A program made the translations under genes and the position numbers. A model generated the notes under the pieces. The model made no database searches and had not been told where the DNA came from. It saw only the letters and a program-made list of their open reading frames with translations. From NCBI RefSeq assembly GCF_044704955.1, contig NC_091995.1, positions 26,536,001-26,600,000 of the forward strand: a stretch of 64,000 nt of DNA. Reading direction: 5' to 3'. Origin of the DNA: Pristiophorus japonicus. Its lineage: Eukaryota. This document shows, piece after piece, positions 1-64,000 of the stretch (within the stretch, counting starts at the first letter, position 1; each line of letters opens with the position of its first letter).

Positions 1-1313
1 GGGAGGAAAGAGGCGCTGGAGAGGTGGGGGGGGGTAGTATAGAGAGCTGTGTGGTGGGGGGGTGGAGGAGAGAGAGAGTCTGGGGCGGAGGGGGGAGAGA
101 GGCTGGGGGGGAGAGAGAGCGAGGCGGGGGGGAGAGAGAGAGGCTGGGGCGGGGGGGGAGAGAGAGAGGCTGGGGCGGGGGGGGAGAGAGAGAGGCTGGG
201 GCGGGGGGGAGAGAGAGAGGCTGGGGCGGGGGGGAGAGAGAGAGAGGCTGGTGGGGGAGAGAGAGAGGCTGCGGGGGGGAGAGAGAGAGGCTGCGGGGAT
301 GGAGAGAGAGAGGCTGGGGGGATGGAGAGAGAGAGGCTGCGGGGGGGAGAGAGAGAGGCTGGGGGGATGGAGAGAGAGAGGCTGGGGGGATGGAGAGAGA
401 GAGGCTGGGGGGATGGAGAGAGAGAGGCTGGGGGGTGGAGAGAGAGAGGCTGGGGGGTGGAGAGAGAGAGGCTGGGGGGGAAGGGGCTGGGGAGGGGGGG
501 GAGAGAGGCTGTAGGGGGGAACGAGAGGCGGGGGGGGAACGAGAGGCGAGGGGGAACGAGAGGCGGGGGTGAGGAAAGAGAGGCTGGGGGGGGAGGAGAA
601 GAGAGTGGCCGGGGGGGGGGGGAGAGAAGAGTGTGGCTGGAGAGGTGGGGGGGGTAGTATAGAGAGCTGTGTGGTGGGGGGGTTGGAGGAGAGAGAGGCT
701 GGGGTTGCGGGGATGAGGGAAGTAGAGAGAGGTTGGGTATGGGGGAAGAGAGAGAGAGAGAGAGTCTGGGGGTGAGAGAGGCTGGGGGGGTTGAAGAGAG
801 GGGGGTTGGAGAGGGTGCCTGGTGGGGGGAGGTAGGCTGGGGGGAGGGGGATAGGAGGGCGAGGCTGGGGGAGGTGTAGGAGAGAGAGAGGCTGCGGGTT
901 GAGAGAAAGTGGCTGGGGTGCGGGGAGAGGGAGGCTGGCTGGGGTGGGGGGGATGAGAGGGAGGCTGGCGGGGAGAGAGAAAAAGTGACAGGGGTGGGGG
1001 AGAGGGAAGAGGGGTCGCGGGTCCGAGGTGGGGGGGCACAGGAAGAGTGAGGCCGGTGGAGGGGTAGGGGGCTGGAAGAGAAAGAGAGAGATAGAGAGAG
1101 AGTGTGAGGTGTTGGGGTGGGGGCTGATGGCGGTGGAGAGTGAGGCTGGGGGTGGGGATGATAATGGGGCTGGGGGGGGAAAGAGAGAGGTTGGGGTGGA
1201 ATAGAGAGAGGCTGGGGATGTGGGGTGAGGGGCTGGGTGGCAGGAGACTGAGTCTGGGGGTGGGGGAGAGGGAGAGAGAGGTTGGGGAGGAGGGGGAGGA
1301 GAGAGAGGCGGGG

Positions 1314-1360
<47 letters not shown>

Positions 1361-2430
1361 TGGGGGTGGGGGAGAGGGGCTGTGGGGGGGGGTGGGGAGA
1401 GAGGCTGTGCGGGGGGGTGGAGAGAGGGGCTGGGGGGGAGAAGAGAGGGGCTGGGGGGGAGAAGAGAGGGGCTGGGGGGGAGAAGAGGGGGCTGCGGGGG
1501 GGAGGAAAGAGAGGCTGGGGGGCAGGAAAGAGTGGCTGGGGGTGCTGGGGGGAGGAGAGAGGCTGGGGGGGAAGAGAGGGGCTTGGGGGGGAGAAGAGAG
1601 GGGCTGGGGGGAAGAAGAGGGGGCTGCGAGGGGGGGAGGAAAGAGAGGCTGGGGTGGGAGGAAAGAGTGGCTGGGGGTGCTGGGGGGGAGGAGAGAGGCT
1701 GGGGGGCTGAGGGAGGCTGGGGGGTTGGTTGGAGAGCGCGTCTGGTGGGGGCAGTAGGCTGGGAGGAGTCGGGTAGGAGTGCGAGGCTCGGGGGGTGTGG
1801 TAGGAGAGAGAGAGGCTGCAGGGGAGAGAGAAAGTTGCTGGGGTGGTGGGAGAGGGAAGAGGGGCCGCCGGTGTGAGGGGGTCACAGGAAGAGTGAGGCC
1901 AGTGGAGGGGTGGGGTAGGGTGGTGAGGGAGGGAAGAGTGAGAGTGAGAGTGAGAGTGAGAGACTGAGGTGTTGGGGGGAGGGAAGGAGGATGGGGGAGA
2001 GGGAGAGAGAGGTTGGGTGGAGGGGGAGGCGAGAGGCGCTCGGGATTGGGGGAAAGAGAGGGACTGGGGGGGGTAGAGGGGCGGGGGTGGGAGAGGGGGG
2101 CTGTTGGGGGGCTGAGGGGTGGAAGAGAGGGGCTGGGAGGGGAGAGAGAGGCTGGGGGTAGGGAGCGGGAGAGGCTGGGCGGACAGAGCGGGAAAGGCTG
2201 GGCGGAGGGAGCGGGAGAGGCTGGGGGGAGGGAGCGGGAGAGGCTGGGGGGAGGGATCCGGAGAGGCTGGGGGGGTTGGAGAGAGGCAGGGGGGGATGGA
2301 GGCCGGGTGGGGGGTGAAGAGAAGCTGGGAGGAGAGAGGGAGAGTGGATGGGGGAGTGGGGTGCGGGGGAAGAGGGAGGCTGGGGGTGGGAGAGAGAGAA
2401 AGAGGCTGGGGGCGAGAGAGGAATGAAAGA
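1..2430. repeat. G/A-rich strand-asymmetric low-complexity tract built from (GA)n-GGCT-G(n) units
   Basis: Dozens of 'gagagagaggctgggggg' units and a pure (GA)n run near 1315-1357. Internal duplications, e.g. 'gctggagaggtggggggggtagtatagagagctgtg' near 15 and 636. Confidence 0.95.
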
Positions 2431-4033
2431 AAAGGGAATAAGTCCGACTGCAGCAACTGCAGAGGAATCTCCCTGTAATCAGTCATTGGGAAAGTCGTCT
2501 CAGGAGTCTTCCTCAATCGCCTTCTCCCCATGGCCGAGGAGCTCCTCCTGGAGTCACTGTGTAGATTTCTTCCCGTATGGGCCACAATGGACATGATTTT
2601 TGCAGCGCGACAGCTACAGGAAAAATGCAGGGAACAGCGCCAGCCCCCAGCCCTTATACATGGCCTTCTTCAACCTTGCAAAGGCCTTTGACACTGTCAA
2701 CCCCGAGGGTCTATGGAGCATCCTCCACCGTTTCGGATGCCCCCCAAAAGTTCGTCACCATCCTCCCACCTGCTCCACAATGACATGCGGGTCGTGATCC
2801 TTCCAACAGATCCATCACAGACCCAATCCACGTGCGGACCGGGCTCAAACAGGGCTGCGTCATCGCTCCAACTCTCTTCTCAATCTTCCTCGCTGCCATG
2901 CTCCACCTCACAATCAACAAGCTTCCCGCTGGAGTGGAACTAAACTACAGAACCAGTGGGAACCTGTTCAACCTTCGCCGTCTCCAGGCCAGGTCCAAGA
3001 CCACCTCAACCTCTGTCGTCGAGCTACAGTACACAGACGATGCCTGCGCCTGTGCACATACAGAGGTTGAAATCCAGGACATAGTCGACGTATTTACTGA
3101 GGCGTACGAAAGCATGGGCCTTATGGTATACATCCGTAAGACAAAGGTCCTCCACCAGCCAGTCCTCGCCACACAGCACTGCCCCCCAGTCATCAAGATC
3201 CATGGTGGGCCCTGGACACTGTGGAGCACTTCCCATACCTCAGGAGCCTCTTATCAACAAGAGCAGTCATTGACGACACGAGTCAACATCGCCTCCAGTG
3301 TGCCAGTGCAGCCTTCGGCCACCTGGGGAAAAGAGTGTTAGAAGACTAGGCCCTCAAAACTGCCACCAAGCTCATGGTCTACAGGGTTGCAGTAATACCT
3401 GCCCTCCTGTATGGCTCAGAGACATGGACCATGTACAGTAAACACCTCAAGTCGCTGGAGAAATACCACCAAAGATGTCTCCGCAAAATTCTACAAATCC
3501 CCTGAGAAGACAATGCCCCAACATTAGTGTCCTCGACCAGGCCAATATCCCCAGCATTGAAGCACTGATCACACTTGATCAACTCCGCTGGGCAGGCCAC
3601 ATCGTTCGCATGCCAGACACGAGACTACCAAAGCAAGCTCTGTACTTGGATCTCCTTCATGGCAAATGAGCCAAAGTTGGGCAGAGGAAGCATTACAACC
3701 CTCAAAGCCTCCCTGAAAAAGTGCAACATCCCCAATGACACCTGGGAGTCCCTGACCAAAGACTGCCCTAAATGGAGGAAGTTCATCCAGGAGGGTGCAG
3801 ACCAAATCAAGTCTCATCGCTGAGAGCATGCAGAAATCAAGCGCAGGCAGCGGAAAGAGCGTGCAGCAAACCTGTCCCACCCACTCTTTCCTTCAACGAC
3901 TATCTGTTCCACCTGTGACAGGGACTGTGGCTCTCGTATTGGACTGTTCAGCCAACTAAGGACTCATTTTAAGAGTGGAAGCAAGTCATCCTCGATTCCG
4001 TGGACTGTCGATCATGATAATGATGATGATGAT
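2430..4033 (+). mobile_element. RTE-clade LINE, 3' half (RT region), decayed
   Basis: RT motifs GLKQGCVIAPTLF and LQYTDDAC, with frameshifts. 3' end 'gtggaagcaagtcatcctcgattcc' followed by an (ATG)n tail. Confidence 0.9.
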
Positions 4034-4321
4034 GTTTATGAGAGGCAGGGTTGTAGTGGTGTAGTGTGAGGGTTGTACAGTATAGAGCCTAGTTTCATAG
4101 AATCACACAGCACAAATGGAGGCCATTCAGCCCATCGTGCCTGTACTGTCTCTTAGCAAGAGCAATTCAAATTAGTTTCACTCCCATGCTCTTTCCCCAA
4201 AGCCCTGCCCGGAATTTCAAACAAACTAATCTTATTCGCACTGCACCCATTTAGCGCCTGTTTTCACCCTTAGGCCAAAAATAACCCCTGCTATCTTTCG
4301 GATGATATGTTAAACTTAGGC

Positions 4322-4600
4322 CCCATCTACCCTCTCAAGTGGACGCAAAAGATCCCACAACACTATTTCGAAGAACAGGCGAGTTCTCCTGCACAATATT
4401 TATGCCTCAACCAACATCAATAAAAAGCAGATTATCTGGTCATTATCTTATTGATGTTTGTGGGTCCTTGCTGTGCATAATTTGTCTGCTGCCTTTCCTG
4501 CATTATAACAGTGACTGCACTTCAGAAGGGTACTTCACTGGCTTTAAAGCCTTTTGGGACGTCCTGAGGGTATGAAAGGCGCCATATAAATGCAAGCTCT
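4322..4600 (+). mobile_element. Deu-domain SINE (SacSINE1/AmnSINE1-like), 5'-truncated
   Basis: 'aaagatccca..cactatttcgaag' core and 'tataaatgcaag' tail; recurs many times in the window. Confidence 0.7.
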
Positions 4601-4907
4601 AGAGGTACTAGAAGGGCCCGTGTTGTCAGCATCAATCAGTTGAGCAGGGGAGGAAGAAGTGACAGGATCTCAAATAAGTATTCTACTGATGCAATTGTGG
4701 GGTAGTCACAGCGTCAGTTACAACTGCCTGGGTTTTGAAACACATTGAGGATACTTCATTATAAGGATAACATCTTGTGCCACACTGAACATAAACCAAG
4801 GTACAGAAGCTTGGTCGACCACAATTACAGTACCAGGCACAGTTCTGATCACCATATTATAAAAAGGGTATAGAGGCACTGGAGAAGGTGAAAAGATTTA
4901 CAACAAT

Positions 4908-5160
4908 CTTTTTCTTCTTAGGCGGTCCCTCGTATCGAGGATGACTTGCTTCCACACCAAAAAGGGATGAGATTGTGACATTCCAGGTCCTGAAATACAT
5001 ATTGAAGGGTGGAAGATGCCTGTGCGTGGATTTTTTTAACGTGTGGTGGCCGTTGCACACCAGTCACTACACGGGCTTGACAGAGCTAGGTCTTGTTCCA
5101 GTGGCAAGGATTAACCAAGACGACTGGAGACCAGCTGTGCTGCACGGACCTAGTGCGCAT
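4908..5160 (-). mobile_element. Short non-autonomous RTE-derived (bipartite) element
   Basis: Reverse complement matches the RTE 5'UTR/ORF start (about 12360-12530) joined to the RTE 3' terminus 'gtggaagcaagtcatcctcgat..gaggga', with an (AAG)n-like tail. Confidence 0.75.
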
Positions 5161-5189
5161 AAATAATGATTCGGTTATCACCATTTTAT

Positions 5190-5640
5190 AGCCTGAGGTC
5201 ATCACTATCAGAAAAGATTGAATAGGTCGGGGCTCTTTTCTCTAGAAAAGAGAAAGCGGAGAGATGGCCTGATAACCTTGTTTAGGATTATGAAAGGGTT
5301 TGATAGGGTCGACGTAGAAAAGATGGTTCCCTTTGCTGTGAGACCAAAACTAGGGGCCATAAATATAAGAGTCATCAATAAATCCAATAGGAAATTCAGG
5401 AGAAAATTCTTTACCCAGAGAATGATTTGAATGTGAACCTCGCTACAAGGAGTGGTTGAGGTGAATAGTATTGATGCCTTTAAGGGGAAGGTCGATAAAC
5501 ACAGGATGGATAAAGGAATAGAAAGATATGCTGATAGACGAAGTAGGGAGGGAGGAAGCTCGTGTGGAGCATAAACACCGGCAGGGACCGGTTGGGCCGA
5601 GTGGCCTGTTTCTGTGTTGTAGTCTCAATGTAATTCTATG
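5190..5640 (+). mobile_element. CR1 LINE 3' fragment, old
   Basis: GLFSLEKRKRRDGLI..FRIMKGFD..RKFFTQR, typical of the CR1 ORF2 C-terminus. Confidence 0.8.
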
Positions 5641-5658
5641 TAACCCTGACAGACTTAC

Positions 5659-5928
5659 CCGTGATGGTCAGATGGTAGGTTTTGTTGGTTTGACTGATTG
5701 GGTTTGCCACAGTGCAGGTGTAAGAGCCAGATTCCGATTTCTGTACATTCCTAATGATTAAAGTGGTGTTGCCGTCCGACAGCCAATAGCGTTGGTCGGC
5801 TGGGAGCACGACCCCTCCTCTGGTCCACAGAATGGAACTGGCTCTCCCTCTCTGCACCTCACAGCTCAGCGCAACTGTGTGGTTCTTGAGGCTGCAGTTA
5901 CTGGAGATCGAGGGTTTGGAGAGAGGGT
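5659..5928 (-). CDS. IgSF copy A, Ig C2-type exon (CD2/CEACAM/HEPACAM-like)
   Basis: 270 nt, acceptor 'tgtctttctccag|AC', donor 'ACGG|gtaagt', phase 1-1. PLSKPSI..VALSCEV..ILWTRGG..GNTTLIIRNVQKSESGSYTCTVANPIS carries the canonical C-W-C. Confidence 0.85.
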
Positions 5929-6529
5929 CTGGAGAAAGACACAAACAGAGGGGTTTTCACTTAATGAACAAACGCACCAATTTGCTCCCACAAACAGCAA
6001 TGGGATAATGACCAGAAAATCTGGTTTCTGTGTTTGTTGAGGGATAAATATGGCCAGGGTATCAGGGAGAAATCCCCTGTTCTTCAAAATAATGCCATGG
6101 GATCTTTTACATCTACCAGAGAGGGCAGACAAGGCCTCGGTTATTCAATGAGGTTTGTGTGTTCAATCTTAGGTTTTCATTTAAAGTGGATAAAATACAT
6201 GTAGCGAGAACATCAACAAGGTTCAAAATAGTACTGTGCGTAAACTTTAAAGCTTTTCTTACACATCCCCCGAGTCCACACATTGACAACTATTTATATC
6301 ACAGAAACACACACAGCAGTTAGTTTACAGTAAACTCACCTGCACAGCCAGTGAAGAGGTAACACAAAAATAAACTGATTTTCACAGGAACTTAATAAAA
6401 TCTTAATGGGACAGACTTTCCTTAGCGTTGGGACACATGGAGACCCTGGTCACTAACAGAAGCACAAGATGCTCACGATTTCACGCCTAGCCCAGCTCTT
6501 ACACCCAACATTGAAGAGGAAAATTTGCC

Positions 6530-6960
6530 TTATCGTTTACGAAGATCTCAGGTCAAGCCTCACTGCAGGACTTTAGCGCATAATCCAGGCCGACACTTGC
6601 CTGCAGTACTGAGAAAGTGCAGCATTGTCAGAGGTGCTGACCTTTGAAAAATACATTAAACCGAGGCCCTCGGTGCCTGTTTAGTTAAAGATTCCCATGA
6701 CATTAGGTAAAGGATCCCATGACATTAATCCAAAGAAGAGTATGAAAGTTCTCATTTCCTGGCCAATCAATACCATGAAAACTGGATGAACAGGTCATTC
6801 ATCTCATTTACTAATTGTGGGATCTTGCTATGCACAAATTGACTGCCGTGTTTCCCGACATTACAGCAGTGACTACACTTCAAAAAGTACTTCACTGGCT
6901 TGTGAAGCGCTTTGAGATGTACTGAGGAAGTGGAATGTCCTGTATAAATGCAAGTTCCTT
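6530..6960 (+). mobile_element. Deu-domain SINE, near full length
   Basis: 'ttaaaccgaggccc', 'aaagg/aatcccatg', 'acttcaaaaagtacttcactggc' and 'tataaatgcaagtt' tail. Confidence 0.7.
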
Positions 6961-8164
6961 ATTTCTGTCTCGATTTTGTTAGCATCAATTGTTGTGAAGA
7001 TTGTTGGGAACTGGGTCTCGGTGCTTGACAGTACAGGGTGATTGGTTTGAATACAGCTTTCACGTTTAATCAATAGGCCATATAACAGGGACCTTCAGTG
7101 GTATTGGTGCATTCTCCACTGTGGCCAAAGAGGATAGCTGCTCCAGCAGAGATATTTCAGTCCCCACCATGTATAGCGGGCATGTTGGTATTAACACAAT
7201 TTGCCCGCTATCAGTAGCAGATGGGAAAACTGCATTTCGTTATGACAATAGCAACACTCCAATAGCTGGAGAGAGGCAAGGAGTCCAGAGCATGTTCTGG
7301 GAAGCAGGGAGGCTACAAAAGAAAGTTAATCCCTGCAAGAGGGTTAAACATTGCACTGTGTGGCATCTCTTTCAAGAATGGGGATAAATAGCTGTTGAAG
7401 GTCAATAGAAAACTTCAAAACTGAGATGGATAGATATTTGTTAGGCAAGGGTATTAAGGATTGGAGAACAAGGCAGGTAAATGGAGCGAAGATACAGAAC
7501 AGCCATCATCTAAGTGATTGGCAGAACAGGCTGGAGGGGCTGAATTATCTCCTCCTGTTCCGATGGTCCTTTGTTCCACAGTGCTTGGGGACGGGAAGAC
7601 ATTAATCCATCAATGTGTTCAGTAGGTTTTACCAGCAGTCGGATGTCGTCCAAAACTGTTCAAGGGCTGACTGTTTTGTGACTGATGGTCCAGGTATGTT
7701 ATTTGATGCATTATGCAATTCAACAAGTTTGATTTACCATTATCTGAAACAGCTCAATGTATTATAAATAGCCGCTTTGTAAATGGATTCAGTGGAAATG
7801 GCAAATGGTCTGTGCCATTTGTCCGATATAGGCGTTTGCCCGTGATAAGCACAGATGGTGTAAGTGATCGGGATGGTATTTGAAAATGGAAACCACGGGG
7901 AAAGAAAAGTGGCCTGTTCAAAAATGAAAGCCACAATTTTATACTGAGGATAAGAAAGTGCCAATAAATACTGCGGTCTGGTGCTTAATAGAAGCAAAAA
8001 CTCTTAATTTTTCAATAAATTACAAGGGTTTTTAACACTGCTGTCAAATTTCCTATGACCCTGTTGATGGACACAACTTATTTTTGATATAAAAGATGGC
8101 AACATCGTTGTGCGATTTCAGAAAGAGATCTCACAGAGTCTGAAACTACACGACTGCTGGCACA

Positions 8165-8260
8165 GGGAGAGCTTAACCACACACAATAAAGGGGAGGGAG
8201 GTAGAGCTCATTCACACACAATAAAGGTGGGGGGAGTAGGGATTGCTTATTCATACACAA
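8165..8260. repeat. Intronic minisatellite 'gagctcattcacacacaataaagggg'
   Basis: 2-3 imperfect units. Homologues at about 20470-20580, 28268-28372, 28577-28677 and, inverted, 46488-46560. Confidence 0.7.
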
Positions 8261-8429
8261 TTAGTTGTTGAATTTTAGTTTCCCAGTCCCCACAATCATT
8301 CTCACAGGCAACCATGGCAACGCGTGAGTCTGCAGAGCAATCTAAAACAAATTTATATCTTCTTCAAACATAAGTGCAGCAGAACATTGCACTGGGTCAC
8401 CACCTGCGAGTTATTTAAATAACACTGAC

Positions 8430-8729
8430 CAAACACCTCGAGAGTTAGAATTCTGGTCCTGTGAGGGTCTAAGTCCACAGTCAATGTGTATCTCCCAGTG
8501 TCTGCCTGCTGTAAATCTTTTCGTAATAAGGATCCATCTGATTTGTTAAATTCAACTCGATTCCTGTACTGGTCAAATATGATGGGATGTATTTTGGTGT
8601 ATTCCATAATGGGAATAGTCCTGCTGGGATCAGAGAATTCCCAGTTGAAATCGGAGAATCCTCTATCAGTTCCAGGGAATCGGATGGAGGAACCTACAGC
8701 AGCCACCATGCTGTCTTTCACCATCTGTG
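8430..8729 (-). CDS. IgSF copy A, cysteine-less Ig V-type exon
   Basis: 300 nt, acceptor 'tattttag|CACAGATG', donor 'TTTG|gtcagt', phase 1-1. GSSIRFP..FNWEF..YRNRVEF..GSLL.KDLQQADTGRYTL. Open frame, but no leader exon found. Confidence 0.8.
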
Positions 8730-9240
8730 CTAAAATATAACTGAGTGAATCAGAACAGTTTACACTTTATTTACAATTCTTTTTAAATAATACAATTCAA
8801 CCATGTTCCCGCTTGTTAAAGGGACACAACCACTCGAACCTGCAAGCTAACCAAAAAGGTTTCAGAAAACCGAACAAATCAAATTACACACAGTATTACA
8901 GGTGGGGTTTAATCATTACACAAACAGTGGCAGCTGTGTAAATGAATCCGCTTCTCCCCATTTAACGTGTGTCAGTGTCTTTGTTGGTAATCTTCAGCTG
9001 CTCATGAACGGTTTCCCAATCAGCCCATGTAAACACAATATAACTCACAATAAAATTATATCACTCAATGAAGTAGCTATTTGTACTGCACTTTTTGGAC
9101 AGACGCCCCCCACCCATCCCTGCCCGTCCTGCACTTTTTTTGTCCGACAGGCGACAAACCCCACACCGCCCCCCTTCCCGGGCCCCGAATCATTCTCCTC
9201 ACCTGGTGTCGAGAAGCAGGACCTGAGGCACCGAGAAGGT

Positions 9241-9605
9241 GCCGGAGGTACTGGAGTGCATCATCACCCCCGGCAACCACATTTTAATTTGATCATTTAC
9301 GTTTAAAGTTTAATTTGTTTAATTTGCCGGTTTTAGTGCCCCACCCCCGTTAGCCAGGGGGCACTTGTATAATGTGTGTGTTGGTGCTCTCAAAAAAAAA
9401 AGGGGGGCACTGGAAAAAAAATGTATTTTGGAGTGTGACCCCCCTCCCCCCACCCACCTTGCAGGGGCATTTGTTTAAAGTGCACAATTAAAATAGTTGA
9501 GACACCGAGAACACAAAAAAACAAGGGGGCACTTGAACAGATTTTGGAGTGTTCCCCCTTTAATCTGGGGGCACTTGATTACTGATCGCAACTAAAATAG
9601 TTGAG
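9241..9605 (+). mobile_element. Probable L1/Tx1-type LINE 3' end fragment
   Basis: Short ORF end PEVLECIITPGNHILI* followed by a T-rich stretch and repeated agtgcccc/ggggcact stems. Family assignment is from recollection of similar shark elements, not a search. Confidence 0.4.
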
Positions 9606-9724
9606 GCCCCAAGATTCCGCTGAGCCCCCGACCCTCTTTCACCGCAGATTTCCAGAGGACTCGCACTCCGCTCTACCGACTCGCTCCCTCATCGATAGCG
9701 GTGGTCCTGGGCCCGATTGTGAGA

Positions 9725-10980
9725 GAAAGTGTCTGGGGGGGCGGCGGGAGAGAGAGACACTGGGGGATGGGGGGGGGAGAGAGAGAGAGGCTCGTGGGGC
9801 GGGGGGGGGAAGAGAGAGAGAGAGAGAGAGAGGCTGGGGGGGGGGGAGAGGAACTGGGGAGAGGGAGAGGGAGAGGCTGGGGGGAGAGAGAGAGGCTTGG
9901 GGGAAGAGAGAGAGGCTGGGGGGGGAGAGAGAGAGGCTGGGAGGGGAGAGAGAGAGGCTGGGGGGGAGAGAGAGAGGCTGGGGGGGGAGAGAGAGAGGCT
10001 GGGGGGGGGGAGTGAGAGAGGCTCGGGGGGTGGGAGAAAGGCTGAGGGGGAGAGAGAGGCTGGGGGTTAGGGAGAGAGGCTGAGGGGGAGAGAGAGAGGC
10101 TCGGGGGGAGGGAGAGAGGCTGGGGGGGAGAGAGCGGCCGGAGGAGTAGGGAGAGAGGCTGGGGGGTGAGAGGGAGAGGTGGGAGGGTGAGAGGGAGAGG
10201 TGGTAGGGAGAGGTGGGGGGTAGGGTAGAGGGAGAGTCTGGGGGGTGAGAGGGAGAGTCTGGGGGGGAGGGAGAGTGGGGGGAGAGGCGGGGGGAGAGAG
10301 GGAAAGGCGAGGGGGTAGAGGGAGAGTCTGGGGGGTGAGAGGGAGAGTCTGGGGTGAGGGGGAGGGGAGGGAGAGGCGGGGGGAGAGAGGGAGAGGCGGG
10401 GGGGAGGGGGTAGAGAGAGAGTCTGGGGGGGAAGAGGGAGAGGCGGGGGGGAGAGAGGGAGAGGCGGCGGGGGGTAGAGGGAGAGTCTGGGGGGTGAGAG
10501 GGAGAGTCTGGGGGGGAAGGAAGGGGGGAGAGGGAGAGGCGGGGGGAGAGAGGGGGAGGCGGTGGTGTAGAGTGAGAGTCTGGGGGGGGTGAGAGGGAGA
10601 GGCGAGGGAGAGTCTGGGGGGTGAGGGGGAGAATCTGGGGGAGAGGGAGAGGCGGGGGGGAGAGGCTGGGGAGGGGGCGGGGAGGGGGAGAGAGTTTCAC
10701 TGGGGGGGGGGAGAGTGTGGCTGTTGGGTGGGGAGGGGAGAGAGTGTGGCTGTCGGGGGGGCGGGTAGAGAGTGTGGCTGGGGGTGCAGGGGGAGAGAGT
10801 GTGGCTGGGGGGGTGGAGAGGGAGAGAGTGTGGCTGTCGGGGGGGGGAAGGGGAGAGAGTGTGGCTGGGGGGGGGTGAGGGGGAGAGAGTGTGGCTGGGG
10901 GGTTGGAGGGGGAGAGAGAGAGAGAGAGAGAGAGCATGGTTGGGGTGGGAGAGAGAGACATGGGTGGGGAGGGGGGGGAG
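9725..10980. repeat. Second G/A-rich low-complexity tract
   Basis: Sub-arrays of 'gagagagaggctggggggg', 'gagggagagtctgggggg' and 'gagagtgtggctggggg'. Confidence 0.95.
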
Positions 10981-11478
10981 ACGGATCACCTTCTTCCAAC
11001 TACCTACAAGGGACATCGTTGGAGTGGATAATATCCAGATGTCATGACACTGTCACTATTCACTTCATACCCAATAACCCTGTTACCAATCCATATACAA
11101 TGTCTGCCCCATCTATGGCAGGGGGGCAGGGGGGGGGGCGCGGGGAGTGTGGAAGGATGCCCTTGTGCTGGGGTAAGGCACTTCGGCTGGGGGAGGCATG
11201 CACTTGGACTGGGGTAAGGCACTTTTGCTGGCTCTTGCTGTCTTCTGGGGAGCTCTGTCCTCTGTTGCTTCAGGAAGTCAAAGTGGAGCGAGGTACAATT
11301 TGCAAAGTCAGGGAGACCTTGGGATGGGCGGTTCCATTTACACATTCCAGTGAAACTTCAGGGTGCAGCTAATCGCCAAGGGGTAGACAAAGGGTAGGGC
11401 ACGGCGGCCATTTTCACAGTACAATTAATTGCGTCCATAACTTAAGCCACTGCCAGAGGACACGCAGCTCTCTCAGTG

Positions 11479-11531
11479 TTAGACAGTGACATCCAACAGG
11501 AAGAGTGCCATCAGGACTCACCGTCGTGTGA
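11479..11531 (-). other. Candidate terminal exon of IgSF copy B (hydrophobic tail, possibly GPI signal, with in-frame TGA)
   Basis: Strong pyrimidine tract 'tttttttttctttttgcatcag|'. Phase-1 frame reads VTRR*VLMALFLLDVTV*. Lies 3' of the B C2 exon, beyond the RTE insertion. Confidence 0.3.
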
Positions 11532-11681
11532 CTGATGCAAAAAGAAAAAAAAATAGTATCTGAAATACAAACAGGAAACAAACAGAAATTTACAGCATGT
11601 AGATCAGCCCCTGAAGGAGAAAGGTGGACTGCACTGGCCGAGAGGCAGGGTTGCAGTGGTATAGTGTAAGGGTTCTACGGT

Positions 11682-14600
11682 GTCCGAGTAAGCTGGCTGC
11701 TGCGGTGGCAACTCCCTAGGGAGCTCCCCTGCTGTGCAACTCCCATCTTCTGCCATCCGGCAACTTTCCACCCTCAGCCTCCCCACTCCCACTGCCTAAA
11801 CTTCCCCTAGCTCTAACAGACCCTGATAGGAGGTTTTAAACATTTAAACCCTTACTCTAAACCCAACCCTGCGAATCCCACAAGATCGGGCGTACCTCAG
11901 GCTTCCCACCGCACCACCCATCGGCGATGATGACCGCGCCTCCTGTGGCGGTGAGCTGGACCTCTCCCCACCTTCGGCGGCCTCCTCCTTGGCATCGACT
12001 CACCTATGTCACTTGATCCTTGATCCACGACGGAGCCAGGTGAGCCTCCGATCGGGCCTCCACCCCTCCAGCGGCAATCAGGCCCCCCCACCCCCTGCGG
12101 CGGCAGATGGTCCTTTCCTCCATGACGACAGCTGGGGTCTCCTTCCCCACCAGTGACCTGGCTTCTTCTCCTCCTCCAGCACGTGGTGAGTACCATGGCT
12201 GTGACCGCCCCCCCCCCGACCTTCCACTCTGAACCCCAGTGGGCCACTGACCCTTCCAATGCCTGCCCCCAACCAAGCCTCGGATCACCTACCATCAAGG
12301 GCGCTAGTCAGCGCCGAGCCAACGGCCAACATCTCGCCGTAAGCAACTCGGCCCATATAGCAGTGCCTGGTCTCCAGTCATCTTGGACCCCCTTGCCACT
12401 GGACCAAGACTTTGCTCAGCTAATCCCGTGTGGTAGTCGGTGTTCAACGACCACCCCATATTAAAGGAACTCACGCACAGGCATCTTCCACGCCTCTAAC
12501 ATGAAGTTCGGGACCTGGAACGTCAGGATCCTCATGGATAACTCCAACAGCGACAGGCTGGAACACCACATAGCCATAGTTGCCCGGGAACTTAGACGCT
12601 TTGATATCGACATCGCCGCCCTAAGCGAGACCTGGCGGGCAGGGGAAGGCCAGCTCAAGGAGCAAGATGGAAGTTACACCTTCTTCCGGAAAGGGAAACC
12701 AGAGAAAGAACGCCGCCTCCACGGCGTCAGCTTTGCCATCAAAAACGAGCTGGTCGACCGCCTCAAAGACTCCCCCCGTGGGGTTAACAAACGCCTCATG
12801 ACTCTTCGACTCACCCTATCCTGGAATCAATGTGCCACAGTCATCAGTGCGTACGCCCCAACACTCGATGCAACAGATGAGACCAAAGAGGTTTTTTACT
12901 CAAATCTCGAAAAATCCCTGTCCCACGTCCCCGTGAACGACAAACTGATCCTCCTTGTTGACTTCAACGCCAGGGTCGGCAAGGATACAGCCCTCTGGGG
13001 AGATGTGATTGGCAGAGACGGGGTAAGAAAAGCCAACTCCAGCGATACTCTTATCCTGCCAAAATGTCTAGAACATGAACTTGTCATCAACAACACCTTG
13101 TTCTGGAGGGATAACTACAAAGCATCATGGGAACACCCTCGCTCCAAACATTGGCACCTGCTCGACTAGGTCAGCGTCCGAGCCAGGGATCACAAGGATG
13201 TGCACATCACCCGCACCATGACAGGAGTTGATGACTGCTGGACAGAACACCACCTAATCCAATCCACAATTGACATCAACATAGTTCCAAAGCAGAGAGA
13301 GCAGCAGAAGCATTGCTGCAAAATGTCAATGCTGGGGCACTTAAGAACCCAGCTAAGAGAGCCCTCTACAGCCAGTGCCTCACAATTTACCTGGAGTGCC
13401 TTGATGACTCTGAGACGCAGAATACCCACAGCTTGGTCTGCCCTCCAGGCCTCCATAACCAATGCCTGCAAAGAGACATTCGGTCACTCAACCAGGAAAC
13501 ACCAGGATTGGTTTGATGAGAATGATCAGGAGATCCAAGTGCTAATAGATCGCAAGCGCAGGCCATTTCTGAGCCTTAAACAACAACCCAACTCGGGAGC
13601 AGTAAAGCTGGCTTTACAGACGGCTCAAGGCTGAGGTTCAACAAAAAATCCGGGACCTAAAGAACAGGTCGTGGATGGAGAAAGCACAGGAGATACAGCA
13701 GTTGGCCGACAGCCATGATATGCGAGGATTCTTCATCGCAGTCAAGGCCACCTACGGTCCAAGCACCTAGGGCCCCACCCCACTGCTGGCCAAGAACGGG
13801 GAAACACTCATCAAGGACACCGAGGCAGTCAGGGCCCACTGGAAGGAGCACTTCGAAGATCTCCTCATTCAAGACTCCGCCTTTGTCTCGAGTGTTCTCG
13901 ACTCCATCCCCCCACCATCTCCAGTAAAACCCCAACACAGCATGAGGTAGAAAAAGCCATAAGACAGTTTAAGAACAACAAGACTACGGGAGCGGATGGA
14001 ATCCTGCTGAGGCACTGAAGTATGGCGGAGAGGCACTGTTGGCGCAAATAAATGACCTCGTCTCTCTCATCTGGAGGGAGGAGAGCACGCCGGGAGATCT
14101 CAGAGATGCAGTGATCGTGACCATCTTTAAAAAAGGGGACAAGTTTGACTGCGGCAAATACATAGGAATCTCCCTATTATCAGCCACTAGGAAAGTCGTC
14201 GCTAGTGTCCTCCTCAACCATCTTCTCCCTGTGGCCGAGGAGCTCCTCCCGGAGTCACAGTGTAGATTTCTTCCAGTACGGGTTACAACAGACATGATTT
14301 TCACAGCACGAATGCTGCAGGAAAAATGTAGGGAACAACACCAGCCCTTATACCTGGCCTTCTTCGACCTTACAAAGACCTTGGCACTGTTAAACGCGAG
14401 GGTCTATGGAGCGTCCACCTCCGTTTCGGATGCCCCCAAAAGTTCGTCACCATCCTCCGCCTGCTACACGATGACATACAGTTCATGATCCTTATCAACA
14501 GATCCATTACAGACCCAATCCACGTCCGGTCCAGGGTCAAACGGCTGAGTCATCGCTCCAACACTCTCCTCAATCTTCCTCGCTGCCATGCTCCACCTCA

Positions 14601-15729
14601 CAGTCAACAAGCTCCCCGCTGGAGTGGAACTAAACTACAGAACCAGTGGGAACCTATTCAACCTTCGCCGTCTCCAGGCCAGGTCCAAGACCACCTCAAC
14701 CTCTGTCGTCGAGCTACAGTTCGCGGATGATGCCTGCGTCTGCACACATACAGAGGCTGAAATCCAGGACATAGTCGACATATTTACTGAGGCGTATGAA
14801 GCATGGGTCTTATGGTAAACATCCATAAGACAAAGGTCCTACACCAGCCTGTCCTCACTGCACAGCACTGCCCCCTGCTCATCAAGATCCACGGCGCGGC
14901 CCTGGACAATGTGGACCATTTCCCTTACCTCGGGAGCCTCCTATCAACAAGAGCAGACATTGATGACGAGCGTCAACACCGCCTCCAGTGCGCCAGTGCA
15001 GCCTTCGGCCGCCTGAGGAAAAGAGTGTTTGAAGACCAGGGCCTCAAAACTGCCACCAAGCTCATGGTCTACAGGGTTGTAGTAATACCGACCCTTCTAT
15101 ATGATTCAGAATCATGGACCATGTACAGTAGACACCTCAAGTCACTGGAGAAATACCACCAACGATACCTCCGCAAGATCCTACAAGTCCCCTGGGCAGA
15201 CAGATGCACCAACATTAGCGTCCTCGACCAGGCCAACATCCCCAGCATTGAAGCACTGACCACACCCGATCAGCTCCGCTGGGCAGGCCACATCGTTCGC
15301 ATGCCAGACACGAGACTCCCAAAGCAAGCGCTCTACTTGGAACTCCTTCATGGCAAACGAGCCAAAGGTGGGCAGAGAAAACATTACAAGGACACCCTCA
15401 AAGCCTCCCTGATAAAGTGCAACATCCCCACTGACACCTGGGAGTCCCTGGCCAAAGACTGCCCCAATTGGAGGAAGTGCATCCGGGAAGGCGTTGCCCA
15501 CCTCAAGTCTCATTGCCGAGAGCATGCAGAAATCAAGCGCCGGCAGCGGAAAGAGCGTGCGGCAAACCTGACCCACCCACCCTTTCCTTCAACGACTATC
15601 TGTCCCACCTGTGACAGGGACTGTGGTTCTCGTATTGGACTGTTCAGCCACCTAAGGACTCATTTTAAGAGTGGAAGCAAGTCATCCTCGATTCCGAGGG
15701 ACTGCCTATGATGATAATGATGATGATGT
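11682..15729 (+). mobile_element. RTE-clade LINE, near full length, decayed
   Basis: ORF start MKFGTWNVRILMD (APE endonuclease) at 12501, RT LQFADDAC, C-terminal CPTC..SHLRTH zinc finger, (ATG)n tail. Flanked by an imperfect ~42-bp direct repeat (11640-11681 and 15732-15773). Confidence 0.9.
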
Positions 15730-16009
15730 TTGAGAGGCAGGGTTGTAGTGGTGCAGTGTGAGGGTTCTACAGTATAGAGCCTAGTTTCATAGAATCACAG
15801 CACAAATGGAGGCCATCCAGCCCATCGTGCCCGTGCTGTCTCTTAGAAGGAGCAATCCAAATGAGTTCTACTCCCATGCTCTTTCCCCAAAGCCCTGCCC
15901 GGAATTTCAAACAAACTTGTCTTATTCGGACTGCGCCAACTTAGCACCTGTTTTCACCCTTAGGCCAAAAATAATCCCTGCTAACTTTTGGATAATATGT
16001 TAAACTTAG

Positions 16010-16290
16010 GCCCCATCTACCCTCTCAAGTGAACGCTAAAGATCCCACAACACAACTTCGAAGAAGAACAGGAGAGTTCTCCTGCTCAATATTTATGCTT
16101 CAACCAACATCAATGAAAAGCAGATTATCTGGTCATTATCTTATTGATGTTTGTGGGTCCTTGCTGTGCATAAATTGTCTGCTGCCTTTCCTGCATTACA
16201 ACAGTGACTGCACTTCAGAGAGTACTTCACTGGCTGTAAAGCCTTTTGGGACATCCTGAGGATATGAAAGGCGCTATATAAATGCAAGCT
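16010..16290 (+). mobile_element. Deu-domain SINE (paralogue of 4322-4600)
   Basis: Near-identical sequence and flanks to the copy-A element. Confidence 0.7.
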
Positions 16291-16600
16291 CTAGCGGTAC
16301 TAGAAGGGCCCGTGTTGTCAGCATCAATCAGTTGAGCAGGGGAGGAAGAAGTGACAGGATCTTAAATAAGTATTCGACTGATGCCATTGTGGGGTAGTCA
16401 CAGCGTCAGTTACAACTGCCTGGGTTTTGAAACACATTGAGGAGCAAAACAGGTTCATTATAAGGATAACATCTTGTGCCATACTGAACATAAACCAAAG
16501 TACAGAAGCTTGGTTAGACCACAATTACAGTACTAGACACAGTTCTGATCTCAAAAGGGACATAGACACTGGGGAAGGTGAAAATAGGATTTACAGTAAT

Positions 16601-16873
16601 CTTTTTCTTCTTAGGCGGTACCTTATATCGAGGATGACTTGCTTCCACACCAAAAAGGGATGAGTTCCCAGGTGTTTCAATTAAGGACCTGACATTCCAG
16701 GTCCTGAAATACATATTGAAGGGTGGAAGATGCCTGTGCGTGGATTTTTTCAACGTGTGGTGGCCGCTGCACACCAGTCACTACACGGGCTTGACAGAGC
16801 TAGGTCTTGGTCCAGTGGCAAGGATTAACTAAGACTACTGGAGATCAGCTCTGTTGCACAGACCTAGTGTGCA
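16601..16873 (-). mobile_element. Bipartite RTE-derived short element (paralogue of 4908-5160)
   Basis: Same RTE 5' plus 3' fusion at the equivalent position. Confidence 0.75.
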
Positions 16874-17369
16874 CAAATAATGATAGGTTATAAGATGGTG
16901 ATAACCGAGAGGTCATCACTATCAGAAAAGATTGAATAGGCCGAGGCTCTTTTCTCCAGAAAAGAGAAAGCGGAGAGATGGCCTGATAACGTTGTTTACG
17001 ATTATGAATGGGTTTGATAGGGTCGACGTAGAGAAGATGTTTCCCTTTGTGGTGAGCCCAAAACTAGGGTCCATAAATGTAACAGTCATCATCAAATCCA
17101 ACAGGAAATTCAGGAGAAAATTCTTTACCCAGAGAATGATTTGAATGTGAACCTCGCCAGCACAAGGAGTGGTTGAGGGGAATAGTATTGATGCCTTTTA
17201 AGGGGAAGGTGACAGGAGGGATAAAGGAATAGAAAGATATGCTGATAGATGAAGTAGGGAGGGAGGAAGCTCGTGTGGAGCATGAACACCAGCAGGGACC
17301 GGTTGTGCCGAGTGGCCTGTTTCTGTGCTGTAGTCTCTATGTAATTCTATGTAACCCTGACGGACTTAC

Positions 17370-17633
17370 CCGTGATGGTCAGATGGTAGGTGTTGCTGGT
17401 TCGACTGACTGGGTTTGCCACAGTGCAGGTGTAAGAGTCCGATTTCTGTATATTCCTCATGATTAAAGTTGTGTTGCCATCTGACAGCCAATAGCGTTGG
17501 TCGGCTGGGAGCACGACCCCTCCTCTGGTCCACAGAATGAAACTGGCTCTCCCTCTCTGCACCTCACAGCTCAGCGCAACTGTGTGGTTCTCGGGGCTGA
17601 AGTTACAGGAGATCGAGGGTTTGGAGAGAGGGT
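17370..17633 (-). CDS. IgSF copy B, Ig C2-type exon
   Basis: 264 nt (6-nt in-frame deletion relative to A and C), intact AG/GT sites, C-W-C retained. Its partner V exon is frameshifted, so this copy is probably a pseudogene. Confidence 0.75.
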
Positions 17634-18249
17634 CTGGAGAAAGACACAAACAGAGGGGTTTTCACTGAATGAACAAACGCACCAATTTGCTCCCACAAAC
17701 AGCAATGGGATAATGACCAGAAAATCTGGTTTCTGTGTTTGTTGAGGGATAAATAGAGGCCAGGATATCAGGGAGAAATCCCTTGTTCTTCAAAATAATG
17801 CCATGGGATCTTTTACAACTACCGGAGAGGGCAGACAAGGCCTCGGTTATTCAATGAGGTTTGTGTGTTCAATCTTAGGTTTTCATTTAAAGTGGATAAA
17901 ATACATGCAGCGAGAACATCAACAAGGTTCAAAATAGTACTGTGCGTAAACTGTAAAGCTTTCCTTACACATCCCCCGAGTCCACACATTGACAAATATT
18001 TATATCACACACACACAGCAGTTAGTTTGCTGTAAACTCACCTTCACAGCCAGTGAAGAGGTAACACAAAAATTAACTAATTTTCACAGGAACTTAATAA
18101 AATCTTAATGGGACAGACTTTCCTTAGCGTTGGGACACATGAAGGCCCTGGTCACTAACACAAGCACAAGAAGCTCACGACTTCATGCCTAGCCCAGCTC
18201 TTGCATCCAACACTGAAGAGGAAAATTTGCCTTATCGTTTATGAAGTGC

Positions 18250-18652
18250 TCAGGTCAAGCCTCACTACAAGACTTTAGCGCATAATCCAGGCCAACACTT
18301 GCCTGCAATATTGAGAGAGTGCAGCATTGTCAGAGCTGCTGACCTAAGATGTTAAACCAAGGCCCCAGATGCCTGTTTAGTTAAAGAATCCCATGATATT
18401 AAGTAAAGGATCCCATGACATTAATGAAAAGAGTATGAAAGTTCTCATTTCCTGGCCAATCAACACCATGAAAACTTGATGAACAGGTCATTCATCTCAT
18501 TTACTGATTGTGTGATCTTGCTGTGAGCAAATTGGCTGCCGTGTTTCCCTACATTACAACAGTGACTGCACTTCAAAAAGTACTTCACTGGCTTGTGAAG
18601 CGCTTTGAGATGTCCTGAGGAAGTGAAATGTCCTGCATAAATGCAAGTTCCT
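18250..18652 (+). mobile_element. Deu-domain SINE (paralogue of 6530-6960)
   Basis: Same core and tail, equivalent intron position. Confidence 0.7.
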
Positions 18653-19440
18653 TATTTCTGTCTCAATTGTTGCTAGCACCAATTGTTGTGAAGATTGTTG
18701 GGAACTGGGTCTCGGTGCTTGACAGTACAGGGTGATTGGTTTGATTACAGCTTTCATGTTTAATCAATAGGCCATAAACAGGGACTTTCAGCGGTACTGG
18801 CGCAATCTCCACTGTGGCCAAAGAGTACAGCTGCTCCAGCAGAGATATTACAGTCTCCACCATGTATAGCGGGCATGTTGGTATTAACATAATTTGCCCG
18901 CTATCAGTAGCAGATGGGGAAACTGCCTCAATTATGACAATAGCAACAGTCCAATAGTTTGAGAGAGGCACGGAGTCCAGCACGTGTTCTGGGAAGCAGG
19001 GAGGCTGCGAAAGAAAGTTAATCCCTGCAAGAAGGTTAAACATCACACTGTGTGGCATCTCGTTCAAGAATGGGAATAAATAGCTGTTGAAGTTAGAGGG
19101 CAAGAGAAAACATCAAAACTGAGATGGATAGATTTTTGTTTGGCAAGGGTATTAAGGATTGGAGAACAAGGCAGGTAAATGGAGTGAAGATACAGAACAG
19201 CCAACAGCTAAGAGAGGGGCTGAATTATCTCCTCCTGTTCCTATGTTCCTTTGTTCCACAGTGCTTGGGGATGGCAAGACATTAATCCATCAATGTGTTC
19301 AGTAGGTTTTACCAGCAGTCGGATATCGTCCAAAACCGTTCATGGGCTGATTTTTTTGTGTCTGATGGTCCAAGTATGTTATTTGATGCACTATGCAATT
19401 CGGCAAGTTTGGTCTGCCATTGTCTGAAACAGCTCAATGT

Positions 19441-20190
19441 ATTAGGAAAAGGGAAGGTGCAACGAGACCTGGGTGTCATGGTACATCAGTCACTGAAGGT
19501 TAGCATGCAGGTACAGCAGGCGGTTAAGAAAGCAAATGGCATGTTGGCCTTCATAGCGAGGGGATTTGAATACAGGGGCAGGGAGGTGTTGCTACAGTTG
19601 TACAGGGCCTTGGTGAGGCCACATCTGGAGTATTGTGTACAGTTTTGGTCTCCTAACTTGAGGAAGGACATTCTTGCTATTGAGGGAGTGCAGCGAAGAT
19701 TCACCAGACTGATTCCCGGGATGGCGGGACTGACCTATCAAGAAAGACTGGATCAACTGGGCTTGTATTCACTGGAGTTCAGAAGAATGAGAGGGGACCT
19801 CATAGAAACGTTTAAAATTCTGACGGGTTTAGACAGGTTAGATGCAGGAAGAATGTTCCCAATGTTTGGGAAGTCCAAAACCAGGGGTCACAGTCTGAGG
19901 ATAAGGGGTAAGCCATTTAGGACCGAGATGAGGAGAAACTTCTTCACCCAGAGAGTGGTGAACCTGTAGAATTCTCTACCACAGAAAGTAGTTGAGGCCA
20001 ATTCACTAAATATATTCAAAAGGGAGTTAGATGAAGTCCTTACTACTCGGGGGATCAAGGGTTATGGCGAGAAAGCAGGAAGGGGGTACTGAAGTTTCAT
20101 GTTCAGCCATGAACTCATTGAATGGCGGTGCAGGCTAGAAGGGCTGAATGGCCTGCTCCTGCACCTATTTTCTATGTTTTCTATGTTTCT
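19441..20190 (+). mobile_element. CR1 LINE 3' fragment
   Basis: QRDLGV..RPHLEYCVQFWSP..LEFRRMRGDLIE with a (TTTCTATG)n tail; absent from copy A. Confidence 0.9.
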
Positions 20191-20838
20191 ATTACAAATG
20201 GCTTCAGTGGAAATGGCCTGTTCAAAAATGAAAGCCACAATTTTATAGTGAGGATAAGAAAGTGCCAAATAAATACTGCAGTCTGGTGCCTTATAGAAGC
20301 AAAAACTCTCCCGTTGTCAATAAAATACAAGGGTTTTTAACACTGCTGTCAAATTTCCCATGACCCTGTTGATGGACACAACTTATTTTTGATATGAAAG
20401 ATGGCAACATCATTGGGAGATTTCAGAAAGAGATCCCAGAGTCTGAAACTACACCGATTGTTGGCACAGGGAGAGCTAAACCACACACAATAAAGGTGGG
20501 GGTGGGTGGAAGAGCTCATTCACACAATAAAGAGGGGGGGGGAAGAGCTGATTCACATACAATAAAGCAGAGGTGGGCAATTATTTAGGCCGGAGGGCCA
20601 CTTGACAAGTTTTGGTGAGCTGTTGAGGGCCGCCCACCAAAGTTCCACCAACCGCACGGAACCAACCAGGCGGATCCTCGGCTCCCGCCACTGGAAGAGA
20701 TACAGCGCATGTGTGGCTGTGTACTTGCCGGCTGGGCAGCAAATTTAAAGCGACCGACTTAAAACAAATTAGAGAGAACATTGCATAAACATAAACATTA
20801 ATTCAGATCGTAGTCAGATGCTATCTTATATACACAAC

Positions 20839-23800
20839 TCAAAGGCTGCATTGGCGCACTGGAGGTGGTATTGAATCTCCGCATCAGTGTCTGACTTTGT
20901 TGATAAGAGGCTCCCGAGGTATGGGAAATGGTCCACGTTGTCCAGGGCCGCGCCATGACTGGGGGGCAGTGCTGTGCGGTGAGGACAGGCTGGTGAAGGA
21001 CCTTTGTTTTACGGATGTTAAGCGTAAGGCCTATGCTTTCATATCCTCGGTGAATACATCGACTATATCCTGGAGTTCAGCCTCAGAATGTGAGCAGACG
21101 CAGGCATCATCTGCGTACTGTAGCTCAATGACAGAGGTTGGTGTGGTGTATGTAGCACACAAATCACTGACTCCACACGGTCTGGTGTGAGTCTAACTGC
21201 TGTGACCTTCGTCCTTTATTGTTCAACTCCAGAGTGCCTCCCAGGTGTGGTGGTCAGCCTTATATAGTCCTTGTTGCAGGTACTACCAGGGTTTCCCACC
21301 ACAGCGCCCTCTGTGGTGTGGCATAGTGCTTACATTACATTTAAGGTACTGGGACGATACACACATCATTATATAACATCACCTTTCCCCCCCCCCACCT
21401 GGACGCAGGACAACGATACACACATCATTACATAAAATCACACTTGTCCAACCGAAGGCAGGTGGGCATAGACAGTGTGTTAGTATGGTACATATTATCT
21501 GGTACATTAACTGGTTATTGACTGGTAGCTGATCCTTGATTTCCTTGTTAGCCGTTATCATTAATTGTACTTCATCCATTATTTTACACAAATACAGTGG
21601 CCATTCAGCATTAAAAAAGTAGTTCTTATTATAAATTCACTATCTCACATTAACGTTGCTCATTTTAGACTTGCTCTGCCTCTAACAGAAGTCATTTGTG
21701 GGGACCACCTTTTTGTAAGGCCCTTTTAAGATTCCCGGTTGCATTTCCTTTTTAAGGTGCCATCTTTGATGCAGGAGGATTCCACGAGGCTTCTCCTTGG
21801 GCGCCGCCATCTTTGATGCTCTGCAGCTCAGACACGATGCCGCCGCCATCTTCTTCTCCGCCGCTCCGGATGCCCTCCGCCGTCGCAGCTTCCGCTCCCC
21901 TCCGCTGCCACCTGACTTGCCGCCTCTCCTGTGGCCGTCGTGGCCTCTCCAGCGGCTGCACTTGCCGCGTCCCCCCGCGGCCGCCATGGCCGCCGACCTC
22001 CAGCTGCTGCCGCCGCCCGACGCTAACAGCTCCTTGGCTGGGCCCACCCGACGGCACCTTCCTCTGTGGGGCCCACCCATCGGCACCTTCCTCTGCGGGA
22101 CTCTTCCAAACCACTGGCCATCCTGAATCCCTCGGCACCCTGCCCGCAGCGCCCCGCCGGCTCACCTCCCCCCCCACTAGGCCCCTCTGTGCAGGGCTGC
22201 TTGCCTGTGGGGGCTGGGGCTGCAGGGTCTCTGTGTGAGATCCGGGCCTGGGACTTGCCTGTGGGGATTGAGGCTGCAGCTCCAGCTCGGTCGGCGCTGC
22301 TCTCTGGGGACCTGGGGCATGGCAGCACCCCGGGGAGCAGCAGCCTGTGGAGTGATGAAGTCTTCCCGGCTCCCACGGACCGTCCCCATCCACCTTCAGC
22401 CGAGGAGTGTCGGCCCATCGCCTGCAACGACCCACAGGGGTAAAGCGTGCGACTCGTCCCCGTGGGATACCTGCACCATCGCTCTGCCAAGAACAGGTAT
22501 TAGTTCCCTGGTGTAGGTACGCACCTTCACCGTGACCGGAACCAGCTTGGGTCGTGCAGCTGGGTTAATCCACAGTTTATCAAAAGTTCTCCGACTCATC
22601 AACGATGGACCCGAGCCCGTGTCCACTTCCATACTCACTGGGACTCCGTTGATTTTTACTTCTCTTATCACTGGGGGCGAATCGTCGGTGCACGTATACA
22701 GTCCAAGCACCTCATCTTCTTCTACCTGCTCCTCGCTGAATAGTGGATCATCCCCCATATCCTCAGCCACATGGTGAGTCTGATTTCTTTTACACATACG
22801 CTGAAGGTGGCCTTTAATGTGGCAGCTATTGCACGTGTACTCTGCAAACCTGCACCGGTGAGCCCCATGGCTTCCTCCACAACGTCAGCATGGTGCTGCT
22901 TGATTGGCCCCCCTCGGCAGACTCTGAGCTCCAGGATCCCGAGGTCCGTGCTCTCTGCCCCGGGCAGAGCCACATTCTTCAGTTTTGTCTGTGGTGGGCG
23001 CTATCCTGTGGACAGTGCCTGCTGGGTTCGAGACTGTGTGGATTATTTGCTTGGTGCTGCAAGTCGAGGTCATATATGCCCGGCTGATGGTGATGGCCTT
23101 TGTCAGAGTGACTGTGGGTTCCATGGCCAGCAGCTTGTGAAGGAGGCCCTCGTGGCCAATCCCCATAACGAAAACATCCCGCACAGGTGTGCCCCAAAAT
23201 CACACGGCGCCGTGAGTCTCCTGAGGTCCGCAGCATATTTGGTGATATCCTGGCCCTCGGGTCTGCAGTGGTGGTAAAATTTGTATCTGGCCGTGAGGAT
23301 GCTCTCCTTCGGTTTCAACTGGTCACGAATGAGTTCAGTCAGCTCCTCGTATGACTTGTCCCTGGCGCTCCCAGGTGCCAGCAAATCCCTGACGAGACAG
23401 TAAACCTCATCTCCACAACTGGAGAGCAATATCGCCTTATGCTTATCTCTCATTGCGTCCGTGTCCTCCGTCAGGTCGTTTGCTGTGAAGTAGTACTCGA
23501 GCCTTTCCGTAAAGGCCTCCCAATCATTGCCCACGGTAAAATCCTTTAGCGAGCCCAGAGTAGCCATGGTTGCGTGGAGTTCGTCCGCTTCCTCGTTGCC
23601 AATGTGGTGTATGTAGCACACAAATCACTGATTCCACACGGTCTGGTGTGAGTCTAACTGCTGTGACCTTCGTCCTTTATTGTTCAGCTCCAGAGTGCCT
23701 CCCAGGTGTGGTGGTCAGCCTTATATAGTTCTTGTTGCAGGTACTACCAGGGTTTCCCACCACAGCGCCCTCTGTGGTGTGGCATAGTGCTTACATTACA

Positions 23801-24760
23801 TTTAAGGTACTGGGACGATACATACATAACAGTTGGGGTGGTCTTGGACCTGGAGACAGTGCAGGTTAAACAGATTCCCACTGGTTCTGTAGTTTAGTTC
23901 CACTTCAGCGGGGAGCTTGTGACTGTGAGGTGGAGCATGGCAGCAAGGAAGATTGAGAAGAGGGTTGGAGCGATGACGCAGCCCTGTTTGACCCCAGTCC
24001 GGATGTGGATTGGGTCTGTAATGGACCAGCTGGTAAGGATCATGGCCTCCATGTCATCATGGAGCAGGCGAAGGATGTTGACAAACTTTTGGGGGCATCC
24101 GAAAAGCTCATGGTCTACAGGACTGTAGTAATAGTCGCCCTCCTCTATGGATCAGAGGCATGGACGATGTACAGAAGACATCTCAAGTTGCTGGAGATAT
24201 ATCACCAACGATGTCTCCGCAAAATCCTGCAAATCCCCCGTGAGGAAAGACACACCAACATCAGTATCCTCGCCCAGGCTAACATCCCCAGCATTGAAGC
24301 ACTGATCACACTCGATCAGCTCCGCTGGGCAGGCCACACAGTTCGCATGCCAGACACGAGGCTCCCTAAGCAATTGCGCTATGCATAGCTCTTTCATGGC
24401 AAACGAGCCAAAGGTGGGCAGTGGAAATGTTACAAGGACACCCTCAAAGCTTCCCTGCTAAAGTACGACATCATCACTGACACCTGGGAGTCCCTAGGTG
24501 GAGAAAGTGCATCCGGGAGGGCGTTGAGCTCTTCAAATCTCAACGCCACGAGCATGAAGCGGTCAGGCGCAGCCAGTGGCAGGAGCGTGCGGAAAATCAG
24601 TCCCACAACCGCCCCCCACCCCCGTTCCCCCAACGAATGTCTGTCCCACCTGTGACAGGGTCTGTGACTCTCGTATCGGTCTATTCAGCCACCAAAGGAC
24701 TCACTTTAGGAGTGGTAGCAAGTCTTCTTCGATTCCGAGGGACTGTCTATGATGATGATG
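20839..24760. mobile_element. RTE LINE with 5' inversion, split by a Gypsy insertion
   Basis: Inverted RT segment 20839-21141 plus 23832-24103, then forward 3' segment 24103-24760 with (ATG)n tail. TSD ATACACAAC at 20830-20838 and 24761-24769. Confidence 0.85.
21142..23831 (-). mobile_element. Gypsy (Mag-like) LTR element 1, gag-protease only
   Basis: LTRs 21142-21378 and 23603-23831 (TG..CA), TSD GTTGG. PBS TGGCAACGAGG resembles the complement of the tRNA-Ser(GCU) 3' end; PPT present. gag MATLGSLKDF, protease MEVDTGSG; no RT or IN. Confidence 0.9.
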
Positions 24761-25216
24761 ATACACAACATGTATTCGATACTGCTTCGAAATGAATCAA
24801 AGATAAAAGTTGAAAATTTGATGGTATCTTCTGGTCTCTGTAAATGAGTGCTGTGACATAGAACTCTACCCTCTCTAGAGTCTGCGTCAGCATCAATTTC
24901 CCTCCTCAGTCATCCTTTGGCCCCCTGCAAAGATTACTGATGCCATCCCAATTGGTGTCAGATGAGAATTCCCCTGCCATCATACTCTGGGTAGCGAGAG
25001 ATAAAAGATGCAGCGCCGGTCAATTTCTTCGGTTAAAAACTTTGTGGAGATGAGCAGCCATGACTCCGCTCTAAAATGGATATGGAATATTCAAGTCCGC
25101 AATGCATTTTGGATAAGAACGTCTGCCATTGTGGCCCAGAATTACGGAACGGATCCTTTTAAGATCGGGCCAGGGAGAATCATTTTTACGAATTATTAAT
25201 TTGAATGAATTATCAC

Positions 25217-28069
25217 TGTCATGTATGTAACACCTCTGTATTACTGTGTACACTCAACCTAAATGCACACCTTGACCACAAGGGGTGACCTTGTGGGAGA
25301 CACTCCTTACCTGATCTCCCAAGTACAAAAAGGGAGATCCCATGCAGGGTCATCATCTTTGGAGTCCAGTGAATATAGAGTTAAGGTCACAGAGTGACCT
25401 TGTCTCCAGAATGTGCCTCGTGTGGTTTCATGCTGTAGAGTAAGGACTTTACATTGGTGACGAGAAACGGGAATTCACGACCCACGAGAATGGCCACCGG
25501 TAGCACAGAGGAATGGTACTGTGTTGGGGAAGACTGGGACGATTTTGTCGAGAGGCTTCAGCAAAGCTTTGTTACGAAAGAATGGCTGGGGGATGCAGCG
25601 GCCGACAAGCGAAGGGCTCATCTTTTGACCAGCTGCGGACCAAAGACTTACGCGCTCATGAAGGACTTACTAGCACCCGAAAAGCCGGCGGACAAAACCT
25701 TTGAAGAACTTAGCAAATTGATCGGGGAGCACCTCAAACCGGCGAGTAGCATACATATGGCCTGACACAAATTCTATACCCACCAACGTCGTGAAGGACA
25801 GAGCATACTGGACTTCGTAGCGGACCTCCGGCGTTTGGCCAGCCTCTGTAAGTTCACAGACGCCTGCAGGGGGGTGAAGCTAAGGGACTTCTTTATCGAG
25901 GGTATCGGTCATACGGGAATTTTCTGCAAATTAATTGAGACCAAGGATTTGAACATGGAAGCGGCGGCGTTATTAGCTCAAACTTTCATGGCAGGGGAGG
26001 AAGAGACGAAAATAATATACGCGCACAATTCTGCCTCTAACGCGGCGATGGATCAGGAAGTCAACATCATCAATGCGACTCAGAGCCCCGCAGGCAGGCA
26101 GTCCGACACTCCCCAGGCAGCAATAGACTCCAGAGTAGGACTTCAACAGAGACAATGGCAGGCTGAACAGAAATTCACGCCATCACAGTGGACAATGCGG
26201 CCTGGGATGGGGCCATTGGCACCCACTAATAGGGTACTTAAGAGCAGTCAAAGGGACAGTCAGCGTGGAATGCCTGGCCATAGTCCCTTTGTTCCCAACA
26301 ATGGAAACTTTAACTCATGCTGGAGGTGTGGGGGAAAACATATAGCTAGATCTTGCAGATTTCAACAGTTTGTCTGCAGGAACTGCAATCTCAGTGGCCA
26401 CTTAGTTCGAATGTGCAGGAAGTCTGCAACCAGACTAATATATGAGGTGGATGGACCAGAAGAGGGTTCTTTGAGGCAGGATGACTTTTGTGGCAAATCG
26501 ATGGATGCCGAGGTTCAGCGGGTCCATGTGGCGAATATTCACAGTTCATACACCAAAACACCACCAATGATGATGAGGGTTTTATTAAATGGTATCCCAG
26601 TATGCATGGAGCTGGACACTGGGGCCAGTCAGTCACTCATGGGTGTTCAGCAATTTGAGAAGCTATGGCCATGTAAAGCGAGTAGACCCAAATTAGCACG
26701 TATTGAGACACAATTACAGACTTACACTAAAGAAATCATTCCGGTGCTAAGCAGTGCAATGTTGGCTGTCACACACAATGGGTTAGTGAATCGGCTGCCG
26801 CTCTGGATTGTCCCAGGCAATGGTCCCACACTGTTGGGGAGGAGCTAGTTAGCCGAGATGAAATGGAAATGGGGGGATGTTCATGCAATGTCATCTGTGG
26901 AGCGAAGTTCATGCTCACAAGTCCTACAACAATTCAATTCACTATTCCAACCTGCCGTCGGGACTTTCAAAGACACTAAAGTAGTGATACACATCACCCC
27001 GGATGCCAGGCTAGTGCATCACAAAGCCAGAGCGGTACCGTTTGTGATGCAGGAAAAAATCAACAGCGAATTGGACCGGCTGTTGAGAGAGGGCATCATC
27101 TTGCCTGTTGAATTCAGCGACTGGGCGAACCCCACCGTTCCCGTCCTAAAAGCGGATGGCTCTGTCAGGATCTGTGGCGACTACAAGGCCACCATCAATC
27201 GGGTGTCCCTACAATGCCGCCTATCGCGCCTCCTGCTGGCCTATAGATCCCGACCGCACTCGCTCACGGGGGTCCCGCCCACAGAGCTACTAATGAAACA
27301 GATATTCAAAACTCGGTTGTCCCTCATTCACCCAGTCCTGACCGACATAGTTGAGGGCAAGCGCAAGTCACAAAACGAGAACCATGACCATAATTCTAGG
27401 GGGAGATGTATAGAAATAAAAGATCCTGTATTCGTCCTCAATCACACCATGGGGCCCAAATGGCTTGAGGGTACTGTAATTGACAAAGAGGGGAATAGGG
27501 TCATCGTGGTAAAACTCAACAATGGCCAGATATGCCGTAAGCATTTGGGCCAAGTAAAAAAAAGGTTCAGCATCGACACAGAGGAATCTGAAGAAGACCA
27601 TGAGATGGTGCTCACACCACCGCCAGTGAACAACCAACAAGAGCAATTAGAAGAATGCACATTCCCTGCGGTCAGCCCAGACAGACCGGAATCATCACAG
27701 GTGACAGACACTCATGTCAGTGTCCAACAACCAGAGCCCCAACTGCGGCGCTCCACGAGGGAACGTAGACCACTTGAAAGGCTTAACCTATGATCCCAAT
27801 AAGACTTTGGGGGAGGGCGTGGGGGGAGGTGATGTCATGTATGTAACACCACTGTATTACTGCATACACTCAACTTAGATGCACACCTTGACCACAAGGG
27901 GTGAACTTGTGGGAGACACTCCTTACCTGATCTCCCAGGTATAAAAAGGGAGGTCTCACGCAGGGTCATCGTCTTTGGAGTCCTGTGAATAAAGAGTTAA
28001 GGTCACAGAGTGACCTTGTCTCCAGAATGTGCTTCATGTGGTTTCATACAGTAGAGTAAAGACTTTACA
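25217..28069 (+). mobile_element. Gypsy (Mag-like) LTR element 2, internally deleted
   Basis: 237-nt LTRs 25217-25453 and 27833-28069, TSD ATCAC, PBS TGGTGACGAG. Two CCHC knuckles, protease ELDTGAS, RT start fused to the integrase C-terminus. Confidence 0.92.
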
Positions 28070-28547
28070 ATCACTATGTTTTTTCCTCAGCTGCAGTTCG
28101 AGTCTGTGTGTGACCCAATGAGAAGTGAAAGTGGATAGACGAATGTGCAGCTCGAGCTCCGGCTCACGTTCTATTTCTGTCCCATCCAGCGGGTTGGATA
28201 GAATGACTTGGCAGGCCAGATATCACCTCCGGGCCGGATTTTGCCCACCACTGGATTAAACGGTTAGGGGGAGAGCTCATCCACAGACAATAAAGGGGGG
28301 GGGGGTGGGTGGGGAGAGCTCATTCTCACACATTAAAGGGAGGCGAGGAGAAGGCATTTTCATCCACACACAATTTGCTGCAGAATTTTAGTTTCCCGGA
28401 ATCCACAATCATTGTCACATGATCATGAGTGTAATTGTTCAGGCAACCATGGCAACATGCGAGTCTGCAGAGCAATATAAAACAAATCTATATCTTCTTC
28501 AAACATGAGTGTAGCAGAATATTGCACTGGGTCACCACCATGCTATA

Positions 28548-31500
28548 TGTTATATATGTAAACTTGTATATACTCTCATCCACACACAATGTAGCAGCGG
28601 GAGGGCGGGGGGCGGGGGAGCTCATCCACACACAATAAAGGGGGGGTGGTGTGGGAGAGCTCATTCTCACAAAATTAGTACAGCCACCAGAGGGCTCATC
28701 CCCTGGAATACCAAGGGATCCCATAATCCCTTGGGAGCACAGGTATTTAAGGAGGCCTCACAGGTTGGAGAGACACTCTGGAGACCTGTAATAAAAGACT
28801 ATGGTCACACTTTGAGCTCACAGTGTTCAGTCTGACTCTTTCTCCATACACTACAGCTGGCGATGAGATACAGATAGCGAACCCAAAGATGCAGAGAACA
28901 GTGGGCATCCTGGAGAAATTCTTGGAGAGAGATGATTGGGAAACTTTTGTGGAGCGATTCAACCAATACTTCGTAGCCAATGGGCTAGATGGAGAAGAGA
29001 ACGCTGTCAAATGAAGGGTGATCCTCCTCACTGTCTGTGGGGCACCAACGTATGGCCTCATGAAAAATATGCTTACTCCAGCAAAACCCATGGAGAAATC
29101 GTACGAAGATTTGTGCACACTGGTCTGAGAGCATTTGAACCCGAAGGAAAGCATTCTGATGGCGAGGTACCGGTTCTACACCTACAAATGGTCTGAAGGC
29201 CAGGAAGTGGCGAGCTATGTTGCTGAGCTAAGTCGCCTTGCAGGACATTGCGAATTTGAAGGACGTTTGGAGTACATGCTCAGACTTTTTCGTACTTGGC
29301 ATTGGCCACGAAACCATACTTTGCAAACTTTTGACTGTAGAGACCCCAACCTTGAGCAAGGCCTTAGCGATAGCCCAGGTGTTCATTGCCACCAGTGACA
29401 ATACTAAGCAAATCGCTCAGCACACAAGTGCTGCTACAAGTACTGTGAACAAAGTGATGTTGTTTTCAAATCACAATGCACAGGGCAGGTCACACATGCC
29501 TGCAGCTGCACATCTGCAGATGTCTGAGTCCACCATCAAGGGTGATGAATGCAAGGCCATTAACACCTTGTTGGCACTGCGGGGGTAATCATTGTTTCCA
29601 TTCATGCCAATTTAAAGGGTAGGTTTACAAGAACTGTGGAACCATGGGACATCTCCAATGTATGTGCAGGCGAGCTGCAAATCCGGTTAATTCTGCAAAC
29701 CACCATGTTGCAGAGGAGGACAGATCCACAGAGGATCACGACAAACCAGAGCTTTAGACCGAGGAGGCAAAGGTACATGGAGTGCACACATTCACCACAA
29801 AGTGTCCTCCGATAATACTAAGTATTGAACGAAATGGACTCCCGGTGTCAATGGAGCTGTACACGGGAATGAGCCAGTCCATCTTGGGCAAAAAGACTTT
29901 CGAAAGATTGTGGTGCAGCAAGGCCTCAAGGCCAGTCTTAACTCTAGTTCGCAAGAAACTAAGAACTTACACAAAAGAACTGATTCCCATAATCGGCAGT
30001 GACGTAAAGGTCTCCTACGATGGAGCAGTGCACAAGCTACTACTCTGCGTGGTATCGGGCGATGGTCCCACTCTGCTCAGCAGGAGCTGATTGGGAAAGA
30101 TACGCTGGAACTGACGACACTTCCTGTACCCAGGTCTTAAACAAATTTCCTTTGTTGTTCGAACCAGGCATTGAGAAATTTCAAGGAGCAAAAGTGCAGA
30201 TCCACCTAATTCTGGGGGGGTGACCCATCCATCACAAGGTGAGAGCAGTACCGTACATGATGAGAGAAAGGGTAGAGATTGAGCTAGACCGGCTGCAAAG
30301 AGAGGGCATCATTTCACCAATCGAGTTCAATGAGTGGGCCTGTCCTATTATCCCAGTCTTCATGGGAGACTGCACCGTCAGAATCTGTGGCGATTACAAA
30401 GTAAATATCAATCGTTTCTCCATGCAGGACCAATACACACTACCAAAGGCTGACGACCTCTTTGCAACGCTGACGTGAAGGAAAGAAGTTCACGAAGCTG
30501 GATCTGACTTCAGCCTACATGGCGCAGGAACTGGAGGAATCATCGAAGGCCCTCACCTGCATCAACACACACAAAGGTCTTTTTATTTATAACAGATGCC
30601 CGTTTGGAATTCGATATTCCAGAGAAACATGGAAAGCTTACTGAAGCACACCGTGGTCTTCCAGAATGACATCTTGGTCACAGGTCGGGACACAGTCGAG
30701 CATCTGCAGAACTGGAGGAGGTTCTTAGTCGACTCAACCACGTGGGGCTCAGGTTAAAACGCTGGAAGTGCATTTTCCTGGTGCCTGAAGTGGAGCTCTT
30801 GGGAAGGAGGATTTCAGCGGACGGCATCAGGCCCACCAACTCGAAGATGGAGGCAATTGAGAATGCACCGAGGCCACAGAACGTGACAGAGCTGCGGTCG
30901 TTTCTAGAACTCCTGAACTACTTTGATAACTTCTTGCCGGGTCTCAGCACACTGTTAGAACCACTGCACGTCTTACTGCGTAAAAGAGATGAATGGGTAT
31001 AGGGCAAAATCCAAGAAAATGCCTTTGTAAAAGCTAGAAAATTGTTATGCTTAAACAAATTGCTTGTGTTGTATGATCCGTGTAAGTGTTTGGTACTAGC
31101 ATGTGATGCGTCGTCATATGGCGTCAGGTGTGTATTGCAACAAGCTAATGATTTTGGGAAACTGCAACTGGTTGCTTACGCATCTGAAGGCTGAAAGAGC
31201 CTACAGCATGATTGAAAAAGAAGCGCTCGCAGGTGTCTATGGGGTAAAGAAAATGCATCAATATCTCTTTGGGCTAAAATTCGAATTGGAAACTGACTAT
31301 AAGCCACTCATATCCTTGTTTTCCATGAGTAAACGGATAAATACCAATGCATCAGCCCACATCCAGAGATGGGCACTCACGTTGTCCACATACAACTACA
31401 CCATCCGCCATAGGCCAGACACAAAAAACTGCACCGATGCTCTCAGTAGACTGCCATGCCCACCACGGGGGTGGAAATGGTGCAGCCCACAGATTTAGCC

Positions 31501-33147
31501 ATGGTTATGGAAGCATTTGAGAGTGAGCAATCACCCGTCACTCCCCAGGTAGATCAAACCTGGACGAGCCAGAACCCCTTATTGTCCCTAGTCAAAAACT
31601 GTGTGCTTCATGGGAGCTGGTCCAGTATCCCTGTAGAAATGCAGGAAGAGATAAACCCGTTCCAGCGGTGCAAAGATGAAATGTCGATACAGGCATGCTG
31701 CCTTCTGTGGGGAAATCATGTAGTGATTCCCAAGAAGGGCAGAGACACCTTCATTAGTGATCTCCACAGTACCCACCCAGTTATCGTAATGATGAAAGCA
31801 ATAGCCAGATCCCATGTGTGGTGGCCCGGTATCGATGCGGACTTAGAATCCTGCGTTCACAGATGTAATACATGCTTGCAGTTAAGCAATGCACCGAGGG
31901 AGGCACTGCTAAGTTTATGGTCTTGGCCCTCCAATTCGTGGTCTAGGGTACATGTCGACTATGCAGGCCCGTGCTTGGGTAAAATGTTCCTTGTCGTTGT
32001 AGATGCATACTCCAAATGGATTGAATGTGATATAATATTGGCTAGCACATCCGCTGTCACTACTGAAAGCCTGTAGGCCATCTTTGCTATACACGGCCTG
32101 CCTGATGGCCTGGTGAGCGACAATGGGCCAAGTTTTACCAGTGCTGAGTTCAAAGAATTCATGACCCACAGCAGGATCAAACATGTCACAACTGCCCCGT
32201 TTAAACCAGCGTCAATGGTCAGGCAGAGAGAGCAGTGCAAACTATCAAGCAGGGCTTGAAGAGGGTAACGGAAGGCTCACTGCAGACTCGCCTATCACGA
32301 GTCCTGCTTAGCTGCCGCACGAGAATCCACTCGCTCACTGGAATTACACCTGCTGAACTGCTCATGAAAAGAGCACTTAAGGCAAGGCTCTCATTAGTTC
32401 ACTCTGATCTACGTGAACAGGTAGAGAGCAGGCGGCTTCAACAAAGTACATACCATGATAGCGCCAATGTGTCACACGAAATTTAAATCAATGATCCTGT
32501 ATTTGTATTGAATTATGGACAAGGTCCCAAGTGGCTTCCCGGCACTGTCGTGGCCAAAGAGGGGAGCAGGGTGTTTCGGGTCAAACTTTCAAATGGACTC
32601 ATTCACCGGAAACATTTGGACCAAATCAAACTCAGTTTCATGGATTATCCTGACCCACTTTTGACCCTACCTTCTTTGACCCCCCCCCAACATACACACC
32701 AGTGGCACCCGGCACCGCAGTTGGCCATGAAGCAGAACCCATCATCCACAGCAGCCCAGCAGGACTCACCACACCAGGAAGCCCAGCAAGGCCAGCTGCA
32801 CAGCAGCCCAGCAAGGGCCCAACAATTGATTCTCCAATACCAGATTTCACACCGAGACGATCAACCAGGGCAAGAAGGGCCCCAGATCGACTAACATTGT
32901 AAATAGTTACACTATTGACTTTGTGGGGGGGAGTGTTGTTATATATGTATACTTGTATATACTCTGTACAGCCACCAATGGCTCATCCCCTGGAGTCCCA
33001 AAGGATCCCATAATCCCTTGGGAGCACAGGTATTTAAGGAGGCCTCACAGGTTGGAGCGGCACTCTGGAGACCTGCAATTAAAGACTAAGGTCACACTTT
33101 ACTTTGAGCTCACAGTGTTCAGTCTGACTCTTTCTCCATATATAACA
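28548..33147 (+). mobile_element. Gypsy (Mag-like) LTR element 3, full gag-pol, decayed
   Basis: LTRs 28548-28855 and 32937-33147, CATGC on both flanks, PBS TGGCGATGAG. gag, PR, RT (ICGDYK), RNase H (YSMIEKEALA) and IN (H..H..C..C, VHVDYAGP), with many stops. Confidence 0.92.
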
Positions 33148-33179
33148 CATGCCCTGCTAGTTATTTAAATAATACTTAC

Positions 33180-33453
33180 CAAACACCTCGAGAGTTACAA
33201 TTCTGGTCTTGTGATGGTCTAAGTCCACAGTCAATTTGTATCTCCCAGTGTCCGCCTCTATCTGATTTGCACAATTCAACTCGATTGCTAAACTGGTCAA
33301 ATATGATGTGATAGATTTTGGTGTATTGCATAATGGGAACAGTCCTGCTGAGATCAGAGAATTCCCAGTTGAAATCGGTGAATCCTTTATCAGTTCCAGG
33401 GAATCGGATGGAGGAACATGTAGCAGCCATCGTGCTGTCTTTCACCATCTGTG
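33180..33453 (-). pseudogene. IgSF copy B, V exon with frameshifting 26-nt deletion
   Basis: 274 nt versus 300 nt in A and C. Splice sites intact (ttttag|CA; G|gtaagt). The deletion removes the GSLLLKDLQ E strand. Confidence 0.85.
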
Positions 33454-33469
33454 CTAAAATATAAATAAT

Positions 33470-33735
33470 AATAGGGATAAATATTGGCCACCAGGAATAA
33501 CTCCCCTGCTCTTCTTCGAAATAGTGCCATGGGATCTTTTATGTCCACCTGAGAGGGCAGACAGGGCCTTGCTTTAACATCTCATCCGAACGACACTATC
33601 TCTGGCAGTGCAACTCTCCCTCAGAACTGTGCTGTCAGCCTAGATTTATGTACTCAAATCTCTGGAGTGGGACTTGAACCCACAATCTTCTGACTCAGAA
33701 GCAATGGTGCTACCCACTGAGCCACAGCTGACACT
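33470..33735 (-). mobile_element. Deu-domain SINE 5' part with tRNA-like head
   Basis: Reverse complement has A/B-box-like 'tggctcagtgggtagca..ggttcaagtccc' and the Deu core. Confidence 0.75.
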
Positions 33736-34619
33736 GCATTAAACATAGTGCTCAATCCATTATTAAATATAGTGAGCGCTCTGTCATTAAACACAGTGGG
33801 AACCACCCTCCATTATTAAAGTATAATAGCTGGAATTTCCTCTGTGAACTCAACCCAGAAGTAAGACCTGAAAATATGTCCATTCCCACACCCATTCTAC
33901 TGTCAAGTTATGCTCAAATTTCCTGCCAATCTCATTAGAATACATCTGAATGTAAAAATGGGCATAAATCAGTGTAAACAATTGGAAAATACCAAACTTG
34001 CAACTATATTTACCTTCTTTAAGCATGAAAATTAAAGTTTTATAATGCAACTTATGTTATAATAATGTATTAATGGAAATCCAAGATACAGTGCAGGTGA
34101 CAGTGAGAATAATATTTTTTTTCTTACACCCAAAAGTCCACAATTCTTTAGGCCGCATAAATGATTTGCAGCCTGGTTATACGTATCTCTGCATGCAAAT
34201 ACGGAAGAATTTGAGTAAAATCACCCTCTTATTAAACAAAACATAATCATACAGTATAATAACTCTGTTACAAAACATAATGCCATCACCCCATTAAACG
34301 TAACACAATTAAATTATTATTAATAAACACAATGCAATCACCCTTCTGTTATTAAAATAATCACTGTCATGTTCTTGTGGGTTTTTGCAGCATTTTTCAT
34401 GACTGGACCTAAACCTGTGGCAAAGAAGTCTGCTGATGGTTGCATGCTGCAGTTGACCTGTACCTCAGTGTCATGTGAGGGTACCCTTCAATCAGACCTG
34501 AGCATTTTCAAAAAATTACTGCATTTATTTTTCAGTACACTAATCAGTAAATAGACTTGATCTCATCAGAATTAATATTCAGTCATGTTTTACTGTCATT
34601 ATTGCTGATTCACATTGTA

Positions 34620-35420
34620 ACATAGAAACATAGAAATATAGAAAATAGGTGCAGGAGTAGGCCATTTGGCCCTTCGAGCCTGCACCACCATTCAATAAGA
34701 TCATGGCTGATCATTCACCTCAGTACTCCTTTCCTGCTTCCTCTCCATACCCCTTTATCCCTTTAGCAGTCGGGGCCATATCTAACTCCCTCTTGAATAT
34801 ATCCAATGAACTGGCATCAACAACTCTCTGTGATAGAGAATTCCACAGGTTAACAACTCTCTGAGTGAAGAAGTTTCTCCTCATCTCGGTCCTAAATGGC
34901 TTAGCCCTTATCCTTAGACTGTGTCCCCTGGTTCTGGACTACCCCAACATCAGGAACATTCTTCCTGCATCTAACCTGTCCCGTCCCGTCACAGAATTTT
35001 ATATGTTTCTATGAGATCCCCTCTCATTCTTCTAAACTCCAGTGAATACAGGCCCAGTCAATCCAGTTTCTCCTCATATGTCAGTCCTGCCATCCTGGAA
35101 ATCAGTCTGGTGAACCTTCGCTGCACTCCATCAATAGCAAGAACATCCTTCCTCAGATTAGGAGACCAAAACTGAACACAATATTCCAGGTGAGGCCTCA
35201 CCAAGGCCCTGTACAACTGCAGTAAGACCTGCCTGCTCCTATACTCAAATCCCCTAGCTATGAAGGCCAACATGCCATTTGCCTTCTTCACCGCCTGCTG
35301 TGCCTGCATGTCAACTTTCAATGATTGATGTACCATGACACCCAGGTCTCGTTGCATCTCCTCTTTTCCTAATCTGCCAACATTCAGATAATATTCTGCC
35401 TTCATGTTTTTGCCAACAAA
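34620..35420 (-). mobile_element. CR1 LINE 3' fragment
   Basis: RDLGVMVHQSLK..RPHLEYCVQFWSP with a 'catagaaa' tail. Confidence 0.9.
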
Positions 35421-35584
35421 GCGCAACAGACTATGGGAGAGCAATCCAATAAGGCCAGAAAACGGGCAGTACCACCATGGCGAGGTTTGCTCACACCCAT
35501 AAAATGATCGTTACTTTGGTGCTGACAGCTGATTTGAATGATCAGAGATAAACCTAGCGTGGAACATGCTGCCTCAGGCTGTAC

Positions 35585-36400
35585 ACTCAGCAGGAGGCCC
35601 AATGTAGTGAGGGATATACCTGGCCATGAGTTGACAGATTGTGGTGATGTATAATTCTGCTGCTGCTGATAGCCCACAACACCTTTTCAGCTGCTAGATC
35701 CTTTCTGAATCTATCCCATTTAGCACATTGGTAGTGCCACACAACACGATGGAGGGTGTTCTCAGGTGTGAAGACAGGACTTCGTCTCCACAAGGACTGT
35801 GCAATGATCACTGATACCAATGCTGTCTTGGACAGATACATCTGCAACAGGTAGATTGGTGCAGACGAGGCCAAATAGGTTTTTCCCTCGTGTTGGTTCT
35901 CTCACCAATTGCTACAGGCCCAGACTGGCAACCATGTCCTTCAGTAGTGGTGCTACCCAGCCACTCTCAGTGATGGACATTGAAGTCTCCCACCCAGAGG
36001 ACATTCTGTGCCCTTGCTACCCCTAGTGCTTCTTTCAAGTGGAGTTCAACATGGAGGAGTACTGATTCATCAGCTGAGGGAGGAGGGTAGGTGATAATCA
36101 GCAGGAGGTTTCCTTGCCCATGTTTGACTGAATACCATAAGACATCATGGGCTCCGGAGTCAATGTTGAAGACTCCTAGGGCCACTCCGTCCCGACTGTA
36201 CACCATGTGCCGCCACGTCTGATGGGACAGGATCTACCCAGGGATGGTGATGGCGCAATCTGGGGCATTGGCTGAAAGGTATGATTCTGTGAGTATGACT
36301 ATGTCAGGCTGTTGCTTGACTAGTCTGTGGGACATCTCTCCCAATTTTGGCACAAGTCCCCAGATGTTCGTGAGGAGGAGTTTTCAGGGTCGAGTATGCC
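35585..36400 (-). mobile_element. Old CR1-group LINE endonuclease fragment
   Basis: LLLIITYPPPSADES..NVLWVGDFNVHH APE motifs. Confidence 0.7.
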
Positions 36401-36541
36401 TTTGTCGTGTCTAAAGATAGTGCCGAGTGGTCCATCCAGTTTTATTAAGGATCTGCAGTCAGATATTGGCCAGACCAGGAAAGGTTTCCTTCCCTAAAGG
36501 ACATGACTAAACCAGATCCGACAATCCGGTAGTTTCAAGGT

Positions 36542-38615
36542 CGAATTGTGTTGCTGTTTCCAGTTCAAGAATGCCCTGCGCTTGCGGCTTATCAGCTCCT
36601 GGATCTCCTGGTCATTCTCACTGAACCAGTCTTGATGTATCCTGGTGGAATGACCAAGCTAATTATGGTGACTTTGTGGGCAGACCAGGCACTGTGTCTC
36701 CGGTTCACTGGAAATCATCAGATTGGTTGTGAGGCGCTGGCTGAAGTGCGCTTTCTTAGCAGGGCCTTTGAGTGCTCCAGCATTAATTTTCCTGTGGCTG
36801 CATTTCTGATGCCACTGCTGTTTTGGGGCTGCATTGAAGGAAATGACAGAGTGGATTAGGCAGTGGTCAGTCCAACAGTCATCACTTCCTGTCATGGCGC
36901 GTGTGATGTGAACATCCTTGCGGTCCCTTGCTCGGACGATGACGTAGTCTAGCAGATGCCAGTGCTTGGAGCGAGGGTGTTGCCATGAGGCCTTGTACTT
37001 GTCTCTCTGATGGAACAAGGTTATGACAAGACCATGTTCTAAGCAACACAACTTGAGAGCAAGAAAGCAGCTCTGTAGAGGTCCAACACAAAACTCGCGA
37101 CCTAAAGAACAGATGGTGGGTGGAAAAAGCGCAGGAGATCCAACAACTAGCCCACAACCACGACATATGTGGATTCTTTAGCGCAGTCAATACCGCCTAT
37201 GGCCCAAACACCCAAGGTCCTACCCCAGTGAGGACGAAGAATGGAGAGGTACTCATCAAGAACATAGAGGCAGTCAGTGCCTGCTCGAAGGACTACTTCA
37301 AAGATCTCCTTAACGTAGACTTTGTCTTCAACATGAGTGTCCTCAACCCCATCCCGCAGCATGCTACCCACCACCACCTCAGCACAACCTCAACCCGGCA
37401 TGAGATTGAAAAGGCCATTCGACATCTGAAGAACAACAAGGCATTAGGAGCAGATGGAATCCCCGATGAAGCAGTAAAGCATAGTGGAGAAGCACTATTG
37501 GTGCGAATCCATAAACTCATTTCTCTTATTTGGAAGGAGAAAAGCATGCCAGGGGATCTCAGAGACACTATAATCGTGACCATCTTCAAGAAAGGTGACA
37601 AGTCTGATTGCAGTAATGACAGAGGAGTTTCCCTGCTGTCTGCCACAGAGAAAGTAATCGCAAGAATCCTCCTCAATCGTCTTTTCCCTATGGCTGAAGA
37701 GCTCCTTCCGGAGTTGCAATGCAGATTCCGCCAACTAAGTGGCACAATGGACATGATCTTCACCACACATAAAATTCAAGAAAATGCAGGGAGCAGCACC
37801 AGCCTCTGCACATGGCCGCCTTTGGCCTCACAAAGACCTTCGACACTGTCAACCGGGAGGGATTATGGAGTGTCCTCCTTAAATTCGGCTGTTATCGAAA
37901 GTTTGTCATGATCCTCTGCCTGCTTCATGATGACATGCAAGCAGTGATCCTGAGCAATGGATCCATCACAGACCCAACACATGTGCGGACCGAGGTCAGG
38001 CAAGGCTGTGTCATCACACCAACGCTCTTCTCGATCTTCCTTGCTGCAATGCTCCATCACACCCTTAATAAGCTCCCTGTTGGAGTGGAGCTAATGTACA
38101 GAAGAAATGGGAAACTGTTCAACCTCCGTCACCTCCAGTCCAGATCCAAGGTCGTCCCTTCCTCTATCATTGAATTACAGTACGCAGACACCCTTGCGTT
38201 TGCGCACACTTAGATGTCGAACTCCAAACCATCGTCAACAGCTTCAGCAAAGCGCACAGGAGTATGGGCCTTACATTAAATATCCGTAAGACAAAGGGTC
38301 TCCACCAACACAGAGTACTGCCCCCCAATTATCAAGATCCATGACGAGGCCTTGGACAACGTGGACCATTTTCTATACCTCGGGAGCCGACTGTCAACAA
38401 GGGCAGATGAAGTCCAACACTGGCTTCAGTGTGCCAGTGGAGCCTGAGGAAGAGGATGTTTGAAGACCAAGACCTGAAAGCCAGCACCAAGCTCATGGTT
38501 CACAGAGCAGTAGTGATACCCACCCTGTTTCAGAGACATGGACTCTGTGCACCAAGCACCACAAAGCACTGGAGAAGTACCACCAATGATGCTGCAGCAA
38601 GATCCTGCAAATCCA
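36542..38615. mobile_element. RTE LINE with 5' inversion, 3' end missing, inserted in a SINE
   Basis: 36542-37043 inverted (EN/linker) and 37041-38615 forward (RT). The two segments are contiguous in the reference RTE at about 13585. Confidence 0.8.
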
Positions 38616-38694
38616 TTACTGAATTTATATTCCCCAGCTGCGGTGGTGGGATTTGTACTGGCCTGGCCGGATCATTAGTTCAGGCTTCAGGATT

Positions 38695-41477
38695 ACAGAA
38701 ACGTGGTTGCAGGGTGGCCAAGACTGGGAATTAAACATACAGGGGTATCTGACAATTCGGAAAGATAGACAAGAAGGGAAAGGAGGTGGGGTAGCTCTGT
38801 TAATAAAGGATGATATCAGGGCAGTTGTGAGAGACAATATTGGCTCTAATGAACAAAATGTTGAATCATTGTGGGTGGAGATTAGAGATAGTAAGGGGAA
38901 AAAGTCACTGCTGGGTGTAGTTTATAGGCCCCCAAATAAAAACTTCGCGGTGGGGCGGGCAATAATCAAGGGAATAATGGAGGCATGTGAAAAAGGAACG
39001 GCAGTAATCATGGGGGATTTTAACCTACATATTGATTGGTCAAATCAAATCGCACAGGGTAGCTTGGAGGAGGAATTCATAGAATGCATACGGGATTGTT
39101 TCTTAGAACAGTATGTTACAGAACCTATAAGGGAGCAAGCTATCTTAGATCTGGTCCTGTGTAATGAGACAGGAATAATAAACGATCTCCGAGTAAAAGA
39201 TCCTCTCGGAATGAGTGATCACAGTATAGTTGAATTTGTAATACAGATTGAGGGTGAGGAAATAGTGTCTCAAATGAGCGTACTATGCTTAAGCAAAGGA
39301 GACTACAGTGGGATGAGGGCAGAGTTGGCTAAAGTAGACTGGAAACGCAGACTAAACGGTGGCACAATTGAGCAACAGTGGAGGACTTTAAAGGAGCTCT
39401 TTCATAGTGCTCAACAAAAATATATTCCAGTGAAAAAGAAGCGAGGTATGAGAAGGGATAACCAGCCGTGGATAACCAAGGAAATAAAGGAGAGTATCAA
39501 ATGAAAAACCAATGCCTATAAGGTGGCCAAGGTTAGTTGGAAACTAGAAGATTGGGAAAATTTTAAACGACAGCAAAGAATGACTAAGAAAGCAATAAAG
39601 AAAGGAAAGATAGATTACAAAGGTAAACTTGCGCAAAACATAAAAACGGATAGTAAAAGCTTTTACAGATATATAAAACGGAAAAGTGTGACTAAAGTAA
39701 ATGTTGGTCCCTTAGAAGATGAGAAGGGGGATTTAATAATGGGAAATGTGGAAATGGCTGAGACCTTAAACAATTATTTTGCTTCGGTCTTCACAGTGGA
39801 AGACACAAAAACCATGCCAAAAATTGCTAGTCACAGGAATGTGGGAAGGGAGGACCTTGAGACAATCACTATCACTAGGGGGGTAGTGCTGGACAGGCTA
39901 ATGGGACTCAAGGTAGACAAGTCCCCTGGTCCTGATGAAATGCATCCCAGGGTATTAAAAGAGATGGCGGGAGTTATAGCAGATGCATTCGTTATAATCT
40001 ACCAAAATTCTCTGGACTCTGGGGAGGTACCAGCAGATTGGAAAGCAGCTAGTGTAACGCCTCTGTTTAAAAAAGGGGGCAGACAAAAGGCAGGTAATTA
40101 TAGGCCGGTTAGTTTAACATCTGTAGTGGGGAAAATGCTTGAAACTATCATTAAGGAAGAAATAGCGGGACATCTAGATAGGAATAGTGCAATCAAGCAG
40201 ACGCAACATGGATTCATGAAGGGGAAATCATGTTTAACTAATTTACTGGAATTCTTTGATTATATAACGAGCATGGTGGATAGAGGTGTACCGATGGATG
40301 TGGTGTATTTAGATTTTCAAAAGACATTCGATAAGGTGCCACTCAAAAGGTTACTGCAGAAGATAAAGGTACACGGAGTCAGAGGAAATGCATTAGCATG
40401 GATAGAGAATTGGCTTACGAACAGAAAGCAGAGATACAGGATAAATGGGTCCTTTTCGGGTTGGAAATCGATGGTTAGTGGTGTGCCACAGGGATCGGTG
40501 CTGGGACCACAACTATTTACAATATACATAGATGACCTGGAAGAGGGGACAAAGTGTAGTGTAACAAAATTTGCAGATGACACAAAGATTAGTGGGAAAG
40601 CAAGTTGTGTGGAGGACACAGAGAGGCTGCAAAGAGATTTAGATAGGTTAACTGAATGGGCTAAGGTTTGGCAGATGGAATACAATGTCGGAAATTGTGA
40701 GGTCATCCACCTTGGGAAAAAAAACAGTAAAAGGGAATATTATTTGAATGGGGAGAAATTACAACATGCTGCGGTGCAGAGGGACCTGGGGGTCCTTGTG
40801 CATGAATCCCAAAAACTTAGATTGCAGGTGCAGCAGGTAATCAGGAAGGCGAATGGAATGTTGGCCTTCATTGCGAGAGGGATGGAGTACAAAAGCAGGG
40901 AGGTCCTTCTGCAACTGTATAGGGTATTGGTGAGGCCGCACCTGGAGTGCTGTGTGCAGTTTTGGTCACCTTAATTAAGGAAGGATATACTAGCTTTGGA
41001 GGGAGTACAGAGACGATTCACTAGGCTGATTCCGGAGATGAGGGGGTTACCTTATGATGATAGATTGAGTAGACTGGGTCTTTACTCGTTGGATTTCAGA
41101 GGGGTGATCTTATAGAAACATTTAAAATAATGAAAGGGATAGACAAGATAGAGGCAGAGAGGTTGTTTCCACTGGTTGGGGAGACTAGAACGAGGGGGCA
41201 CAGCCTCAAAATACAGGGGAGCCAATTTAAAACCGAATTGTGAAGCAATTTCTTCTCCCAGAGGGTTGTGAATCTGTGGAATTCTCTGCCCACGGAAGCA
41301 GTTGAGGCGAGCTCATTGAATGTATTCAAGTCACAGATAGATAGATTTTTAACCAATAAGGGAATTAAGGGTTACGGGGAGAGGGCGGGTAAGGGGAGCT
41401 GAGTCCACGGCAGAGCAGGCTCGAGGGGCTAGATGGCCTACTCCTGTTCCTAATTCTTATGTTCTTATGTTCTTATT
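38695..41477 (+). mobile_element. CR1 LINE, nearly complete ORF2
   Basis: ITETWL..GGGVAL..GDFN (EN), GVPQGSVLGP and FADDTK (RT), few stops, (TTCTTATG)n tail. Confidence 0.95.
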
Positions 41478-41599
41478 ACTAATCCAGTAACATAACCATT
41501 GTGCAACCATTCCCAGTTTCTCTCCAATACGCCTGAAATTGACTTTCACCCTCACTGTGCCCATCCTCGACAGGGTAAAGATCCCAGGCTCCTGTCTGG

Positions 41600-41801
41600 C
41601 ACTGAACGGGTGCAATAAATGTTATAACTTCCTACATTAAATAGCACCTGTTGTTGTAATGATATTGAAGTCTCTCTCTCCCTCCCTCTCCCCACCCCCT
41701 AATCCTGAGCTCCGTGTTGAGCTACACTTCCTACTATTCAGCTCCTCCTCCCTTGTTCCGTTACTTAAATCCAATGTCTGAGCGGCGAGATCTCCAGCCA
41801 G
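41600..41801 (+). promoter_or_regulatory. Putative promoter/5'UTR of IgSF copy C
   Basis: Only non-repeat stretch directly upstream of the leader ATG; contains ACTTCCT (ETS-like) and CACCTG motifs. Motif matches only. Confidence 0.3.
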
Positions 41802-41862
41802 ATGAAAACCCTTGTCCTTTCTTTTCTCCGCCTTTTGCACCTTCTCACCGACTGGGCTTCAG
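41802..41862 (+). CDS. IgSF copy C, signal-peptide exon
   Basis: MKTLVLSFLRLLHLLTDWAS plus G|gtaaaa, phase 1. Joins the V exon to give ..WASA/QMVK, an A-x-A cleavage site. Confidence 0.7.
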
Positions 41863-42177
41863 GTAAAACCCTTTCTGTAAGTCGCTTTAAACTGGCGGCG
41901 ACAGCGATTCGGGGCAGGGAGCTGTTTCAGTTGAAACATGAAAATGTAACAGCTGTGCTGAAATGCCGAACAGAAGCCCTCTTGTAAAGTAACAGCACAA
42001 AGACCGGGAGACTCGGCAAACTGTAATTCCCAGAGCGACTCCGTCTCCACACATCTATTGCACTCGCTCAGTGCCAGACAGGAGCCTGGGATGTTCACCA
42101 TTGACTTGGATAGAACGAATATCGGGCGTGTGGGACAACGGGCGATTCCGTCCACTAAAGCCGGGGATTACAAAAAG

Positions 42178-42520
42178 ACTTGCATTTATATAGCGACTTT
42201 CACCACCGCAGGACGTCCCAAGGCGCTTTACAGCTTTTTAAAGTACTTTTTGAAGTGCAGTCACTGTTGTAAGGTGGAAAATGCAGCAGCCAATTTGCGC
42301 ACAGCAAGCTCCCACAAACAGCATTGTGACAATAAGCAGATAATCTGTTTTTGTTATGTTGATTGAGGGATAAATATTGGCCCAAGGATACCAGGGATAA
42401 CTCTCCTGCTCTTCTTCGAAATAGTGCCATGGGATCTTTTACGTCCACCTGAGAGGGCAGACTGGGCCTCGGTTTAATGTCTCTTCCGAAAGATGGCACC
42501 TCCAACAGTGCAGCGCTCCT
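42178..42520 (-). mobile_element. Deu-domain SINE
   Basis: 'acttgcatttatatagcg' tail and 'gggatcttttacgtccacctgagagggcagac' core. Confidence 0.8.
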
Positions 42521-45293
42521 TGGTTGGCAAAAGAACCAGAGGGGGAGACGAGGAGATTGTTTTACTCAAATGTGTTATGATCTGGAATGCACTGCCTGAA
42601 AGGGCGGTGCAAGCAGATTCAATGGTAACTTTCAAAGGGGAATTGTATAAGTACTTGAAGGTACAGCAAGTGATCAGGAAGGCCAATGGAATCTTGGCCT
42701 TTATTGCAAAGGGGATGGAGTATAAAAGCAAATAAGTCTTGCAACAGTTATACGGGGTATTGGTGAGGCCACACCTGGAATAATGCGTACAGTTTTGGTT
42801 TGCATATTGAAGAAAGGATTTACTTGCTTTGGAGACAGTTCAGAGAAGGTTCACTAGGTTGATTCTAGAGTTGAGGGGGTTGACTTATGAGGAAAGTTTC
42901 ATTAGGTTGGGCCTCTACTCATTGGACTTCAAGGAAACATAGAAACATAGAAAATAGGTGCAGGAGTAGGCCATTCAGCCCTTTGAGCCTGCACCACCAT
43001 TCAATAAGATCATGTCTGATCATTCACCTCAGTACCCCTTCCCTGCTTTCTCTCCATACCCCTTGATCCCTTTAGCCATAAGAGGTGATCTTATCGAAAT
43101 GTATAAGATTATTGAAATGTATAAGACTGGTAGCAATAAGGCGGAGGAAGGTTTCTTGGAGTGTATAAGGGATGGTTTTCCAGGCTAATACATCAAGGAC
43201 CAACTAGAGTGCTGGCCATCCTAGACTCCGAGACTGGGTGTTGTGTAACAAGTGAGGATTAATTAGCAATCTTGTTGTGTGAGGCCCCTTGGGGAAGAGT
43301 GATGATAATATGGCTGAATTCTTCAGTAAGGTGGAGAGTGACACAGTTAATTCAGAGACGAGGGTCCTGAACTTTTCGAAAGGTAACTTCAATGGTATGA
43401 GACGTGAATTGTCTATGATCGACTGGAGAATGATACTTAAAGGATTGACGGTGGATAGTCAATGGCAGACATTTAAAGATCACATGGATGAACTTCAACA
43501 ATTGTACATTCCTATCTGGCATAAAAATAAAATGGGGAAGGTGACTCAACTGTGGCTAAAAGGTAAATTAGGGATAATGTTAAATCCAAGGAAGAGGTAT
43601 ATATATTGGCCAGAAAAAGCAGCAAACCTTAGGACTGGGAGAAATTTAGAATTCAGCAGAGGAGGACAAAGAGTTTAATTAGGAGGGGAGAAATTTAGAA
43701 TTTAGCAGAGGAGGACAAAGGGTTTAACTAGGGGAAAAATAGAGTATGAGAGTAAGCTTGCAGGGAACATAAAAACTGACTACCAAAGCTTCTATACATA
43801 TGTGAAGAGAAAAAGATTAGTGAAGACAAATGTAGGTCCCTTGCAGTCAGAATCAGGTGAATTTATAATGGGGAACAAAGAAATGGCAGAACAATTGAAC
43901 AAATACTTTGGTTCTGTCTTCATTAAGGAAGACACAAATAACCTTCCGCAAATACTAGGGGACTAAGGGTCTAGCGAGAAGGAGGTACTGAAGGAAAATC
44001 TTATTAGTCAGGAAATTCTGTTAGGGAAATTGATGGGACTGAAGGCCGATAAATCCCCAGGGCCTGATGGTCTGCATTCCAGAGTACTTAAGGAAGTGCC
44101 CCTAGAAATAGTGGATGCATTGGTGATCATTTTCCAACATTCTATAGACTCTGCATCAGTTCCTATGGATTGGAGGGTAGCTAATGTAACACCACTTTTT
44201 AAAAAAGGAGGGAGAGAGAAAACGGGGAATTATAGACTGGTTAGCATGACATCGGTAGTGGAGAAAATGTTGGAATCAATTATTAAATATGTAATAGCAG
44301 CGCATTTGGAAAGCAGTGACAGGATCAGCCCAACTCAGCATAGAATTATGAAAGGGAAATCATGCTTGACAAATCTTCCAGAATTTTTTGAGGATGTAAT
44401 GAGTAGAGTGAACAAGGGAGAACCAGTGGATGTGGTGTATTTGGACTTTCAAAAGGCTTTTGACAAGGTCCCACACAAGAGATTAGTTTGCAAAATTAAA
44501 GCACATGGTATTAGGGGTAATGTATTGATGTAGGTAGAGAACTGGTTGGCAGACAGGAAGCATAGAGTAGGAATAAACGGGTCCTTTTCAGAAAGACAGG
44601 CAGTGACTAGTGGGTTACGGCAATGTTCAGTGCAGGGACCCCAGCTATTTACAATATACATTAATGAATTGAATGAAATATCTCCAAGTTTGCAGAATAC
44701 ACTAAGCTGGGTGGCAGTGTGAGCTATGAGGAGCATGCTAAGATGCTGCAGGTGACTTGGACAGGTTTGGTAAGTGGGCAAATGCATGGCAGATGCAATA
44801 TAATGTCGATAAATGTGAGGTTATCCACTTTGGTGGCAAAAACAGGAAAGCAGAATATTATCTGAATGGTGACAGATTAGGAAAAGGGGAGGTGCAACAA
44901 GACCTGGGTGTCATGGTACATCAGTCACTGAAAGTTGGCATGCAGTTACAGCAGGTGGTGAAGAAGGCAAATGGCACGTTGGCCTTCATAGCGAGAGGAT
45001 GAGAGTGCAGGAGCAGGGAGGTCTTGCTGCAGTTGCACAGGGCCTTGGTGAGGCCTCACCTTGAATATTGTGTACAGTTTTGGTCTCCTAATCTGAGGAA
45101 GTACATTCTTGCTATTGAGGGAGTGCAGCGAAGGTTCACCCGACTGAGTCCCGGGATGGCAGGACTGACATATGAAGAAAGACTGGATAGACTAGGCTTC
45201 TATTCATTGGAATTTAGAAGAATGAGAGGGGATCTCATAGAAACATATAAAATTCTGACGGGATTGGACAGGTTAGATGCAGGAAGAATGTTC
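42520..45293 (+). mobile_element. Mosaic of CR1 LINE fragments, mostly + strand, with a short - strand tail at 42935-43082
   Basis: KSPGPDGLH..GNYRLVS..YLDFQKAFDKV..RPHLEYCVQFWSP, frameshifted. Confidence 0.85.
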
Positions 45294-45294
45294 C

Positions 45295-45961
45295 CGGAGT
45301 TTATTCCCTCCTGAAGCTCCATTACTGCCTCTTATCGACCAGGGGCAGATGGATGGACCAACCAGTCTGAACTTGCCCCGGGCTGGGAGCGGCAGGAATG
45401 GGTTTCCCCGTGCTGCCACCCGTCGGGCACGTGCCAACCCTGTTCCGACCTGCGGCGACCCCCACGGGAAATTGCCCCATGGGAGCGGAGCCGCCGCCAG
45501 TCGGTGCCACTGACAGCTTGCCCCGGTCGGGAAGCTGTGTATTTCTGGGCGGCACGTCCGCCCTTAAAGTGGAGGGCAGGCTGCCGGCACCCCCATTTTA
45601 TTTTAATTTTTGCCTGACTCCGAGGTCGGCCCAACAATGGTGGCCATGTGTTCGGCCATGTTGCCTCTTGTTTACCCTCCCTGGTGGCCCAGTGTGTCGA
45701 ACTAAACCCCATGCAGAGCTCGTAGCAGCCGTCCCCTTTAACTGACGCAGTGCGACGCAGCAAGTCCGCATCGCGGTAACGACATCCGCGACGTGCCGAC
45801 GTCAACAGCGCGGCGCTGATGATTCATAGCATTGGCCAATCAGCTGCAAGGGCACTGCCTCCCCTCAGCACCGCCCCGACTGGAAATGGACAACGAAGAG
45901 CTGAATATTGGCGGATTGGGGCGGAGAGAAAATTACAAGATCGGGAGGGAATTTTGGCCCC
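45295..45961. mobile_element. GC-rich probable MITE fragment
   Basis: Ends in 'aattttggcccc' followed by TAA, similar to the terminus of the 47756-49018 element; left end not found. Confidence 0.4.
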
Positions 45962-46018
45962 TAAATCTCTCCTGTAAATAAAGTGTAAAATGTTCTGATT
46001 CACTTATTTATATTTTAG

Positions 46019-46318
46019 CACAGATGGTGAAAGGCAGCATGGTGGCTGCTACAGGTTCCTCCATCCGATTCCCTGGAACTGATAAAGGATTCACCGAATT
46101 CAACTGGGAATTCTCTGATCCCAGCAGGACTATCCCCATTATAGAATACACCAAAAAACATCACATCATATTTGACCAGTACAGTAATCGAGTTGAATTT
46201 AACAAATCAGTCGGATCCTTATTGCTGAAAGATTTACAGGAGGCGGATACTGGGAGATACAAATTGACTGTGGACTTAGACCCTCACAGGACCAGAATTC
46301 TAACTCTCGAGGTGTTTG
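46019..46318 (+). CDS. IgSF copy C, cysteine-less Ig V-type exon
   Basis: 300 nt, 'tattttag|CACAGATG' and 'TTTG|gtaagt'. Intact V-set motifs: W of the C strand, YSNRVEF, GSLLLKDL, DTGRY. Confidence 0.88.
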
Positions 46319-46869
46319 GTAAGTGTTATTTAAATAACTCGCAGGTGGTGACCCAGTGCAATGTTCTGCTGCACTCATGTTTGAACAAGGTATAGATTTG
46401 TTTAATATTGCTCTGCAGACTCGCATGTTACTATTGTGATCATGCGGCAATGATTGTGGGTACTCGGAAACCAAAATTCAATGGCTATTTGTGTGTGGAC
46501 GAGCTGCCCCTCCCCTTTATTGTGTGTGAATGAGCTCTCTCCCATCCCTTTATTGTGTGCGGCTAAATCTCCCCCAGATCTTTATTACAGACCCACCATT
46601 TACACCGTCCGTGCTTATCACGGGCAAACAGCTATATTGGACAAATGGCGCGAACCATTTGCCATTTTCACTGAAGCCAATTACAAAGTGGCTATTTATA
46701 ATGCATTGAGCTGTTTCAGATAACAGTAGCTCAGACTTGTCGAATTGCATAATGCATCAAATATCATACCTGGACCATGAGTGGTTTGACAACAACTGCT
46801 GGTAAAACGTACTGAACCTATTGTTGGAATAATGTCTTACCGTCCCCAAACACTGTGGAACATAGGAAC

Positions 46870-47653
46870 TGTAAGGGTTACTAAGAGCCTGGAACCCCGT
46901 TACAGAGTTCTTGACGTTAGGATTTATAAGAACAAAATTACACACGGCACAGGGTTGTGACTCAACCAAGATTCGTACGTTTTATTGAACATACACACAA
47001 CTATCTTCCGAGTATAAATCACTACGATCTATGTGGGACTAACAATCCCAGAATACAAACCACGACAAAAAGGTAATTTGCTTTTTAAAGCCGTTTGCGA
47101 TTTGATTGTTACATATAAAGTTACCCAGATCCAAACACAAAACTCTTCTATGATTTGGCTGTCCCGAAGACTAGCTGGCTTCTCTTCATGTTTCGATTCG
47201 GTTCCTGTACTGCTCCCTTGCCTTCGAAAATGGGTTGTCTTTATTCCAAAAAACCAGCTTGTGAACTCGAAGAAGATTTCCTGTTCCCTCCTGTGATATC
47301 AGCTCTCCTGCTGTGCAACACAATGCAGAGCCTTCCTTGGTATCATTTGAGGAATGTGTGAATGTCCCTGTATCTTTTTCAGACAGAAAACCATTGAAGG
47401 TGTAAATGTCCCTGTATCTTTTTTGTTGGTGACCATTGACAGTGTGAATGTCTCTCTTTTGATGCCATTGTCTGGTGATTAAGGTCGATGACATATATCC
47501 TGTATCGTTGTTCATCCTGATGTCTGATGGTTTGGCTGTAATGTAAGAATTAACCCTTTCCTGCCCAGCTCTTTTTGCAGACTGTAACACAGTTCTGAGG
47601 TTTTATATTCAATGGTCCATTTTTACCATTGTGGGGGAGGAATGGATCCTACA
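46870..47653 (-). mobile_element. Solo LTR (ERV-like or Gypsy), 784 bp
   Basis: TGTAAGG..TCCTACA termini, 4-bp TSD GAAC, AATAAA on the - strand near 46981, internal tandem repeats. Absent at the homologous site of copy A (about 7550-7580). Confidence 0.75.
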
Positions 47654-47755
47654 GAACAGAACAGGAGGATATCATTCAGCCCCTCCGCCACTCAATTACA
47701 TCATGGCTGATCAGTAACTTCACTCCATTTACCTAGCAAGGTTCTCCAACACTTA

Positions 47756-49018
47756 ATGCCTAAGTTTCCGATGTTGCTAAAAACGGCACCCCTCTGTGAT
47801 TTAAGTAACCTGTCTGGGGAAAAAAGTGTGCCGAAATGTTACCGGGGAATTCTCCGGTCGTCCTGGAGCGTGGCATTGCGCAGCGAAGTCTCCCTGGGGC
47901 GAAGCAAGTCAATCGCAGCAAGCAGGGAGAGGGGCTAGGGATCAGCATTCTTCTGAGTGCCAGCAGCGTTGCGCAGGCGCGTTGGAGTGTGCGCATATGC
48001 GCAATGGCTTAGCAGGGCGTTTTTCCCCCAGTCTGTCTTTGAATGGTGTGGGTACCGGGGAGGGATGGAGGAGCGTGGGAAGGGGGCACTGGGGAGGTGA
48101 TCGGTGGGGGAGAAGCAAGGGAAGGGATGGAGAAGCATGGGAAGGGATGGAGAAACATGGGAAGGGATGGAGGACCGTGGGTTGGGGGGGGGCACTGGGG
48201 AGGTGATCATGGGAGAGAAGCATGGGAAGGGATGGAGGAGCGTGGTTTGGGGGGGGCGCTTGAAATGATCGAAGGGCCAGAGGAGAGAGCAGGGGTGCCT
48301 CCATCCAGCCTCCCACGCCGCCCCCCCCCCCCACATTCAGACCCTCCCCCCTCCCCCACCCTCACCACCTCCGACCCGCCCCCACCCCCTCACTGACAGA
48401 TACAGAGAGAGAGATACACTGACAGAGACACCTTTCCTTCACATAAAGGTAGGACTTCTATTTTTTATTTGTTATTGATTGATTGTTTATTACTTTGATC
48501 TTGGTGCTTTAGGTGCAGGGTTCCTTCTATTTTTTATTTAATTGCTTATTACTTTTTGTGCTTTGTTTAGTGCTTAATGCTTTAAATGTACTTTGCTTCT
48601 TTAATGTTGTTGTGAAGGTGTTTAGTGCTTTGAAAAATCCTCGAAACTCCCTTCCCCCCCACTGTTGTGATGTTGATGTGTCCTTTGTGTTTAATGCCAC
48701 CCCCTGCCCCCCCCCCCCCCCTCCCCAAGTCTCTGGCTGTGCACTAAACTTAACTCCAGGTAAGTTTTTCAGAATTTACAAAAGTGGACAGTTACTCCAT
48801 TCTAAGTTAGTTTGGAGTAAGTTTTCACTGCCGAAACTTGCAAAACAGGCCTAAGTGGCTGGACACATCCCCTTTTGAAAAAAAATACCTGAACTAAAAT
48901 TAACCTAAATTAACTCACTAGAACTGGAGCAAACTAAATGCCGAGAATTGCGATTTCTAAGATACTCCAAACTAAACTAGTTGCTCCAAGAAAGCAACTC
49001 CACCCAAAACTTGGGCCC
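47756..49018. mobile_element. PIF/Harbinger-type MITE
   Basis: Imperfect TIRs 'atgcctaagttt' and 'aaacttgggccc', TSD TTA. Empty site in copy A ('ccaatccttaataccc' on the - strand). Confidence 0.65.
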
Positions 49019-49514
49019 TTAATACCTTTGCCAAACAAAAATGTATTAATCTCAGTTTTGAAGTTTTCTATTGACCTCCAGCTTCATCAGCTATTTATCC
49101 CCATTCTTGAAAGAGATGCCACCGAGTGCAATGATGAACCCTTTGCAGGGATTAACTTTCTTTCGTAGCCTCTTTGCTTCCCAGAACATGCACTGGACTC
49201 CATGCCTCACTCCAACTATTGGAGTGTTGCTATTGTCATAACTAGATTCAGCTTTCCCATCTGCTACTGGTAGCGGGCAAATCATGTTAATACCAACCCA
49301 ATCGCTATATGTGGTGGGGACTGTAATATCTCAGCTGGAACAGCTGTCCTCCGAGAATGCGGCAATACCGCTGAAGGTCCCTGTTTACGGACTATTGATT
49401 AAAGGTGAAAGCTGTAATCAAACCAATCACCCTGTACTGTCAAGCACCGAGACCCAGTTCCCAACAATCTTCACAATAATTGGTGCGAACAACAATCGAG
49501 ACAGAAATAAGGAA

Positions 49515-49800
49515 CTTGCATTTATACAGGACATTCCACTTCCTCAGGACATCTCAAAGTGCTTCACAAGCCAGTGAAGTACTACTGAAATGCAGTCACT
49601 GCTGTAATGTAGGGAAACACGGCAGCCAATTTGTGCATAGCAAGATCCCATAAACAGCAAATGAGATGAATGAACAGTTAATCCATTTGTCCTCTCGTTC
49701 AAAAGTCAGCACCTCTAGCAATGCTGCACTCTCTCAGTATTGTAGACAAGTGTTGGCCTGGATTATGTGCTGAAGCCCTGCAGTGAGACCTGACCTGAGC
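49515..49800 (-). mobile_element. Deu-domain SINE (counterpart of 6530-6960)
   Basis: Same flanks as in A and B, inverted. Confidence 0.7.
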
Positions 49801-49859
49801 ACTTCATAAACCATAAGGTGTGTGTGCGTGTTTGCGTGTGCATGTGTACGTGTACACTA

Positions 49860-50870
49860 ATCTGCCACCAAATTGGATAACCTCACACTTATCCACATTA
49901 TACTGCATTTGCCCACTCACCTAACCTGTCCACCCTGCAGCCTCTTAGCATCCTCCTCACAGTTCACACTGCCACCCAGCTTAGTGTCATCTGCAAACTT
50001 GGAGATATTACATTTAATTTCTTCATCTAAATCACTAATATATATTTAAATAGCTGGGGTCCCAGCACTGAACCCCACTAGTCACTGCCTGCCATTCTGA
50101 AAAGGACCGGCTTATTCCCATTCTTTGCTTCCTGTCTGCCAACCAGTTCTCTATCCACACCAATACATTACCCCCAAATCCCATGTTCCTTAATTTTGCA
50201 CACTAATCTCTCGTGTGAGACCTTGTCAAAAGCTTTTTGAAAATCCAAATACACCACATCCACTGGTTCTCCCTTATCCACTCTACCAGTTACATCCTCA
50301 AAAATTCTAGAAGATTTGTCAAGCAGGATTTCCCTTTCATAAATCCATGCCGATTGGACCAATCCTGTCACTACTTTCCAAATGCGCTGCTATTACATCT
50401 TTAATAATTGATCACAGGCTAACCGGTCTAGAATATCCAGTTTTCTCTCTTGCTCCTTTTTTTAAAAGTGGTGTTACATTAGCTACCCTCTAATCCATAG
50501 GAATTGATCCTGAATCCATGGAATGTTGGAAAATTACCACCAATGCATCTACTATTTCTAGAGCCACTTCCTTAAGTACTCTGGGATGCAGACTATCAGG
50601 TCCTGGGGATTTATTGGCCTTCAATCCCATCAATTTCCCGAACACCATTTCCTGACTAATAAGGATTCCCCTCAGTTCCCTCCTCAATAGAATTCCAGAA
50701 TTCCAAAAATTCACAACCCTCTTAGTGAAGAAATTCCAACTCAGCTCAGTCTTAAATGGCCGACCACTTATCCTGAGACTGTTTCCCCTAGTTCTACAAT
50801 TTCCACGCAGGGTAAACAACCTCTCAGCATCTCGATGTTGAGTCCATAAAGCTGTAATGTGCGTAAATGA
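49860..50870 (-). mobile_element. CR1 LINE fragments
   Basis: KSPGPDSLHPRVLKE and YLDFQKAFDKV on the - strand. Confidence 0.85.
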
Positions 50871-50879
50871 AAGATGAGG

Positions 50880-53540
50880 TGCTTGGATGATGTGGAATCT
50901 ATATGGGTAGAGCTGCAAAATACCAAAGGGCAAAAAACATTAGTGGGCGTTGTGTACAGACCTCCAAACAGTAGTAGTGATGTTGGGGAGGGCATCAAAC
51001 AGGAAATTAAGGGTGCATGCAATAAAGGTGCAGCAGTTATCATGGGTGACTTTAATATGCATATAGATTGGGCTAACCAAACTGGAAGCAATACGGTGGA
51101 GGAGGATTTCCTGGAGTGCATAAGGGATGGTTTTCTAGACCAATATGTCGAGAAGCCAACTAGGGGGGAGGCCATCTTAGACTGGGTGTTGTGTAATGAG
51201 AGAGGATTAATTAGCAATCTCGTTGTGCGAGGCACCTTGGGGAAGAGTGACCATAATATGGTGGAATTCTACATTGGGATGGAGAATGAAACAGTTAATT
51301 CAGAGACCATGGTCCAGAACTTAAAGAAGGCTAACTTTGAAGGTATGAGGCATGAATTGGCTAGGAGAGATTGGCGAATGATACTGAAGGGGTTGACAGT
51401 GGATGGGCAATGGCAGACATTTAGAGACCGCATGGATTAACTACAACAATTGTACATCTCTGTTTGGCGTAAAAATAAAAAAGAGAAAGTGGCTCAACCA
51501 TGGCTATTAAGGGAAATCAGGGATAGTATTAAAGCCAAGGAAGTGGCATACAAATTGGCCAGAAATAGCAGTGAACCCGGGGACTGGGAGAAATTTAGAA
51601 CTCAGCAGAGGAGGACAAAGGGTTTGATTAGGGCAGGGAAAATAGAGTACGAGAGGAAGCTTGCAGGGAACATTAAGACAGACTGCAAAAGCTTCTATAG
51701 ATATGTAAAGAGAAAAAGGTTAGTAAAGACAAATGTAGGTCCCCTGCAGTCAGAATCAGGGGAAGTCATAACGGGGAACAAAGAAATGGCAGACCAATTG
51801 AACAAGTACTTTGGTTCGGTATTCACTAAGGAGGACACTAACAACCTTCCGGATATAAAAGGGGTCAGAGGGTCGAGTAAGAAGGAGGAACTGAGGGAAA
51901 TGCTTATTAGTCAGGAAATTGGGGAAATAGATGGGATTGAAGGCTGATAAAGCCCCAGGGCCTGATGTACTGCATCCCAGAGTACTTAAGGAGGTGACCT
52001 TGGAAATAGCGGATACATTGACAGTCATTTTCCAACATTCCATAGACTCTGGATCAGTTCCTATGGAGTGGAAGGTAGCCAACGTAACCCCACTTTTTAA
52101 AAAAGAAGGGAGAGAGAAAACAGGGAATTATAGACCGGTCGGCCTGACATCGGTAGTGGGTAAAATGATGGAATCAATTATTAAGGATGTCATAGCAGTG
52201 TATTTGGAAAGAGGTGACATGATAGGTCCAAGTCAGCATGGATTTGTGAAAGGGAAATCATGCTTGACAAATCTTCTGGAATTTTTTGAGGATGTTTCCA
52301 GTAGAGTGGACAAGGGAGAACCAGTTGATGTGGTGTATTTGGACTTTCAGAAGGCTTTCGACAAGGTCCCACTTAAGAGATTAATGTGCAAAGTTAAAGC
52401 ACATGGGATTGGGGGTAGTGTGCTGACGTGGATTGAGAACTGGTTGGCAGACAGGAAGCAAAGGGTAGGAGTAAATGGGTACTTTTCAGAATGGCAGGCA
52501 GTGACTAATGGGGTACCGCAAGGTTCTGTGCTGGGGCCCCAGCTGTTTACATTGTACATTAATGATTTAGACGAGGGGATTAAATGTAGTATCTCCAAAT
52601 TTGCGGATGACACTAAGTTGGGTGGCAGTGTGAGCTGTGAGGAGGATGCTATGAGGCTGCAGAGTGACTTGGATAGGTTAGGTGAGTGGGCATTTGCATG
52701 GCAGATGAAGTATAATGTGGATAAATGTGAAGTTATCCACTTTGGTGGTAAAAACAGAGAGACAGACTATTATCTGAATGGTGACAGATTAGGAAAAGGG
52801 AAGGTGCAACGAGACCTGGGTGTCATGGTATATCAGTCATTGAAGGTTGGCATGCAGATACAGCAGGCGGTTAAGAAAGCAAATGGCATGTTGGCCTTCA
52901 TAGCGAGGGGATTTGAGTACAGGGGCAGGGAGGTGTTACTACAGTTGTACAGGGCCTTGGTGAGGCCACACCTGGAGTATTGTACAGTTTTGGTCTCCTA
53001 ACTTGAGGAAGGACATTCTTGCTATTGAGTGAGTGCAGCGAAGGTTCACCAGACTGATTCCCGGGTTGGCGGGACTGACATATCAAGAAAGACTGGATCA
53101 ACTGGGCTTGTATTCACTGGAGTTCAGAAGAATGAGAGGGGATCTCATAGAAACGTTTAAAATTCTGACGGGGTTTAGACAGGTTAGATGCAGGAAGAAT
53201 GTTCCCAATGTTGGGGAAGTCCAGAACCAGGGGTCACAGTCTAAGGATAAGGGGTAAGCCATTTAGGACCGAGATGAGGAGAAACTTCTTCACCCAGAGA
53301 GTGGTGAACCTGTGGAATTCTCTACCACAGAAATTTGTTGAGGCCAATTCACTAAATATATTCAAAAAGGAGTTAGATGTAGTCCTTACTACTAGGTGGA
53401 TCAAGGTGTATGGCGAGAAAGCAGGAATGGGGTATTGATGTTGCATGTTCAGCCATGAACTCATTGAATGGTGGTGCAGGCTCAAAGGACCGAATTGCCT
53501 ACTCCTGCACCTATTTTCTATGTTTCTATGTTTCTATGTT
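50880..53540 (+). mobile_element. CR1 LINE, most of ORF2
   Basis: GVVYRPP..GDFN (EN), GVPQGSVLGP and FADDTK (RT), (TTTCTATG)n tail. Confidence 0.95.
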
Positions 53541-53544
53541 TTCT

Positions 53545-54250
53545 CAAGCTTTCGTTGAGCTTCGTTGGAACAATGCAAGAGACCAAGAATGACGAGATCA
53601 GGGTGGGAGTGGAGCGGGAAATTAAAGTGACAGGTGACCGGAAGCTCGGGGTCACACTTATGGACTAAATGGAGGTATACCGCAAAGCGATCACCTAATC
53701 TGTGTTTGGTCTCTCCAATGTAGAGGGGACCTTATCATGAACAGCGAATACAGTATACTCATTTGCAAGAAGTACAAGTAATTCCCTGTTTGGGTCCTGG
53801 ACAGTGGGAAGGGAAGAGGTAAAATGGCAGGTGTTGCATTTCCTGCGCTTGCACGGGAATGTGTCGTGGGAAGGGGAGGGGGTGTTGGGGTTGATTGAGG
53901 AGTAGATTAAGTTGTTACAGAATGAGCGGTCCCTTCAGAATGCTGAAAGGGGAGGGGAGGGGAAGCTGTGTTTGGTGGTGGTATCACGCTGGAGGTGACG
54001 GAAATGGCAGAGGATGATCCATTGAATGTGGAGGCTGGTGCGATGAAAGGTGAGGACAAGGGAAACCCTTGTCATGGTTCTGAGAGGGAGGGGAGGGGGT
54101 GAGAGCAGAACTGCAGGAAATAGAATAAACACAGTCGAGGGCCATGTCAACATGGTAGAGGAGAATCCTCGGTTGAGGAAAAAAGACCTATTGGAAGCAC
54201 TAGCCTGGAAGATGACATCGTCAGCACAGAGGCGATGGAGATGGAGATCA
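53545..54250 (-). mobile_element. Penelope-like element fragment (GIY-YIG endonuclease)
   Basis: LVLTFHRTSLHIQWIILCHFRHL..FPSPPLSAF, followed by VYCIRCS..LYIGETKHRLG on the - strand. Confidence 0.75.
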
Positions 54251-54319
54251 ACATTTAATTGTTTCTCACCATTTTAAAAATAGTTATTAAAAATATTTTT
54301 AAAAATATTCTGTTTTTCT

Positions 54320-54690
54320 ATTCATCCTACCAAAGTAAATAACCTCTGATTTCCCACATTATACTCCATCTGCCACCTTGTCCACTCACCTAACCTGTCT
54401 ATATCCTTTTGCAGGCTCTTTGTGTCCTCCTTACAGCTTACGTTCCCACTTAGTTTTGTATCGGCAGCAATCTTGGATACATTACACTCAGTCCCTTCAT
54501 CTAAAACATTAATATAGATTGTAAATAGCCAAAAATATTACCTGCACTGGTTCCCCTTTATGTACCCTGCTAGTTATATCCTCAAAAAACTCTAATAAAT
54601 TTGTTAAACATGATTTCCCTTTCATAAAACCATGTTGACTCTGCCTAATCAGATTATGATTTTGTAAGTGCCCTGTTACCACTTCCTTAA
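54320..54690 (-). mobile_element. CR1 LINE RT fragments
   Basis: SQHGFMKGKSCLTNLLEFFED. Confidence 0.8.
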
Positions 54691-55414
54691 TATATATGAA
54701 TATGTGGGGTGGGGAATGTGTAAGGAAAACTTTAAAGGGACAGCTTAATTTGCACACTGATGGCGATGTTATTGTGAACCTCGTTAATTTTCACGTTACA
54801 TCTATTTTAACCAGTTTAAATTAAAACCTCAGATTAAACACGCAAACCTTATTGAAAAGGAGTTGTGTGGAGAGATGCTGTATCTTTTGTAAAAGGGACT
54901 CGGCCAAGTAGTAAATGTGGCAGATAACATAAATCTGAAATGTTAATGAGTGGATTAAAGGTACTAAAAATATTAACCGTATGTCGGGGATAATTGTTTT
55001 CCTTGAAAGACTTGCATTGATGAATTCATGCTGACGATAGTTACTGTCCGGATAGATGTTTTTTCGTCCATTGGTGAATATTTAGATATTTAATGATTTT
55101 ACAGGTGGTAGAGTTCATGGGTTTATCAAAGCAGCCTTGGCGAGTTGCTGCAGTGCATGCTGTGAGTGTGAATAGCATCAGCCGTTAAAAAGAGCACAGG
55201 TAAAAACACCGAACAAGTGGGGTTACGGGTAGGGCAGTGCATTCTGCACAGGTAGCTATACACTTGTAGCTTGAACTTATAGATTGAGACACAATGTGGC
55301 CACTATTAGGGCAGGGTTCTGAAGCAATGGAGGTGAGCAAACTGGGGGAGACAGGGAAAGGATGAGTCAGAGAGTGAATACTGAATCTCTCTGACTTGCG
55401 ATGTTCTCTTTCGA

Positions 55415-55708
55415 ATGAGATGTTAAACCGGGGCCCCGTCTCAGGTGGACGTAAAAGATCCCATAGCACTATTTAACAGAAGAGCAGGGGAGTTCTCCTT
55501 AATATCCAAGCCAATATTTTCCCTCAACAAGCAGCTAAACCAAGTTATCTGGTAATTATATCATTGCTGTTGTGGGAGCTTGCTGAGGGCAATTTGGTGG
55601 CTGGATTTCCTACATTACAACAGTGACGACAATTCAAAAGTCCTGCATTGGCTGTAAAGCACTTTGGCACATCCTGAAGTCATGAAAAGTGCTGTATAAA
55701 TGCAAGTT
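55415..55708 (+). mobile_element. Deu-domain SINE
   Basis: 'gatgttaaaccgggccccgtctcaggtggacgtaaaagatccca' through 'tataaatgcaagt'. Confidence 0.8.
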
Positions 55709-55756
55709 GGTGCGTTTGTTCATTGTGAAAACCCCTCTATTTGTGTCTTTCTCCAG

Positions 55757-56026
55757 ATCCACTCTCCAAACCCTTGATCTCCAGTAACTGCAGCCTCGAG
55801 AACCACACAGTTGTGCTGAGCTGTGAGGTGCAGAGAGGGAGAGCCAGTTCCATTCTGTGGACCAGAGGAGGGGTCATGCTCCCAGCCGACCAACGCTATT
55901 GGCTGTTGGACGGCAACACCACTTTAATCATTAAGAATGCACAGAAATTGGACTCTGACACTTACACCTGCACTGTGACAAACCCAGTCAGTCGAACCAA
56001 CAACACCTACCATCTAATCATCACGG
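55757..56026 (+). CDS. IgSF copy C, Ig C2-type exon
   Basis: 270 nt, 'tgtctttctccag|AT' and 'ACGG|gtaagt'. C-W-C, DSDTYTC, NPVS; N-glycosylation sequons NCS, NHT, NTT, NNT. Confidence 0.88.
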
Positions 56027-56356
56027 GTAAGTCTGTCAGGGTTACATAGAATTACATAGAGTCTACAGCCATTCAAACAGCCACAGAAACAAGCCATTCA
56101 GCTGGCATGTATGCTTCACAGGAGCCTTCTCTGCCCCTTTTCATCTAACCCTATCAGCAAATATTTCTATTCCTTTATCCCCTTAAAGACATCAACACTA
56201 TTTGCCTCAACAACTCCATGTGGTCGTGAGTTTCACGTTCAAACCATTCTCTGGGTAAAGAAGTTTCTCCTGAATCGCTATTGAATTTATTGGTGACTAC
56301 CTTATATTTATGGCCTGTAGTTTTGGTCTCATTGCAAGGGGAAACATTTTCTCAAC

Positions 56357-59300
56357 ACATCATCATCATCATCATCATAGGCAGTCCCTCGGAATCGATG
56401 AACACTTGCTTCCACTCCTGAAGTGAGTTCTTTGGTGGCTGAACAGTCCAAAAGAAGAGCCACAGACTCTGTCACAGGTGGGACACATAGTCGTTGAGGG
56501 GAAGGGGTGGGTGGGATTGGTTTGCCGCATGCTCTTTCCACTGCCTGTGCTTCATTTCTGCATGCTCTCGGCATTGAGACTCGAGGTGCTCAGCGCCCTC
56601 TTGGATGCACATCCTGCACTTGGGACTGTCTTGGGCCAGGGACTCTCAGACGTCAGTGGGGATGTCCACTTTATCATGGAGGCTTTGAGGGTGTCCTTGT
56701 AGTGTTTCTTCTGCCCACCTTTGGCTCGTTTGCCATGAAGGAGCTCCGATTAGAACACTTGTTTTGGGAGTCTCGTGTCTGGCATGCGAACTATGTGCCC
56801 TGCCCAGCGGAGCTGATCGAGTGTGGTCAGTGCTTCAGTGCTGGGGATGTTAACCTGAATGAGGACGCTGATGTTGGTACACCTATCTTCTCAGGGGATT
56901 TGTAGGATCCTGCGGAGACATCGTTGGTAATATTTCTCCAGCAACTTGAGGTGTTTACTGTACATGGTCCATGTCTCTGAGCCATACAGGAGGGCAGGTA
57001 TTCCTACAGCCCGGTAGCCCATGAGCTTGGTGGCAGTTTTGAGGGCCTGGTCTTCAAACACTCTTTTCCTCAGGCGGTGTTGGATCTCCTCGATGATGCC
57101 TGCTCTTGTTGATAGAAGGCTCCCGAGATATGGGAAGTGGTCCATGGTGTCCAGGGCCGCGCCATGGATCTTGATGACTGGGGGGGCAGTGCTGTGCGGT
57201 GAGGACAGGCTGGTGGAGGACCTTTGTCTTACAATGTTTAGCGTAAGGCCCAAGCTTTTGTATGCCTCAGTAAATACATCGACTATGTCCTGGAGTTCAT
57301 AAGGACATAAGAACATAATAATTAGGAACAGGAGTAGGCATTCTAGCCCCTCGAGCCTGCTCCGCCATTCAATAAGATCATGGCTGATCTGGCCGTGGAC
57401 TCAGCTCCACTTACCCGCCCGCTCCCCGTAACCCTTAATTCCCTTATTGGTTAAAAATCTATCTATTTGTGATTTGAATACATTCAATGAGCTAGCCTCA
57501 ACTGCTTCCTTGGGCAGAGAATTCCACAGATTCACAACCCTCTGAGAGAAGAAATTCCTTCTCAACTCAGTTTTAAATTAGCTCCCCCGTATTTTGAGGT
57601 TGTGCCCCCTAGTTCTAGTCTCCCCGACCAGTGGAAATAACCTCTCTGCCTCTATCTTGTCTATCCCTTTCATTATTTAAAATGTTTCTATAAGATCACC
57701 CCTCATCCTTCTGAACTCCAACGAGTAAAGACCCAGTCTACTCAATCTATCATCATAAGGTAACCCTCTCATCTCCGGAATCAGCCTAGTGAATCGACTA
57801 TGTACCCCCTCCAAAGCTAATATATCCTTCCTTAAGTAAGGTGACCAAAACTGCACGCAGTACTTCAGGTGCGGCCTCACCAATATCCTATACAGTTGCA
57901 GCAGGACCTCCCTGCTTTTGTACTCCATCCCTCTCGCAATGAAGGCCAACATTACATTCGCCTTCCTGATTAACTGCTGCAACTGCAAACTAACTTTTTG
58001 GGATTCATGCACAAGGACCCCCAGGTCCCTCTGCACTGCAGCATGTTGTAATTTCTCCCCATTCAAATAATATTCCCTTTTACTGTTTTTTTTTTCCCAA
58101 GGTGGATGACCTCACACTTTCCGACATTGTATTCCATCTGCCAAACCTTAGCCCATTCGTTTAACCTATCTAAATCTCTTTGCAGCCTCTCTGTGTCCTC
58201 TACACAACCCGCTTTCCCACTAATCTTTGTGTCATCTGCCAATTTTGTTACACTACACTCTGTCCTCTCTTTCAGGTCATCTATGTATATTGTAAACAGT
58301 TGTGGTCCCAGCACCGATCCCTGTGGCACACCACTAACCACCGATTTCCAACCCGAAAAGGACCCATTTATCCCGACTCTCTGCTTTCTGTTAGCTAGCC
58401 AATTCTCTATCCATGCTAATAGATTTCCTCTGACTCCGCGTACCTTTATCTTCTGCAGTAACCTTTTGTGTGGCACCTTATCGAATGCCTTTTGGAAATC
58501 TAAATACACCACATCCATCAGTACACCTCTATCCACCATGCTCGTTATATCTTCAAAGAATTCTAGTAAATTAGTTAAACATGATTTCCCCTTCATGAAT
58601 CCATGTTGCGCCTGCTTGATTGCACTATTCCTAGCTAGATGTCCCGCTATTTCTTCCTTAATGATAGTTTCAAGCATTTTCCCCACTACAGATGTTAAAC
58701 TAATCAGCCTATAGTTACCTGCCTTTTGTCTGCCCGCTTTTTTAAACAGAGGCGTTACATTAGCTGCTTTCCAATCCACTGGTACCTCCCCAGAGTCCAG
58801 AGAATTTTGGTAGATTATAACGAATGCATCTGCTATAACTTCCGCCATCTCTTTTAATACCCTGGGATGCATTTCATCAGGACTAGGGGACTTGTCTACC
58901 TTGAGTCCCATTAGCCTATCCAGCACTACCCCCCTAGTGATAGTGATTATCTCAAGGTCCTCCCTTCCTACATTCCCGTGACCTGCAATTTTTGGCATGG
59001 TTTTTGTGTCTTCCACTGTGAAGACCGAAGCAAAATAATTGTTTAAGGTCTCAGCCATTTCCACATTTCCCATTATTAAATCCCCCTTCTCATCTTCTAA
59101 GGGACCAACATTTACTTTAGTCATTCTTTTCCATTTTATATATCGGTAAAAGCTTTTACTATCTGTTTTAATGTTTTGCGCAAGTTTACTTTCGTAATCT
59201 ATCTTTCCTTCCTTTATTGCTTTCTTAGTCATTCCTTGCTGTCGTTTAAAATTTTTTCAATCTTCTAGTTTCCCACTAACCTTGGCCACCTTATACGCAT

Positions 59301-61880
59301 TGGTTTTTAATTTGATACTCTCCTTTACTTTCTTGGTTATCCACGGCTGGTTATCCCTTCTCTTACCACCCTTCTTTTTCACTGGAATATATTTTTGTTG
59401 AGTACTATGAAAGAGCTCCTTAAAAGTCCTCCACTGTTCCTCAATTGTGCCACCATTTAGTCTGTGTTTCCAGTCTACTTTAGCCAACTCTGCCCTCATC
59501 CCACTGCAGTCCCCTTTGTGGGCATAGTACACTCGTTTGAGACACTACTTCCTCACCCTCAATCTGTATTACAAATTCAACCGTACTGTGATCACTCATT
59601 CCGAGAGGATCTTTGACTAGTCTCTGTATGTGCGCAGACGCAGGCTTCAACCACGTACGGTAGCTCGACGGCAAAGGTTGGGGCGGTCTTGGATCTGGCC
59701 TGGAGGTGGCACAGGTTGAACAGGTTCCCACTGGTTCTGTAGTTTAGTTCCACTCCAGCGGGGAGCTTGTTGACTGTGAGGTGGAGCATGGCGGCGAGGA
59801 AGATTGAGAAGAAGGTTGGGGCGATGACGCAGCCCTGTTTGACCCCAGTCAGATTGGGTCTGTGGTGGATCCATTGATAAGGATCATGGCCTGCCTGTCA
59901 TTGTGGAGCAGGCAGAGGATGGTGACGAACTTTTGGGGGCATCCAAAATGGAGGAGGATGCTCCATAGACCCTTGCGGTTGACAATGTCAAAGGCTTTTA
60001 TAAGGTCGAAGAAGTCCACGTAGAAGGGCTGTAGCTGTCGCGCTGCAAAAATCACGTCCGTTGTGCCCCGTAGGGGACAAAATCCACACTGTGACTCCGG
60101 GAGGAGCTCCTCGGCCACGGGAAGAAGACGGTTGAGTCGGACTCTAGCGACGACTTTCCCAGAGGCTGATAGCAGGGAGCTTCCTCTTTAGTTGCCACAG
60201 TCGGACTTTTCCCCTTTTTGAAAGATGGTCATAATTACTGCATCTCTGAGATCCCCTGGCATGCTCTCCTCCCTCCAGTTGAGAGAGGTGAGATTGTGTA
60301 TTCATGCCAGCAGTGCCTCTCCGCCATACTTCAATGCCTTTGCAGGGATTCCGTCCGCACCCGTAACCTTGTTGTTTTTAAGCTGTCTTTTATGGCTTTT
60401 CTACCTCATGCAGCAATGGGGTCTCACTGAGGTGGTGGCGGGTAGCCTGCTGCAGGATGAAGTCGAGAACACTCGAGTCAAAGGCAGAATCTCGATTGAG
60501 GAGATCTTCGAAGTGCTCCTTCCAGCGGGTCCTGACTGCCTCGGTGTCCTTGTTGAGTGTTTCCCCATTCTTGGTCAGCAGTAGGGTGGGGCCTTGGGTG
60601 TTTGGACCATAGGTGGCCTTGATTGCGATGAAGAATCCTCGTACATCATGGTTGTCGGCCAGCTGTTGTATCTCTTGTGCTTTCTCCATCCACCACCTGT
60701 TCTTTAGGTCCAGGGTTTTTTGTTGGACCTCAGCCTTGAGCGGTCTGTAATGCTGCTTTACTGCTCCCGCGTTGGATTGTTGCTTAAGGCTCAGAAATGC
60801 CCTGCACTTGAGATCCAAGAGCTAATAGATCGTCTGGTCATTCTCATCAAACCAATCCTGGTGTTTCATGGTTGAATAACCGAGCGTCTCTTTGCAGGCA
60901 CTAGTTATGGAGGCCTGGAGGGCAGACCAAGCGCTGTGGGCATTCTGCATCTTGGGGTCGTCAAGGCACACCAGGCTAGCTGTGAGACACTGGCTGTAGA
61001 GCGTTCTCTTAGCTGGGTCCTTAAGCGCTCCGGCATTGACTTTTTTGCGGCACTGTTTCTGCTGCCCCCTCCACTTTGTAACTATGTTTATGTCGATGAT
61101 GGATCAGATTGGGGGGTCCGTCCAGCAGTCATCAGCTCCTGTCATGGTGCGGGTGATGTGCACATCCTTGCGACCCCTGGCTCGGACGATGACATAGTCG
61201 AGCAGGTGCCAGTGCTTGGAGCGAGGGTGTTGCCACGATGCCTTGTATTTGTCCTTCTGGTGGAACAAGGTGTTGGTGTTGCCAAGTTAGTGCTCTAGAC
61301 ATTTTGTCAGGAGTAAGGTACCACTGGAGTTGGCTTTCCCTACCCCCTCTCTGCCAATCACGCCCGCCCGCCCCAGAGGTCTGTGTCCTTGCCAACCCTG
61401 CTGTTGAAGTCACCGAGGAGTATCAGTTTGTCGCCTGCAGGGACGCAGGACAGAGATTTTTCGAGGTTGGAGTAAAAACCTTCTTCGGTCTCATCAGTTG
61501 CATCGACTGTTGGGGCTTACTCACTGATGAATGTGGCGCACTGGTTCCGGAATAGGGTGAGTTGAAGAGTCATGAGGTGTTCGTTAGCCCCGCAGGGGGA
61601 GTCTTTGAGGCAGTCGACCAGCTTGTTTTTGATGGCAAAGCCGACTCCGCAGAGGCGGCAGTCTGCCTCTGGTTTCCCTTTCCAGAAGAAGGTGTAATCT
61701 CCACCTTGTTCATTGAGCTGGCCTTCCCTTGCCCGCCGGGTCTCGCTTAGGGCGGCAACGTCGCTATCAAAGCGCCTAAAATTCCAGGCAACTATGGCGG
61801 TGTGGCATTCTGGCCTGTCGCTGTTGGAGTTGTCCATGAGGGTCCTGACATTCCAGGTCCCGAACTTCATGTTAACGAAC
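56357..61880 (-). mobile_element. RTE LINE from ORF start to tail, interrupted by a CR1
   Basis: MKFGTWNVRTLMD near 61870, (CAT)n tail near 56357, TSD TTCTCAAC (56349-56356 and 61881-61888). Confidence 0.88.
57298..59619 (-). mobile_element. CR1 LINE nested in the RTE (same family as 38695-41477)
   Basis: RT ORF 58063-59232 near-identical to 39523-40974; 'cataagaa' tail. Confidence 0.92.
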
Positions 61881-61989
61881 TTCTCAACTGCGATCCTATC
61901 AAACCGTTTTATAATCTTAAACACCTTTATCAGGTCATCTCTCAGCTTTCACTTTTCTGAAGAAAAAACCCCAGACTATTCAATATTTC

Positions 61990-62893
61990 AGTGTGAGCTG
62001 TGAGGAGGACGCTAAGAGGCTGCAGGAGGACTTGGACAGGTTTAGTGAGTGGGCAAACGCATGGCAGATGCAGTATAATGTGGATAAATGTGAGGTTATC
62101 CATTTTGGGGGCAAAAACACAAAGGCACAATATTATCTGAATGGCGGCAGATTTGGAAAAGGTGAGGTGCAACGAGACCTGGGTGTCATGGTACATCAGT
62201 CATTGAAAGTTGGCATGCAGGTACAGCAGGCGGTGAAGAAGGCAAATGGCATGTTGGCCTTCATAGCTAGGGGATTTGAGTATAGGAGCAGGGAGGTCTT
62301 ACTGCAGTTGTACAGGGCCTTGGTGAGGCCTCACCTGGAATATTGTGTTCAGTTTTGGTCTCCTAATCAGAGGAAAGATGTTCTTGCTATTGAGGGAGTG
62401 CAGCGAAGGTTCACCAGACTGATTCCCGGGATGGCAGGACTGACATATAAGGAGAGATTGGATCGACTGGGCCTGTATTCACTGGAGTTTAGAAGGATGA
62501 GAGGGGATCTCATAGAAATATATAAAACTCTGACGTGACTGGACAGGTTAGATGTAGGAAGAATGTTCCCGATGTTGGGGAAGTCCAGAACCAGGGGACA
62601 TAGTCTAAGGATAAGCGGTAAGCCATTTAGGACTGAGATGAGGAGAAACTTCTTCACTCAGAGAGTTGTTAACCTGTGGAATTCCCTGCTGCAGAGAGTT
62701 GTTGATGCCAATTCATTGGATATATTCAAGAGTGAGTTAGATACGGCCCTTATGGCAAAAGGGATCAAGGGGAATGGAGAGAAAGCAGGAAAGTGGTACT
62801 GAGATGTATGATCAGCCATGATCTTATTGAATGGTGGTGCAGGCTCGAAGGGCCGAATGGCCTACTCCTGCACCTATTTTCTATGTTTCTATG
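61990..62893 (+). mobile_element. CR1 LINE 3' fragment
   Basis: LQEDLDR..RDLGV..RPHLEYC with a (TTTCTATG)n tail. Confidence 0.92.
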
Positions 62894-62999
62894 GTTATAA
62901 CGGCCATTCTCTGGAGGTCCCGCGCAGGCTGCTTATCTGCTTTTGAATGGGTGATTTTGTGCATTCGCTAAATTTTGAATGGACCACGCAGCTTTCAAA

Positions 63000-63352
63000 T
63001 CCTGCGTTCCAATCCCACCACGGCAGCTGGGGAATTTAAATTTAGTTAATTACATTTTAAATCTGTGAAATAAAAAGTTAGTATCAGTAATGGTGACCAT
63101 GGAACTATATCGGATTGTCATAAAAACCCATCTGGTTCACTAATGTCCTTTTAGGGAAGGAAAGTTCCGTCCTTACCTGGTCTGGCCTATATGTGACTCC
63201 AGCAATGTGGTTGACTCTTAACTGCCCCTCTGAAATGGCCTGGCAAGCCACTCAGTTATATAAGGAGGCTCACCACGACCTTCTCAAGGGCGATTCGGGA
63301 TGGGCTACAAAGGCCGGACGTCCACTGACCCCACATCCCATGAACGAATAAA
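63000..63352 (+). mobile_element. SINE of a second family, tail 'cccacatcccatgaacgaataaaa'
   Basis: Same family, in reverse orientation, is split across about 36470-36541, 38615-38694 and 41478-41515. Confidence 0.65.
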
Positions 63353-63771
63353 AGGAAAAGCCTGTTAAAGGGATGGCACACCATCCAAAAAAATTAGGAG
63401 TAGCATTGGTTACAACCTCTCACTTAGAACCTCTCTTCGAACCTTTCATCCTTGTAAATATTCTTTACAACTTCTCCAGTGCTTCTATGTTCTTTTTATA
63501 ACATGGAGAGCAGAATTGTGCCGAGTACTGCAAATGTGTTCTAACCAAGCTTCTGTACTATGGTTTATGCCCAATGTGGCACAACATGTTATCCTTCTAA
63601 TGATGTATCCTGTTGTGCTCCTCACTGTGGCTCGAAACTCAAGTATTGTGTATATGCTGTCGTGACTGCCCCACAGTTTCATCAGTTGAATATTGATTTG
63701 AGATCCTGTCAGTTTTTCCTTCCCTGCTCAATTGATTGATGCTGGCAATGTGGGCCCCCGGTACCTCTAGA

Positions 63772-64000
63772 GCTTGCATTTATATAGCGCCTTTCGTACC
63801 CTCAAGATGTCCCAAAAGGCTTTACAGCCAGTGAAATATTCTATGAAGTGTAGTCACTGTTGTAATGTAGGAAACGTGGCAGACAATTTACGCACTAAGG
63901 TCTCACAACTGCAATAAAATAATGCCCAGATAATTTTTTTTTTTGTGATGTTGGTTAAGAAATAAATGTTGATCAGGAGAACTCCCCTGCACTTCTTTGA
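63772..64000 (-). mobile_element. Deu-domain SINE (counterpart of 4322-4600)
   Basis: Flank 63490-63770 is the reverse-complement homologue of about 4600-4860. Confidence 0.7.

Follow-up and report, generated by a model that had tools for sequence, protein, structure and literature searches.

In PMC11012012, the CD2/SLAM family is defined by an N-terminal V-like domain without a disulfide that is followed by a C2 domain, and CD229 (SLAMF3) is described there as having a tandem V-C2-V-C2 arrangement. The CEACAM family is defined, in PMC4079198 and PMC5112662, by a Cys-free IgV-like N domain followed by a two-Cys IgC-like domain with conserved exon phasing, and its genes are placed in synteny with LIPE and BCL3 (PMC5112662 and PMC3628338). 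CD48, CD58, SLAMF8 and SLAMF9 likewise have a V domain without a disulfide and then a C2 domain, and they end in a GPI anchor or a short tail without the ITSM that typical CD2/SLAM members carry. HEPACAM (GlialCAM), which has the layout leader-V-C2-TM, is highly conserved and has a long cytoplasmic tail. The CEACAM genes are also located near ATP1A3 and TOMM40, and their products have ITIM or ITAM tails or, in some members, a GPI anchor.

A V+C2 gene of sharks and rays is already in the databases, where it accounts for 30 of 42 matches and for 20 species, with the layout leader-V-C2-hydrophobic end. In line with the original prediction, which saw no single named gene here, it carries at least seven conflicting automatic names (including CEACAM1-, HEPACAM-, CD48-, JAM-A-, A33- and PSG-like; HEPACAM-like is the most frequent), and our literature search found no paper on it. 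Two proteins from the Japanese sawshark Pristiophorus japonicus have the layouts L-V-C2-V-C2-TM (P0006) and L-V-V-C2-TM (P0007), a protein from the stingray Hemitrygon is L-V-V-V-C2 (P0008), and skates have several versions (three entries from Amblyraja, four from Rhinoraja). The shark orthologues are 49-70% identical. Outside the sharks, the nearest proteins among the 42 matches came from a bird (named CD48, 35%) and from a bear (SLAMF9-like, 29%). These matches included no additional sawshark cluster in the range of 47-457 aa, and a search of 1.84 billion representatives returned mostly many-domain Ig proteins plus one new single-match relative, P0176 (38%). The V+C2 gene lies on the same chromosome as odd multi-pass paralogues.

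Six immunoglobulin exons in a sawshark locus

We analysed a window of 64,000 nt from P. japonicus (GCF_044704955.1, NC_091995.1, positions 26,536,001-26,600,000 of the forward strand). Two cassettes are located on the minus strand: A, with the C2-type exon CA (5659..5928, 270 nt) and the V-type exon VA (8430..8729, 300 nt), and B, with CB (17370..17633, 264 nt) and VB (33180..33453, 274 nt). The plus strand contains copy C, with VC (46019..46318, 300 nt) and CC (55757..56026, 270 nt). An AG acceptor and a GT donor in phase 1-1 flank all six exons. The Pfam V-set profile matched VC (E 1.5e-6) and VA (3e-5, below the curated cut-off), and Ig_3/I-set matched CA, CB and CC. VA and VC contain no Cys, and each C2 exon contains three. 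Everything that the original prediction listed at this level was recovered, namely three V and three C2 exons with phase 1-1 GT-AG sites, A and B on the minus strand, C on the plus strand, and homologous introns; together these features are far beyond chance. Because all exons are in phase 1-1, an additional cassette is either skipped or spliced in frame, and in the latter case it lengthens the ectodomain, as in SLAMF3/CD229. There were no Rfam matches in the window, and no other host genes were seen in it.

The copies differ in their state of preservation. In VB, a 26-bp deletion near 33258 shifts the frame and leads to a stop at the V-C2 junction; the exon departs from 10 of 40 conserved columns and its splice sites are good. 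CB has a 6-bp in-frame deletion inside the D-x-G-x-Y-x-C motif. Both exons of cassette A have open frames and usable splice sites, with an L>R replacement at a conserved E-strand column and the splice donor GTCAGT in VA. VC and CC are also open, and CC departs at 3 of 30 conserved columns, including a G>D replacement in D-x-G-x-Y-x-C.

Between copies, the exons diverge by 5-10% compared with 7-13% for the introns, which are homologous across copies and reach 20-21% substitutions relative to C in one block. Pooled dN/dS ratios between copies were 1.16, 1.64 and 1.09 (Fisher p 0.3-0.9), indicating no significant selection across the 190 codons compared, although values near 1 also fit a mixture of purifying and positive selection. 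The V differences leaned towards the C-C'-C'' region (7 of 18), a concentration that was not significant (p 0.12).

The window copies fall in the sequence clade of the elasmobranch V+C2 gene (P0006-P0036), with which they have leader, V and C2 in common. At the protein level VA and VC are 85-97% and the C2 domains 83-90% identical to P0006; VA is 97% identical to V1 of P0006, while CA is only 87% identical to its C1. In the V tree, VA, VC and both V domains of P0006 form one clade (support 99/96). The trees were inferred without VB, without three isoform-like entries (P0023, P0032 and P0036) and without five of the nine multi-pass paralogues, and the C2 tree also without P0012, which lacks a full C2 domain. 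We consider the duplication lineage-specific because the window copies group with the Japanese sawshark proteins. The original prediction had called the family itself lineage-specific, which holds for the duplication but not for the gene, since the latter is elasmobranch-wide and annotated in 20 species. Compared with P0006 and P0007, the window has the same leader type and exon borders; it differs in holding further paralogous cassettes with a different leader, a broken B, leaderless A and B, and no anchor exon.

The segment around CA (2430..7764, minus strand) matches the one around CB (14131-19444) at 90% identity, and this tandem unit includes introns and a common LINE. The LINE behind CB (11640..15773, plus strand) is bounded by a 42-bp target-site duplication (11640-11681 and 15732-15773) and the LINE in A occupies the same site (4040-4081), so the insertion predates the A/B duplication. 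Decayed LTR-retrotransposon and LINE pieces (20560..33150) swell the V-C2 intron of B to 15.5 kb, as against 2.5 kb in A and 9.4 kb in C. GA-rich blocks come after both A and B.

About 69% of the window carries a self-match, and assembly is hard there, which together with the likeness of VA to P0006 V1 would fit a single gene whose copies are artefacts of assembly or reflect two haplotypes. We regard this as very improbable given the exon divergence, the private insertions in each copy and the much lower likeness of CA to P0006; moreover, the region of C was matched with no differences by seven of the eight DNA contigs listed for sequencing run X1. The original prediction had considered haplotype or assembly duplication unlikely because of the copy-specific insertions, and in this it was right.

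Affiliation with CD2/SLAM, CEACAM and HEPACAM

The combination of a Cys-free V domain and a C2 domain, which the original prediction took as the architecture of the CD2/SLAM, CEACAM and HEPACAM clan, was borne out, and within this clan no single name fits. As in CD2/SLAM proteins, the V domain has no disulfide: 17 of 21 orthologue V domains contain no Cys and the other four contain one. The two intradomain disulfides of the CD2/SLAM C2 domain are not present, since CA, CB and CC have three Cys each and so lack the second disulfide. A four-Cys C2 pattern (9/22/71/84) occurs in 6 of 26 relatives, and the protein named SLAMF9 has 19/25/69/89. Identity to solved structures is about 20%, and only two named bony-vertebrate sequences were included in the tree, each on a long branch.

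The predicted model of one relative (P0010, pLDDT 77.5) contains a V-set fold. Its top Foldseek row was a CD48/CD2 chimera (2dru), followed at ranks 2-3 by mouse CEACAM1, and CD48, CD84, CD58 and 2B4 accounted for five of the top 11 VIA rows. The fold scores tie, with nectin-1 (Z 14.3) and JAML (13.9) above CD48 (13.3) and CEACAM1 tied as well. A complex prediction for the V-domain homodimer of P0010 gave no answer (score 0.00).

Similarity to the CEACAMs, a family that includes CEACAM1 and the GPI-anchored CEACAM5/6, is found in the Cys-free N domain followed by C2, the NPVS loop of C2, the conserved exon phases and the lineage-specific expansions. The best PDB sequence matches to the C2 domain and to the profile were CEACAM5 and CEACAM1; the profile matched CEACAMs from position 83 on, which is mostly C2, and for the V domain alone there was no CEACAM among seven weak PDB rows. 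In contrast to the CEACAMs, where C2 pairs are repeated, the repeated unit of the shark gene is the V+C2 pair, and 24 of its 25 relatives show no ITIM or ITAM pattern. With HEPACAM it has the leader-V-C2-TM layout in common, but the shark orthologues are only 49-70% identical and the stretch beyond its hydrophobic segment is short, with a median of 9 residues in 25 relatives (range 2-70; at most 18 residues in 18 of them). No bony-vertebrate HEPACAM was present among the 42 matches, in a search that requires shared 5-residue words. Tyrosine motifs (ITIM/ITAM/ITSM) were absent from 24 of the 25 relatives, and the single match was chance-like. The term 'receptor' in the original prediction is therefore not supported in its signalling sense.

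A single leader exon between inverted repeats

A profile of 20 leaders matched only one of 2848 six-frame pieces of the window, at 41802-41861, with 25.1 bits as compared to 7.2 for the runner-up. This leader (signal-peptide) exon of copy C (41802..41862, plus strand) comprises 20 codons and 1 nt and ends in a phase-1 donor, GTAAAA. For the anchor exon, a profile of 23 anchor segments gave no match in the same 2848 pieces (best 8.4 bits), while five of five held-out anchors used as a control scored 19-57 bits. A weak anchor-like match at 15887 on the minus strand was rejected, as it ends in a stop and has no acceptor. Neither a leader for A or B nor an anchor between B and A was found within the 64 kb. 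As the window has a single leader, lacks an anchor exon and carries a frameshift in VB, the three copies of a gene that had been predicted reduce to copies of a V+C2 cassette.

These results also bear on whether the locus holds three separate receptor genes, at least two of them working, of an immune family that is lineage-specific and evolves by birth and death. The grouping in the V tree, a dead B beside an open A and C, the multiple versions in skates and the lean of V differences towards C-C'-C'' would all fit such a family. With A and B leaderless and no anchor between them, a gene that is elasmobranch-wide, relatives that lack signalling motifs and no significant positive selection, we consider it quite unlikely.

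The leader lies between the arms of a 49-bp inverted repeat, amid arrays of opposite orientation (B/A and C). The left arm (41574..41622) precedes the leader exon, and intron 1 of copy C contains the right arm (42051..42099); the arms are 90% identical, with five mismatches and a longest interior identical run of 25 bp. Neither leader nor repeat had been part of the original prediction. No further copy of the arm exists elsewhere in the window, and only three other inverted matches within 1.5 kb occur in the 64 kb, all of them transposon-like or shorter. In 19 local alignments compared with shuffled sequences there was no convincing homology past the arms; three, all of them short, scored slightly above the highest of 20 shuffles (37 vs 31, 28 vs 23 and 34 vs 32).

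Such an arrangement, with the sole leader flanked by otherwise unique arms between opposed arrays, might suggest a DNA-inversion switch, in which a 428-bp piece with promoter and leader (41623-42050) flips via the arms to serve C on the plus strand or B/A on the minus strand. We know of no such phase-variation device in vertebrates, and a literature search for vertebrate leader exons that can invert found no relevant paper. An X1 DNA contig (41824-42201, no differences, depth 8) crosses the right arm unbroken, oriented as in the assembly, and among 15 of 5477 joints none changes strand at the arms. The arm mismatches and the short interior identity also argue against flipping, as does the absence of RSS-like sites nearby (four loose matches in the window, none close to the leader or the arms). 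The first V exon after a flip would be the frameshifted VB. We regard the switch as very unlikely. If true, it would be a new vertebrate way to switch a surface protein, choosing the ectodomain per cell or per individual.

Probable origin and predicted role of the cassettes

Runs X5-X7 are presumed to be RNA; seven rows from two studies listed no RNA run, and individuals differ between runs. Record 27 of X7 aligns to C2 at its positions 73-342 (18 other letters) and to V at 343-600 (17), cut exactly at the exon ends, and thus behaves as spliced RNA that joins C2 directly to V. Its source copy is about 93% like C. The counts differ from those of A (19 and 20) and of B, and are compatible with C1 and V2 of P0006 (minimum 16 and 10 changes). 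Among the eight records listed per run for X5-X7, none extends over the leader and none is free of differences from C; as transposon matches crowd this listing, the absence is no evidence.

Record 27 and P0006 make it conceivable that a single long gene on the minus strand has A and B as its internal cassettes, with the leader to the right and the anchor to the left of the window, C nested in antisense, B skipped and A spliced in, since tandem cassettes within a single transcript do exist. The lack of a leader or anchor between B and A, the expressed-type V1 that VA resembles and the GA-rich blocks, which suggest that the array continues to the left of position 1, point the same way. However, VB has good splice sites yet is frameshifted, so that every transcript would need to skip it, the difference counts of A or B are absent from the RNA-like records listed, and the first intron would have to exceed 30 kb and contain a whole antisense paralogue. 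We regard this arrangement as unlikely.

We instead favour, with a probability of about 0.6, a reading in which the window holds three V+C2 cassette duplicates of the gene found throughout sharks and rays, with a leader in C only and a frameshift in B, and in which A and B are likely leaderless, decaying spares. Since P0006 is V-C2-V-C2 and record 27 joins C2 to V, the sequences indicate that cassettes duplicate within one gene. They would have multiplied by unequal crossing-over plus one inverted duplication, through which A and B came to lack a leader. The 49-bp repeat may be the stump of this inverted duplication, with the breakpoint in intron 1, because the 10% difference between its arms resembles that of the introns. 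A and B would have arisen afterwards by tandem duplication, as suggested by their common LINE site. The anchor exon of copy C, whose frames are open, would lie to the right of 64000; for A and B, if present, a leader would lie to the right of 64000 on the minus strand and an anchor to the left of position 1. The intact product is predicted to be a CD48/CD58-like adhesion ligand, short-tailed or GPI-anchored, with a V-domain front face that may bind, on another cell, either the same protein or a related one, and a tail that probably does no signalling of its own.

Cassette duplication and decay are ordinary in Ig-superfamily clusters, and predictions of the gene already exist for 20 species, so that the locus is of modest importance in itself. 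The number of domains has changed independently in sawshark, stingray and skates. The gene, which has no stable name, may correspond in cartilaginous fishes to the CD2/SLAM or CEACAM ligands that do not signal, and its placement would bear on the split of the CD2/SLAM, CEACAM and HEPACAM lines.

Three exon cassettes and a single leader

The window holds three duplicated V+C2 cassettes of an annotated, poorly named elasmobranch Ig-superfamily gene. All six exons of the original prediction are present at the claimed places, each with an AG acceptor, a GT donor and phase 1-1: the V-type and C2-type exons of cassette A (VA, 8430-8729; CA, 5659-5928) and cassette B (VB, 33180-33453; CB, 17370-17633) on the minus strand, and those of copy C (VC, 46019-46318; CC, 55757-56026) on the plus strand. 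The proposed order of a V domain without disulfide followed by C2 was also recovered, with VA and VC in the V-set class with zero cysteines and the C2 exons in the Ig_3/I-set class. The exons diverge by 5.4-9.6% among copies and the introns are homologous, as had been claimed, with collinear blocks diverging by 7-13% and a single block by 20-21% from C. Pooled V+C2 dN/dS ratios, based on few codons, were 1.16 (A-C), 1.64 (A-B) and 1.09 (B-C); a purifying signal was absent and a positive signal not significant (Fisher p 0.32-0.86).

VB carries a 26-bp deletion and its spliced frame hits a stop at the V-C2 junction, while CB lacks 6 bp within the D-x-G-x-Y-x-C motif. Conserved columns were those with 85% or more identity across 21 orthologues. 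At the 40 in V, VB departed at 10, VA at 4 and VC at 1 (the orthologues averaged 2.1, with a range of 0-6), so that B is the sole copy clearly beyond the orthologue range; at the 30 columns in C2 there were 3 departures in CC and 2 each in CA and CB (mean 0.9, range 0-4). Cassette B is certainly dead, and one cassette is possibly intact.

Profiles of the relatives' leaders and anchors identified a single leader exon (41802-41862, plus strand) and neither a second leader nor an anchor exon among 2848 six-frame pieces of the window, including the segment between B and A. The anchor profile retrieved 5 of 5 held-out anchors at 19-57 bits, compared with a best score in the window below 9 bits. Two cassettes have no leader in the window, and the proposed three-copy receptor gene stands as three duplicated cassettes, not as three whole genes, given one leader, zero anchor exons and the frameshift in VB. 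Behind cassette B, a 38-nt stretch (11522-11559, minus strand) is flanked by a good AG acceptor on one side and a GTGAGT donor on the other; it matched no tail of the relatives and may be a chance occurrence.

Relatives, names and trees

The V exon search matched seven longer proteins, all from elasmobranchs. A profile search yielded 42 matches, 30 of which are the same gene in sharks and rays (20 named species), sharing 49-70% identity with the Heterodontus protein, the remainder being nine shark paralogues (37-44%) and three bird or mammal proteins (24-35%). Proteins of this gene usually consist of a leader, V, C2, a hydrophobic stretch and a short end. Automatic names clash (CEACAM1/2/6/8-like, HEPACAM-like, CD48-like, JAM-A-like, A33-like, PSG-like, unc-89-like), and to that extent the copies are indeed not assignable to a named gene, yet the gene is already annotated in these 20 species. 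None of the papers listed in a literature search dealt with it.

CD2/SLAM, CEACAM and HEPACAM are candidate families for the gene. HEPACAM has a long cytoplasmic tail, whereas the relatives of the window copies do not. The window copies lack the second disulfide that CD2/SLAM proteins have in C2. Six of 26 relatives, from carpet sharks, one ray and the sawshark (C1, a C2 domain of the protein P0006), share an extra cysteine pair at C2 positions 9 and 84, and position 84 never occurs without 9. The available parts of published sources define the SLAM family and the tandem V-C2 of CD229 (PMC11012012), take a skate EST as a cartilaginous-fish CEACAM and supply synteny markers (PMC4079198, PMC3628338), define frog ceacam clusters via synteny and motifs (PMC5112662), treat Cd2 and Slamf6 of the nurse shark as markers (PMC10529500) and give CEACAM/PSG and CD2 as amniote-level clusters (PMC13262535); the available part of PMC11372145 contains none of CD2, CD48, CD58, CEACAM or HEPACAM as whole words.

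The closest database entries are Pristiophorus japonicus proteins, with VA at 97% to the V1 domain of P0006, which makes this species or a near relative the probable source of the window. The V+C2 cassette is the unit of duplication; domain orders are L-V-C2-V-C2-TM in P0006, L-V-V-C2-TM in the sawshark protein P0007 and L-V-V-V-C2 in the stingray protein P0008. Domain number has grown independently in separate lineages, because VA, VC and both P0006 V domains form one clade (support 99/96) and the three stingray V domains cluster with other rays. Since the V tree joins VA to P0006 V1 (99/91) and the C2 tree joins CB to P0006 C1 (97/87), the cassettes look mosaic, as if the intron between V and C2 had undergone conversion or unequal crossing-over.

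In most of the nine shark paralogues (P0037-P0041, P0043-P0046), V-C2 is followed by several hydrophobic segments, resembling a multi-pass protein. The longest contig agrees between these paralogues and the short form for 6 of 7 species, which suggests linkage; they are possibly partners of the short form or an undescribed subfamily.

Duplication history

About 69% of the window has a self-match, mainly LINEs and LTR-retrotransposon pieces. Because A and B have a LINE at a common site with a 42-bp target-site duplication, while C has its own LINE elsewhere, A and B would have separated through a tandem duplication once C had branched off, or have been homogenised. Midway between the opposed cassette arrays, a 49-bp inverted repeat of 90% identity (arms 41574-41622 and 42051-42099, 428 bp apart) encloses the sole promoter and leader and has no third copy within the window. 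The arms differ by 10%, comparable to the introns, and local alignment found no homology left beyond the 49 bp. On the simplest reading, the repeat would be the stump of an inverted duplication begun in intron 1, which would have placed a gene body lacking its leader head-to-head with C. A bolder, unlikely reading takes the leader piece as an invertible DNA switch. Rare somatic flips are compatible with the contigs, but a DNA contig passes the right arm unbroken, the arms hold 5 mismatches, no RSS-like site was found near them and VB, the first target V exon, is frameshifted.

Behind A and B alike, at the equivalent place (1-2430 and 9700-11000), lie long GA-rich low-complexity blocks, and the array may continue left of the window. 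Two young LINEs (39192-41476 and 57299-59618) are 93% identical, in opposite orientation and with long open reverse-transcriptase frames, and one adjoins the region upstream of the leader. The V-C2 intron of B contains nested LTR-retrotransposon remnants (21142-33140) with paired terminal repeats at 21142-21366/23603-23827 (98% identity), 25217-25453/27833-28069 (92%) and 28678-28848/32966-33140 (91%), which could give a date for the decay of B.

Expression and likely mode of action

Three runs of unrecorded kind (X5-X7), compared with 41400-56100, contain pieces that start exactly at exon acceptors, from which we infer spliced RNA. Record 27 of X7 reads C2 (270 letters, 18 differences) and then directly V (258 letters, 17 differences). 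Among the matches listed, V pieces differ from VC by 16-19 and C2 pieces from CC by 13-18. The expectation is 20 V differences (16 over the shorter stretch, the count of one record) and 17-19 C2 differences for A, more plus gaps for B, and a minimum of 10-11 (V) and 11-16 (C2) for the P0006 domains. By these counts, the expressed copy among the matches listed is compatible with the P0006 gene and distinct from C. The DNA run X1 had 0 differences from the C region in 7 of 8 contigs among the matches listed.

An AlphaFold model of the relative P0010 (27-row alignment, pLDDT 77.5) consists of one V and one C2 domain plus a single C-terminal helix. Foldseek placed a CD48/CD2 chimera at the top, followed by mouse CEACAM1; nectins and JAM ranked close behind. 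VIA-align Z scores were 14.3 for nectin-1 (rmsd 2.3, 102 aligned), 13.9 for JAML, 13.3 for CD48 (rmsd 2.0, 91 aligned), 12.6 for CD84 and CD58 and 12.4 for 2B4, ranks that are largely ties. In sequence searches C2 was nearest CEACAM5/1 and V weakly matched JAML, SLAMF6 and CD48. The relatives have a median of 9 residues beyond the hydrophobic stretch, and ITIM/ITAM/ITSM patterns are absent in 24 of 25. From the fold ranks, sequence matches and short, motif-free ends we lean, at somewhat better than even odds, towards a glycosylated adhesion ligand that is predicted not to signal, comparable to CD48/CD58 or to GPI-anchored CEACAMs. Within the V domain of the orthologues, variability peaks in the C-C'-C'' region (entropy 1.6 versus 0.5-1.3), as would be expected for a binding face. 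The cluster is real, yet more ordinary than first proposed, the gene itself being already annotated.
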